In this document: positions 1 through 64,000 of the stretch, piece after piece
How positions within the stretch are numbered: the first letter of the stretch is position 1
Layout: every line of letters begins with the position of its first letter
Virus record (IMG/VR): IMGVR_UViG_3300032675_000001
Location: 62,001 to 126,000 of that record
DNA: 64,000 nt
Direction: 5' to 3' (one strand)
Notes under the pieces: model-generated
What the model saw: only the letters and a program-made list of their open reading frames with translations
What the model was told of the DNA's origin: nothing
Databases searched by the model: none
Position numbers and translations under genes: made by a program

Positions 1-1
1 C

Positions 2-262
2 GGTGGTAGTATACAAAGTAAAAGCAATCAACGTAGACTAGCAAATGGTTCGCATCATTTATTAAGAGAAAATAGCCCACAAATACAAAATAAAACGCAT
101 CATTTTTTCGGAGGTGATGTTCAGCGAAATAACAATTTTACGAGATTGGCAAATGGGACTCATCCATCGCAGACTGTTTGGAAATGTGAACATTGCGGCA
201 AAACTGGACGAGGCAAAACTAATTATAATAGATATCACGGCGATTCGTGTAAAAATATTTAA
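2..262 (+). CDS. C-terminal part of an HNH-family homing endonuclease (5' end outside window)
   Basis: Not in the ORF track. Frame 2 reads ...RLANGSHH...HHFFGGDVQR...LANGTHPSQTVWKCEHCGKTGRGKTNYNRYHGDSCKNI*. It has the same NGTH repeats and CxxC...RYHG..C tail as the HNH at 50660..51175. Confidence 0.8.
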   Translation, partial: GGSIQSKSNQRRLANGSHHLLRENSPQIQNKTHHFFGGDVQRNNNFTRLANGTHPSQTVWKCEHCGKTGRGKTNYNRYHGDSCKNI

Positions 263-627
263 TTATTTTTTCTGTAATCGCCAACTTTTCTTGTTGGACT
301 TACCTTGTTGGTATCTTCGCGTTCGGTGCTTTTAGATTTTGCCCATTTGCGACCACTTTTGTCCCCTACTTGTTTTGCAGCAAAGTCAAGCATCTTTTGT
401 TCCGCATCAGTATAGGCATGGAACATCGGATTGCCTCCGATAAAGTTTTCAGATGGAGTCGGAAACTCAGGAGCACCCGCCAAAGCAATACCCATTCTCC
501 AATGCATATATGAGTTACCATTACTGATATTCTGGTCATCATATGTGTTCACAGCACCCATTTCATTACCGAAGGATTCTGCATCCAACTTATGACTAGA
601 TTCAGTAATGAACTCGTGTGCTCGCAT
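259..627 (-). CDS. Putative virion/internal head protein, paralog of 627..1007
   Basis: Starts MRAHEFITE. Shares Y..WR.GIA.AGAP..PTP and N.VSP.RKV with its neighbour. Confidence 0.75.
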   Translation of the reverse strand: MRAHEFITESSHKLDAESFGNEMGAVNTYDDQNISNGNSYMHWRMGIALAGAPEFPTPSENFIGGNPMFHAYTDAEQKMLDFAAKQVGDKSGRKWAKSKSTEREDTNKVSPTRKVGDYRKNN

Positions 628-1007
628 TATTTTTTGTAGCCTTTGACTTTTCTAACTGGACTTACTGTATTAGTATTTGACATTTCTGTGCTGCGATTAT
701 CGCTTACCTTTTTCACTTTTCCGGCACCAACAGTCTTTGCAGCAATATTGATAATTTCAAGTTCTTCATCTGTATAAGTGGAAAGAAGCGGATCACCTGC
801 CATTGGTCCTACTGGTGGCGTGGGATAATCTGGAGCACCAGCCATCGCAATACCAAATCTCCATGCGAGATAAGGAGAACCATTTGATTTGTTGATACTC
901 AAATCGGGCATACTGATTGCGCCCTTTATAGCATCAAGTTGCCCTGCTGCAAAATCTTTAGGTTGAACCGGGGAATCAGCCTCTGTAATGAATTCTCTTG
1001 CTCTCAT
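627..1007 (-). CDS. Putative virion/internal head protein, paralog of 259..627
   Basis: Starts MRAREFITE. TAATG overlap with the next gene; late-promoter motif at 1034..1040. Confidence 0.75.
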   Translation of the reverse strand: MRAREFITEADSPVQPKDFAAGQLDAIKGAISMPDLSINKSNGSPYLAWRFGIAMAGAPDYPTPPVGPMAGDPLLSTYTDEELEIINIAAKTVGAGKVKKVSDNRSTEMSNTNTVSPVRKVKGYKK

Positions 1008-1032
1008 ATTAATATTCTTTCAGTTGCAATAC

Positions 1033-1911
1033 TTATTTATCAGAAGTGTGCTTCATTCCGTTGGAACTGAATGGTGGTTCACCATTGGTATCCTGCCACA
1101 ATGCTCTGTTACTAAGGATTTCCACCCAACAGTTTGTTTTTGGATGGTTAAGTGCCCAGAAATCAAACGATATATGACTTGAGATTGGGCGACAATAAAA
1201 CGTCTTTTCACTTGGAATGATCATTTCCTGTGCAGTGGTTCGCATCTTTTTACGTTCTGTGCTTGTTCTCATTACATTAAGCTGCGGACTATCAACATAG
1301 ATTCGGCACATTCCATTTACCATATCATCTTCATTTTCTGAAGTCATTACTATGCCCTGTGCCTGTAACATTCTGGATTCGCTGCTTATTCGGCTGAGAG
1401 TTTGTGATTCGTCATCTGGTGTTCTCTGATAACCGGCCCACGGCAACCATACACCGTGGTTAGTTCTTGCCACAACCTCATCATGCGGAATCTTTTTGCA
1501 AACGTAATGGTATTCATCATCTCTTTTGCAAGCTTCAAGTAAAAACAGAGTATCTTGATCATAGATAATCGTGTTCCCGGTCAACTCGTTTTCTATAGCA
1601 CGTTTTGCTGCACTGGTTGCATCTTTTTGAAGCAATGCGTCTGAAATCTTTTTACCATCTGGACTATGTTTAGTGGAAGTTTTGGTAACTTCCTTTTCAT
1701 CATCCTGAACCATCAAGCTTGCACTGAGGATTGCAACCCCACTGCTATTAAATCCTTCTTTATATCCAGTAACTTTGTCACAGAACATAAGTCTTTCAAG
1801 ACCATCTTTTTGAGAAACTTCAAATCCAATTTCTGGCACATAGTTTCTATCTCGGTTTTTTACTCCGACCCAGCCTTTATCTTCAAAGTATTTGGCAATG
1901 ATAACACACAT
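1033..1911 (-). CDS. Ntn-hydrolase-like protein (NRDE/TANGO2- or C45-like)
   Basis: N-terminal M-C nucleophile, KNRDR, G.N..GV.I and RTNH motifs. Confidence 0.6.
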   Translation of the reverse strand: MCVIIAKYFEDKGWVGVKNRDRNYVPEIGFEVSQKDGLERLMFCDKVTGYKEGFNSSGVAILSASLMVQDDEKEVTKTSTKHSPDGKKISDALLQKDATSAAKRAIENELTGNTIIYDQDTLFLLEACKRDDEYHYVCKKIPHDEVVARTNHGVWLPWAGYQRTPDDESQTLSRISSESRMLQAQGIVMTSENEDDMVNGMCRIYVDSPQLNVMRTSTERKKMRTTAQEMIIPSEKTFYCRPISSHISFDFWALNHPKTNCWVEILSNRALWQDTNGEPPFSSNGMKHTSDK

Positions 1912-1917
1912 TAAGTA

Positions 1918-2469
1918 TTAACTTCCTGACTGGTTAGTAGTAATGTCTCTTGAATCTTCGGTTTCCATTGCCGAGTTTGCATAACCATCAAGTGCTATAT
2001 CAAGACCGGGAGGATTTTCACCGATCCACATAATTTGTGATGAAATAAAATGTTCTAAAATGGTAGTACCATTAACCAATGGGTTGGCTAATATTTGCAC
2101 ATTTCCACCGTTTAAGTTCATATCATATCTTGATACCGCATTACCAAAGAATGTAGTTCCATAACCGGTAAATGATACTTGAGTTCCATCATTGCTTAGT
2201 TGTGCGGACAGTTGTATGTTCTGAGAATCTGATGTGGCGGGGTTGCTTGAACGAATGATAAACTGACCCTGAGTAAACGTATTGGCGGCAGTTTGAAATA
2301 TTACTTGGTTGGCAGTGTTACCTGTTGTAGTGGTGTTGCTAGTGTTTACGAAAGTAGCAAAAAGATTGGAAAAGTTATTGTTTACTTTTCCGAATGCTGT
2401 ACGTAATGGATCACCTTGTTGATCATTTGGTGCAGTTCCAATATTGATGATTTGTTGGGTAGCAGTCAT
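1918..2469 (-). CDS. Virion structural protein with a T4 gp9/gp10-like N-terminal motif
   Basis: QQIINIGTAPNDQQGDPLRTAFGKVNNNF. Late-promoter motif at 2492..2498. Confidence 0.7.
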   Translation of the reverse strand: MTATQQIINIGTAPNDQQGDPLRTAFGKVNNNFSNLFATFVNTSNTTTTGNTANQVIFQTAANTFTQGQFIIRSSNPATSDSQNIQLSAQLSNDGTQVSFTGYGTTFFGNAVSRYDMNLNGGNVQILANPLVNGTTILEHFISSQIMWIGENPPGLDIALDGYANSAMETEDSRDITTNQSGS

Positions 2470-2508
2470 TTAAATCTTCCACGTTATAGACTATTTATCT
2501 ATGGGAGA

Positions 2509-2781
2509 TTATTTAGAAGCGTTATCAAAAAGTTCTTTTTGGGTCTTGTACCATTCGTTCCAAGCATCCACTTTGGTAGAGCAATCGTGATACTTTACAT
2601 AGTTGTTAGTAACAGTGGTCATCATATCACTAAGTTTAGGATCATCCTTTTTTAGTGTATCCAACTGAGGACATGGCTGCTTTAAGACATCGGGTGCTAC
2701 AGGAAACTTTACTGTGATTGGAACTGCGGTTGTACAGGCAGAAGCTAATAACAGTAATGGAAGTACTAGCAACTTTTTCAC
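2509..2781 (-). CDS. o-spanin (Rz1-like outer-membrane lipoprotein)
   Basis: Signal peptide with lipobox LASAC, Pro-rich segment and two further Cys. 4-nt overlap with the upstream membrane protein. Confidence 0.75.
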   Translation of the reverse strand: MKKLLVLPLLLLASACTTAVPITVKFPVAPDVLKQPCPQLDTLKKDDPKLSDMMTTVTNNYVKYHDCSTKVDAWNEWYKTQKELFDNASK

Positions 2782-3221
2782 TTTTTGTCTCCTGTAATAA
2801 GTGCTGCTTGATTGTGTAAGTCAACTGCCTCGGGTGGAATTTTACAATCTTTATCAAGTATAGGAGCATCTTGCTGGATAGTTGTAACTATAGCTTGTCC
2901 CTTCTCATGAATGACTTGAGTTTTGGTTAAAACCTTGGTTACAATCTGGGTGTTTACTTGAGCCGATTGCGCTTCTGCATTTGCCAACTTTGCTTTAAGA
3001 TTGGCAGCTTCGGCATCAATCTTCTTTTGCTGCGCTTGCTCTCCAGAAAAATAAATGGCAAATCCCAGAGCCACTGATCCTAAAATACTAACCGGTAACT
3101 TAAAAAACTTTGCAGTTCGCAGAAAACCCATTATGAGTGCCATGATATGAAGTCCAACACCCACTACAATGAGCATGTGGATTAACCATTTCATCATGAG
3201 TCCGAATAAAAATGAAAACAT
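2778..3221 (-). CDS. i-spanin (Rz-like inner-membrane protein)
   Basis: N-terminal TM helices, coiled coil and C-terminal C.IP motif. Coupled to the lipoprotein gene; TATAAATA at 3230..3237. Confidence 0.7.
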   Translation of the reverse strand: MFSFLFGLMMKWLIHMLIVVGVGLHIMALIMGFLRTAKFFKLPVSILGSVALGFAIYFSGEQAQQKKIDAEAANLKAKLANAEAQSAQVNTQIVTKVLTKTQVIHEKGQAIVTTIQQDAPILDKDCKIPPEAVDLHNQAALITGDKK

Positions 3222-3232
3222 AGCACAAGTAT

Positions 3233-4318
3233 TTATACTTTGCTTTTATAATATCCCTTTATGGCATCAATCACATATTCTACATCACCATCAACCATTT
3301 CTGGATAAATGGGCAAACTGATCAATCCTCTAACAAGATGTATACTTGTACTCATCATATCAGGCTTTGACAATATTTTGTGGCTTCTGGATATTGGAAG
3401 CTCGCTCAATGTACGTGGATAGTGAATCTTTACTTCAATACCATGATTAATCAGATAGGCAAATAGACGGTCACGATCCTCTACATAGATAACGAACTTT
3501 TGGTCTGCATGTAGCATGAAATCCTTTGATAGACATCTGATCGGCAAGTTCTCAAACTCCTTGATATACTGTCGTTTGATTTGCTTTCGGCGGGCTTGCC
3601 ACTCACCAAGATACTTTGTTCTGACTAAAAGATGAGCACAATCTAGTTCACTCATCTTGGAGTTAGTCCCGTGCCACTCGTGTATCGGTTTACCGTTGTT
3701 TTTTACTGCATCAACATATCGGTATAGGTCTTCATCATTAGTTACAACTGCTCCACCATTACCAGAAGCAGGCAAGTTTTTGGTTGGGTCAAAACTGATC
3801 GCCATCCCTGCACCAATATTATCTACAGCCGCCAACCAATGTTGGGCACCATCTACGATGGTTTTGCTATCATGATAGTTAAAGTTTTTGCCTGCGGCAC
3901 CGTAAAGACCGACGAAACATTGATAGTCATTATCAGATACTTCTTCTTGTTGTTCCATAATTCCCCATTTGTCAGTGTCAACGAGATGAACACGCCACCC
4001 ATTATTCAGAAAAGCATTGAGCGTAGCAGGATAGGTGATATTGGGGATTCTGATTACAGGATTCTGATCGTTGCCATTTATAAAATCTTGGTCACTGACA
4101 TATTGTGCAATAAACTCAAGTGCATGAGTACCACTATGAACCACACTGGCATACTTGGCTCCAGTCCTATCGGTCAGCCATCGCTCAAACTCTAAGGTGA
4201 ACTGACCACCAATCAACTGTCCACTTTTTAGGACAAGATCAGTTGCTTCTAACAGTTCTTCCTTGAGATTATCGTATTGCTTTGCTAGACCAAAATGGGG
4301 AACTTTGTAGATACTCAT
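3233..4318 (-). CDS. DegT/DnrJ/EryC1/StrS family PLP-dependent sugar aminotransferase
   Basis: SGTHAL, DGAQ, SFDPTKNL (PLP Lys) and ISLPIYP motifs. Start moved to MSIYKV. Confidence 0.9.
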   Translation of the reverse strand: MSIYKVPHFGLAKQYDNLKEELLEATDLVLKSGQLIGGQFTLEFERWLTDRTGAKYASVVHSGTHALEFIAQYVSDQDFINGNDQNPVIRIPNITYPATLNAFLNNGWRVHLVDTDKWGIMEQQEEVSDNDYQCFVGLYGAAGKNFNYHDSKTIVDGAQHWLAAVDNIGAGMAISFDPTKNLPASGNGGAVVTNDEDLYRYVDAVKNNGKPIHEWHGTNSKMSELDCAHLLVRTKYLGEWQARRKQIKRQYIKEFENLPIRCLSKDFMLHADQKFVIYVEDRDRLFAYLINHGIEVKIHYPRTLSELPISRSHKILSKPDMMSTSIHLVRGLISLPIYPEMVDGDVEYVIDAIKGYYKSKV

Positions 4319-5234
4319 AGTATCGCTGAAATCCTTCTTCAATATCAATCTTGGGGTCAAAACCCAAGTCACGACTAATCTCATGAATGGAAAGCGTTCC
4401 CCGACTGGGATAGTCTACGCTTTTATGACCAATGTGAATATCCCCTTTACCGACAATATTAACAACAAGCTGCGCTGCTTCCAAAAGTGTTCTTGACTTT
4501 CCTCTAGCTACGTTGTACGTTTTGAAGTTTGTCCTCGGAGACAATGCAGCCAGAATAATGCCATCTACCGTGTCATCCACATAGGTGAAATCCAAGCGTT
4601 CATTTGCTCCATTCACTTTCAATGTTTCTCCTCGCATAGCAGCAAGAAAGAACTTTGAAACAACACGATCTTCAACATCACGAGGTCCGTATACTGCACT
4701 TGGACGAACGATTGTATAATCAAAGCAGCTACGGTAAGCATAATCTTTTACCAGCCATTCGCCAGCAAGCTTCATGATGCCATACTGGCCCTGAGCAGCA
4801 CAAGCAGAATACTCATTGTTAATGCCATCAAAATCGCCGTATACCATACTGCTGCTTACATAGACGAACTTCTTAACCTTGTATTTGCAACTCAGTTCAC
4901 ATAGGTTGAGAAGTCCCTCAATCATAGTCCTTGATCCAAGCATTGGATCAGCGTTCACTACTTTTTGACGAGGGAAACTTGCCAGATGGATTACCATTTC
5001 TGGCTCAAACGTTTTAAAGACAGTCTCCACTTCCGGCCACCCAATATCATACATGTGACATATGGATGAAATATGTGAACTACGTTCTTCAATCAATGCG
5101 TTCAACTCGTCTTCTGGAATGATCCCATAATGCGTGATTTTGTCAAGGATTTCAACATCATGTCCCATATCTTCAAGACGAGAAACTACGTTGTGGCCAA
5201 TGAAGCCCATACCTCCAGTAACAAGTATCCTCAC
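4269..5234 (-). CDS. NAD-dependent nucleotide-sugar epimerase/dehydratase
   Basis: GGMGFIG, SSSMVYG, YGIMK (YxxxK) and VYGP motifs. Confidence 0.92.
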   Translation of the reverse strand: MRILVTGGMGFIGHNVVSRLEDMGHDVEILDKITHYGIIPEDELNALIEERSSHISSICHMYDIGWPEVETVFKTFEPEMVIHLASFPRQKVVNADPMLGSRTMIEGLLNLCELSCKYKVKKFVYVSSSMVYGDFDGINNEYSACAAQGQYGIMKLAGEWLVKDYAYRSCFDYTIVRPSAVYGPRDVEDRVVSKFFLAAMRGETLKVNGANERLDFTYVDDTVDGIILAALSPRTNFKTYNVARGKSRTLLEAAQLVVNIVGKGDIHIGHKSVDYPSRGTLSIHEISRDLGFDPKIDIEEGFQRYYEYLQSSPFWSSKAIR

Positions 5235-5521
5235 TTGTTGTTATCCAGATAATGCTGACCGACCAAAACCATAGCCCTAGCTTGTTCGTCGTTGTTGGGA
5301 AGCTGAATGTGCGTTCCTGATTCATAACGATTAGCATTTTCCAGCAAAGGTGCAATATCGTTGTCAAAGATTTGAGCCATGTTATTAAACAGCATTTTTC
5401 TCTCAGATTCGGTCATTCCTGACATTAGGGAATACATGCGATCATCTTCACTGATTTCAAGTCCATAATCATGTCTCCACGTAAAGCACATAGCAGTGAT
5501 AATTTCTTCTCTAGTTTTCAT
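5231..5521 (-). CDS. Hypothetical protein
   Basis: Coupled ORF in the operon. Confidence 0.7.
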   Translation of the reverse strand: MKTREEIITAMCFTWRHDYGLEISEDDRMYSLMSGMTESERKMLFNNMAQIFDNDIAPLLENANRYESGTHIQLPNNDEQARAMVLVGQHYLDNNK

Positions 5522-5685
5522 TTCAATGAGTCCAATTGATTTTTTAATGAGTCAAGTCTAGTAGAATGATAGTTAAGAACGACATGATCCAGATAGGTCC
5601 CGTTTTCGGATAGATTCATCATTTGCTTTTGCAATTCAAGAAACTCGGAAATTATCTGACTTCGTTTCTCTGCTCTAGATTTCAT
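5518..5685 (-). CDS. Small hypothetical protein (55 aa)
   Basis: Not in the track. MKSRAEKRSQIISEFLELQK...LDSLK*; ATGA overlaps at both ends fill the gap exactly. Confidence 0.65.
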   Translation of the reverse strand: MKSRAEKRSQIISEFLELQKQMMNLSENGTYLDHVVLNYHSTRLDSLKNQLDSLK

Positions 5686-6503
5686 ACTTCAATCTTTCTA
5701 ACAATATGGTTTTTAAATACGCTTTTAGTGGGCATCTTTCCTTCAGCCATTCTTTTAACAGTAGCATGGACATTAGCTATACTCACTCCAAACTCATTTG
5801 CAATGGTTTTTAATCCTGCTACTGTTTTCGTTTCTCCAGAAGGGTAAGTTATTTCATACCATGTTACATAAGATAGTTCAGCAGGGTCAACTCCCTTTAT
5901 CCAACTATTCTCTAATTGATACTCCTTCAATCGTTGTTTAGTATCATCAGTATGGGAACGTCTATAGAACGGATTGTTTTCACCGGTCCTATCACGACAT
6001 TCACCGCAGGTGTTAGCAGTCGGTTCGATCTTATTTTTTGAGCAACAAGGGCATAATTTCATTCTTCCACCGTTCTTCCAATTCGGGTTTTGTGATCCCG
6101 GTTTGCTAAACCGAGCAACCTTTTCCTCTGAGGACAACGAATTCATCCAATCTCTAAACTTGGTTGTGCGATTCTCTATAATTTGTTCGCGGTTCGGATG
6201 ATTTAATAATGTATCGCCACCGTTAGCCGGGGCGATGTTATATCCTCCTGCATTGTTATCAATATACCACTGCTCTCTGTAGTGAAGTTCTTCTTCAGAA
6301 GGGTCACCCATATCTTCTACTAGAGTAAAATGGAAGTTTTCCATACCATGCTTATTATAAGCCCGCTGTAGGAACACATTAATGTGATGGCCTTTGCGTA
6401 GGCCGCGACGGTGTTGCTCTAATCTCCATTCTACCTTCATAGAGCTTCCATAGTATTTCTTTCCATCTATCACATTTTCAATACAGTATATACCCTTCAT
6501 CAT
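5682..6503 (-). CDS. Free-standing GIY-YIG homing endonuclease
   Basis: GIYCIEN...YYGSS...R..QH, E and GYN catalytic motifs. NPNWK/NNPFY NUMOD-like repeats and CxxC pairs. Confidence 0.92.
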   Translation of the reverse strand: MMKGIYCIENVIDGKKYYGSSMKVEWRLEQHRRGLRKGHHINVFLQRAYNKHGMENFHFTLVEDMGDPSEEELHYREQWYIDNNAGGYNIAPANGGDTLLNHPNREQIIENRTTKFRDWMNSLSSEEKVARFSKPGSQNPNWKNGGRMKLCPCCSKNKIEPTANTCGECRDRTGENNPFYRRSHTDDTKQRLKEYQLENSWIKGVDPAELSYVTWYEITYPSGETKTVAGLKTIANEFGVSIANVHATVKRMAEGKMPTKSVFKNHIVRKIEV

Positions 6504-6524
6504 AATCTCCTATGATGTATTTAG
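6498..6524 (-). promoter_or_regulatory. Late promoter (CTAAATA) plus hairpin enclosing the RBS/start of the GIY-YIG gene
   Basis: Minus strand reads CTAAATA CATCATA GGAGAT TATGATG; CATCATA pairs with TATGATG. Confidence 0.6.
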
Positions 6525-6545
6525 TCCTAGCTCTACCTTTTCACA

Positions 6546-7376
6546 TTACACCGCCATCGGGGCAGGTAATGCGGAATGACTTTCATACCCGATTAATTTC
6601 ACATCTGCCATAGTAAACTTATCTATGTCAGTAATTTCTGGGTTAATCCACAGTCCGGGCAGTGGGTAAGGCTCTCGTGATAGTTGTTCTTTAACCTGAT
6701 CAATGTGATTAGTATAAATATGAGTGTCCCCCGTTGATATGATCAGTTCACCTACATCAAGATTACAAACTTGTGCAATCATATGCGTAAGCAATGCATA
6801 ACTGGCGATATTAAAGGGACTTCCTAAGTATACATCGCAACTGCGCTGGTACATGTGACAGCTTAGCTTACCGTTGCTAACATAGAACTGACTCATTACA
6901 TGGCATGGAGGAAGCGCCATTTGATCGAGTTCGTCTACGTTCCATGCAGTAATGATGTGCCTGCGACCGTTAGGATCGTTCTTTAATCCGTCGATAAGTC
7001 TTTCAACTTGATCGACTCCACCCCAGTCTCTCCATTGAACACCGTATACTCGGCCCAAATCCCCGGAGAATTTTGCTCTAGGTTGCCAATAAGCTGCCTC
7101 AGCATTTCCTGTCCAGATCGTATTACGGCCTGAGTCTGACCGTCCGTATAAAATTTCAGCAAGTCTTCTCTCATCGTTGCTCCCTTCTAAAAACCAAAGC
7201 AGTTCACTGACTACTGCTTTCCATGCGAGTTTCTTTGTAGTAACAGCGGGGAACCCTTTTGTCAAGTCAAACCTTAGTTGGCGACCAAAGACACTGATTG
7301 TTCCTACTCCGGTTCTGTCACTTTTTTGTTCGCCGTTATTTAGTATGTCTTGTAATAAATCTAGATATTGATTCAT
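6546..7376 (-). CDS. thyA: Thymidylate synthase
   Basis: DRTGVGT, ELLWFL, MALPPCH, YQRSCD.YLG.PFNIASY and HIY motifs. Uninterrupted. Confidence 0.98.
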   Translation of the reverse strand: MNQYLDLLQDILNNGEQKSDRTGVGTISVFGRQLRFDLTKGFPAVTTKKLAWKAVVSELLWFLEGSNDERRLAEILYGRSDSGRNTIWTGNAEAAYWQPRAKFSGDLGRVYGVQWRDWGGVDQVERLIDGLKNDPNGRRHIITAWNVDELDQMALPPCHVMSQFYVSNGKLSCHMYQRSCDVYLGSPFNIASYALLTHMIAQVCNLDVGELIISTGDTHIYTNHIDQVKEQLSREPYPLPGLWINPEITDIDKFTMADVKLIGYESHSALPAPMAV

Positions 7377-7390
7377 GTGTTTTACCTATT

Positions 7391-8380
7391 TTATAAACTA
7401 TAAAGATATTTCCAGTTATCACATTGCCATTCGTGACGTTTTTGCGCAAAATATTTCATGAAAAATGGTATAGAGACAAACAAGCCTAGCATAAACCATC
7501 CTTCTGTTAGTTCCCATGCCATCCAAGCGGCAATGAAGGGAAACAGAAAAATAAAAATACCGATCAGTTTGTCAGTACTTTTTGCTTGGGCTGCTTTATG
7601 TCTCTCACGTTTAATTTCGGCTACTTCGTTGAGTAGACGAGACTCCTTGAGTTCTTCCGTGTTAACTTCCCAATATACTTCACTGGCCCCATTAGAAAAT
7701 GCTTCGTTAAGCTCTTCATCTTTGAATGGCTTTTGCCATCCCATTTTTAGTTCACCTGTCTTTTCATCAATGGTGGAAGAAAAATGACTATCAAACGTAT
7801 CTGTTCTAATAGTTTTTCCGTTAATGGTGATTCCTGTATATAGACTAAATCGTGAAGACAGAGTGCCTTCCGCTATTTGTCTACCTGCTCTGTAAGCACT
7901 ATCCAGCAGGGATTCTCTAGCATAAATCTGAAGTCCATTTATGCGATCCCTCAACCCTTTTCGGAATTCTTCCTGTAATGTAGGAGTAACAAATGGATGA
8001 TCATATGTCCATTTTGTAATGCCACTTTCCTGTACAAGAATGTTTAGATTTTGCTGATTGCCATCAACAAACTCATCATCAATATAGTTATACCCTTTAT
8101 TATAGGCGTCTTTGGGACGTATGGCAATTTCAAATATTGCCTGAGTCTGGGATGCAATCGCTGCAATGCGCTGTTGTTCTGCATTTATTATCGCTTGTGC
8201 ACGGTTTGCGGCAGCAATATCATTCTGGCGCTGCATTTCGTAATCGTGTTGGCGGTTTAAATCTACTTGACGCTGATGCTGTTTTGTTATAGCTTCAGTT
8301 TGAATACATACTGGACATCTTGTTGCGCCAAGATCAGTGTAAAATATTGATCCACATCCCCAGCAATTTCTTTGACTCAT
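7391..8380 (-). CDS. Hypothetical protein: N-terminal Zn ribbon, coiled coil, two C-terminal TM helices
   Basis: CWGC...CPVC; hydrophobic C-terminus; ATGA overlap with dfr. Confidence 0.75.
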   Translation of the reverse strand: MSQRNCWGCGSIFYTDLGATRCPVCIQTEAITKQHQRQVDLNRQHDYEMQRQNDIAAANRAQAIINAEQQRIAAIASQTQAIFEIAIRPKDAYNKGYNYIDDEFVDGNQQNLNILVQESGITKWTYDHPFVTPTLQEEFRKGLRDRINGLQIYARESLLDSAYRAGRQIAEGTLSSRFSLYTGITINGKTIRTDTFDSHFSSTIDEKTGELKMGWQKPFKDEELNEAFSNGASEVYWEVNTEELKESRLLNEVAEIKRERHKAAQAKSTDKLIGIFIFLFPFIAAWMAWELTEGWFMLGLFVSIPFFMKYFAQKRHEWQCDNWKYLYSL

Positions 8381-8835
8381 TTTCTCTTCCAAATTTGATA
8401 TTCGTGGTCGGAGAACACCTCGTTGTAAGTCCTCTCAAACATATGTTCCAAGTATATCAAACTTATGAAAGTATCGCAAGTATAATGGGTAAACGTCTTA
8501 CTCAAATGCACTTCGTCTATATAATCCCAACATGTCTCGATGAGTTTTGCTCCACCTATCAGCCAATATTTTTCACCAGCGGTGGAGAAATCAGTGTTCA
8601 TCGTTACAACATGTGGGTTTCCAGTGATGTTAGATATACTAGTCGTAACAACTACATTTATTCGGTTAGGCAACGGCTTGTTATTCAAGCTATCCCATGT
8701 GTTTCTTCCCATGACTATGATGCCATTTGAAGTTAACCTCTTGAATCTTGGCAAATCGCCTTGGATTTTACTCCAAGGCAATCTGTTTTGATAACCAATA
8801 CCGCCATTTGGATCGCAGGCTAATATCAGTTTCAT
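8377..8835 (-). CDS. dfr: Dihydrofolate reductase
   Basis: IG..N.LPW, D...FK, MGRNTWDS, PLPNR.N.V and IGG motifs. Confidence 0.95.
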   Translation of the reverse strand: MKLILACDPNGGIGYQNRLPWSKIQGDLPRFKRLTSNGIIVMGRNTWDSLNNKPLPNRINVVVTTSISNITGNPHVVTMNTDFSTAGEKYWLIGGAKLIETCWDYIDEVHLSKTFTHYTCDTFISLIYLEHMFERTYNEVFSDHEYQIWKRK

Positions 8836-9132
8836 TTATAATCCACTTAATAACTTATCTGTTTCTGGTTGCACTACCTCTGCGATACTTTCCACGTCGA
8901 GAATGAACTCAATCCCAATTACCATATCATCTAGATCAATAAGTTTACGACTAATGAACTCTTCTATTTGATCTGGTTCAAGCCCTTGGTTAAGCAGCCG
9001 CCCGATGTTGATAGTATGCTGACGGCGACCTTCAAGCCTCAAGATCAACTTCTTGATAAACTCTACAGGAATCTTCTGCTTATCAACGTCTTCTAGCAGC
9101 CGCTCCCATTTCTGAATGAACTCAGGCGACAT
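8836..9132 (-). CDS. Hypothetical protein
   Basis: Abutting ORF in the operon. Confidence 0.75.
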   Translation of the reverse strand: MSPEFIQKWERLLEDVDKQKIPVEFIKKLILRLEGRRQHTINIGRLLNQGLEPDQIEEFISRKLIDLDDMVIGIEFILDVESIAEVVQPETDKLLSGL

Positions 9133-9146
9133 ATATTATATGCGCC

Positions 9147-9821
9147 TTATGCCGCTACAGGGGTTTTCTTTGGACGGCCACGGCTCTTCTTTACTGGCAC
9201 ATCAATGACTGCTGGCTTCGCGGGGTCAATTGAAGATGCTTCGTTTAAAAGGCGCTGTGCTTCTGCCAATAGCCCTTGTGCTTCACGGCTCATACGTTCC
9301 GCTTGTGCACGTAGATTATTCGCAAGAGCAGAATCACCTAGGGCATCATTGGATGATGCTGCAATAGGCGTTGAAGGTGGGTCACCGCGCATTCTACGGG
9401 CAACTTCGGCAGGGTCTTGCATCCCACGTTGGCTATCAAGTTCTGCCATTCTCTTGACAGCATCTTCACCCAACTTCATTTCATCAAGAATCTTGTTGAG
9501 TTCACTCAACTTGATCTTCACGTTTGGTGCAGGGGTCATTACGATGTTTTCCGTGTTGACCTTCTTGAGCATACCTTCACTGTGAAGGCGCTGTAGAATG
9601 AAATGACCATCCTTAGTATACGAACGATTTAATGCGTCGGCAAGGTTTTCACTGTTCTGACCGATATCGCTTTCAATGCACCTTATAAGTGGATCGTGAA
9701 TATTCTGTCCGAGAATCTCAGTGTAAACTACCAAGCACATATGAGGCTCACCGGGAACTTCACGAAATACTACCGCTACCTTACGGTCTCCGTGCTTGCC
9801 CACATGTCTCAAAAAACTCAT
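9147..9821 (-). CDS. Hypothetical protein with C-terminal AT-hook-like KKSRGRPKK
   Basis: AGGAG RBS; basic GRP tail. Confidence 0.75.
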   Translation of the reverse strand: MSFLRHVGKHGDRKVAVVFREVPGEPHMCLVVYTEILGQNIHDPLIRCIESDIGQNSENLADALNRSYTKDGHFILQRLHSEGMLKKVNTENIVMTPAPNVKIKLSELNKILDEMKLGEDAVKRMAELDSQRGMQDPAEVARRMRGDPPSTPIAASSNDALGDSALANNLRAQAERMSREAQGLLAEAQRLLNEASSIDPAKPAVIDVPVKKSRGRPKKTPVAA

Positions 9822-9879
9822 ATTGTGTCTCCTTATTATGACTATTGTATTTAATAAGGATTTTCACATTTGAATATTT

Positions 9880-10203
9880 TTAAGACCACCTCGTTAGAAA
9901 CCAAGTTTCTAACTCAGGACTCAGAACGTAGTTCAACGTGTAACCATTGTAACTCGCGTTCCCGTGATTCCACATATGAGGAGGCTGAGACTCTATCCAG
10001 TCTGAAATATTTCCTGTTTTGATAGTATATACGTTCCAGCCAGTTGGACCATGCGTTCCAGACTTTAACCATGGTAGAACCAAAGACTCTAGGATTTCCT
10101 CGTCAATAGTCTTTTGCAATTCTTGTGCCATAATAACTGCAAGTTCGTCTAATTCTTTCCGAGAAAGCCGCGAAAGCTGCACGTTAACTCCAAGTAAGCT
10201 CAT
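9880..10203 (-). CDS. Short protein of the F-x-L-R-W-S family
   Basis: Ends PELETWFLTRWS. Start moved to MSLLGV. Confidence 0.65.
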   Translation of the reverse strand: MSLLGVNVQLSRLSRKELDELAVIMAQELQKTIDEEILESLVLPWLKSGTHGPTGWNVYTIKTGNISDWIESQPPHMWNHGNASYNGYTLNYVLSPELETWFLTRWS

Positions 10204-10435
10204 AAAACAACGCCTCTTTAGGGTCTTCAAATGCAGGGAACTTTTTACCGAACAAATCGCTTGAAACAAGGCCATATCGTCCGATAAGCTTTTCTCTTAT
10301 CCATTCATCCGATTCTTGGGTTGTAGGCGTCTTAGTTCTAACGAAGTGCGCAGGAACGTGCTTCACCTCTCGTTCCATAAACCATTGATGTAGGTTTAAG
10401 TCATTCACGTTCTTCATTGTCTTTGACCAGTTCAT
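10184..10435 (-). CDS. Short protein of the F-x-L-R-W-S family
   Basis: Ends FEDPKEALFYELTWS. Confidence 0.7.
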   Translation of the reverse strand: MNWSKTMKNVNDLNLHQWFMEREVKHVPAHFVRTKTPTTQESDEWIREKLIGRYGLVSSDLFGKKFPAFEDPKEALFYELTWS

Positions 10436-10688
10436 AAAGCATTTCCAACTTATTCAGTGCATCATTTAGAGTTGGATTAGTTTCTGCAAGCCGAATTATA
10501 CGCATCATTCGCTGAGAACGTATAGCGAGTTCCTGTTGCTTAAGCACTTCCGGGTCTTCCCAATGTAGTTCACGAGTTAGAGAACCAAAAGATCGCTTGT
10601 AAATGGTTTTCCCCCCGTCAGGTGACTCAAATATCACCCGACGAGAGGTATCCACCATCATGATTTCCGGCTTACTTCCGGTGGTCAT
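10401..10688 (-). CDS. Hypothetical protein (FESPDGGKT motif)
   Basis: IFESPDGGKTIYKR; start uncertain. Confidence 0.65.
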   Translation of the reverse strand: MTTGSKPEIMMVDTSRRVIFESPDGGKTIYKRSFGSLTRELHWEDPEVLKQQELAIRSQRMMRIIRLAETNPTLNDALNKLEMLYELVKDNEERE

Positions 10689-11973
10689 CATAGATTGCCC
10701 AAGCACCGAACGGCGGGTTCGGATCAGGATCACCGTGAATGATCCACGTGGTGTCACAGTAATCTGCATCACCCCACGAACCAAACGGATAACCGTCAGT
10801 GAAAACGATCAGCCGTTCGGGCACGATTGCTTCTTCCTTGAGAAATTTGAAAATGCAATCAAAGTCAGTGCCACCACCACCATGGATTTGATATTCATCA
10901 ACAGTGTCAAGGTTCTCAGAAGTGAACTCCTGCATGTTGTAGACCTGAGTATCAAAGCAAGCAACACGGATACGGAAACCGTCAAACGCTTCCATCATAC
11001 CGGCAACTTCCGAGAGGAATGCCTGACCCTGCTTCATGGAAATGGAACCCGACATGTCAATCATGACAACAACGTCGATTTCTTCACCGGGGTTCATACC
11101 GGGCATGACAGCATCCATGTGCCAGCCGCGACGAGAAGGACGCATCCAGCTATAATCCGACTTGATAGCAGAGGTCAGATTGGTCTGGATCAGTTCGCGC
11201 CAAGGCATGACCGGATCAGTAAGCTGCTTGATCATGCGTTCAACGCCCTTCGGAATCGAACCAGCTTCGGCAGTAGACGCAGCGTTCAGGATAGCCTGCT
11301 TCACTTCCTGACGAATCTGTTCCTTTTCAGCCTCAGACAGTTGAGGACGGCCCTTGCCCCTACGACCTTCGCCATCCTTGCCATCTTCGCCTTCGCCTTC
11401 GCTATCACCATCACCGTCGATGTGATCGTCCAGCATCTTGTCCAGAAGGTCTTGAACGTTGATGTACTGGACATTCTTCATGAGGTCATCATAGATAGCC
11501 TCAGCAGCCCAGTTTTCATACTTGGCATCGTACAAGCAAGGAACAGTGGTGATGAACTCACCAACCTTGTGACGCTTCAAGTCAGCATTCACAGCATAGT
11601 CATCAGCAATGTTCCAGATTTCAGGATCGCGATTGTCACGACGACCGAGGTGATCGTAGACAACATGCAGAACTTCGTGACCGACGAGGAATTCAACTTC
11701 CTTCGTCTTGAGCATGTTGATGAAGCGCGAGTTGTAATAGAAACGCTGACCATCAGTAGCAGCAGTAGTCAGCCATTCGTCAGCGTTGACAAGCGTGAGA
11801 CGAGTAGCAAGATTGCCGAAAAACGAATGACGAAGCAAAAGACCGATACGAGCAGTAACCAGACGCTCACGGGCAATATGATCAACCTTCGGATCGGTGG
11901 GTCCAACAAGGTTTTCAAACTTCTTGCTGCGCGAACGCTTGGACTTCTTGGGGGCAGTGGTATTGGTAGTCAT
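10672..11973 (-). CDS. Metallopeptidase-like + VWA domain protein (DUF2201 type)
   Basis: TAATDG, HEVLH (HExxH), DMSGS (MIDAS DxSxS), GGGGTDF and VFTDGY motifs. Confidence 0.9.
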   Translation of the reverse strand: MTTNTTAPKKSKRSRSKKFENLVGPTDPKVDHIARERLVTARIGLLLRHSFFGNLATRLTLVNADEWLTTAATDGQRFYYNSRFINMLKTKEVEFLVGHEVLHVVYDHLGRRDNRDPEIWNIADDYAVNADLKRHKVGEFITTVPCLYDAKYENWAAEAIYDDLMKNVQYINVQDLLDKMLDDHIDGDGDSEGEGEDGKDGEGRRGKGRPQLSEAEKEQIRQEVKQAILNAASTAEAGSIPKGVERMIKQLTDPVMPWRELIQTNLTSAIKSDYSWMRPSRRGWHMDAVMPGMNPGEEIDVVVMIDMSGSISMKQGQAFLSEVAGMMEAFDGFRIRVACFDTQVYNMQEFTSENLDTVDEYQIHGGGGTDFDCIFKFLKEEAIVPERLIVFTDGYPFGSWGDADYCDTTWIIHGDPDPNPPFGAWAIYDDHRK

Positions 11974-12002
11974 TGTGGTTACCTTTCGTTGTTGATGAAG
12001 TG

Positions 12003-12031
12003 ACATTACGCTATACACGGAGCGATGTCAA
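12003..12031 (-). promoter_or_regulatory. Sigma70-type promoter for the VWA gene
   Basis: TTGACA-17nt-TAATGT with an upstream T-tract. Confidence 0.6.
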
Positions 12032-12048
12032 CTCAAAAAATGATTTTT

Positions 12049-12147
12049 CTATTGCCCATATAACAAACTTCGCCAGAGCAGCACCAGTGCTACTCCAGCG
12101 ATGAGTATGGCAAGAAATGTTAAAATAGATAGTAGCATATTTGCCAT
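12049..12147 (-). CDS. Small single-TM peptide (32 aa)
   Basis: Not in the track. MANMLLSILTFLAILIAGVALVLLWRSLLYGQ*. Confidence 0.4.
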   Translation of the reverse strand: MANMLLSILTFLAILIAGVALVLLWRSLLYGQ

Positions 12148-12150
12148 TCC

Positions 12151-12183
12151 AAAAAAGTGGGGAGGGTGTCTCTACCCTCCCCA
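12151..12183 (-). terminator. Rho-independent terminator after the AAA+ gene
   Basis: TGGGGAGGGT-AGAGAC-ACCCTCCCCA followed by C and TTTTTT. Confidence 0.85.
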
Positions 12184-12196
12184 TGGAGCCGCTGGA

Positions 12197-13294
12197 TTAG
12201 TTACCAGCTTCCACGATGTACTTGCCGTACTTCTTGTGGAACTCGTCAAAGTTGCTCAACTGAGAAGGCTCAATCGGCAGCTTGTAGGTCTTGAGGGCAA
12301 TCTTGGCACCCATCACGACCAACTCCGTTTCAAAGTTCTTCATGATGTACTCAAAGAAGTTGTCAGCCATTTCGTGGAACTTCTTGTTGTCAGCCGTCTT
12401 GTTCTGGAGGGCATCACGCAGTTCATAGCACATGGAAATGGTCAGCGAGTACATGGCCGAGATTTCCTTGACCTGCAGGTCCTTCACCTTGCCCGAGAGA
12501 ATGTCGGCAGGGTTCGGCATACGACCAGCAACCTTGCGGTGAGCCATGAACTTGGTGGCGAGACCATCACCAATGGAACCAGCGACCAGGTTGAACAGCG
12601 TATCATTGTCAACGTCTTCATCGTTGAGCAGATCGCTGACAAAGCACCACGAACGCGGAGTAGCGAACGCACGGCTGGACGACTTGGCTTCAAAGTCATA
12701 ACCATCCTGCTTGGAGAACGAGAGATAACCAACAACGTCCTTGTGGATACCCTTGTTCACGGCCCACTGCTGCCAAGCATTGAAGTCATAGCGCATTTCA
12801 ATGTGAACGAAACGGTTGGCCAGCGGCATCGGCATACGATAGGTGACACCCTTGTCGCTGTCACGGTTACCGGCAGCAACGATCACCACGTTGTCAGGCA
12901 GCTTGTACTTGCCGATGCGACGGTTCAGGATCAACTGATAACCAGCAGCCTGCACGGCAGGCGGAGCCGAGTTCATTTCGTCAAGGAACAGAACGACGAT
13001 GGGATAGTTCTTGCAGACTTCTTCGCTCGGAAGGTCAACAGGTTCAGCCCAGTCCATCTTGCCGATGTCCTTGTTGAAGAAGGGGATACCGCGAACGTCA
13101 GTCGGTTCCATCTGCGCCATACGCATATCGTACATATAGCCGCCGAGGTCGTCGGTGATTTCCTGCACGACTTCCGACTTGCCGATGCCCGGAGGACCCC
13201 AGAGGAAGACAGGACGCTTTGCCTTGAAAGCAGTGAGGAGGGCCTTGCGGGCCTGAATCGAGGTAACGGTAAGGGTGTCAGATACTTGAGACAT
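12197..13294 (-). CDS. MoxR-like AAA+ ATPase
   Basis: GPPGIGKS (Walker A), LFLDEMN (Walker B), AAGN, LANRF and TPRSW motifs. GGAG RBS before MSQVSD. Confidence 0.92.
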   Translation of the reverse strand: MSQVSDTLTVTSIQARKALLTAFKAKRPVFLWGPPGIGKSEVVQEITDDLGGYMYDMRMAQMEPTDVRGIPFFNKDIGKMDWAEPVDLPSEEVCKNYPIVVLFLDEMNSAPPAVQAAGYQLILNRRIGKYKLPDNVVIVAAGNRDSDKGVTYRMPMPLANRFVHIEMRYDFNAWQQWAVNKGIHKDVVGYLSFSKQDGYDFEAKSSSRAFATPRSWCFVSDLLNDEDVDNDTLFNLVAGSIGDGLATKFMAHRKVAGRMPNPADILSGKVKDLQVKEISAMYSLTISMCYELRDALQNKTADNKKFHEMADNFFEYIMKNFETELVVMGAKIALKTYKLPIEPSQLSNFDEFHKKYGKYIVEAGN

Positions 13295-13359
13295 GGTATT
13301 AAGCTCCATTAGGTTAAAAGTGATAGAGAGTGTTTTCCTTTGTTGCTCCCTATGAACCC

Positions 13360-13388
13360 CGTATAGCGATGGTTCCGATTCGAGTCAA
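13360..13388 (-). promoter_or_regulatory. Sigma70-type promoter for the AAA+ gene
   Basis: TTGACT-17nt-TATACG. Confidence 0.6.
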
Positions 13389-13416
13389 CAACTATTTTCA
13401 CATTTTTTGAAGCTTT

Positions 13417-13704
13417 TTATGCCATCAGTTGAGCGATGAGGATAAGCTGATCCAAGTGATTGATTGCATTGATGATTTCGTTGAGTTTCTTATCTGAGGC
13501 AATGATATGCTGATTGCTGCGAAGATTGCGCGCAGTCCTTGGCACACTACGAGATTTTACCTCAAGTTTGCTGAGTTCAGTGATCATCCGCTTGATGTTG
13601 CCATGCATCTTATACAAGTCTGGATTATACTCCAGCTTGAAAAGCTTTAACAGCCTTTTGTCAAGGTGTGACTGAGCCGAAATCGCACTATGAATGTTTT
13701 CCAT
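13417..13704 (-). CDS. Hypothetical protein
   Basis: 95-aa ORF preceded by TTGACT-17nt-TAAAGG (13711..13739). Confidence 0.65.
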   Translation of the reverse strand: MENIHSAISAQSHLDKRLLKLFKLEYNPDLYKMHGNIKRMITELSKLEVKSRSVPRTARNLRSNQHIIASDKKLNEIINAINHLDQLILIAQLMA

Positions 13705-13735
13705 GGTCTACCTTTACGATAGCATCGGGAATAAG

Positions 13736-15799
13736 TCAACGTGTTTCTTTCATCATATTGGGATCGTTTGGAGAAAAAGAGCCACGATTTCCGACCGCTG
13801 ATTTAACCTGATTTGGATTAAAAACTACCCAAACTTCACCAGACTTTGCATTGCTATTGTTCGGTATTGATTCATTGATAATAGCACCATCAAAGCCAAG
13901 CTTCTGTAAGGTTTTTACAAAGTGGTCACCTTCTGGTCCGTCAAACAGTTCCCAGCGTTCAAACTCATCAACATAATAATATATTGACCTCAAGTCAATA
14001 CCATTGTCTTTAAATCCTTGCACGGTTTCTTCGTTATCTAACATATGTGAAAGATTGTTATCTCTTAGATCAATGGGATTCTGTACTGAAAGATATACAG
14101 GCAAGATTCGTCCACCTGGCTTATATTCACCGGGGTAATCTGGTCTTTCAATGAAGAGTTCAGCAAACTTTGGGTCAACCGCAAAGAATGATCCATGACG
14201 ATCTACTTCAAATGTCATACCCAGTGCACTTGCAAATCCCGTTCCATGTGTGTTGAATGTATCAAAGTCTTTAGTAGTTGCATGGTAGAATACTATTGGC
14301 TTATGTCCATCCCATGCGTGAGTATGCTGTAACCAGTCATCCATTCTCTTTTGACGATGTTGCTGATCGTATCCTGGGAAGAGTTCTTGTTGTTCTTCTG
14401 CTTCCGATAACATTCTTGACAACTGCTGAATGAAACTTTCAGCTATCTTACCGTTTGGATTAGCTTGGGGAGGGATACCTGCTCGTGAAACTTTAGACCC
14501 AAGCCTTTTTGCATTGTCTTTAATGGAATCTGGTTTCACATCTACAGTAAGAGCAGTCTTAAAACGAGGATCGTTCTTTTCTTTTGCAGATGGAATGTAA
14601 CCTGAGGCTTCATCAATATACGGAAGACGAACATTCTTGTATTGTTCTGGATCATATGGTTTGATTTCTGCTGGTTTCTTAGGCTTTGGACCTCTCCAAC
14701 CGCGTTCCCATGCTGCTGCACCCTTTCGTGCTGCTATATTAACGTCCTCACCGCGATACTTTGCTGATCTGACAAAGTGATCAATCACTTGCTGCTTAGT
14801 GGTATAGGCTTCGTCAAGTTCTTCATCCTCAGCAAAGATACCACGCTTGAAGCGTTCCCATTCACCTTTCATTGCAGCAGCAGCCATTTGCTTTTCATAC
14901 GCTGCTTTAGCTAACTTAGCCTTGAATGGATCAACGGGCTGTTGCTGACCAATTTCTTCTGGTTTGATATTATACTGCTTCATCATTTTATCAATGATTC
15001 GCTTTATACTTTCAATCTCAGATGGAGTTCTTCCGGCAGTGTTTTGTAGCTTTTTGATCTTTAGTAGAGCATCATCGCGAGTACCTGCTTCTTCAATGCT
15101 TAATGCTTGACTATGCAGCTTGTCGCTTAGATCATAAAGTTTATCAATGCCACCTTGTGTTCTAATAGCCTTATAGGCAAGATTTTCTGGACTGAACTCG
15201 CCGCCTTTTGACAGTCCTGCTTTACGGTAGCGTTTGATCAGACCGATAACATCATCTATTCTTTTTACACTTTTGGTCTTTAGTGCAAGATCAATCAAAT
15301 CTGACAATTTATTGTATTTTGCTTGGGTTGCATTCTGATCAAAGTTGGCTTTACGTTTAACTGGATGCCTAATCCATTTGTTATGAAGAATACTATATTC
15401 ACCAAGCGATACTACAGGAAGATTAGAATCCTGAACATACACTTCAATCGGAACTCCATGAACTGTGATATCATGTGAGTCGTTGTATAGGGTTTTCTTT
15501 GCGTTGAACAGTTCCTGATAAACTTCATTGTCAGGAAGTTTGGACATGTCTACAATGATGTGAAGATCAAGGTCACTGTGTGGAGTATATGAATAGGCAG
15601 CGTTTGAACCTGATATTCTCACATCTTCTACGTTGACATCTTTGATGCCAAGCGCCGAAATGAAGTCTTCTGCTATATCTAACAGCGCATTTCTAACGTC
15701 TGGATCAAGCTTGTTGTTTACCCATAGCTTTGGGTTAAGTTCATCATGAAACTTAACAGCGTCAGATAATTTAAATGAATGAAGTTCTTTAATGTCCAT
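13736..15799 (-). CDS. Polyvalent protein: Pol-beta-like nucleotidyltransferase + DUF2786-like helix + ADP-ribosyltransferase-like (ART-PolyVal-type) domain
   Basis: GSNAAYSY...SDLDLH; LLKIKKLQ...IIDKMMKQYNI; FYHAT, GSFFA, YLS..NP, GFDG.I and VVFNPNQVKSA.GN.G.F motifs. Late-promoter motif at 15805..15811. Confidence 0.75.
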   Translation of the reverse strand: MDIKELHSFKLSDAVKFHDELNPKLWVNNKLDPDVRNALLDIAEDFISALGIKDVNVEDVRISGSNAAYSYTPHSDLDLHIIVDMSKLPDNEVYQELFNAKKTLYNDSHDITVHGVPIEVYVQDSNLPVVSLGEYSILHNKWIRHPVKRKANFDQNATQAKYNKLSDLIDLALKTKSVKRIDDVIGLIKRYRKAGLSKGGEFSPENLAYKAIRTQGGIDKLYDLSDKLHSQALSIEEAGTRDDALLKIKKLQNTAGRTPSEIESIKRIIDKMMKQYNIKPEEIGQQQPVDPFKAKLAKAAYEKQMAAAAMKGEWERFKRGIFAEDEELDEAYTTKQQVIDHFVRSAKYRGEDVNIAARKGAAAWERGWRGPKPKKPAEIKPYDPEQYKNVRLPYIDEASGYIPSAKEKNDPRFKTALTVDVKPDSIKDNAKRLGSKVSRAGIPPQANPNGKIAESFIQQLSRMLSEAEEQQELFPGYDQQHRQKRMDDWLQHTHAWDGHKPIVFYHATTKDFDTFNTHGTGFASALGMTFEVDRHGSFFAVDPKFAELFIERPDYPGEYKPGGRILPVYLSVQNPIDLRDNNLSHMLDNEETVQGFKDNGIDLRSIYYYVDEFERWELFDGPEGDHFVKTLQKLGFDGAIINESIPNNSNAKSGEVWVVFNPNQVKSAVGNRGSFSPNDPNMMKETR

Positions 15800-15813
15800 A
15801 CAAGTATTTATTG

Positions 15814-16206
15814 TTATGGACGAGCGTTTCTCAATCTTGTAGCAACGTTCTTTGATTTTTTAGGATTTGGAGGATTACCAAAACCAAGCTCATCATGACC
15901 GAATATACCATCTAATACTATGTAAGTTGGATTTCTCCCAGACACTTCATATATAATACTAAAGTTATGCGTTAAGTGGGCTTTTCTTGCCTTTGGTAAA
16001 ATAGTATCAAATGGAGTTCCACTTACCATAGGTTTATCGTTAGCCCCATATGACTGAATGGGGTTATCTGCTTTAGTTTTAAGAAAGTCTTTTAGTTTAT
16101 CCCGAACAGAAGGATTACTAGCAGCAGCACTTGCTAAACTGCTATTAAACAGATCACCATACCTAAAAATGACTTCTGATGTTGCAGGCTTATTATTTTT
16201 GGACAT
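15814..16206 (-). CDS. RelE/YafQ-like ribonuclease-fold protein
   Basis: D.P....., KAHL...SIIY and L.GIFGHDEL resemble the YafQ H...LIY...GSHSEL pattern. Confidence 0.55.
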   Translation of the reverse strand: MSKNNKPATSEVIFRYGDLFNSSLASAAASNPSVRDKLKDFLKTKADNPIQSYGANDKPMVSGTPFDTILPKARKAHLTHNFSIIYEVSGRNPTYIVLDGIFGHDELGFGNPPNPKKSKNVATRLRNARP

Positions 16207-16381
16207 TTACTACCCTATCAACATGCTCAAGCAACTGGTCAATCGTGGCTTCCTGAAAGGAACCACGGCGACCCTTGATCACATTCACAAGGTCTTCGGT
16301 AAGAATGTCGGTATTGTTTTCGGCATCAATAGCCTCAAAGAGAGCCTGTTCGCTGGGTTGGGTAACTTCGGTGATCTTCAT
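16193..16381 (-). CDS. Small acidic protein with MKITE N-terminus (possible antitoxin/head protein)
   Basis: 62 aa and acidic; overlaps the start of the RelE-like gene. Late-promoter motif at 16387..16393. Confidence 0.65.
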   Translation of the reverse strand: MKITEVTQPSEQALFEAIDAENNTDILTEDLVNVIKGRRGSFQEATIDQLLEHVDRVVNVQK

Positions 16382-16422
16382 GGTATTATTTATCCTTGAA
16401 AAAGATATTTGACGTTGGCCTA

Positions 16423-16944
16423 TTAAATCGTCAGACCCAACATGTCAAGACCTTTTTTATGGAAACATTTGGTATTCTCAATCGCTTCTTCTGTACTCAA
16501 TGCGGCGAAACCCTTAGAATGCATTTCTTCATCCGGTAGAATTTTGGAAAACACCTCACGAATGTCTTCGTCAATCTCATTGTCTGCGGCCAATGCACGA
16601 ATGCGAACAAGACGCATTGCTTCGGCATGATGACCTGCTGCGGTTACTTCTTCAAAAGTCTGGACATTTCCTAGGATTTCACTCCAATAACGGTCATGTT
16701 CATATGTTGGGGTTGGCAGTTCAATGTTACGAGCGGCGAGAAGTTCTCCTACCCAGTCGCGGTGCTTAGCTTCATCAGAAGCAATCTTTTCCAAAAGTAC
16801 TTTGCCTTTTCCTTCTGTCGTTTTGGCGAGTGATTCAATTCGTTCTGCGGCAAGAGCTTCACCGATATATTGACGCTGCAACCAGTGATTAAGCTTTTCA
16901 GGAGATGCTTTTACCTCGTTGAGCCACTGTTCGGTAGTTTTCAT
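16423..16944 (-). CDS. Ferritin-like di-iron protein
   Basis: Two E...DExxH units (DEAKH, DEEMH). AGGAG RBS before MKTTEQ; the track start at 17007 lies inside the tmRNA. Confidence 0.8.
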   Translation of the reverse strand: MKTTEQWLNEVKASPEKLNHWLQRQYIGEALAAERIESLAKTTEGKGKVLLEKIASDEAKHRDWVGELLAARNIELPTPTYEHDRYWSEILGNVQTFEEVTAAGHHAEAMRLVRIRALAADNEIDEDIREVFSKILPDEEMHSKGFAALSTEEAIENTKCFHKKGLDMLGLTI

Positions 16945-16961
16945 GATTAATCTCCTATGTA

Positions 16962-17268
16962 AAGTGGCCCGTTCTGTTTCTAGGTGGAGCCGTACCCAGG
17001 AAATCATGCCGCTAGGGCAATATCCATAGTTGAGTTATCGTTTGCAGATAATTCTATTTAGTCTATAATGCGACTAACCAACCAGTCTACTCTCACCTTC
17101 AACTCGTAGTCGAATCCTAAATACGCCCCCATCAACTACTCTGAATCGCTGTGTTTCCGCCAGACAGCTTTTCACCCTTTATAGCGGCGGGTTATCAGAG
17201 TAGATGGTGGAGGCGAGGGGAGTCGCACCCCTGTCCTACGCAGCATTCAGTTTGTATCAACAACTGAT
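16962..17268 (-). ncRNA. ssrA: Circularly permuted (two-piece) tmRNA; outer ends approximate
   Basis: Acceptor piece ...GACAGGGGTGCGACTCCCCTCGCCTCCACCA ends at 17205. A 74-nt intervening segment (17131..17204) is closed by CTACTCTGA/TCAGAGTAG. The coding piece starts GGGGGCGTATTTAGGATTCGAC at 17130. Tag frame 17045..17004 = ANDNSTMDIALAA*. Confidence 0.95.
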
Positions 17269-17299
17269 AACTTACTTATACACTATTCACAGAAACATG

Positions 17300-17491
17300 T
17301 CAAGAAATAACTTGAACCATGTAGTTTTTAGATTTTTCCTCAAACTCTGCTCGTTTGCGATCCATATCAATCTTGCGAAGGAGCAAAGGATCGTTGGGCT
17401 TGATCACATATCTGTTTTTTTCAAGAACAGCCCGAAGACGTTTTTGATCATCCGTGAAAGTTTCACGGTCGCTGTTTATTTTTCTAGCCAT
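17300..17491 (-). CDS. Hypothetical basic protein
   Basis: Short ORF in operon orientation. Confidence 0.55.
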   Translation of the reverse strand: MARKINSDRETFTDDQKRLRAVLEKNRYVIKPNDPLLLRKIDMDRKRAEFEEKSKNYMVQVIS

Positions 17492-17533
17492 TAAAGTTGT
17501 CCTTTGAACCACAATATTTAACATTACCCATCG

Positions 17534-18658
17534 TTAGTCTCTATCAAGTCCCACATACTCATGAGAAAAGCAAACACGCTTGATGTGCTTATCTTTATGG
17601 TTCTTTTCCTTGACGGCGCGGTTGGTTATATAATCTTTTCTACCCTTACCGTTCTTTGACGTTCCTCTCCACCGTGGGGAAGAGTTTCTGTATTCACCCA
17701 AACGTGGATGTGCAGTTTTAGAAAAAAACCTACAACCTCTTGCTAAGAAGATTTCACCAATCGCATCACTTAAACGGGTTCCAAATCCAAGACCCTGATA
17801 CTCTGGTAGAATAACGGTTCTATGACCTCTCCATGCATTCTTGAAGTTGCCATTTGGAAATGGAAGAGCAGCAGAAAATCCTACTATTTCACCATCCCAA
17901 ATAGCTAACCAGCATTGTGCAGTTCTATTAAGGTTTCCGTCAAGATAGTGATGGTGGCGGAAGATTGGCCAAACTTCGGTTGAACAAGGTATGATTTCCA
18001 GTTTGATTTCAGGTCTTGGCCGAAGTGACCCCCTTCCGGTCATCTGACCGGTCATAGTGTCATATACCCAATCGGGCTGTAACCATTCAATCACATCATA
18101 ATGGCATGTTGCGAGAACAATGTTCTTTAGGTTATGTTTGTCAACATATCTACGAATGGCAACAGAACACGATTTAGCTACATTCCTGTCAATAACAGAT
18201 GTGAACTCATCAAATACCATACCTGACACCAATGACCTTGCGAGATTAGCGCGAAACTGTTCTCCATTTGAAAGAACATGATATGGCCTGAGCCAAGATG
18301 GAATGGTGTTTAATCCCACAGCAGACAGTCGTTCTGCAGCTTGATCTGCCGATTCAAAGTGTGAGCAGATTGCTTTAGTTTCATCCCATTCAGGTTGTTC
18401 AGTAGAACCAAACGATTTCAGCAGAGATGACTTACCTGATCCAGATGGACCAACAATCAACCCGATACCATAATCTTCCGGAATACTTGGAACATTTGGA
18501 ACAGTAAATGTGGTAGTCCCGTTGAACTCATAGTCAAACATAGATGATACTGCTTTAGTGATATCATCTTGAAATACAGATACCGATATATCTCTACTCG
18601 GTATCTTATCGTTCTCAAACTCAAATAGAGATGCTATACTATCGTGCATATTATTCAT
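17534..18658 (-). CDS. ABC-type ATPase fused to GNAT acetyltransferase
   Basis: GPSGSGKS, LSNGEQFR, DEFTS and TCHYD; C-terminal R.VILPEYQGLGFG acetyl-CoA motif. Confidence 0.88.
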   Translation of the reverse strand: MNNMHDSIASLFEFENDKIPSRDISVSVFQDDITKAVSSMFDYEFNGTTTFTVPNVPSIPEDYGIGLIVGPSGSGKSSLLKSFGSTEQPEWDETKAICSHFESADQAAERLSAVGLNTIPSWLRPYHVLSNGEQFRANLARSLVSGMVFDEFTSVIDRNVAKSCSVAIRRYVDKHNLKNIVLATCHYDVIEWLQPDWVYDTMTGQMTGRGSLRPRPEIKLEIIPCSTEVWPIFRHHHYLDGNLNRTAQCWLAIWDGEIVGFSAALPFPNGNFKNAWRGHRTVILPEYQGLGFGTRLSDAIGEIFLARGCRFFSKTAHPRLGEYRNSSPRWRGTSKNGKGRKDYITNRAVKEKNHKDKHIKRVCFSHEYVGLDRD

Positions 18659-19001
18659 CTGCTATTTCAAACAGGTCCCCATATGGGTTCTGTTCTTTTT
18701 CGTATTGCTCTTTTGCATTCTGAATACGTGCTTGTGAAATCTTGATATAATCTGGATCAAGATCAATGCCAATATAGTTGAAGCCTTCAAGCATCGCAGC
18801 CTTACCTGTTGAACCAGAACCATTGAATGGATCAAGAACAGTCCCACCCTTTGGTGTTACTAAACGACACAGATACTTCATCAAGTCAGTTGGTTTTACC
18901 GCCTACGTGGGGTGAGTATTTAAATACTCACCCCGAACCTCCTTTACATATATCTTCAACTCATTTGGTAGCGAGTCGAAGTCTTTCTTTGATAATTCCA
19001 T
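18651..19001 (-). CDS. C-terminal fragment of the N6/N4 DNA methyltransferase, with an in-frame TAG at 18903..18905
   Basis: MELSKKDFDSLPNELKIYVKEVRGEYLNTHPT*AVKPTDLMKYLCRLVTPKGGTVLDPFNGSGSTG... carries the SAM-binding DPFxGSG motif that 19712..22267 lacks. Confidence 0.8.
18909..18934. repeat. Perfect 26-bp palindrome
   Basis: GGGGTGAGTATTTAAATACTCACCCC. Confidence 0.95.
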
Positions 19002-19734
19002 TGTTATTTTTCATTTCCTCTATGACTTCATGCTCCCAGAATCTCAAAACAGTAAATCCACATTTCCTCAAATATGCATCTTGTGATTTGTCTAAGTTCA
19101 TTCTTTTTTGCTGCCTAAGGTCCGGAATTCCATTTTTCAATTTTGATGGATGTCCGTGCCAGTAATCACCATCCCATTGAATGATGATTTTTTTATCCGG
19201 TATTAGAACGTCAACTGATATTTTGTCTGCTATTAGTATTTGTTCTTCAAATATAATATCCTCGTTCAATAATATCTGCCTTCCGAGTAACTCTAATTTG
19301 TTTGGTCCTTTTTTTCTATTCTGTGCCATGTTTCCATTAGTAGATGCTCTCCTGATCCATTCTTCATCTGTATTTCTGCATTCTATGGTGCAGTAAGTTG
19401 GGTTATTATCTTTCAGTCGGCTTTTACTCCAATAGAAAGTATTATGACACATTTTACATTCAAATGCAACTTTATTTTTTGCCTGAAAATCATTAGCACA
19501 CTTATGACTGCAGAAATGATTAGCATGTGCCTCTAATGTCGCCAGACTCCTATACACTTGATTACCACACATAGCACATTCAACGATTCGTCCAGTTTTT
19601 CTTTGTGGTTTAGGGCTGGTCCTGCTACAATATGCACTGCAATATTGCCTATTTGCTGGCATATCTGCAGTATGAGGTTTTCCGCATCCCTTACATATTA
19701 TCGTTCTCGTTTTATATTTGTTTTTTCTGTACAT
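18961..19734 (-). mobile_element. Free-standing Vsr/DUF559-like endonuclease with N-terminal zinc-ribbon repeats, inserted in the methyltransferase gene
   Basis: Three CxxC...YCS/FCS/YCT..C units; VD..I...IIIQWDGDYWH and D....D..L...G.TVLRFWE motifs. Confidence 0.85.
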
Positions 19735-22267
19735 TTAATACTCCATTACTTTCGTTTGAAGTATTTATATGTTTTTTGATTTTTTCAATAATATCTGGTG
19801 GCGTATTTTCATCAATCAGATAACGCGAAACTTTATCCAATCCGCTGTTACGATCTGATCTGCTGGCTTTAGCAGCATAATACATTCTCTGAACATTCTC
19901 ATAATCCAGTGTGTCTTCCTCTGTGAATTCACAAGACTTAAAAAATCTTGCTGCTGATCCTGTGTCGCCTCGTTTCGCTGATGGAACTCTTTGATATTCA
20001 CCATAACAGTTGGTATTATCATCTCCTGTATGTGATGGTTCTGTTCCCTTTACATCGCCTTGTTGACCCTTACTTTCAGGAAACAATGCGACAACTTCAT
20101 CACTGCCATCATGAATGATATTAGCGGGGAATCTTCCTTTTAGTTCTGGTCGGTCAAACTCAGTTCTAGGTCTATGATCAGATTTTCTATAGTAACAGTT
20201 TGTGCAAATATCTTGATCTTCTTCTACTGGATTTAGTGTATCAGGAGCATAATCATCGCATCCCATATATTCCGAAGAGCCAGCAAGTGATCCTGACTTC
20301 GCCGTGCATTTTCCTTGCGGCGTTGCACTTAGCTTATCCTCTTCCGACATATAATCAACCCGACAATCATCAATATTGATTCCACCAGTTCCATGCTTTA
20401 GAACATTCTTCGCTACAGTCTTTTCAGATAGTGGCTTCCTAGCAACGCAAATAGGCTCCCACGCTGGCTTCAGTGCCGTGCCCCAGCCATCCCATTGTTT
20501 TGCTTCTTCTGTTGCTGGTGCAGTAACGTCCCAAGTTTCATAAACAGTTGTTCCACCAACAGTTGGCAATGCGGATTTTCCACTAGTGCTTCTAGCTTTA
20601 ATCTGCTGACCAATTACCCTTCGTTCAATATTATTATAAATGCCGGTCAATCTTTCAGAAGTTTCTTCATCCGGATTGAGCACTTCCTTCATGCGTTTCC
20701 ATTTTTCCTGTGGTGGCAACAAATTAACCCATGGGTCAAACTTTTTTCCATCTGCTGGTAGTGTTAGATAGTTACTTGCTCTGAACCCACACTCAGTGTC
20801 AATCTGCTTTCGCGTTTTCCCACTTTTTTTAAATATATTAGTCAGGATATTCTTTAGTTCAATTACTTCTTCATCATCGGCAGGATTTTCCATATGCTTA
20901 TCAATAGCCTTACCGATGTTCATAGACTTAGGAAAGCCAGAGTTTCCAGTAGTGAATGCTTTACCATCCCTTACTGCGACGAATGCGCCAGTAGGAACCT
21001 TAACACACCAAATCTTACCTTCATATTCAATCGGAGTTACAGTTGCCAGAGTGGTTTTATGTCCTTTCCAGCCTCGTATAACTTGTGATCCGAGTTGTTG
21101 GCAAATAACATCAGATTCTCCGCCCGATTGTCCAATGGATCGTGGTTTATATGATGCACTACTTCCGTGCGAGTAAGCATTCTGTTTAAATGCTTCGCTA
21201 CTATTAGACGGTGCTCCATGACATACCCGTCTCTCCTCGCCATAGGCAGGAAGTCCACTGGACAACGAACATACTTCGCTCCTTTGTAGTTTCCATGTGA
21301 GCGACGGTATGTTACTCCACCCTTCCAAGCAGGGTTGGTTTCTCCAGTCATGCGGTCCACCAAATCTTGTTCCGACTTCTCGGACCAGTTGGCTCTCCCC
21401 TTGTGTGCGTGAGCTTTCCATTCTATTCCCCGCAAAACTCCGTTGCATGTTTTTGAACACACAGGAGTTTTCACTCGTTGTAAATGTTTTATATTTCTGT
21501 AGAACGTTATCCCACATACTTGACAAGTATGTTGTTGTTTTCCAATATGTTCGTTTATAGGTGGCGATCCAGTATTGGAACGACCTATTGACTTGTTGGA
21601 ACATTGTTTGCTGCAAGTTTTGTTTCTTATAGCCTGTTCTTTGGTATGAGTCTGATAAGGATTGTTGCAAACCAGACAGGTTTTCCAAAAAGGGTATATT
21701 CTCTTGCGAACTAAGTTCTTCTGCAAAAGCGAATATTTCTCTTCCGCCTCGTTCAACAATGCAACGATGGTTTCGGCTGACGATTTGGTCTGTATGATCA
21801 GATTGTATTCTGTAAGCGGTATCCTTGATGTCATATTCATAAACTTCCTCAACTGGCATATAACTATATGTTTGAGTATATTTATCATAACACAAGACTA
21901 AATCGTTTGGTTTTATTGCTGTGTATGGTTTTATGCCGTTTGGCGTCACAATCTCTGTGTCATCAGATAGACAGCCATAGACCCACCCAATCTGATCGCG
22001 AATATCAAATCCAGCGTCTTCAATCGCTACCACCATTCTATGATATGTGCGAGTACCAGAGAATGCCAACAGGTGTCCGCCTGGCTTCAATACACGCATC
22101 ACCTCTGACCACATCTCAACACTATATGCGATGCCAGAACTGTCCCACGACTTACCCATGAAACCAAGTTCATATGGCGGATCAGTTACCACAGAATCAA
22201 CAGAGTTTTCTTCCATGGTTTTTAATACGTCAACACAGTTGCCGTTATGTAATACAAAGCTACTCAT
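19712..22267 (-). CDS. N6-adenine/N4-cytosine DNA methyltransferase (beta-type motif order), N-terminal fragment, intein-containing
   Basis: DPPY, W.YG|SGFPKS after intein removal, LKPAWEPI..ARKP, GRFPAN, SAARFF and AKASRSDRN motifs. Confidence 0.92.
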   Translation of the reverse strand: MSSFVLHNGNCVDVLKTMEENSVDSVVTDPPYELGFMGKSWDSSGIAYSVEMWSEVMRVLKPGGHLLAFSGTRTYHRMVVAIEDAGFDIRDQIGWVYGCLSDDTEIVTPNGIKPYTAIKPNDLVLCYDKYTQTYSYMPVEEVYEYDIKDTAYRIQSDHTDQIVSRNHRCIVERGGREIFAFAEELSSQENIPFLENLSGLQQSLSDSYQRTGYKKQNLQQTMFQQVNRSFQYWIATYKRTYWKTTTYLSSMWDNVLQKYKTFTTSENSCVFKNMQRSFAGNRMESSRTQGESQLVREVGTRFGGPHDWRNQPCLEGWSNIPSLTWKLQRSEVCSLSSGLPAYGEERRVCHGAPSNSSEAFKQNAYSHGSSASYKPRSIGQSGGESDVICQQLGSQVIRGWKGHKTTLATVTPIEYEGKIWCVKVPTGAFVAVRDGKAFTTGNSGFPKSMNIGKAIDKHMENPADDEEVIELKNILTNIFKKSGKTRKQIDTECGFRASNYLTLPADGKKFDPWVNLLPPQEKWKRMKEVLNPDEETSERLTGIYNNIERRVIGQQIKARSTSGKSALPTVGGTTVYETWDVTAPATEEAKQWDGWGTALKPAWEPICVARKPLSEKTVAKNVLKHGTGGINIDDCRVDYMSEEDKLSATPQGKCTAKSGSLAGSSEYMGCDDYAPDTLNPVEEDQDICTNCYYRKSDHRPRTEFDRPELKGRFPANIIHDGSDEVVALFPESKGQQGDVKGTEPSHTGDDNTNCYGEYQRVPSAKRGDTGSAARFFKSCEFTEEDTLDYENVQRMYYAAKASRSDRNSGLDKVSRYLIDENTPPDIIEKIKKHINTSNESNGVLNVQKKQI
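19732..19769 (-). promoter_or_regulatory. TATAAATA late promoter plus RBS-sequestering hairpin for the Vsr-like endonuclease
   Basis: TATAAATA at 19762..19769. AATACTTCA pairs with TGGAGTATT, which contains the GGAG RBS. Confidence 0.7.
20942..21973 (-). mobile_element. Intein (344 aa) in the DNA methyltransferase
   Basis: Begins CLSDDTEIVT; block B SRNHR; block F/G YEGKIWCVKVPTGAFVAVRDGKAFTTGN followed by Ser. Removal restores YG-SGFPKS. Confidence 0.93.
21037..21840 (-). CDS. HNH homing endonuclease encoded in the +1 frame inside the intein
   Basis: CxxC zinc repeats, NPAWKGG, and GYVMEHRLIVAKHL...EVVHHINHDPLDNRAENL. GAGGA RBS 5 nt before ATG 21840; ATAAATA at 21879..21885. Confidence 0.9.
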   Translation of the reverse strand: MNMTSRIPLTEYNLIIQTKSSAETIVALLNEAEEKYSLLQKNLVRKRIYPFWKTCLVCNNPYQTHTKEQAIRNKTCSKQCSNKSIGRSNTGSPPINEHIGKQQHTCQVCGITFYRNIKHLQRVKTPVCSKTCNGVLRGIEWKAHAHKGRANWSEKSEQDLVDRMTGETNPAWKGGVTYRRSHGNYKGAKYVRCPVDFLPMARRDGYVMEHRLIVAKHLNRMLTRTEVVHHINHDPLDNRAENLMLFANNSDHKLYEAGKDIKPLWQL

Positions 22268-22321
22268 GAAATCATCATTCCTTATAGATGGATGTAATAT
22301 AGCGCAATATGGAGTTAATGT

Positions 22322-22795
22322 CTATTGTTTTGGGCAAACCGATGAGGTTGACATAAGATACCAGCCATCTTTGAACTCACTGCTTATGCTAAAGCCCAAC
22401 TTTGTATAAAAGTCAGGAATATCAGTGGATAAAACCACCTCTTGCCCTTTTGCCTTGCTAAAATATATAGCTTCTCTGGTTATTCGTTTTGCTATTCCTT
22501 GGCCTCTATGGGATTCGGCAACTGCAACCCACGATAGGGCAAAGAAATGTTGAATAGCTAACATGTTCAGTGCAGCGAAACCAACAAGCTCCTCGCCATC
22601 TTCTACGAGGATATAATACTTGGTTGCATTCTGCAGCGAAACCAAAAAGTCAATCTGTTCTAACTTGATCTTTTTCTGTTTCGGGTCTTGTATTAAAATA
22701 GCATCATCTACATGAAAGAATGGATAACATTGATACAGTAATCCAGTTACCTTTTCAATGTTATCCAGTTCTTCAACTATTCTTAGTCGGATCAT
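22322..22795 (-). CDS. GNAT acetyltransferase
   Basis: VAV.ESHRGQGIA and FYTKLGF motifs. Confidence 0.88.
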   Translation of the reverse strand: MIRLRIVEELDNIEKVTGLLYQCYPFFHVDDAILIQDPKQKKIKLEQIDFLVSLQNATKYYILVEDGEELVGFAALNMLAIQHFFALSWVAVAESHRGQGIAKRITREAIYFSKAKGQEVVLSTDIPDFYTKLGFSISSEFKDGWYLMSTSSVCPKQ

Positions 22796-23106
22796 TCGCC
22801 GTAGCAAATGGTCTGACGAGTTACAAAGTTATTATACTGATCGTAAGTATCACGGACTTCACATGTGCCACGGAAATGATCGTAGTAGCGATATGCAATA
22901 ATCGTATGATACACTGGATAAGTAGGTGCAACTACTACCGTGTGTGGCTGAGTTGATTCAACGATGACACCACCGATGATTCCCCCAATAACCAAAGGAG
23001 CAACCCATCTTCCTCCACCACCATGCCAGTGACCGGGGCGAGCGTCCGCCATTGCTGGTGCAGTTAGAAGTGCCAATCCCGCTAATGCTGATACAAGTTT
23101 CTTCAT
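22792..23106 (-). CDS. Exported Gly-rich protein
   Basis: Signal peptide ending AMA/ADA, HGGGG and hydrophobic IGGIIGG. Upstream TTGACA-17nt-TATATT promoter. Confidence 0.7.
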   Translation of the reverse strand: MKKLVSALAGLALLTAPAMADARPGHWHGGGGRWVAPLVIGGIIGGVIVESTQPHTVVVAPTYPVYHTIIAYRYYDHFRGTCEVRDTYDQYNNFVTRQTICYGE

Positions 23107-23166
23107 AGTTTTTCTCCTTACTTGCTAATATATTTACTTTTTGATCAAATGTCAAGAGTTAATGTG

Positions 23167-26100
23167 TTAAAGTTGCTCAAAACGCTCACGAAGCCATGCC
23201 CATTCGTAACTTAGCTTCAGCTTATCAAACTCACCGTTTACATCGTCATAGTATTCATCAGCGTCTAATGCACCCTTGATACTATATTCCGAGAACTCCC
23301 CTTGACCCTTGTTTAACCATGCTTCCAGCCTTTCTCGCGAAATGTCAGTATCATCAGCCTTTAGCTTCAACACTTCACGAAATGCCGTTCTCCACGTGGA
23401 GAATGGATCGGTATTGTACTGTGCAATACCTGATAGCAGTGGCACTACTTCATGTTCATCATCCAACGTAAAGTCAAGCCCATTTCCTACATTAGCTAAT
23501 GTAAGTTTCTTATTGTAACAAATGAGGCCCTGGTGGCCGTATATCAAACCATTTACTGGATTTTTGGCATGGAAAATATAATGCTTCGGAACCTGCATTC
23601 TATCTGGTTGCCAGTTGAAGTCAAACTTTAAACTGACTTTCAGCTTAGCAAATACAGTAAAGCACCATGGAGTGTCACTTGCCTCAACGGCGGCATGATA
23701 CGCGGCTACACGACCATTTACACCATCAACTCTAACAACACGATTCTTCAAGTTTTTGGTTGCTTGAAGTAGATGTTCCCAGTTTTCTTCTGCACCAGTT
23801 TCACCATTGCTCAAATATACAATGTCCAGTGGCCTTGACATCGCAAGTTTAGGTGCACGTTTGATGTAAGGATAGTCATACAGTTCCTTCTTAACGTGAT
23901 CCTTTACTTCCTTGGGAACAGTGATTCGGGTTGCGCCCGTGCTGGTGATAATGATATTCTTGTTCTCTGGTGCCCACAAGCACATAGGCTCAACATCTTG
24001 AACATTGACGCTAGCATTATCTTCCGTAATGATGGTAGCATATGGAAAACCATCAACCTTTTTAATGGCATTAACATGCGTATCATCGCTTGTAACGATG
24101 ATTGGCTCCGGAAGTCTATTGGTCTTGATGGTCCCATTGTAGTTTACCTTATGGTAATCTTCCAACACTTGCATATCGTCAATGATTTCACGAGTCTTGT
24201 TTACGTCAATAAAAAATGTATCGCCAAACTTAAGCTTACCGCTCGGGAAGACATGAAGATGATCACGAGCAAATGGATCAACCGTATATGAGAAATCAAA
24301 GTTGGAATAATCACATACGCTACTGCATATCCAAAGATAATGCTCTTTCTTCTGATGCTGCCTAGAGATAATATTTCTCAACGTGTTAAGATAGCTTTCG
24401 TCATACGGAATAGTGGTTACATGTTTTCCGCTTGCTTTGCTTTTTAATAGTTCAACTACCTTTTCCGTTTCTTTATTACCATGATCAATAACCACAATGT
24501 CATGGACACACTGTGTTGCAGTTGCACGAATGTTCTTGACAAAGTTGAGGTTACTTAGATGCTCAATGATCTTAATCCACTTGGTATCTTCGCCAAATGT
24601 CTCACGGTTAACCAAGAATGTGCTACCCCAATGTGACCACTGAGTTCCGAACACATGGACCATTTTCATCTGCCATGGGTTAGGATAATATTCAAAGTCA
24701 AAATTGGTGTAATCCAGTTCTGAGTTTAGTACCCAAAACAGATCGGTAGTAGATCGGTTGGAACACCGATTTATAGTATCAACCCAAGAGTTAAGATAAC
24801 GTGTCTTTTGTATGTTAGGGTACTTTGCCTTTAACTCGTCAAATCTTGCAAGAGACTCTGGGTTGCCCTTATCAACATAGAACATATCAGACTTTTTGAA
24901 TAACTTAAACAATGTTTTGTCATCAAGCTTTTCATCAACTACCCAATTGATTTCTCTGTGGCCCTTTAACCACATATTGGCATTGATCAAGTATGTCTGT
25001 GTCAACTCACTGTCAGATGATCCAAATGCATGAACATACTCTGCTTGTTCAATGGTCGGTCTCCATGAGAAATCAAAATCAGTGTAATCAAGATCAGAAT
25101 TTAGTGCCCAAAAAATCTCACCATGGTGTTCTTCAACAAGATCACTCAGAGTGGTCTTAACGTAATACCGAGGGTAATCAGAAACCACATTCTCATCAAT
25201 ACTAAGCCATTCCATTTTAACGATTTCACCGTTTGTATTTGGCGAAACATATCGTGGACCATCTTCTGGATTTTCAATGGTTCCAAACTGATAGATATAT
25301 GGAGGAGACAACTCATCAGGATGCCATGAAAAGTCAAACGTGTCAACATTTATTCCATCAGGAATGACCCAGTTTTCTTTTGATGGAAGACGCATTGCCG
25401 TTGGATTCCCAACATAAAAGTTATCTGTTGCGCCCGGAACAATATACATTGGACCACCGGTTTTCTGATGCTGAGTACCGAAGATGTAGATATATGGATC
25501 ATTGGTATCATCAGGATGCCATGAATAATCAAAATCTCCGATTACTGTTGGATCGGTAATGGTCCATTTAGACTTGTCTGGTTTACGAATGGCTTTAATG
25601 ATACGAGTATCAATATACTTTAACGGAGAACTTTCTGTTGCACCCGGAGCAATATATCTTGGACCGCCTGTCTTTTGCCACTGAGTTCCGAACTGATAGA
25701 TATATGGCTGATCGTCCAAATATGGATGCCAAGAGAAATCAAATGCATCAACATCAATCTCATCGGGATTGTATTCCCAGTTGTCTCTATTAGGAAGCAC
25801 TTTGGCAGTTTGACATTCTTCATACTTGACTGCGACACCACCCGGAACAGTATATGTAGGACCACCAGTCAATGCCCACTGTGTAGGGAACTGATAGATA
25901 TAGGGTGGTGCAGTATCATCAGGATGCCAAGAAAAGTCAAAACCTTCCATGTCCACATTATCCGGAATGGTCCAGTTTTTCATGCTTGGATGACGAATGG
26001 CTTTCACATCATCAACATATTTTACTTCAGTGGCATTAGGCATTACATAACGTGGACCGCCTGTCTTCTGCCACTGAGTTCCAAACTGATAGATATATTT

Positions 26101-28104
26101 TGGCTCACCGGGATTTGGCTTCCAAGAGAAATCAAACTTGCTAGCATCAATGTTGTCTGGAACTTCCCAGTACTGCATATCATTATCAAGAGTTGCAATA
26201 ACATCTGTAACATACTTGACCTGAGTTGCACCTTCCACTCTATATTCAATAGTCGGCATTACTTCTGCTGGATGCCACTGATTACCAAACACATAGATAT
26301 ATGGTTCATCAGTTTCATCAGGATGCCATGACCAATCAAAGTCTTTTATTTTCAGATTTCTCAGAATAGTAAAATTTTGTTCATTTGGCAAACGAGTTGC
26401 CTTGATGATAGATGTATCAATATACTTGACGGGGCTGTTCTTATCGCAACCGGGCGTCATATATGTGGGGCCACCGGTTTTTTGATGCTGAGTCCCAAAT
26501 TTATAGATATATGGTTGATCTTCCGCATATGGGTGCCACGAGAAATCAAACGTTGATTCGTCAATAAGTTCATGATCATAAACCCAGTTTGTTTTGTCAG
26601 GCATTGCTATAGCAACCTGACCCTCTACGTACTGAACTTTTATGGCACCGGGAACGGTGTAGACAGGACCTCCACTAAATGCCCATTGAGTACCAAACAC
26701 GTAAATATAATCAGGGCTAGTAGCATCTGGATGCCAAGAGAAATCAAAACCGTTAACGTCCACGCTTTGAGGGGATGTCCAATGCTCCATGCTAGGCAGT
26801 CTTTTAACTTTTTGTACATCAACATATTTTCTTTCTGTTGCACCCGGAACAATATACATTGGTCCACCGGTTTTCTGCCATTGCGTCCCGAACTCATAGA
26901 TGTAGGGAGGATCGTGTGGATTTGGTTCCCATGAGTAGTCAAAACCCCTATCATCAACGTTATCAGGGATAATCCAGTTTGTCAAGCTTGGATTACGTGT
27001 GGCACGTTCATCCATATATTTGTATTCAGTGGCACCTTCTACCACATATTGAATTGATACCTTGTCTTCTGGCTTGTTCCATTGATTGCCCCAAGCATAT
27101 ATATACGGCGGGGATGTTGGATCAGGAACCCAGCTATAATCAATACCATATGAGTCTTCCAAGTGTTGAAAATTATTGGGCTGAGGCAGCAACTTTGCTG
27201 AACTTGGTATATGCTTTTCATCTATTGCACCTTCCATAAGATACCGAATTGTAGGCATCTTTGTGCTATCATACTGATTGTTACCAAATACATAATTTAG
27301 AGTTGGTTCACGTGGATCAGGTCTCCATGAGAAATCAAAACTGTTTATGTCAATAGGATATAATATTTCCCACTTATTCCATTCAGGTAGAACCGGAATC
27401 TTTTCTGGCATATATTTTTTATCAGTTGCTCCGGGGGCATGATACTCTAACGTGGACTTGAGGGTGCCCTCAATATACTTGTTTCCCCATATATAAATGA
27501 AGGGAGGGTCCATAGGATCAGGACGCCAAGACATATCAAATCTTGACTTATCAACTTCCTGAACTTCTACCCAACAATCATTGGGTAATAGTTCAACAAT
27601 GTTGTTCATATACTTCACGTTCACAGCACCGGGAACATGATACTCTAAAACAGACTTAATCTGTACGGGGAAGTATTTGCATCCCCACTTATAGATATAA
27701 GGAGGGTCAGATGGATCAGGGTGCCACGAGAAATCAAACTTGGTATGATCTACGGTGTCAAGTTCAACCCAGCAATCGTTGCTAAGGTTTCTGCGTTTTA
27801 CCGGATCAACATCGGAGCGATATATGATGACATCGCTATGTTCTTTGGGGCAAAGCCAAGTTCCAGAATCCTTTTGATGTTGGCTTGGCCACACATTATT
27901 ATGTTCTTCCGCCCACACATCTTCATCGGGAAGGAACTCAAAGTCAAAGTCCCAGTCAAACCCACGATAGTCACAGAACTCATTAATGATCCAGAAATGT
28001 TCAGTCGTTGACTGGCTTCTGGCATCCTCTAATGATTCTGCAAACTTTTCTCTTGGGTGAACGTTTGGTTTTTTACCGTAATAAAAAACATCTCTAATTG
28101 CCAT
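23167..28104 (-). CDS. 1645-aa protein: 13 tandem FDFSWHPD repeats plus several glycosyltransferase-A-like modules
   Basis: Repeat consensus FDFSWHPDxxxPPYIYxFGTQWQKTGGPxYxVPGAxxxKY. The last module aligns by eye with 51179..52126. Confidence 0.85.
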   Translation of the reverse strand: MAIRDVFYYGKKPNVHPREKFAESLEDARSQSTTEHFWIINEFCDYRGFDWDFDFEFLPDEDVWAEEHNNVWPSQHQKDSGTWLCPKEHSDVIIYRSDVDPVKRRNLSNDCWVELDTVDHTKFDFSWHPDPSDPPYIYKWGCKYFPVQIKSVLEYHVPGAVNVKYMNNIVELLPNDCWVEVQEVDKSRFDMSWRPDPMDPPFIYIWGNKYIEGTLKSTLEYHAPGATDKKYMPEKIPVLPEWNKWEILYPIDINSFDFSWRPDPREPTLNYVFGNNQYDSTKMPTIRYLMEGAIDEKHIPSSAKLLPQPNNFQHLEDSYGIDYSWVPDPTSPPYIYAWGNQWNKPEDKVSIQYVVEGATEYKYMDERATRNPSLTNWIIPDNVDDRGFDYSWEPNPHDPPYIYEFGTQWQKTGGPMYIVPGATERKYVDVQKVKRLPSMEHWTSPQSVDVNGFDFSWHPDATSPDYIYVFGTQWAFSGGPVYTVPGAIKVQYVEGQVAIAMPDKTNWVYDHELIDESTFDFSWHPYAEDQPYIYKFGTQHQKTGGPTYMTPGCDKNSPVKYIDTSIIKATRLPNEQNFTILRNLKIKDFDWSWHPDETDEPYIYVFGNQWHPAEVMPTIEYRVEGATQVKYVTDVIATLDNDMQYWEVPDNIDASKFDFSWKPNPGEPKYIYQFGTQWQKTGGPRYVMPNATEVKYVDDVKAIRHPSMKNWTIPDNVDMEGFDFSWHPDDTAPPYIYQFPTQWALTGGPTYTVPGGVAVKYEECQTAKVLPNRDNWEYNPDEIDVDAFDFSWHPYLDDQPYIYQFGTQWQKTGGPRYIAPGATESSPLKYIDTRIIKAIRKPDKSKWTITDPTVIGDFDYSWHPDDTNDPYIYIFGTQHQKTGGPMYIVPGATDNFYVGNPTAMRLPSKENWVIPDGINVDTFDFSWHPDELSPPYIYQFGTIENPEDGPRYVSPNTNGEIVKMEWLSIDENVVSDYPRYYVKTTLSDLVEEHHGEIFWALNSDLDYTDFDFSWRPTIEQAEYVHAFGSSDSELTQTYLINANMWLKGHREINWVVDEKLDDKTLFKLFKKSDMFYVDKGNPESLARFDELKAKYPNIQKTRYLNSWVDTINRCSNRSTTDLFWVLNSELDYTNFDFEYYPNPWQMKMVHVFGTQWSHWGSTFLVNRETFGEDTKWIKIIEHLSNLNFVKNIRATATQCVHDIVVIDHGNKETEKVVELLKSKASGKHVTTIPYDESYLNTLRNIISRQHQKKEHYLWICSSVCDYSNFDFSYTVDPFARDHLHVFPSGKLKFGDTFFIDVNKTREIIDDMQVLEDYHKVNYNGTIKTNRLPEPIIVTSDDTHVNAIKKVDGFPYATIITEDNASVNVQDVEPMCLWAPENKNIIITSTGATRITVPKEVKDHVKKELYDYPYIKRAPKLAMSRPLDIVYLSNGETGAEENWEHLLQATKNLKNRVVRVDGVNGRVAAYHAAVEASDTPWCFTVFAKLKVSLKFDFNWQPDRMQVPKHYIFHAKNPVNGLIYGHQGLICYNKKLTLANVGNGLDFTLDDEHEVVPLLSGIAQYNTDPFSTWRTAFREVLKLKADDTDISRERLEAWLNKGQGEFSEYSIKGALDADEYYDDVNGEFDKLKLSYEWAWLRERFEQL
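25230..27790 (-). repeat. 13 degenerate ~60-codon coding repeats; boundaries approximate
   Basis: Recurring (+)-strand words such as ggatgcca.gagaaatcaaa and ccaccggtttt; the protein repeat was counted by eye. Confidence 0.85.
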
Positions 28105-28136
28105 AACAATATTTACTCAACGCCAACCAGTTGTCT

Positions 28137-28229
28137 TTATTTTATATACCTACACGGGTCTTTAGTAGTCTTACCAAGATACATCAATCCGGTTTTGTTA
28201 TGGGTTTTCTTGTACAAATAAATAATCAT
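28137..28229 (-). pseudogene. Truncated GIY-YIG-like (Seg-like) endonuclease remnant
   Basis: MIIYLYKKTHNKTGLMYLGKTTKDPCRYIK*: the YLY...YLG motif, then a stop after 30 aa. Confidence 0.7.
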
Positions 28230-28296
28230 ATGCTGATGCTCCTTAATAGCGTTAGAGTGAGTGGGGGCGCAATCCCGCGACTCACAACTATTTATA
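28227..28296 (-). promoter_or_regulatory. Late promoter + conserved structured leader, copy B
   Basis: TATAAATA gtt GTGAGT cgc GGGATTGCGCCCC c ACTCAC tctaac GCT attaagg AGC atcagcat ATG. Confidence 0.8.
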
Positions 28297-28297
28297 T

Positions 28298-29776
28298 TTA
28301 AGAGCAAACTTTGACACCGTATAGCAACTCGAAACGATCCGCATCGGCGCGACCATTTACCATAGGTTCGCCACGAATGTTTAATGATGTGTTGAGGAGC
28401 ATAGGACAACCTGTCTCCTCATACCAACGCTCTAGCAGTCTTCTGATTCCTGATCCATCATTCGGAACGCTCTGAACACGGCTAGTCCCGTCAGCATGAA
28501 CGATAGCAGGGAATAGGTCAGGATGCCTACAAGGAGCGACGACTTGCATATACCTACTGTTATTCCAGCCGTAAGGCATATCAAAATAGTCAGACAAATG
28601 CTCCTCCAAAATGACTGGAGCAAACGGTCTGAACTTTTGTCTGCGCTTGATTTCATTTACTTTGTCCTTAATCTCTGGTCCTCTAGGATCGGCAAGTAGA
28701 GAACGATTCCCCAATGCTCTTGGTCCGAACTCTGCTCTTCCACTTGCTACTCCTACAATCTTGTGTGTATACAACTCTTTTACGATATTGTCAACAGGAT
28801 AATCACCTTTGATTTCATGACCGAGGAATGCATCCTTCCATGCTAATCTTTTACCATATCCAAGAGCGGCTGCACCAAGAGAGTTTCCTGCATCACCGGG
28901 ATTTGGCATGATCCATATGTTATTAAAGAATGCACCAAGTTTACGATTGGCAGAACAGTTCAATGCAACGCCACCGCCAAACACAAGATTGCGACTCTTC
29001 GCAAAGATTCGAGCTTTAATCATGACTGTAGAAATCAACGATTCAGTGAGAACCTGAGTTGATGCTGCAATGTCCATCTCATTCGCATCTTTACCCAAAT
29101 ATTCGTCTTGTAATCCTGTGTGAAGATTAACGGCAAAATCTAGGGTTGATCTATCCTCTATCAAATCTTCAAGCTTGTTAACATGAATTGGATTACCATA
29201 TGCAGCCATTCCCATAAGGATATACTCTTCATCTAATGGACGCAATCCTACATAGGCAGTCATGGCAGAATACATCAATCCTATTGAATCTGGATATTTC
29301 TTGCCCCACAGACGTTTATATACTGCTCGTCCATTTTTGTCATATGATGCATCCCATATAGACATAGTATCAAGTTCACCAATAGCATCAATGATGACTA
29401 CCGTAGCATTATCATACGGGCTAGTTTGAAATCCAGCAGCAGCATGTGACAGGTGATGGCTGTGAGTACTCAGGGTAGTAAAATCAAACCGATCATAGAT
29501 ATCATGACCCATGATCTTGGAAATGCTTAGAGGACCAATCGGCTGTTTAGCCTTGAACTGCCTGATAGCTTTTAGCCACGGCTTTTCATAGTAGTGAAGT
29601 TCATACTCACCATTGGTATATTTTAGAGCATCATCCACCAATGCATGACATAGATTGGCATCATGTTTATTCTTACTGTAACGCTCACTGTGCCCTGCAA
29701 ACTTGATTTCACCATGATCATCCACAACAGTTATGGCAGCATCATGGAATCCGCAACTAATACCAATATAGTTCAT
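28298..29776 (-). CDS. Carbamoyltransferase (NodU/CmcH family)
   Basis: HDAA, HHLSHA, DAIGE, GGVALNC, GRAEFGPRALGNRS, FRPFAP, HADGTSRVQ and LLNTSLN motifs. Confidence 0.95.
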   Translation of the reverse strand: MNYIGISCGFHDAAITVVDDHGEIKFAGHSERYSKNKHDANLCHALVDDALKYTNGEYELHYYEKPWLKAIRQFKAKQPIGPLSISKIMGHDIYDRFDFTTLSTHSHHLSHAAAGFQTSPYDNATVVIIDAIGELDTMSIWDASYDKNGRAVYKRLWGKKYPDSIGLMYSAMTAYVGLRPLDEEYILMGMAAYGNPIHVNKLEDLIEDRSTLDFAVNLHTGLQDEYLGKDANEMDIAASTQVLTESLISTVMIKARIFAKSRNLVFGGGVALNCSANRKLGAFFNNIWIMPNPGDAGNSLGAAALGYGKRLAWKDAFLGHEIKGDYPVDNIVKELYTHKIVGVASGRAEFGPRALGNRSLLADPRGPEIKDKVNEIKRRQKFRPFAPVILEEHLSDYFDMPYGWNNSRYMQVVAPCRHPDLFPAIVHADGTSRVQSVPNDGSGIRRLLERWYEETGCPMLLNTSLNIRGEPMVNGRADADRFELLYGVKVCS

Positions 29777-29792
29777 ACAACATATCACCCGA

Positions 29793-29812
29793 TAAATATC
29801 ATATGATATTTA
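29793..29812. promoter_or_regulatory. Perfect 20-bp palindrome carrying TAAATA on both strands between divergent genes
   Basis: TAAATATCATATGATATTTA. Confidence 0.6.
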
Positions 29813-29828
29813 ACGAAACATTTATTCA

Positions 29829-31052
29829 ATGAATAAATCCTTATGCCCATATCCTTTTATACATTCACATGTTAGCGCAACATATGAAAGAAAGCTTTGC
29901 TGTGTCGCAAATAGAAGTATAACGGAGTTGCACAAAACTACCGATGAGTACTGGAACTCAGATTATATCAAAAAAACTAGACTTGATATGATATCCGGTA
30001 TTCCAATACCTGACTGCAGCTTTTGTTATGATCATGAAAACAATGGCGTAAAATCACTTAGACAAACTCTTAATGAACAGTTTCCCATACAGCATTTAGT
30101 TGATCAGACCAAAGAAGATGGATCATTGGAAGTTCCGCCATCCTTTTTTGACTATCGTTCCACGACATGTAATCTGCATTGCACTACCTGTGACCACAAT
30201 CATAGTTCTAAATATGCAAAAATTTCCAATAAGCTATTGGGTAAAGAAACGATCCATAAAGTTGACATTGCCTATGAAAACAGCTTGGGAGAAGAAATCA
30301 TCACTGGACTGAGGAACAAAACGGTTAATACCATCTATTGGGCAGGCGGCGAACCAATGATAATGAAAATGCATTGGGATGTGATTGGCGAAATGGAAAA
30401 GTTATATGATGATGCCGAATATTGCTCCTACATAAAGAGCATAAAGCTATACTATAACACGAATATGACCAAGTTATACTGGAAGGGGCGTCTAATACCA
30501 GAAATACTATCCAAGTTTGATGTTACGTTATGGGCCAGTATAGATGGAGTAGAAGAAACGTTTGAGTACTGTAGAGACGGAGCAAGCTGGGAAACGGTCA
30601 AGAACAACTGGCTAATATATAAAAAATACGTTCCAAAGACTTGGGTTACATCCGTTCTATCTGCCCCAGTATTGATGGATATAGATCGCTTTCTTAGCTT
30701 TTTTGAAGCGACTGATTCCACAACCGACTTTTTCAATCACCAGTATGTGCCAAATGCGTTCTTGAACTTGCTGGATATCAGGCAGTACCCATCGGAAATA
30801 TTCAACGATATCATTGACAATGCCATAGCCAGAGTTGAGAAGTCTCCTTTAGGTGGCAAAGAATACACGCTATCTATTCTAAGAAAGTATAAAGCAGAAA
30901 ACCAACACATTGACTCAGTTGGTTATTCCGAAATAAAAAAACAAATCATTCAAAGAGACAAGTTTCTAATATCCGGATTATCATTTGAGCAATTACTTGA
31001 ACAGATTAATCCTGACGCTCACCGATGGTATAAGTCTATAACAGTTGATTAG
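29829..31052 (+). CDS. Radical SAM protein with N-terminal Twitch/SPASM-like Cys cluster
   Basis: CPYPF..H...CC, C..CY, CNLHCTTC, AGGEP and SIDG motifs. Confidence 0.9.
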   Translation: MNKSLCPYPFIHSHVSATYERKLCCVANRSITELHKTTDEYWNSDYIKKTRLDMISGIPIPDCSFCYDHENNGVKSLRQTLNEQFPIQHLVDQTKEDGSLEVPPSFFDYRSTTCNLHCTTCDHNHSSKYAKISNKLLGKETIHKVDIAYENSLGEEIITGLRNKTVNTIYWAGGEPMIMKMHWDVIGEMEKLYDDAEYCSYIKSIKLYYNTNMTKLYWKGRLIPEILSKFDVTLWASIDGVEETFEYCRDGASWETVKNNWLIYKKYVPKTWVTSVLSAPVLMDIDRFLSFFEATDSTTDFFNHQYVPNAFLNLLDIRQYPSEIFNDIIDNAIARVEKSPLGGKEYTLSILRKYKAENQHIDSVGYSEIKKQIIQRDKFLISGLSFEQLLEQINPDAHRWYKSITVD

Positions 31053-31809
31053 ATAGTTCTATTAACTTTGGATAAAAATCCTCAAAGACCTTCTTGACTT
31101 CATCAGCATTGACAATCTGATCATATGGATCAATTGATAACTGCTTTTCCCTGTAGATACCAAAAGCCTTTTCTCGCTCAGCATCACTCAGATTATCAGA
31201 TTTAGCAATCAGAGTATCATACTCCACAGTATCATAAGTGATCATTGAATCAATGATCTTTTTGTGTTGCTGTTCTATCAGATAACGAGAAACGATGAAA
31301 GACTTTAGTTCATCAATATCTACGTTTAGCATCATGGTATTACGATATGTGCTAAAGATAAAACTCTTTTTCGCAAACATGGCGCTGATTACCTTGTGCT
31401 CAAAGCTTCGTTCAACATACAAAAACTTAAACCCAAGATTAGTCAGATAATTTATTCCGTCAGCAAATCCAATTGATGCCATTCTGTCATCAAGAAACAC
31501 TCTGCATGTTAGAGCCTGAGACATATTCGCTTTGGATATGATATCAAGCCGTTCCTTGGCAACGTCTGACATTGTATTAAAGGTTGCTGCTGGCTTATTG
31601 TAAATCTTTAATTTACCATTTTCCAATGCTATAGTGTGAACTAGGCCAGCCTGAACCGTGAAGATTTCTTGCAGAGATACCACATCGTTGTATTTATTAC
31701 TAAGAGAGTAATTAACAAATGCTTCTGTTAACTGCGTTCCTGATCTTGGAACGCCCAAAATCACATAACGGTGATGTTCTAAATCCCACGGAAGATTGCT
31801 GTTAAACAT
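31036..31809 (-). CDS. Sulfotransferase-like (P-loop) protein
   Basis: ILGVPRSGT (PAPS 5'-PSB-like), R......S and YD motifs. Start moved to MFNSNL. Confidence 0.55.
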   Translation of the reverse strand: MFNSNLPWDLEHHRYVILGVPRSGTQLTEAFVNYSLSNKYNDVVSLQEIFTVQAGLVHTIALENGKLKIYNKPAATFNTMSDVAKERLDIISKANMSQALTCRVFLDDRMASIGFADGINYLTNLGFKFLYVERSFEHKVISAMFAKKSFIFSTYRNTMMLNVDIDELKSFIVSRYLIEQQHKKIIDSMITYDTVEYDTLIAKSDNLSDAEREKAFGIYREKQLSIDPYDQIVNADEVKKVFEDFYPKLIELSNQLL

Positions 31810-31813
31810 TCTA

Positions 31814-31918
31814 TTACTTATAGATGAATGGATCGCGCTTGCGAAGTTCCTTGATGCGCTTTTTGTATGCGCGATCACGTTTTATATTATTGATAATCTT
31901 TTTAATCCACTTGAACAT
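31814..31918 (-). CDS. Small basic protein (34 aa)
   Basis: Not in the track. MFKWIKKIINNIKRDRAYKKRIKELRKRDPFIYK*, with AGGA upstream. Confidence 0.65.
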   Translation of the reverse strand: MFKWIKKIINNIKRDRAYKKRIKELRKRDPFIYK

Positions 31919-32678
31919 TATTGTTATCCTTTATAAAATTGTACAGTTCTTCAGCATACAGACGATGTGGTTCCTCACTATGATGCCAGTACTGTGCCTT
32001 GTCATTGGTGTATCCCATGTGTCTGTATTTCCAGTAGAATGCTTGACTTTCATCTGTACCAACATTGTAATATCTGGTCTTGTCTATCTTGTTGACAAGG
32101 TAACTGGTAAAATGTTCATTCGGAGCAAACATATGCATGGTGTCACACATGACATAATCAATACCCAAAGACTTTAAATAATACTGTGTCATTAATACAT
32201 CAGTGGCTGACCAGTTTTCCAATATCGTTTCATTTTCTGCCATGAACTGATGATATGGAGGAATCATTTCCTTTTCATCGTCTGTATTACCATGCCATCC
32301 AAAGTTTATACGAAAGAAACTATTGCTTGAAGAATCAAACCATGGACTTGCAGAATTTCCCTCATTATAATAACATGCTCGTTTTTTTGCTGGAACTTCC
32401 ATGCGTGTGCTTTCAGTCCATCCTATTATAACAAACACGTCCATTGTATCGGGATTATATTCTTCATGAAACCAACTAAGAATGCTACGAGCAATACCAG
32501 AATTGGTGGCACCATTCAATGAAATATTAAGTGGACGATAGCCCATTTTCTTAGCTAGTACAGCACCATATGCGTTGTCACGGTTGTAGTGGCTATCTTC
32601 TGTTCCATCAATTTCTGATCCGGCAGAATGGCTACATCCGGATATTAAGGCGATCTTTTCTTTTGGCATATTGGTCAT
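31902..32678 (-). CDS. SGNH-hydrolase-like protein
   Basis: GCSHSAG, G..N..I and terminal HH...H motifs. Confidence 0.6.
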   Translation of the reverse strand: MTNMPKEKIALISGCSHSAGSEIDGTEDSHYNRDNAYGAVLAKKMGYRPLNISLNGATNSGIARSILSWFHEEYNPDTMDVFVIIGWTESTRMEVPAKKRACYYNEGNSASPWFDSSSNSFFRINFGWHGNTDDEKEMIPPYHQFMAENETILENWSATDVLMTQYYLKSLGIDYVMCDTMHMFAPNEHFTSYLVNKIDKTRYYNVGTDESQAFYWKYRHMGYTNDKAQYWHHSEEPHRLYAEELYNFIKDNNNVQVD

Positions 32679-34891
32679 GGTAAATTTGCCGTCTTTCTTC
32701 TATTAACTAGTGACTGAAACTCTGTACCATTGTCAACTTTCTTTTCAGGAATGGTGTCTCTTTTATTGGATGATACCTCTACGATATAATCTTTCCAGTT
32801 GCTCCAATCGCCAGTATTCTTATATTTTAACTCAAATGAGAAATCAATCGTTGCATTGAGAGCCGCTTCTTCGTTTAATAAATCAGCGAAATCTTGACCT
32901 GATCTTCCTTCATCCTTATCCCAATCGGGCTTGGCAAGCTTTCGTGCACGTTTAGCTGTATTAGCCTGAATGCGCGAATAATCCTGTGCATAAAATGGTC
33001 CCTTACGACCCTCAGGAGGCGGTGCACGATCATCAAATGGATTGTCAATCTGATCAAACTTAATGTCAAAGTCTGCTTCCCATAATCCTTCATCAGTAAT
33101 CTTGAACTTATAGACAGCATTATACATGCCGGGACCAAACTGTGATCCGAACTCTTTCAAGTCTATTTCAGGATTAAATCTGACTTCGGCTTCGTATCCA
33201 CCTCGTGCACGCCACAGGTTTCGGAAGAAAGGCCACATTTCATTAACAAGGGTATTAGCAAAAGGGTTGCTAGGATCAACGGGAGGAATAATATTATAAT
33301 CAAATTTCTCATAGAACATTTCTTTCTGGCAATCAGGGTTATTTAACTTAATATCATAATGATCTTTTGCCAGTGCATAACGAATAGGATAAGTTATTGG
33401 CTCACCGTCTTTACAGTGTGAAATAAAGTCTGCCCATATGTGAATGCACTTGACACGAGTCATGACATGTGTGCCACCCTTTGCTAAATCGTTGGATATC
33501 CAATGTCCCTGATATTTGTGCCATGATACATTGAACTTGTGGGGATTTTGTCCTACGATAGTTTCTGGTCCTACAGCAAATCCTACACCAAGACCCATAT
33601 TACCAATGGCATCACGCATACGCCATTGTAGAGTCATCGTGTCAGAATAATCTTGAAAGTCCTCAGTGCTGAATCCTACAATCCAGTTAGTATCGCACCC
33701 AATACCTACCTTCTTACAGTCAATGAAGTTTTGCTCAATCTCAGCAATGGTAACTCCCTTGTGCATATCATCAAGAACCTTTTGGCTTCCTGATTCAGTG
33801 CCAAAATTAAATCGTAGACATCCACCGTCCGCCAAGTCCTGTAGATATTCCAAATCCATTCTCTCATCATGGCGAGCATACCCAGTGAACTTTACCTTTA
33901 AGTCTTTAGCTTTAAGTGCTAGCGCAAATGCACGAAGTTCTTTTATGTTACCATTAATAAGAGAATCAATAAACCAAATAACATCTGTGCCCTTATTATA
34001 ATAGAGCCATTCTATTTCAGTGATTAAATCTACAGCCTGACGTTGACGATATTTCCAGAAATGTGTCTCTTCACAAAAAGAACACTTGGCAGTACATCCT
34101 CGTGATATTTCAGAGTTAATACCATTGGGAAGTTCATAATGACTAAAATCAATACTTTCATAGTCGGGCATTGGAAGGTTATTAATATTGATACGTTGAT
34201 TTTCTGGTTGTGATAGGATTTGTGTTTCTGTAGGTCTCCATCCTTCTTCAATCTCATCCAACATTACCAATAGATTTTGCTCGCCTTCACCAATAACAAC
34301 ATAGTCATAATATGGCTGAATCTCAAACCATGATTTATGAACGTTTGGTCCACCCACAGCAATAAGAATGTCTGGCTTACGGCGCTTTAGTTCTTTGCAC
34401 ATCCACTTTGTAGGCTCTTCGGAAATATAGTAGACGCTGAATCCAACAACATCTGGATTCATTGCAATAATATCATCTACGGCCTGTGATAGAATAGGTT
34501 CCAGAACAGGATGGATGTCGTTCATATATGTTTCACCCAGCCAGTGCCATGATGCACTCGGGTCCCAAAGCCTAAATGGAAGTTTATTATTTGGATGCCA
34601 ATCATTACGATAAGCATTGTATGCCTTGACATTTAAATCCATAATATGAGTTTCATATCCAGCCGCCTTGGCAATGCCAGATAGCTTAGCTAGAGAGAAT
34701 GGAGGCATATATGGCGACCATTCAGGACATAGAACAAGAACCATTTTGGTTTGTCTCGTTTTATAATCCACATATACCGGCGTCAAGTTTTTTTCATTGA
34801 CGACCGCAGGCTTGGCATATGGCGCAATAGCGTCCATCATAGCCTGATGGCGCAAATCGGATATATCCTGTGTAGGTCTTTCTCTTGTCAA
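32675..34891 (-). CDS. Cobalamin-binding (class B) radical SAM enzyme
   Basis: B12-binding domain (DVVGFS...VGGP), SRGCTAKCSFC and G.ESGSQKVL motifs. Confidence 0.9.
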   Translation of the reverse strand: MTRERPTQDISDLRHQAMMDAIAPYAKPAVVNEKNLTPVYVDYKTRQTKMVLVLCPEWSPYMPPFSLAKLSGIAKAAGYETHIMDLNVKAYNAYRNDWHPNNKLPFRLWDPSASWHWLGETYMNDIHPVLEPILSQAVDDIIAMNPDVVGFSVYYISEEPTKWMCKELKRRKPDILIAVGGPNVHKSWFEIQPYYDYVVIGEGEQNLLVMLDEIEEGWRPTETQILSQPENQRININNLPMPDYESIDFSHYELPNGINSEISRGCTAKCSFCEETHFWKYRQRQAVDLITEIEWLYYNKGTDVIWFIDSLINGNIKELRAFALALKAKDLKVKFTGYARHDERMDLEYLQDLADGGCLRFNFGTESGSQKVLDDMHKGVTIAEIEQNFIDCKKVGIGCDTNWIVGFSTEDFQDYSDTMTLQWRMRDAIGNMGLGVGFAVGPETIVGQNPHKFNVSWHKYQGHWISNDLAKGGTHVMTRVKCIHIWADFISHCKDGEPITYPIRYALAKDHYDIKLNNPDCQKEMFYEKFDYNIIPPVDPSNPFANTLVNEMWPFFRNLWRARGGYEAEVRFNPEIDLKEFGSQFGPGMYNAVYKFKITDEGLWEADFDIKFDQIDNPFDDRAPPPEGRKGPFYAQDYSRIQANTAKRARKLAKPDWDKDEGRSGQDFADLLNEEAALNATIDFSFELKYKNTGDWSNWKDYIVEVSSNKRDTIPEKKVDNGTEFQSLVNRRKTANLP

Positions 34892-34901
34892 CTTAGGTTC
34901 C

Positions 34902-35987
34902 TTATTCAGACATATTTAGAGCATCGCTGACAGTGAAATATTTAATAAGGTCTTTTGTTACGGTAAAATCAGTCTGATTGTTCAGTATATCAGCATTGTG
35001 TTCTACTATGGGTTTAATATTGTGTGTCCACTGAATCATCTCATCGTCAGAAAGGCTGCACAATCGTTTTATTTCATTTACTATCGCATCCATTCTTTCT
35101 CTAGGGTCAGTGATCAGATCATATGATTCATCAATATAAGGAGCAAAGGTTTTGTATCCTCGGGAGCGCAATGTAGCGAGAAAGCCTACAGTTCCAACCA
35201 CAATGAATGGATGTTTCATTGCCAGCGGCTTGAATATCTTCTCAGAGAAGAAACAACCCGGAGATATTATTTGACCATCTGGATAATACCTATACATGGT
35301 TTCAGTTACTACCGAGAAATAAGAATTGCTGAAATACGACCAATCATCTGGTGTGATGTCCACTGGATTCTCATCATAGCTATTAATATTCAGTTTTAAT
35401 GGTAGCCTGTTTATATTCTGCACACAGTATGGAAAGTTGTCCTTGTATTCAATAATATTGTCAATAAAAGATGGCTCGCTTCCTTGAAATGAATAGTAAG
35501 CCTGATCAACAAGTCCTGCCTTAAACATTTCCTCTAGTAGTTCTATTCTATGTTGACGATGAACTTTATTAAAGCAAAGAAACTTTTTATCCCTCAGACC
35601 CGGTACATATTCATGAGGCGTGTGGATTCCATAGGATGACTTAAACATCGCTTCAAAATAAGACATTGATGCTATTTTGAGTAATGATTCTTCGTGGTTC
35701 ATTTCCAAGAACGTATTATAGGCTTGCTCACCCTTAAGATCACCAGTCAGGAAAAAGAACTGAGCATTAGGAACACTGTCTTTTACGTACTTAACTATTG
35801 AATGAACTCTAGAGATAACATCGTACCAAAATGATTCAGACAGGCAATCAAACATGATGTTTGTTTTGCCTTCTGAATAAGCTAATCGTATATCGTTAAC
35901 TACGGTAAAGAAATCTCTGTGAATAATACTGTGATCACTATGCAGCCCAGCATATATGGGATGCATAGTGTCTTTAAAAGGAATCAA
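34902..35987 (-). CDS. Putative GT-B glycosyltransferase (TET/SEK family), paralog 1
   Basis: FLCFN..HR.HR; SVVTET...SEKIFKP...HPF...GYKTF..DESYD, reminiscent of the GT10 TEK motif. Confidence 0.6.
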   Translation of the reverse strand: MIPFKDTMHPIYAGLHSDHSIIHRDFFTVVNDIRLAYSEGKTNIMFDCLSESFWYDVISRVHSIVKYVKDSVPNAQFFFLTGDLKGEQAYNTFLEMNHEESLLKIASMSYFEAMFKSSYGIHTPHEYVPGLRDKKFLCFNKVHRQHRIELLEEMFKAGLVDQAYYSFQGSEPSFIDNIIEYKDNFPYCVQNINRLPLKLNINSYDENPVDITPDDWSYFSNSYFSVVTETMYRYYPDGQIISPGCFFSEKIFKPLAMKHPFIVVGTVGFLATLRSRGYKTFAPYIDESYDLITDPRERMDAIVNEIKRLCSLSDDEMIQWTHNIKPIVEHNADILNNQTDFTVTKDLIKYFTVSDALNMSE

Positions 35988-36013
35988 ATCATTCCAGTTT
36001 TCAAGTATTTGTG

Positions 36014-37237
36014 TTAGAGTCCACTGTCCTGCTTCAGGGTGTGGCTCAAATCTTTTTTTTGGCGTGTGTTGCCATAGTGGACAATTGGTCCACTATGTTG
36101 ATATGTATTAATACGTCTCCAAGGATCAACTACCGTGCAGCGATCGGGAAACTTTAGATCAGCAACATAATGTTCCCAATATCCGATTAAATAAACATCA
36201 GTCGTATCAGCAGCAAGATCGGTATCACCAGTATGAATGTCATAGTAGTTTACATTTCCACCATGCTGTTCAACATAATATCCGACCAACATTGAAGAAG
36301 AACCATTCGTATAGTGCACTCCGGGCTTATATGCCTTACCGACGATGGTTACATTATTGCCATACTCAAGACACTTCTTGGCCATGTTTTCAGCCTGCAC
36401 TTCACGTGCTCGCATAATAGCGTCAAAAAGGTCATATCCAAGACCAAGATTTTCTGCCATATAACGCAGAGCAATATTGTCACGTGGATGACATGCCCCA
36501 CCATCACCCATTCCAGCCATCATATATGCTGGACCTGTGATGCGATAGTTTGATCTTGCAAGAGCGCCTGTTACCACATCAACGTCAATATTGCCATTCT
36601 TTTCGGCAACGTCCTGAATCATGTTAACGATACCAACCTTTGCTGAAATAAAAGTGTTGTAGAAAATCTTAATGGATTCTGCTTCATCCCATGTACCAAC
36701 TTCATAACGTGGATCATTCTGCATGAATACCTTGTAGAAATCAATCAACTCAGCAGCATCACCAGTAATAGAGCCATCCTCTGTACCAATAATGACCATT
36801 TCTGGATTAACCATATCCCACTTGATTGTTCCCATTGCAATAAGATATGGATTGTAAATAAACCGTGCATTAGTGATGCAAGGACGTAATTGACTACGAA
36901 CTGTTCCCGGAAGCACTGTGCTAATGAGCACTACCAACTGGTCTTGGCTTACCCATTTATTAACTTCTTTGAGAATATCAGTTACGATAGTGTAATCAAA
37001 GTCCTTATTAGGAAGATGACTTGTTGGAGTTTCTCCACCATAGATAGGATCATGTGGAGTAGGAGCAGCAATAAAGATAATATCTCTATCTGCTACTGCA
37101 TCCTGAATGGTATTGCACATTGGGAATAATGGAGTTCTTGGTTCAACATCATATCCAACTACATCATAGTGTTCTGACATAACTTCGGCACAGTCTTGCC
37201 CGAGTTTGCCGCATCCGATCATTGCTACTTTTTTCAT
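36014..37237 (-). CDS. UDP-glucose/GDP-mannose 6-dehydrogenase family protein
   Basis: GCGKLG, STVLPGT, K...N, GGACHPRD and G.AYK motifs. TATAAATA at 37243..37250. Confidence 0.92.
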   Translation of the reverse strand: MKKVAMIGCGKLGQDCAEVMSEHYDVVGYDVEPRTPLFPMCNTIQDAVADRDIIFIAAPTPHDPIYGGETPTSHLPNKDFDYTIVTDILKEVNKWVSQDQLVVLISTVLPGTVRSQLRPCITNARFIYNPYLIAMGTIKWDMVNPEMVIIGTEDGSITGDAAELIDFYKVFMQNDPRYEVGTWDEAESIKIFYNTFISAKVGIVNMIQDVAEKNGNIDVDVVTGALARSNYRITGPAYMMAGMGDGGACHPRDNIALRYMAENLGLGYDLFDAIMRAREVQAENMAKKCLEYGNNVTIVGKAYKPGVHYTNGSSSMLVGYYVEQHGGNVNYYDIHTGDTDLAADTTDVYLIGYWEHYVADLKFPDRCTVVDPWRRINTYQHSGPIVHYGNTRQKKDLSHTLKQDSGL

Positions 37238-37325
37238 GAAAATATTTATAGTCCCTGTTGGTGTGTAATAAATTTTATCTGATATTCCATTATACCATGG
37301 TATAATGCGCCGCGTTATTTAATAC

Positions 37326-38456
37326 TCAAATCAGCTTAGTGATAAAATTGGTTTGGTTCATGAGTGCGTTGTAGTTGAACTCGCATATTTCTCTTGCCTT
37401 ACTTAGAAAATCAGATAATTGGTCTTGATTTAACTCGCATAATCGTTTTGTTTCATTCAGTATCATCATGAGACGCTTATCGTCATTTTCTTCCGTGTCA
37501 TAGCTTTCATCAATGATGTCATCAAAGGTTTTATAACCAATACTACGCAATGCTCTTAGTGTATGAGGACGAGTAATAACAATGAACGGATGCTTTTTCA
37601 GTATGGGCTTGAATATCTTCTCCGATACAAACACACCTTCTCCTCTGTGCTTGAAAAAGTTTGTCTCAGATACAATGCTGAAATAGCTATTTGCATAGTA
37701 ATAATCGGTTGAATCTGTCATTGTTGCCTGATTGATGTGCAGGTCTTTTGTGTCCAAATACATGGGCGGAAGGCTTTCATATTCTTCACGTCTAGTATAA
37801 AGCGTGTTTAATAGTTCTTCATCGTTTATACACCATAGAAAGGAATCTGCTGCTCTTTCCCATGATGCGCCGTCCACACCAGCAGCCAAACTCACAAATC
37901 CCTGATTTAATAATCCATGTAGCTGCAACAATGCCACAAACATTATGCGATGTTCTCTCCATCGTCTATTGAGATTGAGAAACTTTTTCTCATAGTGTTT
38001 GTCTTCAAGAGTAGCCAACTGTTGGTGCTGTGTCTGTTTAAGATTGTATTCAAACATTCTCAGCCATTCCACATTGATCGTGTCCTGATTGTATAGCGAG
38101 GCAACTCTCTTGACTTCCTGATCAATAATTGCCGATTCACTGAGTAATACTATATGCTTTGGTGGTATTCCCAATCCTATGACATAATGCTGATATATGC
38201 TGTCTACAACATCATGAAACGCTTCATGTGAATTATTTAAACACAGTGTTATTCTACCATTACGCATGTCTTCTATGGCAGTCTTGTCCATACGTGCTAT
38301 AGATTGATTCAAATATTCCCCATGGTGGAAATCAATATACCAATAATCAGTGTCGTTAAAGTCTCTTATATAGAATAGAGAACTGTTTGGACGAAGTTCT
38401 GGACCAGTACTACTATAATAATATATGGTATTGACAATAGACACTATTTCATCCAT
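37326..38456 (-). CDS. Putative GT-B glycosyltransferase (TET/SEK family), paralog 2
   Basis: SIVSET...SEKIFKP...HPF...GYKTF..DESYD. Confidence 0.6.
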   Translation of the reverse strand: MDEIVSIVNTIYYYSSTGPELRPNSSLFYIRDFNDTDYWYIDFHHGEYLNQSIARMDKTAIEDMRNGRITLCLNNSHEAFHDVVDSIYQHYVIGLGIPPKHIVLLSESAIIDQEVKRVASLYNQDTINVEWLRMFEYNLKQTQHQQLATLEDKHYEKKFLNLNRRWREHRIMFVALLQLHGLLNQGFVSLAAGVDGASWERAADSFLWCINDEELLNTLYTRREEYESLPPMYLDTKDLHINQATMTDSTDYYYANSYFSIVSETNFFKHRGEGVFVSEKIFKPILKKHPFIVITRPHTLRALRSIGYKTFDDIIDESYDTEENDDKRLMMILNETKRLCELNQDQLSDFLSKAREICEFNYNALMNQTNFITKLI

Positions 38457-39511
38457 CCCATTTTTCTGTAGTACTGCAATGTATATTCTGTTAGTTTTTT
38501 AACATGACCATGCATCGTATAATCGGTTCCATCAGTGAGGAACTTAAGAGATGTTGGTACCATCTTGTCTTTGTTCAAACCAAAGTCAATCATGCGCTGT
38601 CTATTACGTATCATTTTTGGTAACAAGGTTTCATGCATTTGATCACGATAATCATTATTGTATATCTGGACTATGCGTTCAATGTTGTCTACTAACCCAT
38701 TGATTCTATCCTTTACGTTCGGCATCGTGTCAAAACTATAATCAAACAGTTCATCATACAGTTCCAGACCGTACATGTTTGCCAAGTAGTCTGTGTGGTA
38801 ACCAGCACTACATAGAGCGATAAACGGCTTCAACTGTGCGATACTTTTTATTGTTTTCTCAGTTAGAAAGAACTCTTCTGGTTCAACATGACTTTCAGAT
38901 ACTAGATCAATAAATCCTCTGGTAAAGCTTGCGGGAATGGAACCGGCGTTAAACTCTGGTTTGGAATTCAACTCAAAATCTTGCTCATCCAACAATCGTG
39001 AACCATCGTGATATTTCCATCCCAGAAACGGTTCACTTTTCATTGAAAATGATACTCTCTCGGGATATATAAAGGTCACAATCCCATGTTGAAGGAGGCT
39101 TCTTTTTACTAGCTCATCAACCAGTAATGCTCTTTCATACTTTGGATTGTTATTATAACTAGTGAATACTTTATCCGCTTTAAGATGAGTATTCAGTGTG
39201 TCAGGTGCTGATATGCCCTTGTACAGTAAATCAACAAAGAATATATAGATACCAGAGGTAGATTCTGTTACGATATTTGGAGTAATTTGCAAGTTATTTG
39301 GATTTGGAACTAGCACAGTTACGGTTTTATTATTTTCTTCTAACCATGGTTGTATATTATTAAAGAAGTGTTTGAAAATAAATCTAAAGTCATATTCTTC
39401 CAAACACAAACAAAGAATTCTGTCTGGGTTGAGTTCTTTGATTTCATTTATTTCCTGTTCCCATTGATAGTTATTGGCATGATACAAATGGTGAACAATA
39501 TATACGTTCAT
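38444..39511 (-). CDS. Putative GT-B glycosyltransferase (TET/SEK family), paralog 3
   Basis: LVSES...LTEKTIK...PF...DYSFD. ATGA-coupled start. Confidence 0.55.
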   Translation of the reverse strand: MNVYIVHHLYHANNYQWEQEINEIKELNPDRILCLCLEEYDFRFIFKHFFNNIQPWLEENNKTVTVLVPNPNNLQITPNIVTESTSGIYIFFVDLLYKGISAPDTLNTHLKADKVFTSYNNNPKYERALLVDELVKRSLLQHGIVTFIYPERVSFSMKSEPFLGWKYHDGSRLLDEQDFELNSKPEFNAGSIPASFTRGFIDLVSESHVEPEEFFLTEKTIKSIAQLKPFIALCSAGYHTDYLANMYGLELYDELFDYSFDTMPNVKDRINGLVDNIERIVQIYNNDYRDQMHETLLPKMIRNRQRMIDFGLNKDKMVPTSLKFLTDGTDYTMHGHVKKLTEYTLQYYRKMGWMK

Positions 39512-40488
39512 TGATCTTCGTTCCCCTGTACTATTTGTTGTGAAATCCATTGATAGGTTTTGATCAAACCTGTTTCTAAATCTTCGTCAGGACTCCATCC
39601 CAATACTTCTTGAATAAGCTTATTATCAGAGTTGCGTCCCATCACTCCTACAGGACCGTCTATATTCTTGACTGTGACTGACTTATTAGTGAGACTTGCA
39701 ATCAGCATGACAAGATCATTTATACTAATCATGCGTTCGGAGCCTAGGTTTAATGGCTTGTCATATTCTCCGTCCATGATGCGATGAATGCCCTCAATGC
39801 ACTCATCGATGTACAGAAACGATCTTGTTTGTGTTCCCGGTCCCCATACTTCAATCTCGCCATTGTGGTCGCACAATGCGACCTTACGACATAATGCGGC
39901 TGGTGCCTTTTCCTTACCGTTATTCCATGATCCTTGAGGACCAAATATATTGTGAAATCTTGCGATACGAACGTCTATATTATAGTTCTTTGCATATGTC
40001 ATATACAGGCGTTCACTGAATAGTTTCTCCCATCCATATTCAGAATCTGGATTGGCAGGATATGCGCTGTCTTCAGATAGTAGAGGATTATTAGGATCAA
40101 TCTGATTATGTTCCGGATAGATACATGCAGACGAAGAATAAAAAACTTTCTTAACACAGTGTTCTTTCATTGCATCAAGGATGTTCAGATTAATACTTAC
40201 AGAGTTGTGCATAATATCAGCATCATGTTCGCCTGTAAAGATGTATCCTGCTCCACCCATATCTGCGGCAAGCTGGTAGACTTCATCAAACTGATATAAT
40301 CTAAAGATTGTATTAACACTGTTAATGTCACGTAAGTCTATAATGTGAAAATTGTCACACGATGTTTCAGAATAAAGTGGATGTTTTAAATCAACTCCTA
40401 TTACTTTGTGTCCCTGTGCCTTGAGACTTGCAGCCAAATGTGAACCAATAAATCCGCCTGCACCACAGACTAATACTTTTTTAGTCAT
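39508..40488 (-). CDS. NAD-dependent epimerase, GDP-mannose 3,5-epimerase-like
   Basis: GAGGFIG, LAADMGG.G, SSACIYP, YGWEK, EKAPAA.CRK and QTRSFLY motifs. Confidence 0.9.
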   Translation of the reverse strand: MTKKVLVCGAGGFIGSHLAASLKAQGHKVIGVDLKHPLYSETSCDNFHIIDLRDINSVNTIFRLYQFDEVYQLAADMGGAGYIFTGEHDADIMHNSVSINLNILDAMKEHCVKKVFYSSSACIYPEHNQIDPNNPLLSEDSAYPANPDSEYGWEKLFSERLYMTYAKNYNIDVRIARFHNIFGPQGSWNNGKEKAPAALCRKVALCDHNGEIEVWGPGTQTRSFLYIDECIEGIHRIMDGEYDKPLNLGSERMISINDLVMLIASLTNKSVTVKNIDGPVGVMGRNSDNKLIQEVLGWSPDEDLETGLIKTYQWISQQIVQGNEDQ

Positions 40489-41810
40489 GGTATATTCTTT
40501 CTGAATATGTTTGTCATTTTATCTACGATTAACTTTGGACTTGCATTCTTTACCAGATGATAGTTATGCTCTAAGATGGGCTTCACTCTGCGTCTAAAGT
40601 CAATAATCTGTTCTGGCGTCCATTGCCCAATCTGAGCCGTCACAGCAGCAAGTCTGCGCATTCTTTCATGTGGATCATGGCAGGTGTCATAGCTTTCATC
40701 CCAGAACTCTGAGAACGTTTTAAACCCCAAATCTTGCAATCCTCTAAGAGCGCCATTAACACCCACTGTGATAAATGGATGCTTTTCTTTTGCTGGTTTA
40801 AATGACTTTTCGGTTAATGTTACTTCTGCTTCATAGAAGTTTGTTTCTGTTACAATACTAACAAGACTGCTTTGATAGTATGGGCGAGATGCATTTGCAC
40901 GATCTTCACACATTCTATTAATATCAGTTTCGTTATCAAGTATTAATGGAAGCCTAGACTGAAACCTGTTAATATCGTCTATCTTGATTCCGTACTGGTT
41001 ATCCAGTAACGTCTGATCAACCCTATGATGGAACTTAATAGATGGTGTTTCAATGTCATGTCCACTAAAGCTTATTAGGCTTCGGTCAATCAGATTATTC
41101 TTTTCCAGATTTAATGCCATCTCAACACGATGCTGGCGAAATCTTCTATTCCACATTAGAAACAGCTTCTCAGGAACAGTGTCAGTATTATACTCTGGTT
41201 CCTCATTGTTTTCAGAATATTCTGTGCTGAACACATGCATTGCAGATGCATATGGAACTATAGTCAGACGATGTTCTGGTGTATTTGGTATATTGTTTCT
41301 AGAACAGTAACTGTCGTATATTTCCTGCCCATTAATACAGCCTGTCAAATATAATATCTTATGCAGAGGAATATTGTGAATATCTTTAAAGTAACCATGC
41401 ATTGCAGTAATGTGATTATCTTGAATAAATGCCTCGGCAAAATGATTAATCAGAATGTAACCATTGGCATTTCTTACTCTTTCAACCAAATGCCATGGAA
41501 TATGAGCAAACTCCAATATTCCAGTATTGCCTAGAAAATAATGTTCAAACTGTATGCGCCATACTAGCGTGAACGGTATAACAAATGGTCTGGTATCATT
41601 ATTGGCGATGGAGACGGCTGGATAGATTTCATAATCATCTTGAGCATAACGGAACATTCTTGTCCATGCATCATCTCCCCACCATTTTAGAGAACTGATT
41701 TCTTTAACACCCTCAGCCACTCCTGCAAGGCTTAATACATTTGGTAACTCGGTATTCCAAATAGGACCTCTTGGGCCTATCCAGCTATAAACAACTTTGA
41801 TTTTTTCCAT
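40485..41810 (-). CDS. Putative GT-B glycosyltransferase (TET/SEK family), paralog 4
   Basis: SIVTET...LTEKSFKP...HPF...GFKTF..DESYD. Confidence 0.6.
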   Translation of the reverse strand: MEKIKVVYSWIGPRGPIWNTELPNVLSLAGVAEGVKEISSLKWWGDDAWTRMFRYAQDDYEIYPAVSIANNDTRPFVIPFTLVWRIQFEHYFLGNTGILEFAHIPWHLVERVRNANGYILINHFAEAFIQDNHITAMHGYFKDIHNIPLHKILYLTGCINGQEIYDSYCSRNNIPNTPEHRLTIVPYASAMHVFSTEYSENNEEPEYNTDTVPEKLFLMWNRRFRQHRVEMALNLEKNNLIDRSLISFSGHDIETPSIKFHHRVDQTLLDNQYGIKIDDINRFQSRLPLILDNETDINRMCEDRANASRPYYQSSLVSIVTETNFYEAEVTLTEKSFKPAKEKHPFITVGVNGALRGLQDLGFKTFSEFWDESYDTCHDPHERMRRLAAVTAQIGQWTPEQIIDFRRRVKPILEHNYHLVKNASPKLIVDKMTNIFRKNIP

Positions 41811-41814
41811 GCCA

Positions 41815-42792
41815 TTATTTATCGACCTTATATTTAGGTATGATAATATCTGTGCCACAGTGGCAATGATCTTTAAAGCATGTGATTTCTTGTGGACCCA
41901 CTTTGCTTACATCTTCCAATATATGACCAACGCGGTCTCCTTGTCCACAACTTGCCAGACTAATCTCTCCCACAGGATTAATAAAAATGGCGTCTCCTAC
42001 TTGACACTTCCAATGTTTAAAAAAGTTCTGACCATTCACAATAATGTCATTTGAGTTGGTGGGATAAGAGAATGATTCGTTATCTCCACGATAACGATTA
42101 TAACTGACAGTTCTATGTGTGCGTTTATTTGGCTTTGGTTTTGTCTGTTGGATTTCAATATTGTGCTGTTTTAGAAAGTCAGACTTCTTTTGGTCTTTAT
42201 ATTCCCATGGGCTTGCATTAATACTGAGTTCATCAAAAAGTGGTGTCCATTCTAAGAAATAGTTAGGCATTACCTTTTTTAATTCTTCTGCATACTCTAC
42301 GATTTCCCAGAATCGTTCCTCGTGCATGAGCATCTTAGTAGAAAGGTAGTTTACCTTTTCGCATAGATAAATGGAATTCTCCTTGTAGCGTTCCTTGTTA
42401 GTGAACTCTACATGAAAGGACGCAACGATGTCATCAAACAGATAGGCATGTTTTTCCCACCATGCCAGTGGGCGAGAAAGATTCGTATTCACGGCCAAAG
42501 TAGCAAATGGAAGTTCCTTGTAAATCCATTCACAGATGGGAATAAAGTTACGCCATGCTGTAGGCTCACCACCAGAGAAAAAGAACTTGAAGTTTTTGTA
42601 ACCCTTTTCCTTGTATTTGTTGATGATTGTCTCTAGGTTGGCAAGATAGATATCTAGATTGCCATTGTTTGGGCTTGTGCCACCCCAGTTGCCGGGGTTG
42701 CAATAACTGCATCGGAAGTTACAGAAGTTAGAGACTTGCCATGTGATCGCAAGATATGGTTCTGGTGCTTCAATGGCAATAAGTTCTCTCAT
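41815..42792 (-). CDS. Radical SAM protein with C-terminal Twitch/SPASM
   Basis: CNFRCSYC, SGGEP and C-terminal C...C...C.C motifs. Confidence 0.9.
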   Translation of the reverse strand: MRELIAIEAPEPYLAITWQVSNFCNFRCSYCNPGNWGGTSPNNGNLDIYLANLETIINKYKEKGYKNFKFFFSGGEPTAWRNFIPICEWIYKELPFATLAVNTNLSRPLAWWEKHAYLFDDIVASFHVEFTNKERYKENSIYLCEKVNYLSTKMLMHEERFWEIVEYAEELKKVMPNYFLEWTPLFDELSINASPWEYKDQKKSDFLKQHNIEIQQTKPKPNKRTHRTVSYNRYRGDNESFSYPTNSNDIIVNGQNFFKHWKCQVGDAIFINPVGEISLASCGQGDRVGHILEDVSKVGPQEITCFKDHCHCGTDIIIPKYKVDK

Positions 42793-43094
42793 AATGTCTC
42801 TTCTATATATTTCTTTAGTTCTTTTAAAGTGGTATCGTAATCTTCTACTACACCGATCATGCTGTTTTTGACTTTAGGTTCAATGACTACAGTATAACAA
42901 CAGTTGTTATTGGTGGTCCATCTGAATACTCGGTTATAAATCCATCGTTCACTGTAAGTTGGTTCACCGAAAAAGCCTTTATATCCCGAAATGAAACCAT
43001 ATGACTTGTAATCATTAGCATTAGGATGAAAATCAAGCTGCTCCAGCTTTTTGAGATTATATAACTTCTTCAAGAAATATAACATGTCAGACAT
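42789..43094 (-). CDS. Hypothetical protein
   Basis: Coupled ORF; start uncertain. Confidence 0.6.
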   Translation of the reverse strand: MSDMLYFLKKLYNLKKLEQLDFHPNANDYKSYGFISGYKGFFGEPTYSERWIYNRVFRWTTNNNCCYTVVIEPKVKNSMIGVVEDYDTTLKELKKYIEETL

Positions 43095-44368
43095 TAACTT
43101 GCTGCCCATTCATAGACTTCTTTAATCTCTGGTACAATGTCTTCAAACTTCTCGTTACGAAACTGATCCAACTCATCATTGAACTGCTTGAACTCCAAAA
43201 TGCCGCCCTTGTTCTCATCACCTACGTTGAGGTTATAGATGATCATCTTGAAGCCGTTAAAGATGTCTACATTGTCCTTATACTTTTCCTGATACACACG
43301 GTAAAGTTCAGTGAGCCTACGCTTTACGTGGTTTGGCAGAATCATGATATTTGCATACCATGGATTAGTAGCCAGATTAAATCTAGGACTGGTCTTGGTA
43401 TCAATAAAACCATTGTCAATCATATAATCAAAAAAGTCTGCAAAGTGAAAGATGTTCCATATGGAAATAGTAGGTGTAATCTGAAACTGAACGTGTGGCA
43501 GTTCTTCCTTCAACTTCTTCATATTCTTGATAGTGCGGTCCCAGTCAGTTCCTTTACGCATACATTCAGCAAGAGCACCATGAGCATCAAGTGATGCCCA
43601 TACCTGAATGTTCTTGAACTTCTTCCAGTATTCAATCAAGTCTTTGTTCTTATAGCCATGTAGCGTAGAGAAGTTTGTAGTATAGTTTAACTCAATACTA
43701 TCTGCTTGACCCGATTCAATCCAATAATCAAGACATTCATAGTGTTCTGGTGTAATAATGATTTCACCACCAGCAAAATATACTTCCGTAACATCAGCAA
43801 GATATGGCTTTAACTTGACCATGAACTGTTGGTCTTCGTTATTATTAACAACTACTTTCTGACCGGGGAAATATTCATCCCACATTTCCTTGCCACGCTT
43901 GTCCAGAAACTCTTGTGCCCACTGTGATGAGCATGATGGACCACATGAGCGGCACTTCATGTTACAGAGGTTACTGAACCGAATATCCATATACTTCATT
44001 TCAAACTCAGATAGCGAACCATCTTCGTTTGTGTTTTCTGCAATATAGTTAACGTAGTCAAGACCTCTGCGACGATTATGAGACTGTCTCATCGTCCATG
44101 TGCCCATAAGTTCCAAGTCAAAGCAACGCTTACACTCTGGAACTTCCTCATCATTAAGCATTGCCTTACGAATCTCATTGTAACGATCACTGTTCATCAT
44201 TTCAATGATAGACTGATCTGGATCAATCTGTGCCACTGGCATATTACTATCAGCAACACAGCAAGGCATTACTCTTGAATCAGGCCATGCATGAAAGTGC
44301 ACCCATGGCAGAACACAAAAGTGCTTACCGTTGCATACCAGATTCTCAACTACGTTTTTATCAGCCAT
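43094..44368 (-). CDS. Radical SAM protein with N-terminal Twitch-like cluster
   Basis: FCVLPW.H...PCC, CNMKCRSC and AGGE motifs. Confidence 0.92.
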   Translation of the reverse strand: MADKNVVENLVCNGKHFCVLPWVHFHAWPDSRVMPCCVADSNMPVAQIDPDQSIIEMMNSDRYNEIRKAMLNDEEVPECKRCFDLELMGTWTMRQSHNRRRGLDYVNYIAENTNEDGSLSEFEMKYMDIRFSNLCNMKCRSCGPSCSSQWAQEFLDKRGKEMWDEYFPGQKVVVNNNEDQQFMVKLKPYLADVTEVYFAGGEIIITPEHYECLDYWIESGQADSIELNYTTNFSTLHGYKNKDLIEYWKKFKNIQVWASLDAHGALAECMRKGTDWDRTIKNMKKLKEELPHVQFQITPTISIWNIFHFADFFDYMIDNGFIDTKTSPRFNLATNPWYANIMILPNHVKRRLTELYRVYQEKYKDNVDIFNGFKMIIYNLNVGDENKGGILEFKQFNDELDQFRNEKFEDIVPEIKEVYEWAAS

Positions 44369-44612
44369 TTGCTTCTTCTGTTTCCGAAACTCTTTTATAA
44401 GTTACAATATTATTGAGAATATTCTTAATCTTGATTTCAATGCTGTTGTCTTCATCATCAAGAGTTACTTGTGCAGCAGCATCACTGCCAAATGATCTGA
44501 TAATATCACTCATTACCGCATCACATGTTTCCTGAGTTAGAGGCTCAAACATATACTTGTCAAGAATAGCGTTAATCTCTTTATCCATTGCTTCATTAAT
44601 ATCAAATGTCAT
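44361..44612 (-). CDS. Hypothetical protein
   Basis: Coupled ORF. Confidence 0.65.
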   Translation of the reverse strand: MTFDINEAMDKEINAILDKYMFEPLTQETCDAVMSDIIRSFGSDAAAQVTLDDEDNSIEIKIKNILNNIVTYKRVSETEEANG

Positions 44613-44613
44613 A

Positions 44614-45153
44614 TTACTTTCCCTGTTTCAACTTTTGAATTTCACTCAGTAACTGTTTATATTCTGCTTCTTTCTTTGCATGTTCTTTTGCCATAACAGT
44701 CAACTCGTCACGAAGTTTTTTAGATTTTTTTAAGAAGCTGTTATCATCTGTTGTTTTGCTCGTTGGAAGCTTAACTACACACGGTGTGCTAATCTTCATG
44801 GCATGATTGCGAATACGTGCTGCCAGATGTTCTAGTTTTGTTGCCAGCCAATCATAAAAACGCACACGCAAGCAATCATTCTTTTCGGTAATTTGTTGCA
44901 AACGATCAATCAAAGTGCGATTGTCCTTTGCATCTTTTAAGATTTTAATTTTGTCACGAAGACGCTGAATGGCATTAGCCGATGCTATTACACTTTTAAG
45001 TGCGGCTGCTCGTTCATCTGTATCTGGATTGTCCTGACCATCAATTTCTTTTACAATTGCACAGTATTTGTTATGGACCGATACTGCCGCCTGTAATTCT
45101 TCTTCAAGAACTGGCAAATCAGATACATTGTATTCTTCTATTAATATTCCCAT
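44614..45153 (-). CDS. Hypothetical coiled-coil protein
   Basis: Abutting ORF. Confidence 0.7.
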   Translation of the reverse strand: MGILIEEYNVSDLPVLEEELQAAVSVHNKYCAIVKEIDGQDNPDTDERAAALKSVIASANAIQRLRDKIKILKDAKDNRTLIDRLQQITEKNDCLRVRFYDWLATKLEHLAARIRNHAMKISTPCVVKLPTSKTTDDNSFLKKSKKLRDELTVMAKEHAKKEAEYKQLLSEIQKLKQGK

Positions 45154-45154
45154 A

Positions 45155-46387
45155 TCATTTCTCCAAATCTCTCAGTTTACTTAGTTCAGGGAAGACAGAC
45201 CAAAAGTTTTCGTCTCTGATTCTATCTATAGAACGAGTGTGCTGTAGGAACGTTTCCTTTACTTTAGCCCAATCATCACTGTCTGATGCAAAGTTGACAG
45301 CATCGGTAATAAGTCTTGACAATGATGTTCCATCACCTTCGTTGGCTGTTGCCCATGCCAATGCTTTCTTGGCGGCTTCATCCTTAAGTTCACGAGGTAA
45401 TGATTTGGCACAGTAATAGTTAGGATGAACTGCAAGATAGAGTGAGTGATACCAATCTTCTCTACGAACTATTCCCTTGTCCTTTAGGTATTGATAAAAC
45501 TCACCAATGGTGCTATAGTTAAAAATGCTAAACACCGTGTTCATTTGAAATACTACCTGCTCAAGGTCACGAAAAATGAGGAGGTTTTCCTCTACTTTAC
45601 CCCAATCAGTTCCCTTGCGCAACCATTCTGCACGTTCGCCATAATGATCTATTGAGCAAGATAGTTCCACTCTCTTAAAGTGTTTCCACAGTTCAAGGAC
45701 ATCATGCTTTTTATACTTGATATTGCTTGCGTTTGTGTTGTATCTTAATGTGATATCGGTGCGACCTTTGCGAATCATTTCCTCAAGCATCGTATAATGC
45801 TCGTCGGTGATCAGTGGTTCGCCGCCTGCAAAATATGCAAGGTCAATATTTTCCACTTGATCAAGTGCTTCTTGCAGTAGATTACCCTTGGGATCAGCAT
45901 GAATAACAATAGGATGATTTGGGTCATAGTTCTTCTGCATCTCTGCACCCCACTGTGAGCTAAACTCTGAGCCACAGGTTCTGCATTTAAAGTTACATAT
46001 GTTGGAGAAACGAATGTCAAAATAGTGCATCTTAAAATCAGGCACGGTGCCATCATCCAGAGTGGTCGGAACGATTTCGTCAAACCGTGATGCAAACTGC
46101 TCTTTACTGTAGTTTCTGAATGAGTGTGGTCCAGCTTCCTCATGCTTATAGCAAAAGTCGCAAATCTTAGATTTGCGACCATTAAGCATATCAAGGCGAA
46201 GCGCCTTCATCTTCTCATTATTGAATGCTTCTTTGAGGGAAGTCTCTTTGGTATTACCAAATGGTTCAGTATAGTTGTTTGAACAGCAAGGATAGATATC
46301 ACCTTTAGGCGTCACGTTTAAGTGAAGCCATGGAAACATGCAGAACTCTTTGCTTTCGTTTAACAGGTAATCTTTATCTAAATCCAT
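45155..46387 (-). CDS. Radical SAM protein with N-terminal Twitch-like cluster
   Basis: FCMFPWLH...PCC, CNFKCRTC and AGGEP motifs. Paralog of 43094..44368. Confidence 0.92.
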   Translation of the reverse strand: MDLDKDYLLNESKEFCMFPWLHLNVTPKGDIYPCCSNNYTEPFGNTKETSLKEAFNNEKMKALRLDMLNGRKSKICDFCYKHEEAGPHSFRNYSKEQFASRFDEIVPTTLDDGTVPDFKMHYFDIRFSNICNFKCRTCGSEFSSQWGAEMQKNYDPNHPIVIHADPKGNLLQEALDQVENIDLAYFAGGEPLITDEHYTMLEEMIRKGRTDITLRYNTNASNIKYKKHDVLELWKHFKRVELSCSIDHYGERAEWLRKGTDWGKVEENLLIFRDLEQVVFQMNTVFSIFNYSTIGEFYQYLKDKGIVRREDWYHSLYLAVHPNYYCAKSLPRELKDEAAKKALAWATANEGDGTSLSRLITDAVNFASDSDDWAKVKETFLQHTRSIDRIRDENFWSVFPELSKLRDLEK

Positions 46388-46446
46388 TAACTTTCCCTTA
46401 TAAGACTATATTATATAGCACGATAAAAGGGAGTGCCAATGTTTTA

Positions 46447-46644
46447 TTACGATTCCCGAATCACATCAAATATGTCACCCCATTCAATGACAATCTCGTA
46501 CTGTGCGTGTTGATATTTCCGCACTACCCTACAATATGATGGTTTAAACGGGTAGACAATCTTTCCGCTTACAGTACGATGGAACCACTTTGGCTTCATG
46601 GGCATCCAATCCTGAATGACTACCGGATCAAAAAAGTTTTTCAT
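46447..46644 (-). CDS. Hypothetical protein
   Basis: Short ORF loosely similar to 47634..47855. Confidence 0.55.
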   Translation of the reverse strand: MKNFFDPVVIQDWMPMKPKWFHRTVSGKIVYPFKPSYCRVVRKYQHAQYEIVIEWGDIFDVIRES

Positions 46645-46690
46645 AAAATTTCGCGCTAATCTACTTAGGTGTGTAAGTCATAAAAATCAG

Positions 46691-46734
46691 CATCTTAGTC
46701 CCCCATCATAAATACGTGATAGGAGACTAAGATG
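46691..46734. promoter_or_regulatory. Long hairpin with late-promoter motif at the loop and RBS/ATG in the 3' arm
   Basis: CATCTTAGTCCCCCATCA-TAAATACG-TGATAGGAGACTAAGATG. Confidence 0.7.
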
Positions 46735-46890
46735 ACACTTGATGAATTTAATGAAGAATGGCGCGCGCTGACAGAGGATGAAATTGAAGCGCTTGGTGGG
46801 CTACGGAAGCGGATATTCATTCTGGACCCCGCAATATACCTTCAACAAACTCTTCGTATTCTTGCAGATCATGGAATTGATATACATTGA
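46732..46890 (+). CDS. Small antisense-oriented protein (52 aa)
   Basis: Not in the track. ATAAATA at 46708..46714 and AGGAG RBS precede MTLDEFNEEWRALTEDEIEALGGLRKRIFILDPAIYLQQTLRILADHGIDIH*. Confidence 0.6.
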   Translation: MTLDEFNEEWRALTEDEIEALGGLRKRIFILDPAIYLQQTLRILADHGIDIH

Positions 46891-46983
46891 CAATGGATTG
46901 CTTTTCCATTTGATGTCTTCGTTTAACGCCCTACCACCAAAAACAAACATTAAATCATCAGAAATACTAGTCGGAATGTTCAT
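46801..46983 (-). CDS. Hypothetical protein
   Basis: ATGA-coupled to the upstream LRWS gene; overlaps the + strand ORF. Confidence 0.4.
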   Translation of the reverse strand: MNIPTSISDDLMFVFGGRALNEDIKWKSNPLSMYINSMICKNTKSLLKVYCGVQNEYPLP

Positions 46984-47180
46984 GACCACCTCAACGTAAA
47001 CAGAGTGGCATCTTTTGGATCACCGAACCAAAACTCATAGATTATGTCTATTGACAGGCTGACATCAGACATATCTGTTTCTCTGTACCGACTATAACTG
47101 ACACAATGTTTTTTAGCCCAAAAAATCAACTCTAGAGTGGTAGCATCCGGATCAAACAGTTCTACTTTTGTTAACTCCAT
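46980..47180 (-). CDS. F-x-L-R-W-S family protein
   Basis: Ends FGDPKDATLFTLRWS. Confidence 0.75.
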   Translation of the reverse strand: MELTKVELFDPDATTLELIFWAKKHCVSYSRYRETDMSDVSLSIDIIYEFWFGDPKDATLFTLRWS

Positions 47181-47641
47181 CTTAGACTAAACCACGTATA
47201 GTCAGACTCTTCCTTGAAGGCGAAAAACATTACATCGCCGCCGCCGATTTCATTAAACTCAAAGTTATCTTGGTTATCCCACAGCCCACGAAGCCAATCG
47301 TTTCTCCACTTACCTTGACAATTCTGTTCGCACCAGTCTGCCATTTGGTCTATGACATCAAAATTAAAGGCAGTATTTGTAATACGCGGAACGTTTAATG
47401 CATGATTAGCAGTGCTAGGACGCAGTTGTGTAAAGCTATAGTAGATATAGTGTTTATCAGGTACTGACCATATGAACTTATAACCGTGATAGTATGTGTG
47501 TGCCCAACGAGCCATTGGGCCAATATCAGAGTCATATCTGCGCTCATATTCACGCCAAGTTTTACAGCCATGAGTTTCTAGAAAGCGTTTTTCACGCCAT
47601 CCTGTCCATCGCGTTTTTAATTCTTTTATAGGATTATTCAT
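47171..47641 (-). CDS. F-x-L-R-W-S family protein
   Basis: WCEQN; ends FKEESDYTWFSLRWS. Confidence 0.8.
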   Translation of the reverse strand: MNNPIKELKTRWTGWREKRFLETHGCKTWREYERRYDSDIGPMARWAHTYYHGYKFIWSVPDKHYIYYSFTQLRPSTANHALNVPRITNTAFNFDVIDQMADWCEQNCQGKWRNDWLRGLWDNQDNFEFNEIGGGDVMFFAFKEESDYTWFSLRWS

Positions 47642-47855
47642 CTCGTAAAACTTTCAGCATGTATTCTTTTTGAGAGAGCCATATATTGCCAATATACCCG
47701 TAATCAGTGCTACGTATCCCTTTGTAGGCTGTTCTTAGGAACAACAACTTGTTACTACGATTGCATCTGGTAAAGAGCCATAAAACTCTGCGTTTCACCC
47801 AAGTCCATCTCACTCTCATAGAACGGTCAATATCTTTATCCCAGTAAAAAGCCAT
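47634..47855 (-). CDS. Hypothetical protein in the LRWS array
   Basis: Ends WLSQKEYMLKVLRDE. Confidence 0.65.
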   Translation of the reverse strand: MAFYWDKDIDRSMRVRWTWVKRRVLWLFTRCNRSNKLLFLRTAYKGIRSTDYGYIGNIWLSQKEYMLKVLRDE

Positions 47856-47858
47856 TAG

Positions 47859-48047
47859 TTATCCCCACCTCAACTTAAACCATATTGCATCTTCTTCGCT
47901 CTGAAACCGTATGCCTTCTCTACCGTCTATACTACTTCCAACAGTCCATCGTTGTGGTTCCGGCAACGGTGGGTTTGGCATCTTTTCATCTAACCAGTCG
48001 CCAGCTTCTACTAACACTTTTAAGGGGACTTCAATATCAATACTCAC
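47859..48047 (-). CDS. F-x-L-R-W-S family protein
   Basis: GTGA-coupled start; ends FQSEEDAIWFKLRWG. Confidence 0.75.
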   Translation of the reverse strand: MSIDIEVPLKVLVEAGDWLDEKMPNPPLPEPQRWTVGSSIDGREGIRFQSEEDAIWFKLRWG

Positions 48048-48403
48048 GACCACCTCAACATAAACCAAGAAACATCCTTCTCATTCTTGAGAAAGACATA
48101 GTATACTCCCGTATACCAATCGCCCTGTTTTAAGTTCTGTTCGCACCATTCACGTATTACGTAATAGTCCTGTGGATCAATCTCAGAATACCATCCTCCG
48201 TCTCGTTCTTCTACCCACTGATTCTTGTCAAGAATGATACCAAGATCATCGGTCCAGCGCGACCAATGCCACGCTGGATTGCCACGTTCGTAGCGAAACT
48301 TTGGCTTGATCCTTTCTGGTGAAACTATATGCCATGCAGCATTCAGTTTTCTAGTTTTAGCAGTCACTGTTGTCTTTATAATATCAAACTTAATATCAGT
48401 CAT
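48044..48403 (-). CDS. F-x-L-R-W-S family protein
   Basis: WCEQN; ends NEKDVSWFMLRWS. Confidence 0.8.
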   Translation of the reverse strand: MTDIKFDIIKTTVTAKTRKLNAAWHIVSPERIKPKFRYERGNPAWHWSRWTDDLGIILDKNQWVEERDGGWYSEIDPQDYYVIREWCEQNLKQGDWYTGVYYVFLKNEKDVSWFMLRWS

Positions 48404-48618
48404 GTTTCCCTCAAGATAAACCAAACATAATCTTCTTCACGATCAAAAACAATGTGTACTTGACCTTCCCGAATCGTGATCTTTTGATCATACGTATCGT
48501 TCCAATGACATACCCATGCACGGTAAAAAACCCCCTCCGTATTAATAATCTTGTCGAACCTATTACGGAACCATTCAGGTTGCTGATTATGATCCTTCGG
48601 GACTTTGTAGTAATACAT
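48400..48618 (-). CDS. F-x-L-R-W-S family protein
   Basis: TAATG-coupled; ends FDREEDYVWFILRET. Confidence 0.75.
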   Translation of the reverse strand: MYYYKVPKDHNQQPEWFRNRFDKIINTEGVFYRAWVCHWNDTYDQKITIREGQVHIVFDREEDYVWFILRET

Positions 48619-48935
48619 TATGACCACCTCAATGTCAAATAGACCCAAGCCTTTTCAGCATCAGCATATCGTTTGAATATCATAGAACGATGCCCATAGT
48701 CTTCTCCACCAAACGATTTCATGATTGCCAGTGCATCATTTAGTACCTCAGTAAAATCAATGCTAAATTTAACAGCAATAACCCACTTGTTCTTGTGGCC
48801 ACCTGTCTTGCGTTGCACCCTCTTACGATAGAGCATAAAATGATTGTTTTGTAGCTCTACTGGTCTATAAATGTCAAGCGTCACATTCTTCAACAGACGG
48901 GAAAGCATTTCTTGCCCTGAAATAGTTTTAGTCAT
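48618..48935 (-). CDS. F-x-L-R-W-S family protein
   Basis: ATGA-coupled; ends DAEKAWVYLTLRWS. Confidence 0.75.
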   Translation of the reverse strand: MTKTISGQEMLSRLLKNVTLDIYRPVELQNNHFMLYRKRVQRKTGGHKNKWVIAVKFSIDFTEVLNDALAIMKSFGGEDYGHRSMIFKRYADAEKAWVYLTLRWS

Positions 48936-49213
48936 GACCACCTCAACAGAAACAAAATCATGTCGCGTTCATCGGTGAACTCGTAATAGTCATCCCAGTT
49001 GTTGTATGTCGCATTGTATTTTGATGCCATATCTGCGTTCCACTTAACCCAATGCATATATACACTACGACTGTCAGTTGGAGCAATGGCTTGATGCTCT
49101 TTGGAGATGTTATAAAACCATTGCTTCCGCACCGTGCGGCTGGCATCATCATGGACATATAGACGCAGATTATCCCTTGTTACATGGGATTCATTAGGTT
49201 CACTTCTTGACAT
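48932..49213 (-). CDS. F-x-L-R-W-S family protein
   Basis: Ends FTDERDMILFLLRWS. Confidence 0.75.
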   Translation of the reverse strand: MSRSEPNESHVTRDNLRLYVHDDASRTVRKQWFYNISKEHQAIAPTDSRSVYMHWVKWNADMASKYNATYNNWDDYYEFTDERDMILFLLRWS

Positions 49214-50577
49214 AAGCGGTAGAAATCCAACATCTCAGGGTACACGGTTAACAAGTCCGTCTCACGACGATCATCAATCTCATTGAACCAGTTGTAGAAA
49301 TCTCTACGTCCTTCAATGAGCTTCTGATCGCTATACACCGTTTCCGCCATATAGTCAACAACTCTTTTGAACTTTTCATACTCGATAGTAGAGAAAGCAT
49401 CGGCGCGGTCATCATCAAGGTTGTCTTCCATAAACTTCAATGACTCGCACATATATGGCATGAACTCATCCTTGGGAAGAATGTTCATGTCATACTGAAT
49501 CGGATCACGAAGATATGGAGTGTCAAAACGAATGATGTGCTGCTTGCGCTCTTCATCCCATCCATACTGCTTACGCCATTCAAGAAACTTCTCTAGAAGA
49601 CTCTTGAAGCTTGTCACACTGAAAATATTAAATGTGATCATGAATGTGATAGGAGACTGTGCCTTGCTTACATAGGTGTGGAAGTTCTTTTCCCACACAT
49701 CTAGGTCTAGTCCAGTGCGAATATACTCCGCACGTTCTCCCCATGTATCCATTGAAGTGAACAGCTTGAATGCTCTGATTTTACCTTCATCCTGTAGCTT
49801 TCGGACTTTGGTTGCAAGGCGATCAATCAGAATATTCTTCGTGCCTAGGTTTGAGTTAATGTTTAGTTCCAACCATGGCATTGGGTCTTCATCAATCTTG
49901 TCTAGCAGTTGCCATGTAGACTTGTGAAGAGTTGGTTCTCCGCCTGTGACACGCATGATGTTTAATGTTTGTCTCAGTTCAGGCCACCATTCCCAGAATG
50001 CATCAACATATGGGTTTTCTTCTTCACGTTGATAAAGTTTCATCCAGTCAATATCGCAGCGATGGTTCTTGACACTTGTTACCGGACCAAAATCTTCAAT
50101 CTCTTTGAAGTAGCGAGTTGAGTATTTTGGATGACAGTATCCGCATTTGAAATTGCATTCGTTGCCAAAGTTTATTTCCAAGTATTCCGGATTGATATTC
50201 TGATTCCAAGCACCCTTTGCTGTCTGTTCGTAACGTTCTTCTGTGAAGATAGAACTGTTGCGAATGTGTCGGTCAGAGATATAATCCTTACCCATTGCTT
50301 CCACGTTCCAGCAGTATTGACACCCTTTTGGCTTTTCTCCATTGAGCATCTGCTGACGCTCTAACTTCTTTTCAGTTGTATTGTGGAGAGCCGATGGATT
50401 ATCTTTTAGTTCACTCAATGGAATCTTGTGAGGAGCCGGGTGATAGCATGAATGCGTTTCCCCTGTCTGCAAGTAGATAGTCGTATGCATCCATTTTGCT
50501 AAACAGAAAGTCTTAGTAGAGTCAACGTCTATATAATCACGTATGCGTTTAATTCTGTCAACTTCGGATTCTTGCAT
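49180..50577 (-). CDS. Radical SAM protein with N-terminal Twitch-like cluster
   Basis: FCLAKW...SCYHP, C.YCW, CNFKCGYC and TGGEP motifs. Start moved to MQESEV. Confidence 0.92.
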   Translation of the reverse strand: MQESEVDRIKRIRDYIDVDSTKTFCLAKWMHTTIYLQTGETHSCYHPAPHKIPLSELKDNPSALHNTTEKKLERQQMLNGEKPKGCQYCWNVEAMGKDYISDRHIRNSSIFTEERYEQTAKGAWNQNINPEYLEINFGNECNFKCGYCHPKYSTRYFKEIEDFGPVTSVKNHRCDIDWMKLYQREEENPYVDAFWEWWPELRQTLNIMRVTGGEPTLHKSTWQLLDKIDEDPMPWLELNINSNLGTKNILIDRLATKVRKLQDEGKIRAFKLFTSMDTWGERAEYIRTGLDLDVWEKNFHTYVSKAQSPITFMITFNIFSVTSFKSLLEKFLEWRKQYGWDEERKQHIIRFDTPYLRDPIQYDMNILPKDEFMPYMCESLKFMEDNLDDDRADAFSTIEYEKFKRVVDYMAETVYSDQKLIEGRRDFYNWFNEIDDRRETDLLTVYPEMLDFYRLCQEVNLMNPM

Positions 50578-50594
50578 GGGCTTCTTTTCTGATG

Positions 50595-50662
50595 ATAAAT
50601 AGCTGTGAGTCGCGGAACAGACATTCCCACTCACTCTAACGCTATTAAGGAGCATCAGCATG
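50595..50662 (+). promoter_or_regulatory. Late promoter + conserved structured leader, copy A
   Basis: ATAAATA gct GTGAGT cgc GGAA cagaca TTCC c ACTCAC tctaac GCT attaagg AGC atcagc ATG. Confidence 0.8.
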
Positions 50663-51175
50663 ACTATTTACACTGGCAATAACTATCGGAAAATTTATAA
50701 ACAACACCATGGTCCTATCCCAAAAGATGAAAACGGGCGACGATACGACATTCATCATATTGATGGTGATCATACCAACAATCTCCCGGACAATCTGATT
50801 GCCATTCCAATTCAAGAACATTATGATATTCATTATGCCCAAAAAGATTATGGTGCATGTTTTCTCATAGCACCACGCCTAAAAATGTCAGCAAACGTAC
50901 TATCAGAACTAGCATCAAAACGCAATAAACAACAACTTGAAAATGGGACGCACGTTTTTCAAAGTGGTATGCAGACAAAAAACAATCTGATACGAAGTCA
51001 AAACGGAACTCATCCTTTTCTTGGCGGAAATGTTCAGCGTGATATGCACAGAAAAAATTTAGAAAACGGTACACATTTCGGTAAAATGGTGTGGACATGT
51101 CCACACTGCGGCAAGAACGGTAGGAATAAATCTAACTATACCAGATATCATGGCAGTAACTGTAAATCGCTGTAG
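50660..51175 (+). CDS. HNH homing endonuclease
   Basis: DIHHIDGDHTNNLPDNL...EHYDIH, NGTH repeats and a C-terminal CPHC..RYHG..C. Confidence 0.9.
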   Translation: MTIYTGNNYRKIYKQHHGPIPKDENGRRYDIHHIDGDHTNNLPDNLIAIPIQEHYDIHYAQKDYGACFLIAPRLKMSANVLSELASKRNKQQLENGTHVFQSGMQTKNNLIRSQNGTHPFLGGNVQRDMHRKNLENGTHFGKMVWTCPHCGKNGRNKSNYTRYHGSNCKSL

Positions 51176-51178
51176 TTT

Positions 51179-52126
51179 TCACCAGCCTTCTATCTTTCTA
51201 ATGACATCCATCTCTTTTACCAATGGACCCACGTTGTATTTGTCTGCGTTGTAGTGACGCTTGAAGAACTTGCTTTGTTCTTCTAAAAACATGCACATTG
51301 GTAGACCTAACTTATCTGCTAAGATATCTCCTACTATTTCCGCAGCGATGGTTGGATGCTTGTCTTTGTGAGATTCCCAAAGATTGTGAAAAGTATCAAA
51401 GTCGGATACTTCACGATAATCCCAGTCAGTGAGCATAGTCATCCATGTACCTAATCTTGCACCGTAAATAGCCCAGATACCATTCTCCACATCGGCACCA
51501 ACATTGTGCCAAATAGTGAGATTGTTCAGATTGCGTGATGCTACTCGCTCCTTAAAATCATCTATACTAGGCTTTGCACCACGATCCAGCACCATCTTGA
51601 CGCCTTCACGAAATCCTGCTCTCCACGCCTGAAAGGGAGTATAGTTAGGATATGTAGTAGAGTAGCAGTTCCACAAAGCCCAGTATAGACTATTGGTAGA
51701 ATCCATACAGAAGTCTACCGATGTTGAATCACTTCCATCAGTGTTTTCGTGGGTTTGCATAGTTGAAACATATGATTTTGTCCATGACGATATTCCTCCA
51801 TTTCCATAACGGAGACCATTGATATGATTAATGGCCTTCCACCTAAATTGTGCTAGTTTATACGAAGGGTCCAAATCAGTGAAGTCCAATTGGACATTAA
51901 AAAACTCCTCATGTGGCAAGTTATCCCCATCTATTACGAAAAAACGTTCGGTGTCGCTAGCTTCTCCTGCTGCTTTGTGGGCAGCGTCAGAACCCTTCAC
52001 ACCATCAACCCTCTTGGCCCATGGGCACATATTTTTTATCTTAAGCCAAAATTCTTCCTTAGATGGTTCATCATATGAAAGATAAATTACGTCACAATCT
52101 GCAACGTCTAAAATGTCTATACTCAT
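51179..52126 (-). CDS. Glycosyltransferase-A-like protein
   Basis: D.IYLSYDE, RVDGVKG..AAH.AA, VIDGD (DxD), NGLRYGNGG and AWRAGFREG motifs. Confidence 0.65.
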   Translation of the reverse strand: MSIDILDVADCDVIYLSYDEPSKEEFWLKIKNMCPWAKRVDGVKGSDAAHKAAGEASDTERFFVIDGDNLPHEEFFNVQLDFTDLDPSYKLAQFRWKAINHINGLRYGNGGISSWTKSYVSTMQTHENTDGSDSTSVDFCMDSTNSLYWALWNCYSTTYPNYTPFQAWRAGFREGVKMVLDRGAKPSIDDFKERVASRNLNNLTIWHNVGADVENGIWAIYGARLGTWMTMLTDWDYREVSDFDTFHNLWESHKDKHPTIAAEIVGDILADKLGLPMCMFLEEQSKFFKRHYNADKYNVGPLVKEMDVIRKIEGW

Positions 52127-52713
52127 GTAATATTCCTATTCTTACAACGAACGCCGTGCCATCTACTATACATCGGACTACTTACTGTCATGGAGCAATG
52201 CTCACATGTTTTCATTATTTTAGACGGATGCGTACCATCTTTTAATTGTTTTTTCGTTACGGCTCCACCTACTAAATTGTGCCTGTTCTCTTCAATTCTT
52301 TTTAAATTTTTCTGTTTAGCGTTTTCTGAGTTTTGCCACGGGTGCTTCCCTTCCATCACCTGTTTTAACGCTTTTTCTCGTTGGTGGTCACTATTCTGCC
52401 ATGGGTGAATGCCTCTTGCAACTTGACTTGCTGCATTCCTTTTTGCCAACTCTGACTTCTTTTCCTGAGATATATCCATACGCTTTGACAGGCTAAGACA
52501 TGCTGCCCAGTCTCCTTGAGAATAATGAATGTCATAATGTTCTTGTATGGATACTGCAATTAAATTTTCCGGAGAATTATTATGACTGTTTCCATCACGG
52601 TGATGAATATCATATGACCTTCCGTAATCATCCAGTGGAATAGGGCCATGAAACTTTTCGTATAATCGTCTGTAAAAGGTTGAAGATGTTCGTTTTCTAG
52701 AGTAAATAGACAT
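52123..52713 (-). CDS. HNH homing endonuclease, paralog of 50660..51175
   Basis: HGPIP.D..GRSYDIHHRDGNSHNNSPENL...QEHYDIHY, G.HPW repeats and CEHC..RWHG..C. Start moved to MSIYSR. Confidence 0.9.
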   Translation of the reverse strand: MSIYSRKRTSSTFYRRLYEKFHGPIPLDDYGRSYDIHHRDGNSHNNSPENLIAVSIQEHYDIHYSQGDWAACLSLSKRMDISQEKKSELAKRNAASQVARGIHPWQNSDHQREKALKQVMEGKHPWQNSENAKQKNLKRIEENRHNLVGGAVTKKQLKDGTHPSKIMKTCEHCSMTVSSPMYSRWHGVRCKNRNIT

Positions 52714-52779
52714 ACTGATGCTCTCCCAAGCGTTAGAGTAGTTGGGGATTCCAGTCCCGCGAACTACATCTTTATTTAT
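52711..52779 (-). promoter_or_regulatory. Late promoter + conserved structured leader, copy C
   Basis: ATAAATA aagat GTAGTT cgc GGGA ctggaa TCCC c AACTAC tctaac GCTT ggga GAGC atcagt ATG. Confidence 0.8.
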
Positions 52780-52799
52780 GTCTGACATCAACTATTTCA

Positions 52800-53126
52800 T
52801 CAGAGTGCATAAGTCTTTAAATCCCAATATTGTCCATCGTCATCAGTAAGAATACTGATGTCTTCTTTTTCACACAGTGCGCCTTTTGTATCTGGTACCA
52901 AGCGTGATATAACTGCGTTTGTGTTTATCTTTATCAACTTGCCATCAACTACACGAACGTCTGGACGGCCTTCTGCGTATGTTTGAGCATCAATGACAAT
53001 GTAGTTACCATCGTGCTTTTCACAAGAGTATGAGACTACACAACCCCTTTCATCATAGTAGAGCCTGAACTCTGGCTTTACTATGATAGGTGCTTCCCAG
53101 ATGATTACCTCTTCGTTATCCATCAT
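52800..53126 (-). CDS. Hypothetical protein
   Basis: Coupled ORF. Confidence 0.7.
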   Translation of the reverse strand: MMDNEEVIIWEAPIIVKPEFRLYYDERGCVVSYSCEKHDGNYIVIDAQTYAEGRPDVRVVDGKLIKINTNAVISRLVPDTKGALCEKEDISILTDDDGQYWDLKTYAL

Positions 53127-53383
53127 TTCAACTCAAAATAATCTGCGATGACCTCAGATGGAAGCATATGTTCCCATTTGTCGCTCCCGTTGAGCGGCAA
53201 ATCAGCGACTCTCATGCATTCTCTGACAACCAGTTCAGCATACATTTCCAGAAACTTGGTAGTATAACCGATGCTACTGTTAACCCTGAATATAGAGTCG
53301 TAACCAGCAGATTCGGCACTTTGCGACCATCGCATTGCTCCCTCTAGGATTTCTTGACATGCGTGGCGAGAAATATTTGACAT
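53123..53383 (-). CDS. Hypothetical protein
   Basis: Coupled ORF; AELVVREC motif. Confidence 0.65.
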   Translation of the reverse strand: MSNISRHACQEILEGAMRWSQSAESAGYDSIFRVNSSIGYTTKFLEMYAELVVRECMRVADLPLNGSDKWEHMLPSEVIADYFELK

Positions 53384-54135
53384 TAAGTGTTTTCCTGTAT
53401 TTTGTTGGCGAATGATTTAATATGGTAGTGAATGGGATAGCGTTGTGGTATCGTATTGATTCTAAAAGTGTGTGGGAGAATCTCATAAACAAAAGTGTCA
53501 GTCCAGTCTTCTGTCGGCAGACCATTGATGAACTGTTTCATATGTACCATGGACAGAAACTCTGAATGAGGCAATGTGGTGTTCTCAACTCCTAACATAT
53601 GACAAGCGAGTGCATATACCCAATCTGTGGTAGCAGTTTCATCAAGGTTGCACTTTAATGTACTACGAAACTCTCCCCAGTTTTCAAAGATGGTTTTCAC
53701 TATCTCAAAAAACTGTTTGGCAAAATCTGATTTACGAAAATAAGTTATTCCATTGTATACGTCTGGAAGATCATTGTCAACAATAAACTTGCGATAAGCC
53801 TTGATATCGGATACATCTTGCTTGAAGTTACGAATGTGTGTAGACACAACCAGATCGCGGTCCTTTAGCGCATCCCACCAGTATTCAATAGTTTGTGGCA
53901 CATACATGTCCGCTTCAAGCTTGATAGTATATTCATATGGACTGGCTTCATATATCTGCCAATCGTTTTGCAGCTTCCAGTTAGTATCAGGAGCCTGATC
54001 ACCATATGGAAGCATATCAGTGGTAATAATAGTCACGTTGGCGTCTGGCATTACTCGCTTGATGCTTGCTTCTAATACTTCAGCACACCTGACGTAATCA
54101 TCGCCCTGTGCCATTATGACAAAACCCTTATCCAT
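53383..54135 (-). CDS. Nucleotide-diphospho-sugar transferase-like (GT-A) protein
   Basis: YEASPYEYTIKLEADM. Paralog of 54384..55196. Confidence 0.65.
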   Translation of the reverse strand: MDKGFVIMAQGDDYVRCAEVLEASIKRVMPDANVTIITTDMLPYGDQAPDTNWKLQNDWQIYEASPYEYTIKLEADMYVPQTIEYWWDALKDRDLVVSTHIRNFKQDVSDIKAYRKFIVDNDLPDVYNGITYFRKSDFAKQFFEIVKTIFENWGEFRSTLKCNLDETATTDWVYALACHMLGVENTTLPHSEFLSMVHMKQFINGLPTEDWTDTFVYEILPHTFRINTIPQRYPIHYHIKSFANKIQENT

Positions 54136-54397
54136 ATTTTAACCTATGCCACATTTCATCTTCGCTATTGTTGAACTTGATAGATACCCCGTTCATAGGC
54201 CATTTATCACCACAGACTTTCCAAACTAGATCATAGTCTCCCGGAAACACTTCCTTAAATGCCTTCATCACTGCCGATGTGTTAATGTTTAATAGTTGAT
54301 TGCTACTAAAATGTCCGGGAAGAGCATCAAATGGTAATGCGTTTCCACTAATGAAGGGCAAGCCATCTACCCACATTATTCTATCAGTCATGCCCAT
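54128..54397 (-). CDS. Divergent F-x-L-R-W-S family protein
   Basis: Ends FNNSEDEMWHRLKYG. Confidence 0.6.
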   Translation of the reverse strand: MGMTDRIMWVDGLPFISGNALPFDALPGHFSSNQLLNINTSAVMKAFKEVFPGDYDLVWKVCGDKWPMNGVSIKFNNSEDEMWHRLKYG

Positions 54398-55196
54398 TTA
54401 TCATCTCCACGAACAAATCTTTATTCATGACATGGAAGTCCATATCCTTTATTGTGATATACTCTTTGCGAATCTTACCACGTTGCCAGTTGTCAAACAT
54501 CACGGTATATTCTGTGTTGAACTCTTCACCATTGTTGCGATAAACTTGCGTATTTTTACCAACATGTAGCAAATCCCACGGAATAAAATTATTGGAATCA
54601 GAAAAATGACCGTCAGCAATGCGGAGAGCAAGAGTAAGAGCATAATCGTTACGATAAACACCCCCAATGAAGTTATGAATGTTGGCGTAGTGTTCATAGT
54701 TTTTTTGTACCATTTCTAAGCATTGGAATATCTGCTCTGCTCTTTTTGTTTTTCTAAACATCACCACTGTTGCCCATAGTGTGTCATAACTGTATACTGA
54801 CAAAGACTCTTGTGGAACCCCCGGATGCATGAGGAAACTAGTTCTATTGTGACAGCAGAAATCATAACCAAGATCAAACGTTTTTAGTAGCTTGTCCGAG
54901 TTTACAATGTAATCAACGTCAAGAAGAATGGTTTCATCATATGGACTTAATTCATATGCTAGATATCTGCCCTTATTAATCCACATGCCCCAATCACGGA
55001 AGTTATTTTTATCCGGTTCAATCTTGATGATGTGATCCCATTCATAGGTTTCTTCATAAGGATATGATTCGCTGTCAGTAACGATTGTAACTGGCAATCC
55101 CAAGAAATGATTTACACGTTTGGCAGTATGAAGTGCCATGTCGTAGTAGTTATACTTGGGGGAGTTAAAGGCAAATAGGATTACACCGCGAGTCAT
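54384..55196 (-). CDS. Nucleotide-diphospho-sugar transferase-like (GT-A) protein
   Basis: YELSPYDETILLDVDY (DxD), RND and HVMNK motifs. Confidence 0.7.
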   Translation of the reverse strand: MTRGVILFAFNSPKYNYYDMALHTAKRVNHFLGLPVTIVTDSESYPYEETYEWDHIIKIEPDKNNFRDWGMWINKGRYLAYELSPYDETILLDVDYIVNSDKLLKTFDLGYDFCCHNRTSFLMHPGVPQESLSVYSYDTLWATVVMFRKTKRAEQIFQCLEMVQKNYEHYANIHNFIGGVYRNDYALTLALRIADGHFSDSNNFIPWDLLHVGKNTQVYRNNGEEFNTEYTVMFDNWQRGKIRKEYITIKDMDFHVMNKDLFVEMINGHD

Positions 55197-55501
55197 CTCT
55201 TGCCTTCTAGTTCAGACCATTCTGCATACCATTCTTTCATGACTTCCCAATATGTATCGGTAAGCTTGTCAAGTAACTCTTGACGGACAACTTTTACGGG
55301 ATTATCAAATGTATCGATAAGGATTATTTCTTCGTTTCCAGAAACAGAAAGAAATGCAATGGTTTGTTGATCGGCTCGCCATAATCCACCCTGTTCAGCA
55401 ACAAGCAGTTTGCTGTTGTATTTCTCTGCGAGATACGCTTTTGCTGAATTGTGATTAAATCTTGCCTTGGCATCGGCAATTAAAGTCTTTGTATCCATCA
55501 T
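55193..55501 (-). CDS. Hypothetical protein
   Basis: AGGAG RBS; late-promoter motif at 55514..55520. Confidence 0.7.
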   Translation of the reverse strand: MMDTKTLIADAKARFNHNSAKAYLAEKYNSKLLVAEQGGLWRADQQTIAFLSVSGNEEIILIDTFDNPVKVVRQELLDKLTDTYWEVMKEWYAEWSELEGKR

Positions 55502-55528
55502 ATACTCCTTGGGTATTTAGATGGATAC
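55491..55528 (-). promoter_or_regulatory. Hairpin with late promoter at the loop, sequestering the start codon
   Basis: Minus strand reads GTATCCATC-TAAATACCCAAGGAGTATAT-GATGGATAC. Confidence 0.65.
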
Positions 55529-55545
55529 TAAGAGGTGAGTAAAAA

Positions 55546-56499
55546 TTATGATCCAGTTACAGTTCCCGCAAGAGTGATTGTTCCCCACGAGTTTGCGATG
55601 TTGGTTGTTTCTGGTGGTACGACTGTAAGTGTGGTTGCCGAGCCAGAGTTTGCAGCTAGACCGGTTGGAATTTCATTCCAAGTTACATATGTTGTTATTA
55701 CGCTTCCGTTATCTGCGTTTGTTCCTTGTGTACCGTTAGTTTTGGCGACAACAGAAATATTAGTACTTAAATAACCAGAAGGACCGGTTGATGCAGTCTG
55801 CGTAAATACAGTAGTATTTGTGGTTGTTAGCCCATAATAACCACTATTGGTGGAAATAGTCGGAGAATTTCCGCCTCCACCTACTTTAGTGATGCCATTA
55901 TATGATGTGCCAACTACAGTCACAGCACCAGATGATGGTGCAGAAAGAACTATAGTCCCTACGTTTGATGCCAAGTTATTAAGAAGTAGGTTTATCCCAG
56001 TTCCAGTAGGTGAAGAACATGTAATTTTCAACTGTCCTCCTGCATTGAAAAAATAACGTGCTGCATCGCCATTAGCAAAAGTAGTAGTGAACGTAAACGT
56101 CAATGAATGTGACCACGATGAACCGTAAGTTTGTGTATTAGAGGTAGTTGATCCCTGTGACGCAGCATTTAATCTGCTACTGTAAATGCTAGAAAGGTTA
56201 GTTGGTATACTTGAAAGATATGTAATGACGCCACCAGAAGTAGGTGCAGTTACTGCAGAAATGGAAGTACCTTGGTGAGTTGCAGCACTTGCAGTATTTG
56301 ATACCAATGCGTTCCAATAACTAGTTGCAACTACAGTTTGCCCAGAAGCAACATTTGCAATTGCAGGTTGTCCGTATCCTGCACTTCCTCCTCCAGTTGC
56401 CCAAGTAGCATTGAGTGTATTGGCAGTAGTTGTCGGGTTTCCACCAACGAATGTGTTGAAATCGGCTGCCTGAATCGTACCAAATTGTGCGTAACTCAT
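55546..56499 (-). CDS. Virion structural protein (T/S/G/N-rich)
   Basis: GYGQ and ARYFFNAGG motifs; lies in the tail module. Confidence 0.7.
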   Translation of the reverse strand: MSYAQFGTIQAADFNTFVGGNPTTTANTLNATWATGGGSAGYGQPAIANVASGQTVVATSYWNALVSNTASAATHQGTSISAVTAPTSGGVITYLSSIPTNLSSIYSSRLNAASQGSTTSNTQTYGSSWSHSLTFTFTTTFANGDAARYFFNAGGQLKITCSSPTGTGINLLLNNLASNVGTIVLSAPSSGAVTVVGTSYNGITKVGGGGNSPTISTNSGYYGLTTTNTTVFTQTASTGPSGYLSTNISVVAKTNGTQGTNADNGSVITTYVTWNEIPTGLAANSGSATTLTVVPPETTNIANSWGTITLAGTVTGS

Positions 56500-56511
56500 T
56501 ATTAATCCCTA

Positions 56512-57729
56512 TTACTTAATAGAAACAAACGCCAGCACAAAGCCCGCGCCATCATCTAATTTATCTTCAAGTGCTCTGCCTATCACATTAAATGGAGTGG
56601 CTTCTCCTTCGGCGGCAGCACGAGCTACACCCGAACCTGCACTAACTAGACGTTGACCTTTAAGGACTATTCCAGAAACCTTTACTGGTACGCGACCAGA
56701 AACAGCCACAGGAGGGTGAGTTGCGTCACTACCTGCTCCAGCATTCATCAAATATGCGGCAGTATCAGAGATAACGCCAAATACATCTTCGGATAGTTCA
56801 TACTGAACTGCTGTAATTTCGTCTTCTCCACCAAGCTGAACAACCGTACCCGGATCGTATACATTATCGGCAGCAAATCGTTCTGCCAAGTCAGCGTAAG
56901 TAGCTTGTAGTCTTGAACCAGCAGAAAGTGTCCAGTTACCTGTGATTGTGCCAGCCGTTGTATTTGCTCCGGTTGTCAGAGTGGTTGCAGTAGTTTGTAC
57001 TGTGGAAATGTTACCACCATAGGTCGGCAGATATGCCGCCACATTTGAGTTAGAATAAGTGCCTCCAAGAGGGATAGAAGCACCATTTGCATACATGTAG
57101 TTGTCGCATTTAATGCCATAAGTTCCACCAGCAGGAAGTTGAATACCACCTGATACGAAATTCAGTGCTGTTGCGCCCGATCCTCCGGGTCCCCCGGTGA
57201 TATTCCACACACCAGTTAATGTTCCGGACGTAGTGGCGGCTCCAGTACTAATAGCAGTAGTAAAAAGTGTTCCAATAGTCCCGGTAGTTGCATTTAAATT
57301 AGCTATAGCCGCATTGGATGTTACTGTGATATTATTGAATATTCCAGAAGTAGCAGTGACACTTCCACTGGCATTTACATTAGAAGCAGAAATGTTTCCA
57401 GTAACAGTAACAGCACCAAAAGTCGTTGAACCACCAGATGATGTGGAAGTCAATGACAACCAATTTGATGCATTGGTAGTGCCAGTAATTGGACAAACAT
57501 ACAATGTGTTATTATTTGTATTGAACCAAAGTTGTCCTTGGAGAGGATTAGCTGGAGGAGTAGATGAAGCGAAGTTTTCAAGCATTTGTACCATGTTGGT
57601 ATCTAAAACTTGACCGTATCCGGCATAGTTACGACCTGGCAAACCAAGAGAAGTACTAGTTGTATTAATAGTACCATCTTGAATGGTAGTCAAAACTGTA
57701 CCATTACTGTTAAGAATTGTATACGCCAT
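56512..57729 (-). CDS. Tail fibre/baseplate-associated protein with C-terminal YADLAE (peptidase G2/chaperone-like) domain
   Basis: N-terminal GRNYAGYG...LENFA...P.NPL.GQLW; C-terminal YADLAERF...PGTVV...GRVPVKV. Confidence 0.75.
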   Translation of the reverse strand: MAYTILNSNGTVLTTIQDGTINTTSTSLGLPGRNYAGYGQVLDTNMVQMLENFASSTPPANPLQGQLWFNTNNNTLYVCPITGTTNASNWLSLTSTSSGGSTTFGAVTVTGNISASNVNASGSVTATSGIFNNITVTSNAAIANLNATTGTIGTLFTTAISTGAATTSGTLTGVWNITGGPGGSGATALNFVSGGIQLPAGGTYGIKCDNYMYANGASIPLGGTYSNSNVAAYLPTYGGNISTVQTTATTLTTGANTTAGTITGNWTLSAGSRLQATYADLAERFAADNVYDPGTVVQLGGEDEITAVQYELSEDVFGVISDTAAYLMNAGAGSDATHPPVAVSGRVPVKVSGIVLKGQRLVSAGSGVARAAAEGEATPFNVIGRALEDKLDDGAGFVLAFVSIK

Positions 57730-57761
57730 CTATAATTACTCCAATACTCTTATTTATCTTT

Positions 57762-58715
57762 TTAGCAAATATAGGTTGGGAAACTGCTCAGCCCAATACC
57801 AACTATATAAAAACATGTTACGGTAACAGTTGCTCCTGCTGCCACTGTTCCTATGTTCCATGCATTATATATTGCATAGTCACCTATTCCTACTGGTCCA
57901 CCGCCTGTTAATACGGTGCCCGCATTATAAATAGGCCAGTTAGTTGCTATCAATGTGTTGGTAGTAAAACCATTGCCCGGAGTGTAAGATGATATTGTCT
58001 TATCAGTTAGCTGACCAGATGCATAAACGGTATTTGTTACTGGAACCGGTGACGTTCCTCTTCCATTGTTGGTTGGATATTCATCCCAATCCGGGTCCCC
58101 ACCTCGCTGAATTTGTACAGTGTGGCTTGTTGCAGTCGTATTTGTATAAGACATCTGCATACGTACAATTGATTCTCCCGGATAAGAGAAATACTGAAAC
58201 ACTGCATGTCCATAAGTAGATGCATTGCCCATCAAAACAACTATTTCACCATTCTCTAGCTGCCACGAACGAACAGTTCCGTTTGCCGAACCTGTGGGTC
58301 CACCCGGTTCATTACCACCACCAAGTGCCAGAACACCATCAACATAAATGGCACCCATTTCATGTGGAGTTCCGGGTTGAAATACGTCATTCCACTGATT
58401 TGAATAGTCATAATTTCCAGTTCCGGTTGGATCATATATTAACATATACAAACTGGGACTAGTAGCTCCAGACTGCCCCATACCAAAAACACCTTTTCCT
58501 TGCCCGTTGATCAAATATTTAATATAACCAGTGTTAATGCTCCATGAATGGGCACCAGTCTGTGCTGTGCCCAACTGAGACAACGTGTATCCATCAGATG
58601 AACTTGGTATTAAGGTTGGGAATGTATATCCAGAGTTAGCGCAATGAGGATTATGTTGCTGCGTGGATACCCATGCTCTATAACTTGCTGCACTAAATGT
58701 TGCTAATCTAGGCAT
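57762..58715 (-). CDS. Putative virion/receptor-binding protein
   Basis: G/T/Y-rich beta-type composition; located between fibre genes. Confidence 0.6.
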   Translation of the reverse strand: MPRLATFSAASYRAWVSTQQHNPHCANSGYTFPTLIPSSSDGYTLSQLGTAQTGAHSWSINTGYIKYLINGQGKGVFGMGQSGATSPSLYMLIYDPTGTGNYDYSNQWNDVFQPGTPHEMGAIYVDGVLALGGGNEPGGPTGSANGTVRSWQLENGEIVVLMGNASTYGHAVFQYFSYPGESIVRMQMSYTNTTATSHTVQIQRGGDPDWDEYPTNNGRGTSPVPVTNTVYASGQLTDKTISSYTPGNGFTTNTLIATNWPIYNAGTVLTGGGPVGIGDYAIYNAWNIGTVAAGATVTVTCFYIVGIGLSSFPTYIC

Positions 58716-58723
58716 TAATCACC

Positions 58724-61285
58724 TTACGCATATTTCGAGACAGAAGCAAACACTGTATATGTTGCAGAAGCTGTCTTCACTATAGTGAATGTATACGCAT
58801 CAATGCTATTAGTATCACCCGATGCCGGTGGTGCTCCCCCTAACCACTTAGGTGTTACTGAGACGCTATCAACACTAAATCCAGTAGGATAGTATGCGGA
58901 TGAACCTTGTGTTACAAGAACCGTGGTGGTTGATGACTGACCTGAACTCAAATATGAATTAGCAGTAACTGTTGAGTTTCCTTGAAAATTAAATGTCCAG
59001 TTAGACGAAGAGTTGGCAGTATAATAGGTAATTGCATCACCTATTAAATTTACGTTTGTTGTTGATGATGGTGCAGATGCAACAACATTTACTTGTTCAA
59101 CAACATCACGAATTTGCTGAGTTCCAGACGAGAAGGAGGTGTTTCCTCCTCCTTGTATTGCGCCAGTAACATTAAGTGATGTTAATGTTCCAACAGATGT
59201 GATGTTTGGTTGAGCATTGGTTGTTACGGTATTAGCAGTTCCAGAAATATTAATACTATAATTTCCAGTAAGATAGCCGTTTCCAATCGTTCCAGAAGTG
59301 ATATTACTTGCATTCAGTGAGGATAACCCTGCGCCTGAGCCATAATGATTACTCGTTATATTACCTGCAGTTATATTACCGGTGACTGCTAGTGAAGTCA
59401 GCGTACCAACAGATGTGATGTTTGGCTGCGCGCTATATGTTATGTTGCCTGCACTAACTGCATAAATTGCATTAGCTACTGCCCCGGTCACATTCATACC
59501 AGCCACGGTTCCTGCACTCGTTGCATAATTCGCGTTTGCTACGGTACCGGTTACGTTAGCTCCGGATACGGCGTTGGCAATATTTGCCACGTTTGAAAAT
59601 GCTACTGTACCGACAATATTTGCCGCAGCTACAGAATTTGCCACGTTTGCTATATTAGCTTGAGAAACAGAGCCAGTTACGTTAGCGCCCGCAACCGAGT
59701 TAGCAGTTCCGGCCACGCTTGCAGATGCAACAGGTCCAATAACGTTAGCCCCACTTACTGAATTTGCAACAGCAGCATAAGACACCGTTCCCGTTACGTT
59801 AGCACCTGCTACTGAGTTTGCAGTTGTTGCATATGCCACAGGACCACTTACGTTAGCACCTGCTACTGAGTTTGCAGTTGTTGCATAAGTAACTGCACCG
59901 ATGACATTGGCACCTGCTACTGAGTTTGCAGTTGTTGCATAAGTAACTGCACCGATGACATTGGCACCAGGAATAGATGTAAGACCGGCACCATTACCAA
60001 AATGATTTGCGATAATATTTGCACTGGTTATGTTTCCAGTTACAGATAAGTTTGCAAGTGTTCCAACCGATGTGATGTTTGGTTGAGCACTAGCTGTTAC
60101 TGTACCTGCCGTGTTTGCATTAAGTGCCGCTGTTGCGGTACCAGTAATGGAGCCAGAAACAATCAGGTTTCCTACCGTTAATGTGTTACTACTTGGTACA
60201 TAATAAAATGCAGTATCCAATCCTAATCCTGCATTGGTTGTTGCTGATGCAGCAAAAGTAGGATAATATGTTGGGTTTAAAGTACTGTCATCTGTTACAG
60301 TTACTGTAGCCGATTGACCTGCGTTTGCAGCATATGATGCATTTGCAATTGTTCCGTTTATATTAGCAGCAGTAATGTTAGACAGATTGCCACCATCACC
60401 ATAATGGATGGCTGTTACGTTTGCTCCAATAATATTTCCGGTTGCTCTAATATTTCCAGTAACATCCAAGGTGTAACTTGGACTAGTCTGCCCAATGCCA
60501 ACGTTTCCACCCGATGTTATACGCATCCTTTCATTTGTGGATAATGTTCCCCCAGTGAAGAATTGAATATTGGAGGCATTTGCAGTACCGATGCCTAAAT
60601 TGGTATTTCCAGTGTATATATAACCATCCGAGGGACCAGTTATCGTCCAATTGCTGTTGCTCCAAGAATTGCTGAGAATGCCAATATCAATAAAATTATT
60701 GCTTGCGCTTGTTGGTCCATTGGTATCATAAATGGAAAAGTCAGCAGACGCATTTGGTGTTGCGCTCTGATTCCATAACCACACCTGTAGATAATTTGGC
60801 ACATTGCCTTGAAACCCGCCGATTGCACTATTACCGCTATCATAAAAAATTTGTGCATTGGCCGTAGCATTAGTGGTATAAAAGCCGCCTGTCACATAGA
60901 TATTGGCCGCATTTGCATAACCAGATATCAAAGAGTTATTTGCAGAAATATTTCCAGATAGTGATATTGCATTTGCTGTCAAGTTTCCGTTGTTATCTGT
61001 AGTAGCAATTATTACCCACTGATTCGCTGAAGACGCGCCATCAACCGGACATACACGAAGTACCGCGTTTCCAATATCATACCAAAGCTGACCTCTAAGT
61101 GGATTAGCCGGTGGGGTGTTGTTTGCAAAGTTTTCCAGTAGGTAAACGTAATTGGTATCAAATACCTGTCCGTATCCCGGATACAGTCTACCCGGAAGAC
61201 CAAGCGACGATGCTGTGGTATTGATTGTACCATCTTGAATGGTGCATAATGTTGCGCCGTCACTTTTAATAATTACGTATGACAT
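58724..61285 (-). CDS. Tail fibre protein with internal repeats
   Basis: Same N-terminal domain as 56512..57729; ERMRITSGGNVGIG; three QPNITSVGTL; 18-aa GANV repeats. Confidence 0.85.
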   Translation of the reverse strand: MSYVIIKSDGATLCTIQDGTINTTASSLGLPGRLYPGYGQVFDTNYVYLLENFANNTPPANPLRGQLWYDIGNAVLRVCPVDGASSANQWVIIATTDNNGNLTANAISLSGNISANNSLISGYANAANIYVTGGFYTTNATANAQIFYDSGNSAIGGFQGNVPNYLQVWLWNQSATPNASADFSIYDTNGPTSASNNFIDIGILSNSWSNSNWTITGPSDGYIYTGNTNLGIGTANASNIQFFTGGTLSTNERMRITSGGNVGIGQTSPSYTLDVTGNIRATGNIIGANVTAIHYGDGGNLSNITAANINGTIANASYAANAGQSATVTVTDDSTLNPTYYPTFAASATTNAGLGLDTAFYYVPSSNTLTVGNLIVSGSITGTATAALNANTAGTVTASAQPNITSVGTLANLSVTGNITSANIIANHFGNGAGLTSIPGANVIGAVTYATTANSVAGANVIGAVTYATTANSVAGANVSGPVAYATTANSVAGANVTGTVSYAAVANSVSGANVIGPVASASVAGTANSVAGANVTGSVSQANIANVANSVAAANIVGTVAFSNVANIANAVSGANVTGTVANANYATSAGTVAGMNVTGAVANAIYAVSAGNITYSAQPNITSVGTLTSLAVTGNITAGNITSNHYGSGAGLSSLNASNITSGTIGNGYLTGNYSINISGTANTVTTNAQPNITSVGTLTSLNVTGAIQGGGNTSFSSGTQQIRDVVEQVNVVASAPSSTTNVNLIGDAITYYTANSSSNWTFNFQGNSTVTANSYLSSGQSSTTTVLVTQGSSAYYPTGFSVDSVSVTPKWLGGAPPASGDTNSIDAYTFTIVKTASATYTVFASVSKYA
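59802..59968. repeat. 54-bp tandem coding repeat
   Basis: gcacc recurs at 59802, 59856, 59910 and 59964. The units at 59856 and 59910 are identical. Confidence 0.9.
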
Positions 61286-61301
61286 CTACTCATCCTGTTA
61301 T

Positions 61302-61922
61302 TTAAATAGTCACCAAGTTAGTAAGTGCCTGAATGCGAACAGTATAATCAATTTGAATCTGTCTGTTCAAAGACTTCTGCACTGGGTGGAATACCACGTG
61401 TGTTAATAGTTGCGTAATAGGATTACCGCTACTGTCGGTCCCGTAGTTAGCCAGTAGACCGAGTTCATCAAAAGTGTATGTTGATGTTAGATCGGTGCTA
61501 TTATCAAACGCCTGTTGACCAGAAGGTTCACCGTAGTCAAGCAAACACTGAACAAGGATATCAGTATATAAATTTCCAGTGGTATGATATACAGTCATTT
61601 TATTTCTAGTTGGGTCCAGATTAAACACGCTGGTGTCATCTACAATCTTCGCATAGGTCTGATTATAAAGAGCAGCATTCAATCCAGTTGTGTTTGGTGG
61701 CAAATAGGTAATAACACCAGTTTCATCAACTGATGCTGCACCATTACCAAACGCCATTTGGTAGATTTCTCCATATCCACGATCACTAAGGGTATTTGCG
61801 ATGGCCAAAGACATCGTTTCGTAATTTATGGCATTTTTCTTATCCACAAAAACTTCACCCGAATTGGGATCAAAGATTTTAATAAATCCTTCAACCTTAT
61901 ATGATAAGTTGATAGTAGACAT
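61302..61922 (-). CDS. Virion structural (baseplate/tail) protein
   Basis: FDELGL and THVVFHPVQKSLNR motifs; tail module context. Confidence 0.7.
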   Translation of the reverse strand: MSTINLSYKVEGFIKIFDPNSGEVFVDKKNAINYETMSLAIANTLSDRGYGEIYQMAFGNGAASVDETGVITYLPPNTTGLNAALYNQTYAKIVDDTSVFNLDPTRNKMTVYHTTGNLYTDILVQCLLDYGEPSGQQAFDNSTDLTSTYTFDELGLLANYGTDSSGNPITQLLTHVVFHPVQKSLNRQIQIDYTVRIQALTNLVTI

Positions 61923-62068
61923 TAATCATCACCTCTTTTTTGCACGATAACTTCCTGTGAATTTGGGTCAAAAATCTTTACGCTGGAGGAAAAATATATT
62001 CCTCCGACTTCATTCGGTTTGCCAGTTGGGCGACGATTACCTTGTTTCTCTGAGTTATACTTGTTCAT
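61922..62068 (-). CDS. Small protein (48 aa)
   Basis: Not in the track. MNKYNSEK...VKIFDPNSQEVIVQKRGDD*; TAATG-coupled; ATAAATA at 62074..62080. Confidence 0.65.
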   Translation of the reverse strand: MNKYNSEKQGNRRPTGKPNEVGGIYFSSSVKIFDPNSQEVIVQKRGDD

Positions 62069-62083
62069 TTGTATATTTATCAT

Positions 62084-64000
62084 TTAGGTTACATCCACTT
62101 CCAAGAACTTGGCTGGAATAGTCTGACTGATTTGCAACGGATCGCCCAATGTAGAGTTGTAAACATATGAATTCCAAGTCTGGTTATAGTAGGCACTTGG
62201 AAGTTCATTATTAGATGTCAAACTGAAGGCTTCTGTATATTGCGGAATATAGAGTTGTGCGCCAGTTCCATTTGCTCCACGCTGCAAGCCACCCAAAGTA
62301 TTATTAGTCAAGTTCACAATATTGAACTTGATTTGTTCACCATTTACGTAAATGGTATTACCTACCAGTGTATTAATGGTTAACGAATCACCAACAGTAA
62401 TGTAACTTCCGACATTAATTTCTAATACAGGAGCTAGATCAACTATTACTACTTGATACGATGATGTAGGAATATATTGGTTAGTTCTATTATTGTAAAC
62501 AGTAATTCCCGTAATCAGCGTCTTATCAACATTGTTTAACCCAATGCTATATACATTGTCGCCAAACTCATTGAGTGCAGCTTCTGGTGTCACAGAAGTT
62601 TGTATTACATTGTTAGTCACAGATGTTACATCCTGAACGTAGATCAAGTCGCTTTCAAGTGACAGTGGCTGTGTTAGCCAAGTTCTTGTTCCAGTGTTTG
62701 CTCTGTATACCGTAGCTTCTCCTGTCTGATTTACAAAGTTCATGTAAATTTCTTCTGACGGAGTTGCTGTTGGAATCATGTTAGTAATGATAACAGTATC
62801 ACCAGACGAGATAGGAGCAAGTATGCTCAATTCATTTGACGAGTTCATACGTAGGCATGAAGATGGAACACGATAACCATTAATGGTTACCCACAAACGA
62901 TCAACATTAGTCTGCTCCCATTGAGTTACATTTACAGTTCCACTTGCATTACTTAAAGCAACAACACTACCATATTGTGAAGAAGCCACATTAAATGTAG
63001 TTGGACTTAGGATTTCGTTAACATAATATGTTGTTCCCTGAATCAATCCTCCGAGAATGTTAGTGCCATCCAATGATCCAAGTTTACTGAATAATACCGG
63101 AGTATTGACATCCAACATAGCAGTGCTTGATACCGTTATGGCATTGTTGATTGATGCAGTTGCTGAGGCAGTAGTATCTACCAAATAATAGGAACCCTGA
63201 ATCCAAGTATATCCGCCGCCCGTGTATGCAGAAATAGCGGTTACTGGATAATTAACAGCATTAAGAGAAGAACTATATGCTTGAGTATATAAATCAAACT
63301 GTGTTGAAGATATTACTCTTACATAATAGTAGTTTCCATTAAGTTGTGTTGAACCCGCTGTTCCATCTATTCTGACTATTTCACCGGTTGTGAAACCATT
63401 GGTTCCGTTAGTGGTTACACGAACTGCTGGCTGTCCTCCTACTGTTACCAACATATTACCGCTGGCAGTCGTCAAAGATAGTGCTGATCCGCCTTGAGTG
63501 GCAGAAATCGTAAACGTGGTTGAGTTTACGATGCTTTTGACAAAATATACGGTTCCGCTAGTTGAAATTCCACCAAACCCAGTTCCTTCAAAGAATACAG
63601 TCTGATTGACCACAAAACCAGAAGTACTTGCAACGGTAATGTAGTTAGTACCAGAAGCAGTTGCTGTAGCGGTTGTGTTGGCAAGCGGTGCAGTAATATT
63701 ATTTGAAATAGTACTAATAGCATACACAGAATTAGAACCACTTGCCGTTATGGTTTGTGTATTCAAATATTGTTGTGTAGTATCGTTGTACGTTGTAACA
63801 GCAATAGGAGCATTCAATGCTGGTGCGGAATTGAACGTTATCGTGTTATTGGCTGGCGCGATTGTATACGTAGATGGTTTTTGACGCAATCCACTTACTT
63901 CTACCACTGCGCTGGCTGGATTTACAAGACCTTGGACATTATTTGAGAGATCAAATACTGTTTGTGAACCTGTTCCCGTAAACCATTGTGTTTCAGGAAT
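62084..64000 (-). CDS. C-terminal part of a large virion structural protein (5' end outside window)
   Basis: The frame appears to continue upstream of the track's 63907 start. T/S/N-rich with repeated YYV...S.TTF units and GEQI...L.RG..GT. Confidence 0.8.
   Translation of the reverse strand: MPETQWFTGTGSQTVFDLSNNVQGLVNPASAVVEVSGLRQKPSTYTIAPANNTITFNSAPALNAPIAVTTYNDTTQQYLNTQTITASGSNSVYAISTISNNITAPLANTTATATASGTNYITVASTSGFVVNQTVFFEGTGFGGISTSGTVYFVKSIVNSTTFTISATQGGSALSLTTASGNMLVTVGGQPAVRVTTNGTNGFTTGEIVRIDGTAGSTQLNGNYYYVRVISSTQFDLYTQAYSSSLNAVNYPVTAISAYTGGGYTWIQGSYYLVDTTASATASINNAITVSSTAMLDVNTPVLFSKLGSLDGTNILGGLIQGTTYYVNEILSPTTFNVASSQYGSVVALSNASGTVNVTQWEQTNVDRLWVTINGYRVPSSCLRMNSSNELSILAPISSGDTVIITNMIPTATPSEEIYMNFVNQTGEATVYRANTGTRTWLTQPLSLESDLIYVQDVTSVTNNVIQTSVTPEAALNEFGDNVYSIGLNNVDKTLITGITVYNNRTNQYIPTSSYQVVIVDLAPVLEINVGSYITVGDSLTINTLVGNTIYVNGEQIKFNIVNLTNNTLGGLQRGANGTGAQLYIPQYTEAFSLTSNNELPSAYYNQTWNSYVYNSTLGDPLQISQTIPAKFLEVDVT

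Follow-up and report, generated by a model that had tools for sequence, protein, structure and literature searches.

What kind of element is the short repeat that precedes three nuclease genes in an uncultured T4-like phage, and on which strand does it act? The repeat lies in a 64,000-nt window (positions 62,001 to 126,000 of IMG/VR record IMGVR_UViG_3300032675_000001). An initial annotation made from sequence alone described it as a covarying structured leader of about 65 nt, shared by nuclease genes of two families. It inferred a portable cis-regulatory RNA, such as a ligand- or protein-sensing switch, a small ribozyme or a mobile-element end. The analysis bears out the repeat itself. The interpretation is supported only in part, as the element is real, covarying and portable but the evidence does not support a structured leader of the nuclease mRNA. 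Instead, the conserved hairpins fold on the strand opposite the nuclease gene, which points to a small antisense RNA made from a second, inward-facing late promoter.

A widespread cassette of homing-nuclease genes

The three copies span 50595-50670 (+; copy A), 28296-28219 (-; copy B) and 52779-52703 (-; copy C). A search with the box-plus-stem pattern hits the window three times, against 0.00 expected in shuffles, and a covariance model built from 75 homologues and run with filters off finds exactly these three, at 92.2, 90.8 and 87.2 bits, with nothing else at E<=10. The features of the initial annotation are largely confirmed: ATAAATA, a GTGAGT/ACTCAC stem (GTAGTT/AACTAC in copy C), an inner GGAA/TTCC-type stem, a GCT/AGC hairpin around the Shine-Dalgarno, ATCAG, the start codon, and 36 nt identical between copies A and B. 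Three points need correction. The “CGC/C internal loop” is a C-bulge, one G-C pair (A-U or A.C in variants) and a second C-bulge; the “invariant” TCTAAC does vary (CTCTAAT, CTCTAG and others) and is one strand of a helix; and the element extends past the ATG to a conserved TATTTA box, the reverse complement of the ATAAATA late-promoter box, which had been missed.

Copy A precedes HNH-A (50660..51175, +), a 171-aa HNH_3 homing endonuclease (Pfam PF13392, E=7e-10) that by tblastn is 32-45% identical to I-TevIII-like genes in 92 T-even-type phage records. Copy C precedes HNH-C (52123..52713, -), a 196-aa HNH_3 homing endonuclease (E=1e-9) whose stop overlaps the start of the next host gene (ATGA). 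Copy B precedes a 30-codon remnant (28137..28229, -) of a seg-like GIY-YIG nuclease gene, which aligns with the N-termini of full-length 165-235-aa proteins that follow the same leader. A representative of this cluster hits phrog_314 “homing endonuclease” at 7e-15, although Pfam GIY-YIG itself was not hit at E<=0.01.

The same element, a control cassette of ~80 bp, occurs in well over 200 IMG/VR viral contigs of uncultured T4-like freshwater phages, almost always in front of homing-nuclease genes of several families (I-TevIII-like HNH, seg-like GIY-YIG, NUMOD3/I-TevI-type and TnsA-like). No match to a described RNA family was found in Rfam 15: the only window hit at gathering score is a permuted tmRNA elsewhere, and there are no hits at E<=10 on either strand of 50540-50720. 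Searches of 50,697 cultured phage records by megablast and blastn found nothing, and the covariance model scores at most 10 bits on the I-TevIII-like loci of phages S16 and Bp7. In bacterial and archaeal genomes, 46 pattern hits (a number in the estimated chance range) include only 4 true elements by the covariance model, three on short MAG contigs and one on a 148-kb contig binned with a Haliscomenobacter MAG.

Comparing empty and filled sites shows that leader and nuclease ORF are inserted together as one cassette. At site A, the insertion broke a TAATG stop/start overlap, and the cassette end supplies about 17-20 nt with a purine-rich Shine-Dalgarno, with the host start becoming ATG, GTG or TTG in different filled relatives. 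The same comparison at site B, attempted through the carbamoyltransferase gene, found relatives at most 62% identical, for which synteny could not be used. No conserved motif was found at the 3' end of the cassettes.

The fold and its strand

In copy A, the 5' box ATAAATA (50595..50601, +) is a late-promoter-type box for the nuclease. The outer and inner stems of the initial annotation make up hairpin H2 (50605..50634, -), with 6 bp, a bulge, 1 bp, a bulge and 4 bp. Hairpin H1 (50636..50658, -) is an 8-bp helix on the antisense strand (CUGAUGCU/AGCGUUAG, two G.U), formed by the “invariant” CTCTAAC and ATCAG, and its 7-nt loop is complementary to the nuclease Shine-Dalgarno (50647-50652). On the sense strand only a 3-bp GCU/AGC stem forms there, the H1 region having two A.C mismatches in 8 positions. 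The 3' box TATTTA (50665..50670, -) lies in HNH codons 2-4 and reads (G)TAAATA on the minus strand. In copy B (28219..28296, -) the 5' box TATAAATA is at 28289-28296, H2 at 28257-28285, H1 at 28233-28255, the ATG at 28227-28229 and the 3' box at 28219-28224 (ATAAATA on the + strand at 28218-28224). In copy C (52703..52779, -) the 5' box is at 52773-52779, H2 at 52738-52767, H1 at 52715-52736, the ATG at 52711-52713 and the 3' box at 52703-52708.

The stems covary strongly, but their exceptions reveal the strand under selection. Across 16 paired columns of 124 distinct sequences, non-Watson-Crick pairs are 163 A.C/C.A against 10 G.U on the nuclease strand, and the A.C pairs are G.U wobbles on the opposite strand. 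In a sample where the 5' half of H1 was left free, position 3 is A.C in 130/130 and positions 4-5 are A.C in 27 and 56, with at most 1 G.U. Folding energies agree: the antisense MFE averages -17.9 against -13.0 kcal/mol for the sense strand and is lower in 171/177 elements, while RNAalifold gives -20.6 against -12.7. The predicted antisense RNAs of the window give -21.0 kcal/mol (z=-1.8) for copy A, -23.1 (z=-3.1) for copy B and -21.6 (z=-2.8) for copy C, against sense z of about -0.8. The antisense fold comprises two adjacent hairpins with 19 pairs, 98.9% of cells are paired, and 108 cells are changed on both sides against 29 in shuffles (0/500). Mutual-information analysis finds only the hairpin pairs, with no sign of the candidate pseudoknots (bulge CGC with AACGCT, and the loop with CAG). 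Nothing points to a riboswitch or ribozyme, as the “invariant unpaired” nucleotides taken for a ligand or protein site are mostly the two strands of the antisense helix.

TATTTA-like sequence is present in 97/99 elements (exact TATTTA in 76), 5-8 nt after CATCAG and in reading frames 76/11/10, so it is conserved as nucleotides, although coding constraint adds to this because most 3' boxes sit in one frame (x-I-Y). Its reverse complement has the same profile as the 5' box, with A-TAAATA in 82-83% of both, but two of the three window copies read GTAAATA on the antisense strand. ATAAATA behaves as a promoter box in this phage, since 8 of 16 non-element boxes lie within 40 nt upstream of gene starts (P=2e-10). 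No sigma-70-like hexamer pair lies in any of the three elements except one weak 9/12 match inside the HNH-A ORF. After H2 the antisense strand has at least 5 U in 8 nt in 159/177 elements, a tract that is interrupted, begins 2 nt after the stem, is not called by a simple consensus terminator scan and is partly forced by the sense promoter box.

An inferred antisense RNA and its rivals

Together, these results suggest a model in which each copy is the control end of a mobile homing-nuclease cassette, with two T4-type late-promoter boxes (N-ATAAATA) facing each other about 75 bp apart. The outer box would drive the nuclease mRNA, and the inner one, in codons 2-4 of the ORF, a cis-antisense RNA of roughly 70 nt. 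This RNA would start at the base of H1, continue after a single A into the bulged G+C-rich H2, and end in a U-rich tail complementary to the nuclease promoter box. The predicted species span 50590..50659 (-) for copy A, running on toward the radical-SAM gene start at 50577, 28232..28300 (+) for copy B and 52714..52783 (+) for copy C, with ends inferred from sequence. Pairing with the 5' end of the nuclease mRNA, together with collision of the convergent polymerases, would keep nuclease translation low, as IS10 RNA-OUT does for transposase. If the RNA starts 5-6 nt after the box, however, it covers the Shine-Dalgarno but not the AUG. The analysis itself establishes the element, its spread, its membership of the cassette, selection for the fold on the antisense strand and the conserved reverse box; that the reverse box fires, where the RNA starts and ends, and that it represses the nuclease are inferences made without transcript data. 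The odds of this reading are put at about 0.5.

Could the flanking host gene be the real beneficiary? In this less likely but serious alternative, the inner promoter and the H1-H2 structure exist mainly to restart transcription of the host gene beyond the cassette and give it a stable 5' leader, so that insertion in reverse orientation is not polar, and any effect on the nuclease is secondary. The gene upstream of the leader is on the opposite strand in 97 of 132 clear cases, its start lying a median of about 35 nt beyond the 5' box, and of the 132 cassettes with both neighbours scorable the nuclease is antiparallel to both in 53, against 17 co-oriented. In those 53 the proposed antisense transcript runs straight into a host gene, which suggests a different or additional job, and the new host Shine-Dalgarno at site A fits this view. 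However, the 3' box and both hairpins are at least as well kept (91% against 78%) in co-oriented cassettes, where no gene lies downstream of the putative antisense promoter, as in window copies B and C. A hairpin followed by a U-rich tract just before the host gene would hinder its expression rather than help it, and a simple stabilising leader needs neither an invariant G.U nor invariant bulges.

A structured leader of the nuclease mRNA is unlikely, even if extended to the T4-type switch in which read-through transcripts pair the promoter box with TATTTA and hide the start while late transcripts lack the 5' arm. The outer hairpin, being mostly Watson-Crick, also forms on the sense strand, the two boxes are complementary, and T4 I-TevI/II/III, segB and Aeh1 mobE use such switches (PMC2988022). 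Opening the start region costs on average 1.5 kcal/mol more in read-through than in late RNA, but the box-box helix is only 6 A-U pairs closing a ~75-nt junction, with a mean pair probability of 0.18 and no covariation or compensatory change in or beside the boxes, and the A.C/G.U asymmetry and energies favour the other strand. A DNA-level signal, in which one strand extrudes as single-stranded hairpins during replication or double-strand-break repair and marks the cassette end for recombination, is very unlikely. The element does sit at a cassette end, and G.T pairs are tolerated in DNA hairpins, so strand asymmetry alone cannot separate RNA from single-stranded DNA. Against this, no matching motif was found at the other cassette end, the boxes match a promoter used elsewhere in this genome, and homing by nuclease cleavage and repair needs no end-specific signal.

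A broader reading, somewhat less likely than not, is that these elements encode a previously undescribed, very widespread family of ~70-nt phage antisense RNAs, made from late promoters embedded in the first codons of homing-nuclease genes. They would form a universal, orientation-independent “safety catch and adaptor” shared by at least four unrelated nuclease families, with the A.C/G.U asymmetry letting one DNA segment encode a tightly folded antisense RNA and, on the other strand, an open, translatable ribosome-binding site. Homing nucleases are the main selfish DNA of large lytic phages, and how they are kept harmless has been worked out only for a few T-even genes, all through mRNA hairpins or autorepression. 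The element suggests a different and much more widespread solution, a portable two-promoter module with an antisense RNA, reused by several nuclease families and able to sit in either orientation between tightly coupled host genes. It would add a large new RNA family to phage annotation, is a clean natural example of strand-asymmetric design, and gives a short sequence signature for finding homing-nuclease cassettes in metagenomes.

Comparison with known systems

One precedent is RNA-IN/RNA-OUT control in IS10/Tn10 (PMC5006887), in which a 69-nt RNA-OUT is made from pOUT facing pIN. The proposed arrangement shares face-to-face promoters at a mobile-element nuclease or transposase gene, the inward one just inside the ORF start and giving a stably folded antisense RNA of ~70 nt complementary to the translation initiation region, and a sense promoter that overlaps the stem and tail of the antisense RNA. 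Here, however, the putative promoters are T4-type late boxes rather than sigma-70, there are two hairpins rather than one, the overlap is about 70 nt against 35 nt, the RNA probably stops short of the AUG, and the gene is a homing nuclease in a lytic phage. I-TevI/II/III, segB and Aeh1 mobE of T-even type (PMC2988022) likewise carry their own TATAAATA late promoter next to a conserved hairpin, with the aim of keeping nuclease translation low or late. In those systems the hairpin is on the mRNA and hides the RBS only in early transcripts, whereas here the fold is selected on the other strand and lies downstream of the box.

Hairpins and two conserved motifs have been described upstream of free-standing endonucleases in GOS “fractured genes” (Dassa et al. 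2009, PMC2677866), in environmental T4-like or cyanophage loci that include freshwater Lake Gatun. These have TATAAATA and a hairpin upstream of GIY-YIG and Vsr-like nuclease ORFs, the hairpin being retained when the nuclease is lost, and may be the same family; the authors read the structure as an mRNA hairpin and did not report the reverse box, H1 or strand asymmetry. The CfrI RNA of cyanophage S-PM2 (PMC2984593) is an antisense RNA of a T4-like phage that overlaps a homing-endonuclease gene, but it is ~225 nt, links psbA to the endonuclease gene, is a single described case and has no sequence or structural similarity to this element, with no Rfam or blastn match. The PeSL cassettes of T4-like phages (PMC2839356, PMC4122927) are short repeated promoter-plus-stem-loop units that sit between genes and travel with variable genes. 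They combine an early sigma-70 promoter with a terminator stem-loop and mediate recombination between unrelated ORFs, whereas the element described here has late-type boxes on both strands and is tied to nuclease genes.

Distribution of the element and its place in the mobile cassette

All three copies of the element proposed in the initial annotation were recovered in place, and that observation is confirmed and far stronger than three copies suggested. A pattern made of the box and the first stem occurs 3 times in the window, against 0.00 expected in shuffles, and a covariance model built from 75 homologues, run with filters off on both strands, finds these three at 92.2, 90.8 and 87.2 bits and nothing else at E<=10. 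Copies A and C precede paralogous HNH_3 genes, which are 32-45% identical to I-TevIII-like homing endonucleases of T-even phages, while copy B precedes a 30-codon remnant that matches the N-terminus of full-length seg-like GIY-YIG proteins. Directly downstream of this remnant (23167-28104, minus strand) lies a 1645-aa ORF made of about 20 repeats of a motif like FDFSWHPD...PYIY.FGTQW, with no Pfam hit, so the putative outer promoter of copy B may now serve it. The nuclease cassettes sit between tightly coupled genes of a cluster (28298-31052 and 43094-57729) of carbamoyltransferase, several radical-SAM proteins and glycosyltransferase-like ORFs, which looks like a sugar or DNA-modification region. 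An 851-aa ORF elsewhere in the window (19712-22267, minus strand) has an N-terminal DNA methyltransferase match (phrog_67, 2.6e-32) and a long uncharacterised remainder.

The element is widespread in viral metagenomes. Three different exact-pattern scans of IMG/VR, each returning at least 120 matches, together gave at least about 250 contig stretches, nearly all of which show the full architecture. The full 360,683-bp record from which the window comes, IMGVR_UViG_3300032675_000001, carries at least two more copies outside the window. The ORF that follows is almost always of a homing-nuclease type: clustering the first 95 residues gives three large groups of 67, 44 and 35 plus small ones, and the named groups are phrog_314 “homing endonuclease”, HNH/HNH_3, NUMOD3 with the I-TevI DNA-binding domain, and TnsA-like endonuclease. 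Flanking genes include family-B DNA polymerase, a gp46-like SbcC, clamp loader and large terminase, so these are T4-like phages. No match was found in Rfam or in 50,697 cultured phage records, and cellular genomes lack the element except for four probable mis-binned phage contigs. Of these, the only long one is a 148-kb contig of a Haliscomenobacter sp. MAG (75.9 bits), which is either a phage genome binned with the MAG or a hint to a Bacteroidota host. A permuted, two-piece type tmRNA gene in the window (16913-17307, minus strand; Rfam RF04321 at 85.5 bits and alpha_tmRNA at 65.8 bits), for which ARAGORN gives the tag peptide ANDNSTMDIALAA, may also hint at the host group.

Comparison of empty and filled sites shows that the leader belongs to the mobile cassette. 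The host gene between copies A and C (51179-52126) has 80 retrieved relatives, and in about 70 of them the three host genes abut with overlapping stop and start codons (TAATG at site A). The window carries a 602-bp insert at site A, consisting of the nuclease gene HNH-A plus leader in antiparallel orientation, and a 674-bp insert at site C, consisting of leader plus HNH-C in the same orientation as the host genes. Only four other relatives are filled at one of these sites, the sporadic pattern expected of homing genes. At site A the leader-side end of the insert brings about 17-20 nt with a purine-rich Shine-Dalgarno for the displaced host gene, while at site C the HNH stop overlaps the host start (ATGA). 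Just upstream of leader C (52781-52800, minus strand) lies a decayed duplicate of the first codons of the host gene that now starts at 52126, as comparison with the empty relatives indicates, suggesting that the cassette entered within the first ~25 nt of that gene and carries a replacement 5' end. The leader may also outlast its nuclease. In locus L162, one of the IMG/VR stretches, a leader with a 9-codon ORF and no TATTTA box (positions 132-230) sits directly upstream of a large-terminase gene and looks like a solo leader left after nuclease loss, and stretches L012, L046 and L058 show a similar 4-codon stump where L011 has an intact HNH.

Strand of the conserved fold

Read on the nuclease strand, the element opens with an N-ATAAATA box and a spacer, usually of 3-5 nt, followed by a 6-bp stem, a bulged C, one pair (G-C, A-U or A.C), a second bulged C, and a 4-5-bp stem with a variable loop. 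After one U come CUAAC plus three variable nt, a 6-7-nt loop holding AAGGA(G), and three variable nt plus AUCAG; C(A)AUG follows, then 0-2 nt and UAUUUA. The stems covary strongly, as the initial annotation had proposed: in the 75-sequence alignment 243 cells are changed on both sides, against 65 in shuffles (0/500). The small RBS hairpin is fully paired in 174/177 elements with at least 11 stem types, against 102 in permuted controls, and mutual information over 124 sequences finds only these helices, with no pseudoknot.

The pattern of non-canonical pairs, however, points to the other strand. In the paired columns the non-Watson-Crick cells are 163 A.C/C.A against 10 G.U when read on the nuclease strand, and A.C on one strand is G.U on the other. 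In a sample where the linker was left free, the CUAAC block that had been annotated as invariant pairs position by position with AUCAG: positions 1 and 2 are C-G and U-A in 130/130, position 3 is A.C in 130/130, and positions 4 and 5 are Watson-Crick or A.C, with never more than one G.U. On the antisense strand this is an 8-bp helix, CUGAUGCU/AGCGUUAG, with an invariant G.U. Folding predictions agree, as the antisense MFE averages -17.9 against -13.0 kcal/mol and is lower in 171/177 elements, and RNAalifold gives -20.6 against -12.7. The three window copies are predicted to fold into two adjacent hairpins, H1 and H2, with z=-1.8, -3.1 and -2.8, against about -0.8 on the sense strand. On 28 diverse antisense sequences 19 pairs are predicted, 13 of them with compensatory change, and 98.9% of cells are paired. 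If the constraint were only a need for a weak hairpin on the mRNA, other mismatches should appear, and almost only A.C does.

A reverse late-promoter-type box and the inferred antisense RNA

TATTTA-like sequence follows the start codon in 97/99 elements (exact TATTTA in 76), 5-8 nt after CATCAG. The ATG floats between the two and the box falls in reading frames 76/11/10, so it is conserved as DNA or RNA, not as protein. Its reverse complement, (A/G)TAAATA, has the same position profile as the 5' box. In this phage 8 of 16 other ATAAATA boxes lie within 40 nt upstream of gene starts (P=2e-10). Boxes at 1034, 2492, 3230, 15805, 19762, 37243, 57751 (-) and 29792 (+) lie 6-31 nt upstream of gene starts and are likely late promoters, some of them so close to the ATG that the transcripts would be nearly leaderless. 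N-ATAAATA is the late promoter of T4-like cyanophages, and TATAAATA that of T4 (PMC2984593). Could the two boxes instead pair with each other? They do not covary, and a helix between them would be six A-U pairs with a mean predicted pair probability of 0.18. The commonest 3'-box variant, TACTTA, gives A.C against the 5' box on the sense strand but G.U on the antisense strand (13 A.C against 3 G.U), so read-through RNA in the antisense direction could still close a box-box helix, although this could not be separated from the coding constraint (Thr-Thr-Tyr).

The simplest reading is two late promoters facing each other. T4 late transcripts start about 5-7 nt after the box, which would place both starts at the base of a helix: the outer stem for the nuclease mRNA and H1 for the antisense RNA. 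The proposed RNA would start near the complement of CAGC and continue through H1, whose loop is complementary to the nuclease Shine-Dalgarno, a single A, and H2 with two bulged G. It would end in A(C/U)UUUUAUUUAU, the complement of the spacer and 5' box, with at least 5 U in 8 nt in 159/177 elements, for a total of about 70 nt. In antisense RNAs such as CopA, bulges in the stem protect against RNase III and speed pairing. The interpretation offered in the initial annotation, a structured mRNA leader or switch, was supported only in part and is replaced by a two-promoter cassette whose selected fold is antisense. The element, its membership of the cassette, the conserved reverse box and, very probably, the strand of the fold emerge from the sequences themselves, whereas activity of the inner promoter, which is somewhat more likely than not, the ends of the RNA, and repression of the nuclease, to which we assign a probability of about 0.45-0.5, are inferred.

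Nothing shows that the inner box fires, and two of the window copies read GTAAATA there. The U tract is interrupted, is not called by the consensus terminator scan, and is partly a by-product of the sense promoter. Moreover, most cassettes lie antiparallel to their neighbours: the upstream gene is on the other strand in 97/132 cases, and both neighbours are antiparallel in 53 against 17 co-oriented. The “antisense” transcript would then run into a host gene whose start is a median of about 35 nt away, and the module may therefore also, or instead, restart and lead that gene. Against this being its only role, the 3' box is kept in 91% of co-oriented cassettes, where no such gene exists, against 78% of antiparallel ones.

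Relation to known systems

The element does not appear to belong to the T4-type RBS-occluding hairpin class, and the T-even I-TevIII-like genes examined lack it. It is not a PeSL, which uses an early promoter and terminator (PMC4122927). Dassa et al. probably saw part of it in ocean and lake metagenomes, a presumed identity, and read it as an mRNA hairpin (PMC2677866). An antisense RNA over a homing-endonuclease gene is also known in one T4-like cyanophage (CfrI, PMC2984593). The proposed arrangement has the layout of IS10 RNA-OUT, which is 69 nt, made from pOUT facing pIN, and complementary to the transposase initiation region (PMC5006887). In this view the cassette would work like IS10 RNA-IN/RNA-OUT and like the general T-even theme of restraining homing nucleases (PMC2988022).

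What the first reader, a model, noticed from the sequence alone, without database searches (positions are those of the whole stretch)
29829..50577. Six radical SAM enzymes, four with the auxiliary Cys cluster at the N-terminus and one B12-dependent
Seen: CxxxCxxC in 29829, 32675, 41815, 43094, 45155 and 49180. Four begin with a C..(P/K)(W/F)..H...C(C) segment ahead of the SAM domain. Knowledge: SPASM/Twitch domains are normally C-terminal; the Twitch enzyme BtrN oxidises a sugar-like substrate; class B enzymes methylate unactivated C or P. Inference: a permuted radical SAM family doing sugar or peptide tailoring, implying dependence on host Fe-S and cobalamin supply.
Basis: partly seen in the sequence, partly recalled or inferred. 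Interest (0 to 1): 0.6.

Follow-up and report, generated by a model that had tools for sequence, protein, structure and literature searches.

The report
Phage sugar-tailoring island with permuted radical SAMs
A 360-kb freshwater jumbo phage carries a conserved block of six radical SAM enzymes, four from a catalogued but uncharacterised family with its extra iron-sulfur domain at the front, set among glycosyltransferases and sugar-modifying enzymes, so it most likely builds an unusual, heavily tailored sugar.

Summary
All six ORFs are radical SAM (rSAM) proteins with one CxxxCxxC each.

- **N-terminal twitch enzymes.** Four ORFs (29829, 43094, 45155, 49180) pass NCBIfam NF033640 "N_Twi_rSAM" at 248-378 bits (cut-off 170). 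Their four invariant N-terminal Cys align with the four auxiliary-cluster Cys of BtrN's C-terminal twitch domain (E 2e-5). The "permuted" architecture is therefore real, but already curated, with more than 4,000 relatives. I found no paper on its function.
- **B12 enzyme.** ORF 32675 is a B12-binding (class B) rSAM that fits no named subfamily.
- **Context.** The window lies in a 360,683-bp lake-water phage. The rSAM genes sit among:
  - four paralogous GT-B-fold glycosyltransferase-like proteins;
  - a GT-A-like protein;
  - an NDP-sugar dehydrogenase;
  - an SDR epimerase/dehydratase;
  - a NovN/TobZ-like O-carbamoyltransferase.
- **Conservation.** The rSAM core is syntenic in 47 related phage contigs, and parts of it recur in Bdellovibrionia.
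- **Peptide tailoring.** The neighbouring small ORFs are not conserved, so peptide tailoring is unsupported.

Most likely this is a cytoplasmic sugar or glycan tailoring island. The acceptor is unknown and the chemistry is inferred, not shown.

The parts
28298..29788 (-). O-carbamoyltransferase (NodU/CmcH family), 496 aa
   Evidence: Pfam Carbam_trans_C 164 bits and Carbam_trans_N 129 bits. Nearest solved relatives are NovN (E 1e-47), GdmN and TobZ. 62-64% identical copies lie in the syntenic L057/L064 contigs, and homologues lie beside N_Twi genes in L053, L066, L094 and L110.
29829..31052 (+). N-terminal-twitch radical SAM, paralogue D, 407 aa (most divergent, opposite strand)
   Evidence: NF033640 248.5 bits against cut-off 170. 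Twitch Cys at 6, 24/25, 63 and 66; CxxxCxxC at 114.
31902..32678 (-). DUF6071-like protein, 258 aa, function unknown
   Evidence: Weak Pfam DUF6071 hit (18.7 bits). Its homologue in L057 reaches the cut-off (27.4 bits) and is related to it at phmmer E 1e-8.
32675..34891 (-). B12-binding (class B) radical SAM, 738 aa, putative methyltransferase
   Evidence: Pfam B12-binding 45.7 bits and Radical_SAM 53.8 bits. Best NCBIfam hits (RiPP C-methyltransferase, ApyD, ladderane-type, PhpK, BchE) are all far below their cut-offs. TokK is the best solved match for the B12 domain. It belongs to the variable tail of the module.
34902..35987 (-). GT-B-fold glycosyltransferase-like paralogue a, 361 aa
   Evidence: Paralogous to 37326, 38444 and 40485. 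The family fold is taken from the model of 40485.
36014..37237 (-). NDP-sugar dehydrogenase (UDP-Glc/GDP-Man dehydrogenase family), 407 aa
   Evidence: Pfam UDPG_MGDP_dh central and N-terminal domains. TIGR03026 141 bits, below its cut-off of 189.8.
37326..38456 (-). GT-B-fold glycosyltransferase-like paralogue b, 376 aa
   Evidence: The Atlas search shows virus-only clusters, some fused to an SDR epimerase.
38444..39550 (-). GT-B-fold glycosyltransferase-like paralogue c, 368 aa (most divergent)
   Evidence: Weak but consistent similarity to the other three paralogues.
39508..40488 (-). NAD-dependent sugar epimerase/dehydratase (extended SDR), 326 aa
   Evidence: Pfam Epimerase 155 bits. Nearest NCBIfam models are GDP-fucose synthase and GalE, both below cut-off. 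Conserved in 25 related loci at about 72% identity.
40485..41858 (-). GT-B-fold glycosyltransferase-like paralogue d, 457 aa as the longest ORF (true start probably about 15 codons in)
   Evidence: AF2 model with pLDDT 82. Foldseek hits OtsA and glycogen synthase at E 1e-6. VIA Z 12.4 to GT10 fucosyltransferase, followed by GtfC, EXT1/2 and T4 BGT; all top 50 matches are glycosyltransferases or pseudo-glycosyltransferases. 703 relatives found, all unnamed and mostly on phage-size contigs.
41815..42792 (-). Radical SAM, 325 aa, with a conserved C-terminal Cys set (probably an ordinary C-terminal auxiliary cluster)
   Evidence: Pfam Radical_SAM 34.8 bits. No NCBIfam family above cut-off. C263, C282, C305, C310 and C312 are invariant in 41/41 sequences. 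580 close relatives at 70-85% identity. Adjacent to the paralogue-B orthologue in Bdellovibrionia loci L053/L058.
43094..44368 (-). N-terminal-twitch radical SAM, paralogue B, 424 aa
   Evidence: NF033640 362 bits. Pfam SPASM at residues 18-82. Orthologues in 45 related loci at about 74% identity.
45155..46387 (-). N-terminal-twitch radical SAM, paralogue A, 410 aa
   Evidence: NF033640 377.9 bits. AF2 model with pLDDT 92. The rSAM barrel, residues about 119-371, matches anSME, BlsE, CteB and DesII at Z 12-13. The BtrN twitch aligns to residues 7-75.
46388..49179 (-). Non-conserved spacer with small ORFs (47171-47641, 48044-48424, 48618-48941, 48932-49213)
   Evidence: These ORFs hit 0-1 related loci. 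No remnant of the extra tandem paralogue that relatives carry at this position.
49180..50661 (-). N-terminal-twitch radical SAM, paralogue C (493 aa longest ORF; likely start 50577, 465 aa)
   Evidence: NF033640 314.6 bits. Orthologues of 464-488 aa in all 47 loci at about 73% identity.
50660..51175 (+). HNH endonuclease ORF inserted in the conserved module
   Evidence: Pfam HNH_3 38.8 bits. Present in only 1 related locus. Paralogous to 52123-52791.
51179..52126 (-). Conserved 315-aa protein, GT-A-like (tentative)
   Evidence: The Atlas nearest cluster is auto-named 'Glycosyltransferase 2-like' with score 0.99. An Asp-x-Asp motif (I65 D66 G67 D68) is invariant. Found in 44 related loci at about 70% identity. 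No Pfam or PDB sequence hit.
52123..52791 (-). Second HNH endonuclease ORF inserted in the module
   Evidence: Pfam HNH_3 38 bits. Not conserved in relatives.
52800..55196 (-). Three conserved unknown genes that head the module in all relatives (108, 250 and 270 aa)
   Evidence: Found in 30 related loci at 54-74% identity and always directly upstream of the 51179 orthologue. The only family hit is phrog_1903, of unknown function.
23167..28104 (-). Giant 1645-aa ORF flanking the island; its C-terminal region is a degenerate copy of the 51179 domain
   Evidence: 32% identity over 176 aa to 51179, with the Asp-x-Asp position replaced. No Pfam or PHROG hit.

Best explanation
The region is a phage-encoded, cytoplasmic sugar/glycan biosynthesis and tailoring island.

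Shown: the domain content, the conserved Cys ligand sets, the synteny across relatives and the co-occurrence with the same enzymes in bacteria.

Inferred: host nucleotide sugars are remodelled by the NDP-sugar dehydrogenase and the SDR, and transferred by the GT-A-like and four GT-B-like enzymes. The phage has no nucleotidyltransferase of its own.

Inferred by analogy with BtrN and anSME: each N-terminal-twitch enzyme uses its CxxxCxxC [4Fe-4S] cluster to cleave SAM. The resulting 5'-deoxyadenosyl radical abstracts a sugar C-H hydrogen. The fully Cys-ligated N-terminal twitch cluster takes or relays the electron, giving oxidation to a keto-sugar, epimerisation, dehydration or C-C rearrangement.

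The four paralogues are only 21-30% identical, so they would act at different positions or on different sugars. The B12 enzyme would add a C-methyl group. The carbamoyltransferase would O-carbamoylate a hydroxyl.

The acceptor is unknown. A virion protein is my first guess, because every island protein looks soluble and the island abuts tail-fibre-like genes.
For: Family and ligands are established.

Sugar context inside one co-directional gene block: NDP-sugar dehydrogenase, SDR and carbamoyltransferase. Four GT-B-fold paralogues have all top-50 structural matches to glycosyltransferases. Viral relatives of these paralogues are fused to an SDR or to a UDP-Glc dehydrogenase. The GT-A-like 51179 has an invariant DxD motif.

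Synteny: the order u270-u250-u108-51179-NTwiC-NTwiA-NTwiB-rSAM325 is fixed in relatives, followed by a variable tail of GT-B paralogues, SDR, dehydrogenase and B12 rSAMs.

Bacterial co-occurrence: one locus (L129) holds four N_Twi genes with GT2, GT4, GT9-methyltransferase and YdjC. An Elusimicrobiota locus holds N_Twi with GT2, GT4 and a B12 rSAM. In L053/L058 the NTwiB and rSAM325 orthologues are adjacent and a carbamoyltransferase is nearby.

No NTP_transferase gene, no Bac_transf priming transferase and no hydrophobic segment in any island protein.

A tail-fibre-type Peptidase_G2 chaperone domain lies at 56512-57729.
Against: No member of NF033640 has a known substrate as far as I could find.

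Most bacterial N_Twi genes are single-copy with heterogeneous neighbours. Among 136 neighbouring ORFs the commonest families were other rSAMs (15), SPASM (7) and YaaA (5), with no dominant sugar signal.

Some bacterial homologues carry TPR or Sel1 repeats, which hints at protein partners.

The GT assignments rest on fold and an automatic cluster name, not on sequence families.

The rSAM barrel matches peptide-modifying enzymes (anSME, CteB, SuiB) as well as it matches sugar-modifying ones (BlsE, DesII).

There is no expression data: no RNA run holds the region.
Confidence: 0.5

Rival explanations
1. Protein or peptide modification. The N_Twi enzymes and the 325-aa rSAM act directly on a phage or host protein or peptide (cross-links, epimerisation, Cys/Ser oxidation as in anSME), and the glycosyltransferases act separately or on the same protein.
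For: The best structural matches of the barrel include anSME, CteB, SuiB, SkfB and the peptide epimerase EpeE. Bacterial homologues are fused to TPR or Sel1 repeats. Several small ORFs sit between the rSAM genes.
Against: The small ORFs (42789, 44361, 44614, 47171-49213) occur in 0-7 of 47 related loci, whereas the enzymes occur in 41-47. No PqqD/RRE-type domain was reported by Pfam or NCBIfam. All peptide-maturase equivalogs score far below their cut-offs.
Confidence: 0.15
2. DNA hypermodification. The island makes and tailors a sugar that is attached to phage DNA bases to evade restriction, as T4 glucosylates hydroxymethylcytosine.
For: T4 beta-glucosyltransferase is among the GT-B matches (Z 11.7, but rmsd 7.0). 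The window also holds thymidylate synthase, DHFR and an 851-aa DNA methyltransferase-like ORF. From my own knowledge, rSAM enzymes take part in some thymidine hypermodification pathways.
Against: The genome has only one ThyA-family gene, and it scores as a canonical thymidylate synthase (355 bits), so there is no hydroxymethylase paralogue. No Tet_JBP match was found, although the control genomes also gave none. No C5-methyltransferase scores over cut-off. The island is syntenic with tail-fibre-like genes rather than replication genes, and parts of it recur in bacterial chromosomes.
Confidence: 0.1
3. A diffusible small molecule. The island makes an aminoglycoside-like or nucleoside-like glycoside during infection, not a decoration of a macromolecule.
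For: The enzyme set parallels aminoglycoside and aminocoumarin tailoring. It includes a BtrN-type twitch domain, a NovN/TobZ-like O-carbamoyltransferase, a class B rSAM whose B12 domain best matches TokK, and a DegT aminotransferase with an SDR at 3233-5234. All proteins look soluble and there is no lipid-carrier priming enzyme.
Against: Five glycosyltransferase-like genes suggest an oligosaccharide on an acceptor. I did not look for a scaffold-forming enzyme (cyclitol synthase, NRPS/PKS) and none appeared in the window scans. No exporter or self-resistance gene was seen. No phage precedent is known to me.
Confidence: 0.1

Closest known systems
NCBIfam NF033640, N_Twi_rSAM ('twitch domain-containing radical SAM protein')
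   Same: Four of the six ORFs score 248-378 bits against a 170-bit cut-off over the full model. They share the twitch-then-rSAM order and the same 4 + 3 Cys pattern.
   Different: Nothing architectural differs. The family has no assigned function. Here it occurs as four deeply diverged paralogues (21-30% identity) in a phage, embedded among glycosyltransferases.
BtrN (butirosin 2-deoxy-scyllo-inosamine dehydrogenase), the founding twitch enzyme
   Same: The twitch domain is homologous: a profile alignment at E 2.3e-5 matches all four auxiliary-cluster Cys. BtrN's substrate is sugar-like (my own knowledge).
   Different: In BtrN the twitch follows the rSAM barrel (residues 167-238 of about 250). 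Here it precedes the barrel (residues 7-79 of about 410). The barrels themselves are not close: BtrN's barrel gave no significant sequence match. There is also an extra helical C-terminal region of about 100 aa.
anSME / SPASM-domain rSAM enzymes (AslB, CteB, SuiB, PqqE)
   Same: Best structural matches of the barrel (Z 12-13). The Pfam SPASM model hits the N-terminal segment.
   Different: SPASM enzymes bind two auxiliary clusters through 7-8 Cys at the C-terminus and mostly act on peptides. Here only four Cys are invariant (a fifth, C34, is nearly so) and the domain is N-terminal.
Class B cobalamin-dependent rSAM methyltransferases (TokK, GenK, Fom3, PhpK)
   Same: ORF 32675 has the B12-binding domain followed by the rSAM domain with CxxxCxxC. 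TokK is the best solved match.
   Different: It is below the cut-off of every named NCBIfam subfamily (best 93 bits against 282). It also has about 130 extra N-terminal and 300 extra C-terminal residues of unknown function.
NodU/CmcH O-carbamoyltransferases (NovN, GdmN, TobZ)
   Same: Both Pfam domains score over cut-off, with E 1e-47 to NovN.
   Different: It is shorter (496 aa against 576-702 aa); the first roughly 100 positions of the N-terminal Pfam model are not matched. Its acceptor is unknown.

Membership tests
NF033640 N_Twi_rSAM | Whole-protein score above the curated 170-bit cut-off, over the full model | tested here: met
   248.5, 362, 377.9 and 314.6 bits for ORFs 29829, 43094, 45155 and 49180. 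The whole-genome scan found the same four over the cut-off plus only a sub-threshold match (30 bits) over ORF 41815.
NF033640 N_Twi_rSAM | Twitch domain placed N-terminal to the CxxxCxxC rSAM domain | tested here: met
   Pfam SPASM at residues 16-79 and Radical_SAM at 126-300 in ORF 45155. The invariant Cys order is C16, C35, C76, C79, then C131/135/138.
Twitch domain (BtrN type) | Homology to BtrN's auxiliary-cluster domain, with its four Cys ligands conserved | tested here: met
   hmmsearch of the A3 profile against PDB: positions 7-75 align to BtrN 167-238 (E 2.3e-5 and 3.2e-5), and the four Cys are aligned.
Twitch domain (BtrN type) | Actually binds one fully ligated [4Fe-4S] cluster | not testable with these tools
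   Needs reconstitution with Fe/S quantification and EPR or Mossbauer spectroscopy.
Full SPASM domain | Seven or eight conserved Cys for two auxiliary clusters | tested here: not met
   Only four invariant Cys, plus one nearly invariant (C34), precede the rSAM motif.
Class B (cobalamin-dependent) radical SAM | B12-binding domain N-terminal to an rSAM domain with CxxxCxxC | tested here: met
   ORF 32675: PF02310 45.7 bits (cut-off 32.1) at residues 136-205, PF04055 53.8 bits at residues 261-419, and Cys at 266/270/273.
Named class B subfamilies (TIGR03975, ApyD, PhpK, BchE, HpnJ and others) | Score above the subfamily cut-off | tested here: not met
   The best is 93.3 bits against 281.85. All 22 hits are below their cut-offs.
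RiPP-maturing rSAM | Conserved adjacent precursor peptide gene and a peptide-recognition (RRE/PqqD-like) domain | tested here: not met
   The small ORFs are not conserved. No such domain was reported. Absence of an RRE was judged only from Pfam and NCBIfam scans.
Viperin / MoaA (considered for ORF 41815) | Score above the equivalog cut-off | tested here: not met
   viperin_w_prok 30.7 bits against 180, and MoaA 29.3 bits against 284; only the N-terminal roughly 90 residues align.
GT-B glycosyltransferases (for ORFs 34902, 37326, 38444, 40485) | Two Rossmann-like domains with the GT-B topology | tested here: met
   AF2 model with pLDDT 82. VIA Z 10-12.4 to 50 entries that are all glycosyltransferases or pseudo-glycosyltransferases. 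Foldseek E 1e-6.
GT-B glycosyltransferases | Membership of a sequence-defined GT family, or nucleotide-sugar binding | tested here: inconclusive
   No Pfam, NCBIfam, PHROG or PDB sequence hit. Only a weak Atlas lead to GT10 (score 0.78).
NodU/CmcH carbamoyltransferase | Carbam_trans_N and Carbam_trans_C both over their cut-offs | tested here: met
   129 and 164 bits; NovN at E 1.2e-47.

The most novel reading that the evidence does not exclude
The alternating GT / N-terminal-twitch rSAM genes form an assembly line. Each added sugar is radically re-tailored (oxidised, epimerised, C-methylated, carbamoylated) after transfer to a phage structural protein. This would give a widespread clade of freshwater jumbo phages a virion glycan made by chemistry not known from any virus, and would assign a first function to an rSAM family of more than 4,000 members.
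Probability: 0.2. Interest if true: 0.85.

Novelty: new member of a known kind. Interest (0 to 1): 0.5.

Why it matters
NF033640 is a large family (more than 4,000 relatives in the word search) with no substrate I could find. This phage clade offers it in an unusually informative setting. Three to five diverged paralogues sit in fixed order beside a C-terminal-twitch-like rSAM, glycosyltransferase-like proteins, a carbamoyltransferase and B12 enzymes. That gives enzymologists a defined set of candidate substrates to try.

It would also be a striking investment for a virus. Six oxygen-sensitive Fe-S enzymes, one needing cobalamin, are conserved at 70-85% identity across hundreds of lake and marine jumbo-phage contigs. 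This implies strong selection on whatever sugar product they make, with virion decoration, host-range or defence evasion as the likely roles. It also implies dependence on host Fe-S assembly, reductant and B12.

Tried and rejected
- **Near-identical phage DNA.** No match in the INPHARED collection. By protein there were only distant hits, about 22% identity, in Vibrio and Ralstonia jumbo phages.
- **Literature.** "N-terminal twitch", "N-terminal SPASM", DUF6071 and jumbo phage + radical SAM + glycosyltransferase all returned nothing relevant. PDB 8vpo, the best sequence match of the barrel, is a RiPP cyclopropyl synthase and matches the core only.
- **Introns or inteins.** Over-long tblastn spans in some orthologues (L008, L033, L038, L046) looked like introns or inteins. 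They are tandem extra paralogues at 44-51% identity. No remnant of such a copy lies in the window's 46388-49179 spacer.
- **Bacterial context as a guide to function.** The immediate neighbours of 61 bacterial N_Twi loci are heterogeneous. Multi-rSAM bacterial loci add only two DegT and two GT2 among 58 ORFs.
- **"Haliscomenobacter", "Rickettsiales" and "Flavobacteriaceae" MAG contigs (L057/L064, L103/L104, L048).** These are syntenic with the phage, down to the unknown head genes. I treat them as probable phage DNA in bins, not as bacterial context.
- **51179 and the GT-B family against PDB by sequence.** Nothing found.
- **Cobalamin or other riboswitches.** None found; only the tmRNA passed Rfam thresholds.

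Full report
**Where the window lies.** The window is bases 62,001-126,000 of a 360,683-bp IMG/VR virus record with direct terminal repeats, rated complete. It is a jumbo phage. The exact stretch recurs in 16 lake-water metagenome runs, which may include the source sample, and at 93% of its sampled words in a run of a separate freshwater study. No RNA run holds it. GC content is about 40% throughout.

**The observation.** Six ORFs each carry exactly one CxxxCxxC, and the six-frame translation of the whole window holds only 12 such motifs. All six hit Pfam Radical_SAM.

- *N-terminal twitch enzymes.* Four ORFs pass NCBIfam NF033640 "twitch domain-containing radical SAM protein" (N_Twi_rSAM) over the full model, against a 170-bit cut-off:

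| ORF | Strand | Score (bits) |
|---|---|---|
| 29829-31052 | + | 248.5 |
| 43094-44368 | - | 362 |
| 45155-46387 | - | 377.9 |
| 49180-50661 | - | 314.6 |

  A whole-genome scan found the same four over the cut-off, plus only a sub-threshold 30-bit match over ORF 41815.
- *Domain order.* The Pfam SPASM model hits residues 16-79 and 18-82, ahead of the rSAM domain.
- *Conserved residues.* I aligned 30 sequences: the four paralogues, nine phage orthologues and 17 bacterial homologues at about 30-37% identity. C16, C35, C76, C79, C131, C135 and C138 are invariant. P19, W20, H22 and C34 are nearly so.
- *Is it a twitch domain?* A profile of that alignment searched against all PDB sequences matches BtrN at residues 167-238 with profile positions 7-75 (E 2.3e-5). 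The printed alignment puts the family's four Cys opposite the four Cys of that segment. From my own knowledge, these are BtrN's auxiliary-cluster ligands C169, C188, C232 and C235. The N-terminal segment is therefore a genuine twitch domain moved to the other end of the barrel.
- *The barrel.* An AF2 model of ORF 45155 (pLDDT 92) shows residues about 119-371 as an rSAM barrel. It matches anSME, BlsE, CteB and DesII at Z 12-13.
- *B12 enzyme.* ORF 32675-34891 has a B12-binding domain followed by an rSAM domain. It is below the cut-off of every named class B subfamily.
It has five C-terminal Cys (263, 282, 305, 310, 312) conserved in 41 of 41 sequences. The first pair has the same 18-residue spacing as a twitch. 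It probably carries a conventional C-terminal auxiliary cluster.

**The surroundings.** From 55196 down to 28298 nearly every gene is on the minus strand.

- *Recognisable sugar enzymes.* These are an NDP-sugar dehydrogenase (36014), an extended-SDR epimerase/dehydratase (39508) and a NodU/CmcH O-carbamoyltransferase (28298). The last is closest to NovN, GdmN and TobZ.
- *GT-B-like paralogues.* Four ORFs with no family hit (34902, 37326, 38444, 40485) are paralogues of one another.
  - A model of 40485 (pLDDT 82) has the GT-B fold. All 50 top VIA matches are glycosyltransferases or pseudo-glycosyltransferases.
  - The best matches are GT10 fucosyltransferase (Z 12.4), GtfC, exostosins and T4 beta-glucosyltransferase.
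  - Viral relatives occur fused to an SDR or to a UDP-glucose dehydrogenase.
- *GT-A-like protein.* ORF 51179 has an invariant Asp-x-Asp motif, and its nearest Atlas cluster is auto-named "Glycosyltransferase 2-like". This assignment is tentative.
- *Location in the cell.* No island protein has a hydrophobic segment. The genome has no NTP_transferase and no Bac_transf priming transferase. The pathway therefore looks cytoplasmic, starts from host nucleotide sugars, and is not a Wzx/Wzy-type surface-polymer pathway.
- *Neighbouring structural genes.* Just beyond the island lie tail-fibre-like genes, including one with a Peptidase_G2 intramolecular-chaperone domain.

**Conservation.**

- *Related phage contigs.* 47 IMG/VR contigs carry orthologues of ORF 45155 at 65-85% identity (46% in L046). 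In them the order u270-u250-u108-51179-NTwiC-(extra NTwiA)-NTwiA-NTwiB-rSAM325 is fixed. The downstream tail of GT-B paralogues, SDR, dehydrogenase, DUF6071 and different B12 rSAMs varies.
- *Size of the clade.* The 325-aa rSAM and the GT-B family have 580 and 703 relatives in the word search, many on contigs of 320-363 kb.
- *Small ORFs.* The small ORFs between the rSAM genes, and the two HNH endonuclease ORFs, are not conserved. This removes them as candidate precursor peptides.
- *Bacterial relatives.* The family has more than 4,000 relatives in the word search. The bacterial ones fetched here come mostly from Bdellovibrionota, Flavobacteriales and other Bacteroidota, and Polyangiaceae.
- *Single-copy bacterial genes.* Most bacterial copies are single, with unrelated neighbours.
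- *Multi-copy bacterial loci.* Several loci echo the phage set:
  - four N_Twi genes with GT2, GT4, GT9-methyltransferase and YdjC;
  - N_Twi with a B12 rSAM, GT2 and GT4;
  - in Bdellovibrionia, an adjacent NTwiB + rSAM325 pair with a carbamoyltransferase close by.
- *Probable mis-binned phage DNA.* Contigs binned as Haliscomenobacter, Rickettsiales and Flavobacteriaceae are syntenic with the phage and are probably phage DNA.

**Most likely mechanism.** The domain content, ligand sets, synteny and co-occurrence are shown. The chemistry is inferred.

1. Host NDP-sugars are oxidised or epimerised by the dehydrogenase and the SDR, then transferred by the GT-like proteins.
2. Each N_Twi enzyme cleaves SAM at the CxxxCxxC cluster.
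3. The 5'-deoxyadenosyl radical abstracts a hydrogen from a sugar carbon.
4. The twitch cluster accepts or relays the electron, as proposed for BtrN and anSME.
5. The class B enzyme C-methylates and the carbamoyltransferase caps a hydroxyl.

I put 0.5 on "sugar or glycan tailoring". I put much less on any particular acceptor, with a virion protein as my first guess.

**Rivals.**

- *Protein or peptide modification (0.15).* For it: the structural matches to peptide-modifying enzymes and the TPR/Sel1 fusions in bacterial homologues. Against it: no conserved precursor gene and no recognition domain.
- *DNA hypermodification (0.1).* For it: T4 BGT is among the fold matches. Against it: there is only one, canonical ThyA-family gene, no Tet_JBP match and no C5-methyltransferase over cut-off. 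The Tet_JBP control rang nowhere, so that negative is weak.
- *A diffusible aminoglycoside-like product (0.1).* For it: the enzyme set parallels aminoglycoside tailoring. There is no direct evidence.

**Host dependence.** No Flavodoxin_1, Fer2, NifU_N or CobS_N match exists in the complete genome.

**Comparison and novelty.** The permuted architecture is not new: it is NF033640. I did not find the following described:
- any function for the family;
- its occurrence as a conserved multi-paralogue block in a widespread jumbo-phage clade;
- its linkage to a C-terminal-Cys rSAM, a carbamoyltransferase and B12 rSAMs.

I rate the finding a new member of a known kind, with interest 0.5.

Noticed in passing
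window 16963-17307 (-): The phage encodes a permuted (two-piece) tmRNA. Rfam tmRNA_permuted scores 85.5 bits and alpha_tmRNA 65.8 bits; ARAGORN reads the tag peptide ANDNSTMDIALAA. The alphaproteobacterial type is a hint about the host.
   Followed up: partly
window 50660-51175 (+) and 52123-52791 (-): Two paralogous HNH endonuclease ORFs (39% identity) are inserted between genes that are contiguous in most relatives. They look like free-standing homing endonucleases.
   Followed up: partly
window 23167-28104 (-): A 1645-aa ORF has no Pfam or PHROG hit and is rich in Pro, Asp, Val, Thr and Tyr over its first 1000 residues. Its C-terminal part is a copy of the 51179 domain with the Asp-x-Asp motif replaced. 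It may be an inactive sugar-binding module on a structural protein.
   Followed up: partly
window 3233-5234 (-): A DegT/DnrJ/EryC1 sugar aminotransferase and a second SDR epimerase/dehydratase lie 24 kb from the island. They form a possible amino-deoxy-sugar branch.
   Followed up: no
window 5682-8835 (-): A GIY-YIG/I-TevI-like homing endonuclease sits next to a canonical thymidylate synthase (355 bits) and DHFR.
   Followed up: no
window 10400-13400: A stretch of higher GC (0.475 against about 0.40) has long overlapping ORFs on both strands (10603-12003 +/10672-12018 -, 12101-13312 +/12197-13309 -). The coding strand is unresolved.
   Followed up: no
genome (G000:C1) 233334-233846, 237522-237836, 283211-283504; outside the window: A seventh radical SAM domain lies in a 533-aa open frame, with weak GT2-like matches 4 kb and 50 kb away. 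There may be a second sugar or rSAM locus in the same phage.
   Followed up: no
L008 7543-11221, L001 8718-11230, L014 8731-11230 and others: Relatives carry one or two extra tandem copies of the 45155-type enzyme at 44-51% identity. Paralogue number therefore varies within the clade.
   Followed up: yes
L057, L064 (Haliscomenobacter MAG); L103, L104 (Rickettsiales MAG); L048 (Flavobacteriaceae MAG): Contigs filed under bacterial MAGs are syntenic with this phage island, including its unknown head genes and a 62-64% identical carbamoyltransferase in L057/L064. They are probably jumbo-phage DNA binned with bacteria, or prophage-like regions.
   Followed up: partly
window 56512-57729 (-): A tail-fibre-like protein carries a Peptidase_G2 intramolecular-chaperone autocleavage domain and a virion-structural PHROG hit, directly beyond the island.
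   Followed up: no
window 19712-22267 (-): An 851-aa ORF has DNA-methyltransferase PHROG hits at its N-terminal 115 residues and again at residues 608-651. The type was not determined.
   Followed up: no

Follow-up and report, generated by a model that had tools for sequence, protein, structure and literature searches.

The window analysed here is a 64,000-nt stretch of DNA from a 360-kb jumbo phage of freshwater (lake) origin, whose genome comprises 360,683 bp. On its minus strand, positions 46980–49213 are occupied by eight tightly packed small genes, g1 to g8 (Table 1), seven of which end in a motif of the type F-x-L-R-W-S. Examined gene by gene, the array thus bears out the count of seven in eight tandem ORFs given in an earlier note on this DNA, with g6 as the exception. 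Counted from its listed ATG, g1 shares 34 nt with the end of the radical SAM gene that precedes it, and no promoter-like or terminator-like site is located between these two genes. Since neither a promoter nor a terminator was found within the array, and a strong hairpin follows immediately after it, the array most likely represents one transcription unit in which the eight small genes and one terminal ORF are co-transcribed. A scan of positions 44000–52000 against Rfam yielded no matches, and the T4-type late promoter TATAAATA is not enriched in the window and does not occur in the array.

Table 1. Genes, junctions and associated features of the array, with one remote copy of the motif (family refers to the domain family described in the text).
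Feature	Position	Strand	Length	Description
Radical SAM gene	49180..50661	-		directly upstream of g1, same strand
g1	48932..49213	-	93 aa	family member, end ...FLLRWS
Junction g1-g2	48932..48946	-		TTGAGGTGGTCATGA; GAGG 5 nt before g2 ATG, which overlaps the TGA stop
g2	48618..48935	-	105 aa	divergent family member, end ...YLTLRWS
Junction g2-g3	48618..48632	-		TTGAGGTGGTCATAA, then TG (TAATG overlap)
g3	48400..48618	-	72 aa	family member, end ...FILRET
Junction g3-g4	48400..48414	-		TTGAGGGAAACATGA; ATGA overlap
g4	48044..48403	-	119 aa	family member, conserved N-terminal extension, end ...FMLRWS
Junction g4-g5	48044..48058	-		TTGAGGTGGTCGTGA; GTG start overlaps TGA stop
g5	47859..48047	-	62 aa from GTG start	family member, end ...FKLRWG
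Junction g5-g6	47855..47873	-		TTGAGGTGGGGATAA, then CTA, then g6 ATG
g6	47634..47855	-	73 aa	motif absent, different family
g7	47171..47641	-	156 aa	N-terminal extension, then C-terminal family domain; end ...FSLRWS
Junction g7-g8	47171..47185	-		second mode: CTA AGA TGG AGT TAA
g8	46980..47180	-	66 aa	family member, end ...FTLRWS
Junction 3' of g8	46980..46994	-		TTGAGGTGGTCATGA; ATG of terminal ORF overlaps stop
Terminal ORF	46801..46983	-	60 aa	last before terminator; coupling-type overlap with g8; not of the family; reality uncertain
Terminator-like hairpin	46691..46734	-		closes the array's transcription unit; 18-bp stem, then T-rich tail
Borderline remote copy	9880..10275	-		end ...WFLTRWS, codons ACG AGG TGG TCT TAA

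The LRW motif forms the last helix of a conserved domain of about 60 amino acids (WCxxNC...FxFxxExDAxxFxLRW), in which strands are followed by the helix containing WCxxNC, two strands and the final helix DAxxFxLRW. An AlphaFold model generated from an alignment of 129 sequences reached a pLDDT of 92.3 and superseded an earlier, poor model based on 15 paralogues (pLDDT 62). The consensus of the 129 sequences is conserved over its whole length and includes an invariant W33 and F55/F64. The phage genome encodes 15 robust paralogues, spread over several clusters, with only 16–33% identity among them. Within the array, a broad profile of the family detected g1, g4, g5, g7 and g8 with E-values of 2e-9 to 4e-13 and g3 with 4e-6, whereas g2 was matched only by a profile built within the genome (E-value 1e-5) and g6 remained unmatched. 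The latter belongs to a second small family, the members of which start with MAFY or MAYW and follow LRW genes in a second array and in relatives. Among the further copies that had been listed in the earlier note, the one at 9880 is a borderline member (E = 0.0086 with the in-genome profile) that lacks the coupling geometry, as the next gene is some 56 nt away, and those at 10184 and 54128 are detected by neither profile. Nor do the N-termini simply differ widely, as had been stated there: the entire domain is common to the members, and the few N-terminal extensions that occur are conserved inside their own subfamilies.

The family is large and confined to viruses, and it has neither annotation nor a Pfam or PHROG model. 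In a representative library, 728 clusters match its profile at E ≤ 1e-3, and the closest structures and Atlas clusters are viral proteins designated 'uncharacterized'. Pfam and PHROGs assigned no family to the eight window genes or to ten distant relatives, a sequence profile search of the PDB with the family gave no match, and 50,697 cultured-phage records were matched neither by the family in tblastn searches nor by the array in blastn searches. Type I KH domains are characterized by a GXXG loop between two helices. The core of the family resembles type I KH and secretin N-domains in how its strands and helices succeed one another (VIA-align Z from 5 to at most 6.1, TM about 0.5–0.6, scores in a range that the tool calls common among unrelated small folds and that permits no transfer of function from either). 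The family has no GXXG loop in its consensus and no sequence similarity to either fold, and Pfam KH gave no hit. No function was transferred from these fold matches, which are weak and reflect only a generic β-α-β-β-α arrangement. The family proteins are presumably accessory binders.

At the DNA level, TTG AGG TGG recurs at five gene ends and continues as TC(A/G)T(G/A)A in four of them, as had been noticed earlier: TTGAGGTGG is present at 46980, 47859, 48044, 48618 and 48932 (with TTGAGG additionally at 48400), and the continuation at 46980, 48044, 48618 and 48932. Stop and start codons overlap as ATGA at 46980 and 48932, as GTGA at 48044 and as TAATG at 48618, and, read from the sequence, the overlaps at 46980, 48044, 48400, 48618 and 48932 are all co-directional and 4 or 1 nt long. 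Junction g3–g4 retains GAGG despite having Glu-Thr in place of Trp-Ser. Six of the seven window members have a single residue between the Trp and the stop, as do 296 of 319 motif-bearing hits from 80 viral loci. The junction constitutes a 19-nt direct repeat with five copies, and the 15-mer TTGAGGTGGTCRTRA occurs nine times in the genome, compared with zero occurrences of its reversed control. In the second array, one gene stops early (...LTLLHS-stop), and the 15-mer is found after that stop, out of frame, where it still directly precedes the next ATG. The reading of the LRW codons as GAGGTG with an overlapping stop and start does not apply to the end of g7, at which GAGG is absent and the ATG of g8 arises from the Arg-Trp codons of g7, with a 10-nt overlap between the two genes.

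Constraint on the synonymous positions of LRWS had been suggested as a check, and the codons for the final Leu and Arg are indeed strongly non-random. In this genome, the final Leu is encoded by TTG in 12 of 15 cases (background 0.219, P = 2.8e-6) and the final Arg by AGG in 11 of 14 (background 0.076, P = 1.3e-10), while the remaining Leu and Arg codons of the same family genes are ordinary (AGG in 5 of 46) and the control columns Asp and Phe display no significant codon bias. A broader sample was obtained by retrieving 80 viral IMG/VR loci with a degenerate DNA pattern that is neutral to Leu/Arg codon choice. NNG-AGG, which spells GAGG, terminates 175 of the 296 members from these loci, many of which perhaps derive from a few related clades, so that the counts are not independent events; AGG makes up about 68% of the junction Arg codons, against a background share of 0.073 (7.3%). 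Within the GAGG class, the ATG that follows overlaps the stop at -4 in 120 members and at -1 in 26 (146 of 175 in total), and within the AGA-TGG class the Arg-Trp ATG opens an ORF of 40 aa or more in 45 of 61. Across the 80 loci, codon choice is correlated with junction geometry: SD-forming codons are present in 158 of 168 members with the next ATG at -4 or -1 versus 19 of 53 with an ATG that is far away or absent (Fisher odds ratio 28, P = 8.5e-18). The genome's own SD consensus is of the AAGGAG type, and the distance at the junctions, with 5 nt from the end of GAGG to the ATG, is the modal GAGG position for the long genes of this genome.

The codon bias, the spacing of GAGG at -5 and the correlation with geometry argue for the proposal, made in the earlier note, that the last codons of a family gene provide the ribosome-binding site and the start of the gene downstream, and we consider this dual-coding reading, with the translational coupling that it entails, to be probably correct. 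The last four codons and the stop would be specified in rare codons such that the mRNA reads UUGAGGUGGUC-AUGA (or -GUGA, -UAAUG). Within it, GAGGUGGUC could base-pair with the 16S rRNA 3' end. It terminates five bases ahead of a start codon overlapping the stop, so that a ribosome that completes one gene would be handed to the next by termination-reinitiation, and fresh ribosomes may load at the junction too. In the second solution, that of g7 and many relatives, the AGA-UGG codons for Arg-Trp would themselves furnish the next AUG; no SD is visible at these junctions. With either type of end, every family gene would carry an initiation region for whatever follows, and about half of the overlapped genes at the 80 loci are outside the family, so that the genes served in this way would include unrelated small genes to that extent. 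RNA folding gave no sequestration signal, with the SD unpaired at 0.29 compared with 0.35 in shuffled flanks, and thus nothing points to strict coupling over free initiation.

Overlapping ATGA and TGATG gene pairs with an intragenic SD are usually tightly coupled (Huber et al. 2019, PMC6728339). The junctions described here resemble such termination-reinitiation pairs (PMC6728339) in their -4 (ATGA/GTGA) and -1 (TAATG) overlaps, in having the SD within the terminal codons of the preceding gene and in the co-directional arrangement of the genes in one transcription unit. They differ in that the SD and the start are part of the conserved C-terminus of a single family with hundreds of members, in that two codings occur (GAGG together with ATG, or AGA-TGG serving as the ATG itself), and in that SD use and coupling are deduced here from the sequence.

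The content of the arrays varies between relatives, a comparison that had likewise been proposed: neither the set of cassettes nor their order is the same across the window, the second array and eight related contigs. In a comparison with one relative (L014), DNA identity of 85–92% is lost immediately past junction g1–g2, returns at g2–g3 and is lost once more past g4–g5, so that each of the three breaks in homology is within a few bases of a junction, where breakpoints had been anticipated. Indels and replacements between relatives are accordingly bounded by the junction element, as is evident from these breaks and from the differing cassette maps. Contigs of co-occurring lake phages match pieces of the junction only, with loose ends at 46979/80, 47861, 48632 and 48932. 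The phage itself recurs in near-identical form in at least 17 runs. Junction-to-junction deletions or circle joints of this phage were not seen in four runs, for which assembled contigs only were available. The idea of recombination at the junction agrees with the differing arrays and with the position of the breaks, but use of the junction itself is unproven, and breakpoints at gene boundaries are also expected from selection that keeps genes intact.

These data bear on an alternative in which the junction is primarily a recombination adaptor, comparable to PeSLs or integron sites, with its 15–24 nt maintained by copying and its likeness to an SD secondary. Such a role would fit the reshuffled cassettes, the breaks relative to L014, the lake-phage contigs that share junction pieces only and the five-copy direct repeat, as well as the preference for TTG over CTG, which exceeds what the SD alone requires and hints at an additional constraint or at copying of the junction. 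We nevertheless regard it as unlikely, given that codon choice follows where the next start lies, a relation not expected of a site that serves recombination alone, and that the sequence-unrelated AGA-TGG solution serves the same translational end. Furthermore, at 15 nt the element offers little length for homologous recombination, neither deletion nor circle joints turned up in the assembled contigs, and no inverted repeat, hairpin, recombinase, promoter or terminator was found at the junctions. A Chi-like role for GAGGTGG was considered separately and dropped: of its 25 copies in the genome, 11 are at junctions, and about 21 are expected by chance according to our base-composition estimate for such a 7-mer, which leaves no excess outside the arrays.

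PeSLs, the mobile regulatory cassettes of T4-type phages, occupy intergenic positions and consist of an early promoter together with a stem-loop terminator (Arbiol et al. 2010, PMC2839356; Comeau et al. 2014, PMC4122927). Like PeSLs, the junctions are short conserved elements that recur where small accessory genes of variable regions adjoin and also carry an expression signal, and relatives differ by the gain, loss or replacement of complete genes delimited by the element. Unlike PeSLs, they measure 15–24 nt, are located inside coding sequence and provide a signal for translation rather than transcription; no junction contains a promoter-like or terminator-like site of the PeSL type (sigma-70-like early promoter plus stem-loop), and neither mini-circles nor exchange events were seen here among assembled contigs. 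Integron cassettes end in attC, an imperfect inverted repeat, and depend on an integrase. The array shares with them promoterless small genes in one orientation, each with a repeated element at its 3' end and expressed from upstream, whereas the junction is far shorter and forms no imperfect inverted repeat or hairpin, and no integrase was found among the scanned neighbour genes. In addition to its probable role in translation, the identical 15–24 nt at every boundary may aid the precise exchange of cassettes. More tentatively, and with appreciable doubt, the junction could be viewed as a universal plug-and-play adaptor that unites a helix end, a ribosome-binding site, a start codon and recombination microhomology and that serves a pool of small genes shared by freshwater jumbo phages.

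The earlier note had suggested, as an example, an anti-defence or host-range effector library, with variable N-terminal modules joined to a common C-terminal docking motif. The restriction of the family to viruses, its occurrence in variable arrays with fast turnover and the N-terminal extensions of some members are compatible with this idea. The motif, however, forms the closing helix of a single compact domain with conservation over its full extent, W33 and F55/F64 included, which does not support a docking tail on variable modules, and neither Pfam nor PHROGs gave a match to a defence or anti-defence family; we consider an effector library of this kind improbable. Still less probable is that selection acts on the protein alone and that the shared codons are leftovers of descent or gene conversion without function. 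It is true that Trp has a single codon and that L, R and W are kept as amino acids in members that use other codons, but such selection does not account for the excess of AGG at the junction Arg across the 80 loci, for the lack of bias in the other Leu and Arg codons and in the control columns, or for the 15-mer that persists out of frame past a stop. Moreover, at the low identity of the paralogues, synonymous sites should be saturated. Finally, the notion that the small genes encode RiPP precursors, with the C-terminus as the core modified by adjoining radical SAM/SPASM enzymes, is suggested by the position of the array between the gene upstream of g1 and another such gene at 45155–46387, with two more at 41815–44368, but it was rejected as barely credible because the proteins are modelled as a confident globular domain and not as an unstructured precursor, no radical SAM domain occurs in called genes within about 5 kb in five related contigs (L021, L022, L024, L026 and L027), the arrays of related contigs sit among small genes without known function, and the radical SAM genes of the window are part of a sugar-nucleotide island (UDP-glucose dehydrogenase, epimerase, carbamoyltransferase).

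Coupling through an intragenic Shine-Dalgarno motif and the modular shuffling of hyperplastic regions in phage genomes, the two principles that underlie these findings, are already known. The present analysis defines a large phage-only family that has no database model, with hundreds of clusters and often several copies per genome. It also provides a statistically strong case of dual coding, in which the conserved end of the family would serve as the translation signal of its neighbour and in which this end is reached in two ways, and it shows that accessory genes of jumbo phages can be packed without intergenic space and yet be exchangeable as whole units. If the junction does function as an adaptor, precise cassette exchange would be possible within one genome as well as from one genome to another, with translation at once wherever a cassette lands, and the element would represent the equivalent, at the level of translation, of PeSLs and integron sites, residing inside coding sequence. 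Should the junction guide recombination, this would account for the reshuffling of accessory genes in such phages and would provide a natural model for synthetic operons with self-coupling genes.

Eight tightly packed genes (g1–g8; Table) occupy the minus strand from 49213 to 46980, and a re-reading of that strand confirms the terminal motif, gene ends and overlaps described for them in the earlier note. The sequence TTGAGGTGG is found at five gene ends and TTGAGG at a sixth, with a TC(A/G)T(G/A)A continuation in four, and each family gene, encoding a small viral protein whose domain of about 60 residues ends in L-R-W-x-stop, has its stop overlapped by the next start as ATGA, GTGA or TAATG. 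The 15-mer TTGAGGTGGTCRTRA has nine copies in the genome, against none for a reversed control. A second solution is seen in g7, which ends CTA AGA TGG AGT TAA: the Arg-Trp codons AGA TGG themselves give the next ATG, which is the sole possible start of g8. A 17-nt patch (g7 47322-47338, g4 48135-48151; 94% identical) encodes W-C-E-Q-N of the first helix; it is a second nucleotide-level identity between otherwise divergent paralogues, and its codons are also present in the related viral contig L014.

Array genes and associated features (window positions unless marked otherwise; L012, second array of this genome; L015 and L016, related viral contigs)
Feature	Position	Strand	Remark
g1	48932-49213	-	ends LRWS
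g2	48618-48935	-	ends LRWS
g3	48400-48618	-	ends LRET
g4	48044-48403	-	ends LRWS
g5	47859-48047	-	GTG start, ends LRWG
g6	47634-47855	-	unrelated to family; MAFY/MAYW member
g7	47171-47641	-	ends LRWS
g8	46980-47180	-	ends LRWS
Other MAFY/MAYW members	L012:1000-1212; L015:7134-7361; L016:6276-6500		
Family clusters	genome 37.5-38.6 kb, 109-111.2 kb, 223 kb, 274 kb, 279 kb, 297.2-299 kb		109-111.2 kb is the window array
Sugar-nucleotide and radical SAM gene island	36014-50661		split by small-gene array
UDP-glucose dehydrogenase-like gene	36014-37237		in island
NAD epimerase/dehydratase	39508-40488		in island
Four radical SAM genes	41815-42792, 43094-44368, 45155-46387, 49180-50661		in island; SPASM domain N-terminal in two
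Nol-like carbamoyltransferase	28298-29788		PHROG E=3e-93

The proposal that these gene ends are dual-coding and make each cassette self-coupling is well supported by sequence statistics, namely codon bias and start geometry. Relative to 319 long ORFs of this genome (TTG 21.9% of Leu, AGG 7.6% of Arg, TCA plus TCG 33% of Ser), the synonymous positions of LRWS are constrained, with TTG used for the family-end Leu in 12 of 15 cases (P=2.8e-6), AGG for Arg in 11 of 14 (P=1.3e-10) and TCA or TCG for Ser in 8 of 9 (P=9e-4). Other Leu and Arg codons of the same genes are ordinary (AGG 5/46, TTG 10/54), and the conserved Asp and Phe columns, taken as controls, lack a comparable bias. Because the paralogues are so divergent, shared descent does not account for the identical synonymous sites. 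The Shine-Dalgarno (SD) sites of the phage are of the AAGGAG type, and GAGG upstream of its long genes most commonly ends five bases before the ATG; the GAGG-to-ATG spacing in TTGAGGTGGTC-ATG is exactly this commonest one. GAGGUGGUC could pair with the general bacterial 16S 3' end at nine positions, one of them G-U. In the second array a family gene ends early (...LTLLHS-stop), with about 19 nt apparently inserted relative to its window paralogue g2. The 15-mer TTGAGGTGGTCATGA (L012:1648-1662; genome 297648-297662, minus strand) abuts the next ATG there and, being beyond the stop and out of frame, cannot be serving the protein.

The same relationship recurs in other viruses. A degenerate pattern, E-x-D-A-x-x-F-x-L-R-W-x-stop, in which the Leu and Arg codons were left free, retrieved 80 IMG/VR loci of 33–51% G+C, many on contigs of 100–520 kb; with 347 profile hits in these 80 loci, arrays are the rule. 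The 296 members with a canonical L-R-W-x-stop comprise 175 with GAGG spanning the Leu and Arg codons, 15 with AAGG, 61 with AGA, 27 with CGN and 18 with Lys; in these loci AGG makes up 7.3% of the Arg codons of long ORFs as background. Members of the GAGG class have the next ATG at -4 (120) or at -1 (26), and just 9 lack a nearby start; in the AGA class, the ATG inside AGA-TGG opens an ORF of 40 aa or more in 45 of 61. Where the next ATG lies at -4 or -1, 158 of 168 members have SD-forming codons; where the next start is more distant or lacking, 19 of 53 do (odds ratio 28, P=8.5e-18). These counts lack phylogenetic independence, and many loci may be related. Even so, an effect of this size, tied as it is to geometry, points to selection at the mRNA level. 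As the 243 overlapped downstream genes comprise 123 family members and 120 others, the unit serves whatever gene comes after it. GAGG is absent from the four family members of L023, a distant 304-kb contig of 31% G+C, where twice (L023:9063-10604) the next gene starts at an ATG formed within AAA-TGG or AGA-TGG (Lys/Arg-Trp); these starts were called independently by the source's own gene caller, which is independent support for a putative second mode of dual coding.

The array probably forms a single transcription unit: no promoter-like or terminator-like sites were found inside it, and it is followed by a hairpin (46734-46691) with an 18-bp stem and a T-rich tail; the next strong promoter-like site (46439-46410) lies ahead of the following radical SAM gene. 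An Rfam search of 44000-52000 gave no matches, and in RNA folding the SD was not more hidden in structure than with shuffled flanks, so that initiation may be strictly coupled or also free. Just ahead of the hairpin two putative small ORFs, 46732-46890 (+) and 46801-46983 (-), overlap on opposite strands, the coupled ATGA start belonging to the latter.

A profile of the C-terminal 45 residues, iterated within the genome, recovered 15 paralogues robustly and a few more at borderline scores, and the second array holds additional degenerate members. The paralogues share just 16–33% identity, yet are alignable across about 60 residues. Searched against 1.84 billion representatives, a profile of the 15 matched 728 clusters at E<=1e-3; almost all are 50–110 aa long, with the match reaching the last residue. 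The further copies of the motif listed in the earlier note are weaker than stated there: that at 9880 is borderline (E=0.0086), and those at 10184 and 54128 were missed by both profiles. The consensus of 129 sequences is WCxxNCxxxW...FxxExDAxxFxLRW, with W33 and F64 invariant and F55, D60, L66 and W68 near-invariant, and AlphaFold with this alignment gave a confident model (pLDDT 92.3) of three short strands, then a helix and two further strands, with the motif on a last helix. Sequence searches of Pfam, PHROG and PDB gave no family matches, and relatives are annotated 'hypothetical protein' in every source. Structurally, the closest matches are uncharacterised proteins from uncultured tailed phages and from Agrobacterium phage Atu_ph07, together with viral Atlas clusters; solved structures show solely a generic beta-alpha-beta-beta-alpha likeness (KH, secretin N-domains; Z<=6.1). 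From the conservation pattern and the structure model, the LRW motif most probably belongs to the fold and is not a docking tag. The suggestion of an effector library with a common docking motif is thus unsupported, the shared part being the domain itself. One family member, ending ...FL(I/M)WKK (genome 273915-274283; L009:915-1283), directly follows a dCMP deaminase gene and does so in every related contig examined (L021–L029, near position 10000); unlike array members, it is positionally stable.

Three viral contigs (L014–L016) and five metagenome contigs (L021, L022, L024, L026, L027) belong to the same clade and have the same junction, the shared 15–24 nt that hold the SD and the next start. 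When their small genes are typed by similarity, cassette sets and orders differ (window, M-N-H-E-.-A; L014, M-P-H-E-Q-R-O; L015, ...J-E-P-N-.-A-F; L027, K-.-D-H-T-E), and cassettes adjacent in relatives are divided between the two arrays of this genome. Aligned base by base, the window and L014 are about 85% identical in the 3' half of g1 and through the junction, and identity collapses right after it, the g2 position in L014 being held by another family gene; precisely at the next junction identity is regained, at about 92%, and it holds over g3 and g4 until it is lost again directly beyond the g4|g5 junction. In contigs from co-occurring lake phages, only junction-sized pieces match the array, with loose ends at 46979/80, 47861, 48632 and 48932. 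This is what recombination at the shared 15–24 nt would produce; selection for intact genes would also leave the same breaks, and since conservation of the DNA is confined to the junction, matches must begin and end there. Among assembled contigs no junction-to-junction deletions or circles were seen. Array contents differ between relatives, with breaks at the junctions, and the role in recombination that the earlier note proposed for the junction is plausible but unproven. Both arrays of this genome and most relatives have, after an LRW gene, a member of another family of small genes (starts MAFY/MAYW, ends ...EY.ML..), which bounds the array on its right like a constant frame.

The virus record (360,683 bp, direct terminal repeats, judged complete) supplies the window as its bases 62001-126000, which are about 40% G+C with the majority of genes on the minus strand. 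Given this size and near-identical DNA in at least 17 metagenome runs of lake or freshwater origin, the source is an uncultured freshwater jumbo phage; the array DNA and two family proteins had no matches among 50,697 cultured-phage records. The Nol-like carbamoyltransferase probably belongs to the same modification or glycan pathway as the island. The radical SAM neighbours suggest RiPP precursors, a reading we reject: the family proteins are globular in the AlphaFold model, radical SAM domains are absent from called genes around related arrays (L021, L022, L024, L026, L027), and the local enzymes are part of the sugar-nucleotide island. Elsewhere in the window, a gene pair at 10672-13309 matches phrog_1314 (labelled HNH endonuclease) and phrog_1297 (ATPase), each at about E=1e-100, and long ORFs on the opposite strand, of 466 and 403 aa, overlap it; a 1645-aa ORF (23167-28104) adjoins an 851-aa protein (19712-22267) that matches DNA methyltransferases at both ends; and the small genes upstream of the array include an HNH_3 endonuclease gene (52123-52791), a possible homing element.

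Stop/start overlaps of this kind are usually tightly coupled, and an intragenic SD matters often, though not always (PMC6728339); the array is a probable family-wide instance of this principle of coupling at 4-nt or 1-nt overlaps with the SD inside the upstream gene. In evolutionary terms it is reminiscent of the PeSL cassettes known from T4-type phages, whose swapped accessory genes are bounded by a repeated regulatory element (PMC2839356, PMC4122927), but the junction is without the promoter and terminator that define PeSLs and sits in coding sequence; unlike integrons, the array has no attC features at its junctions.
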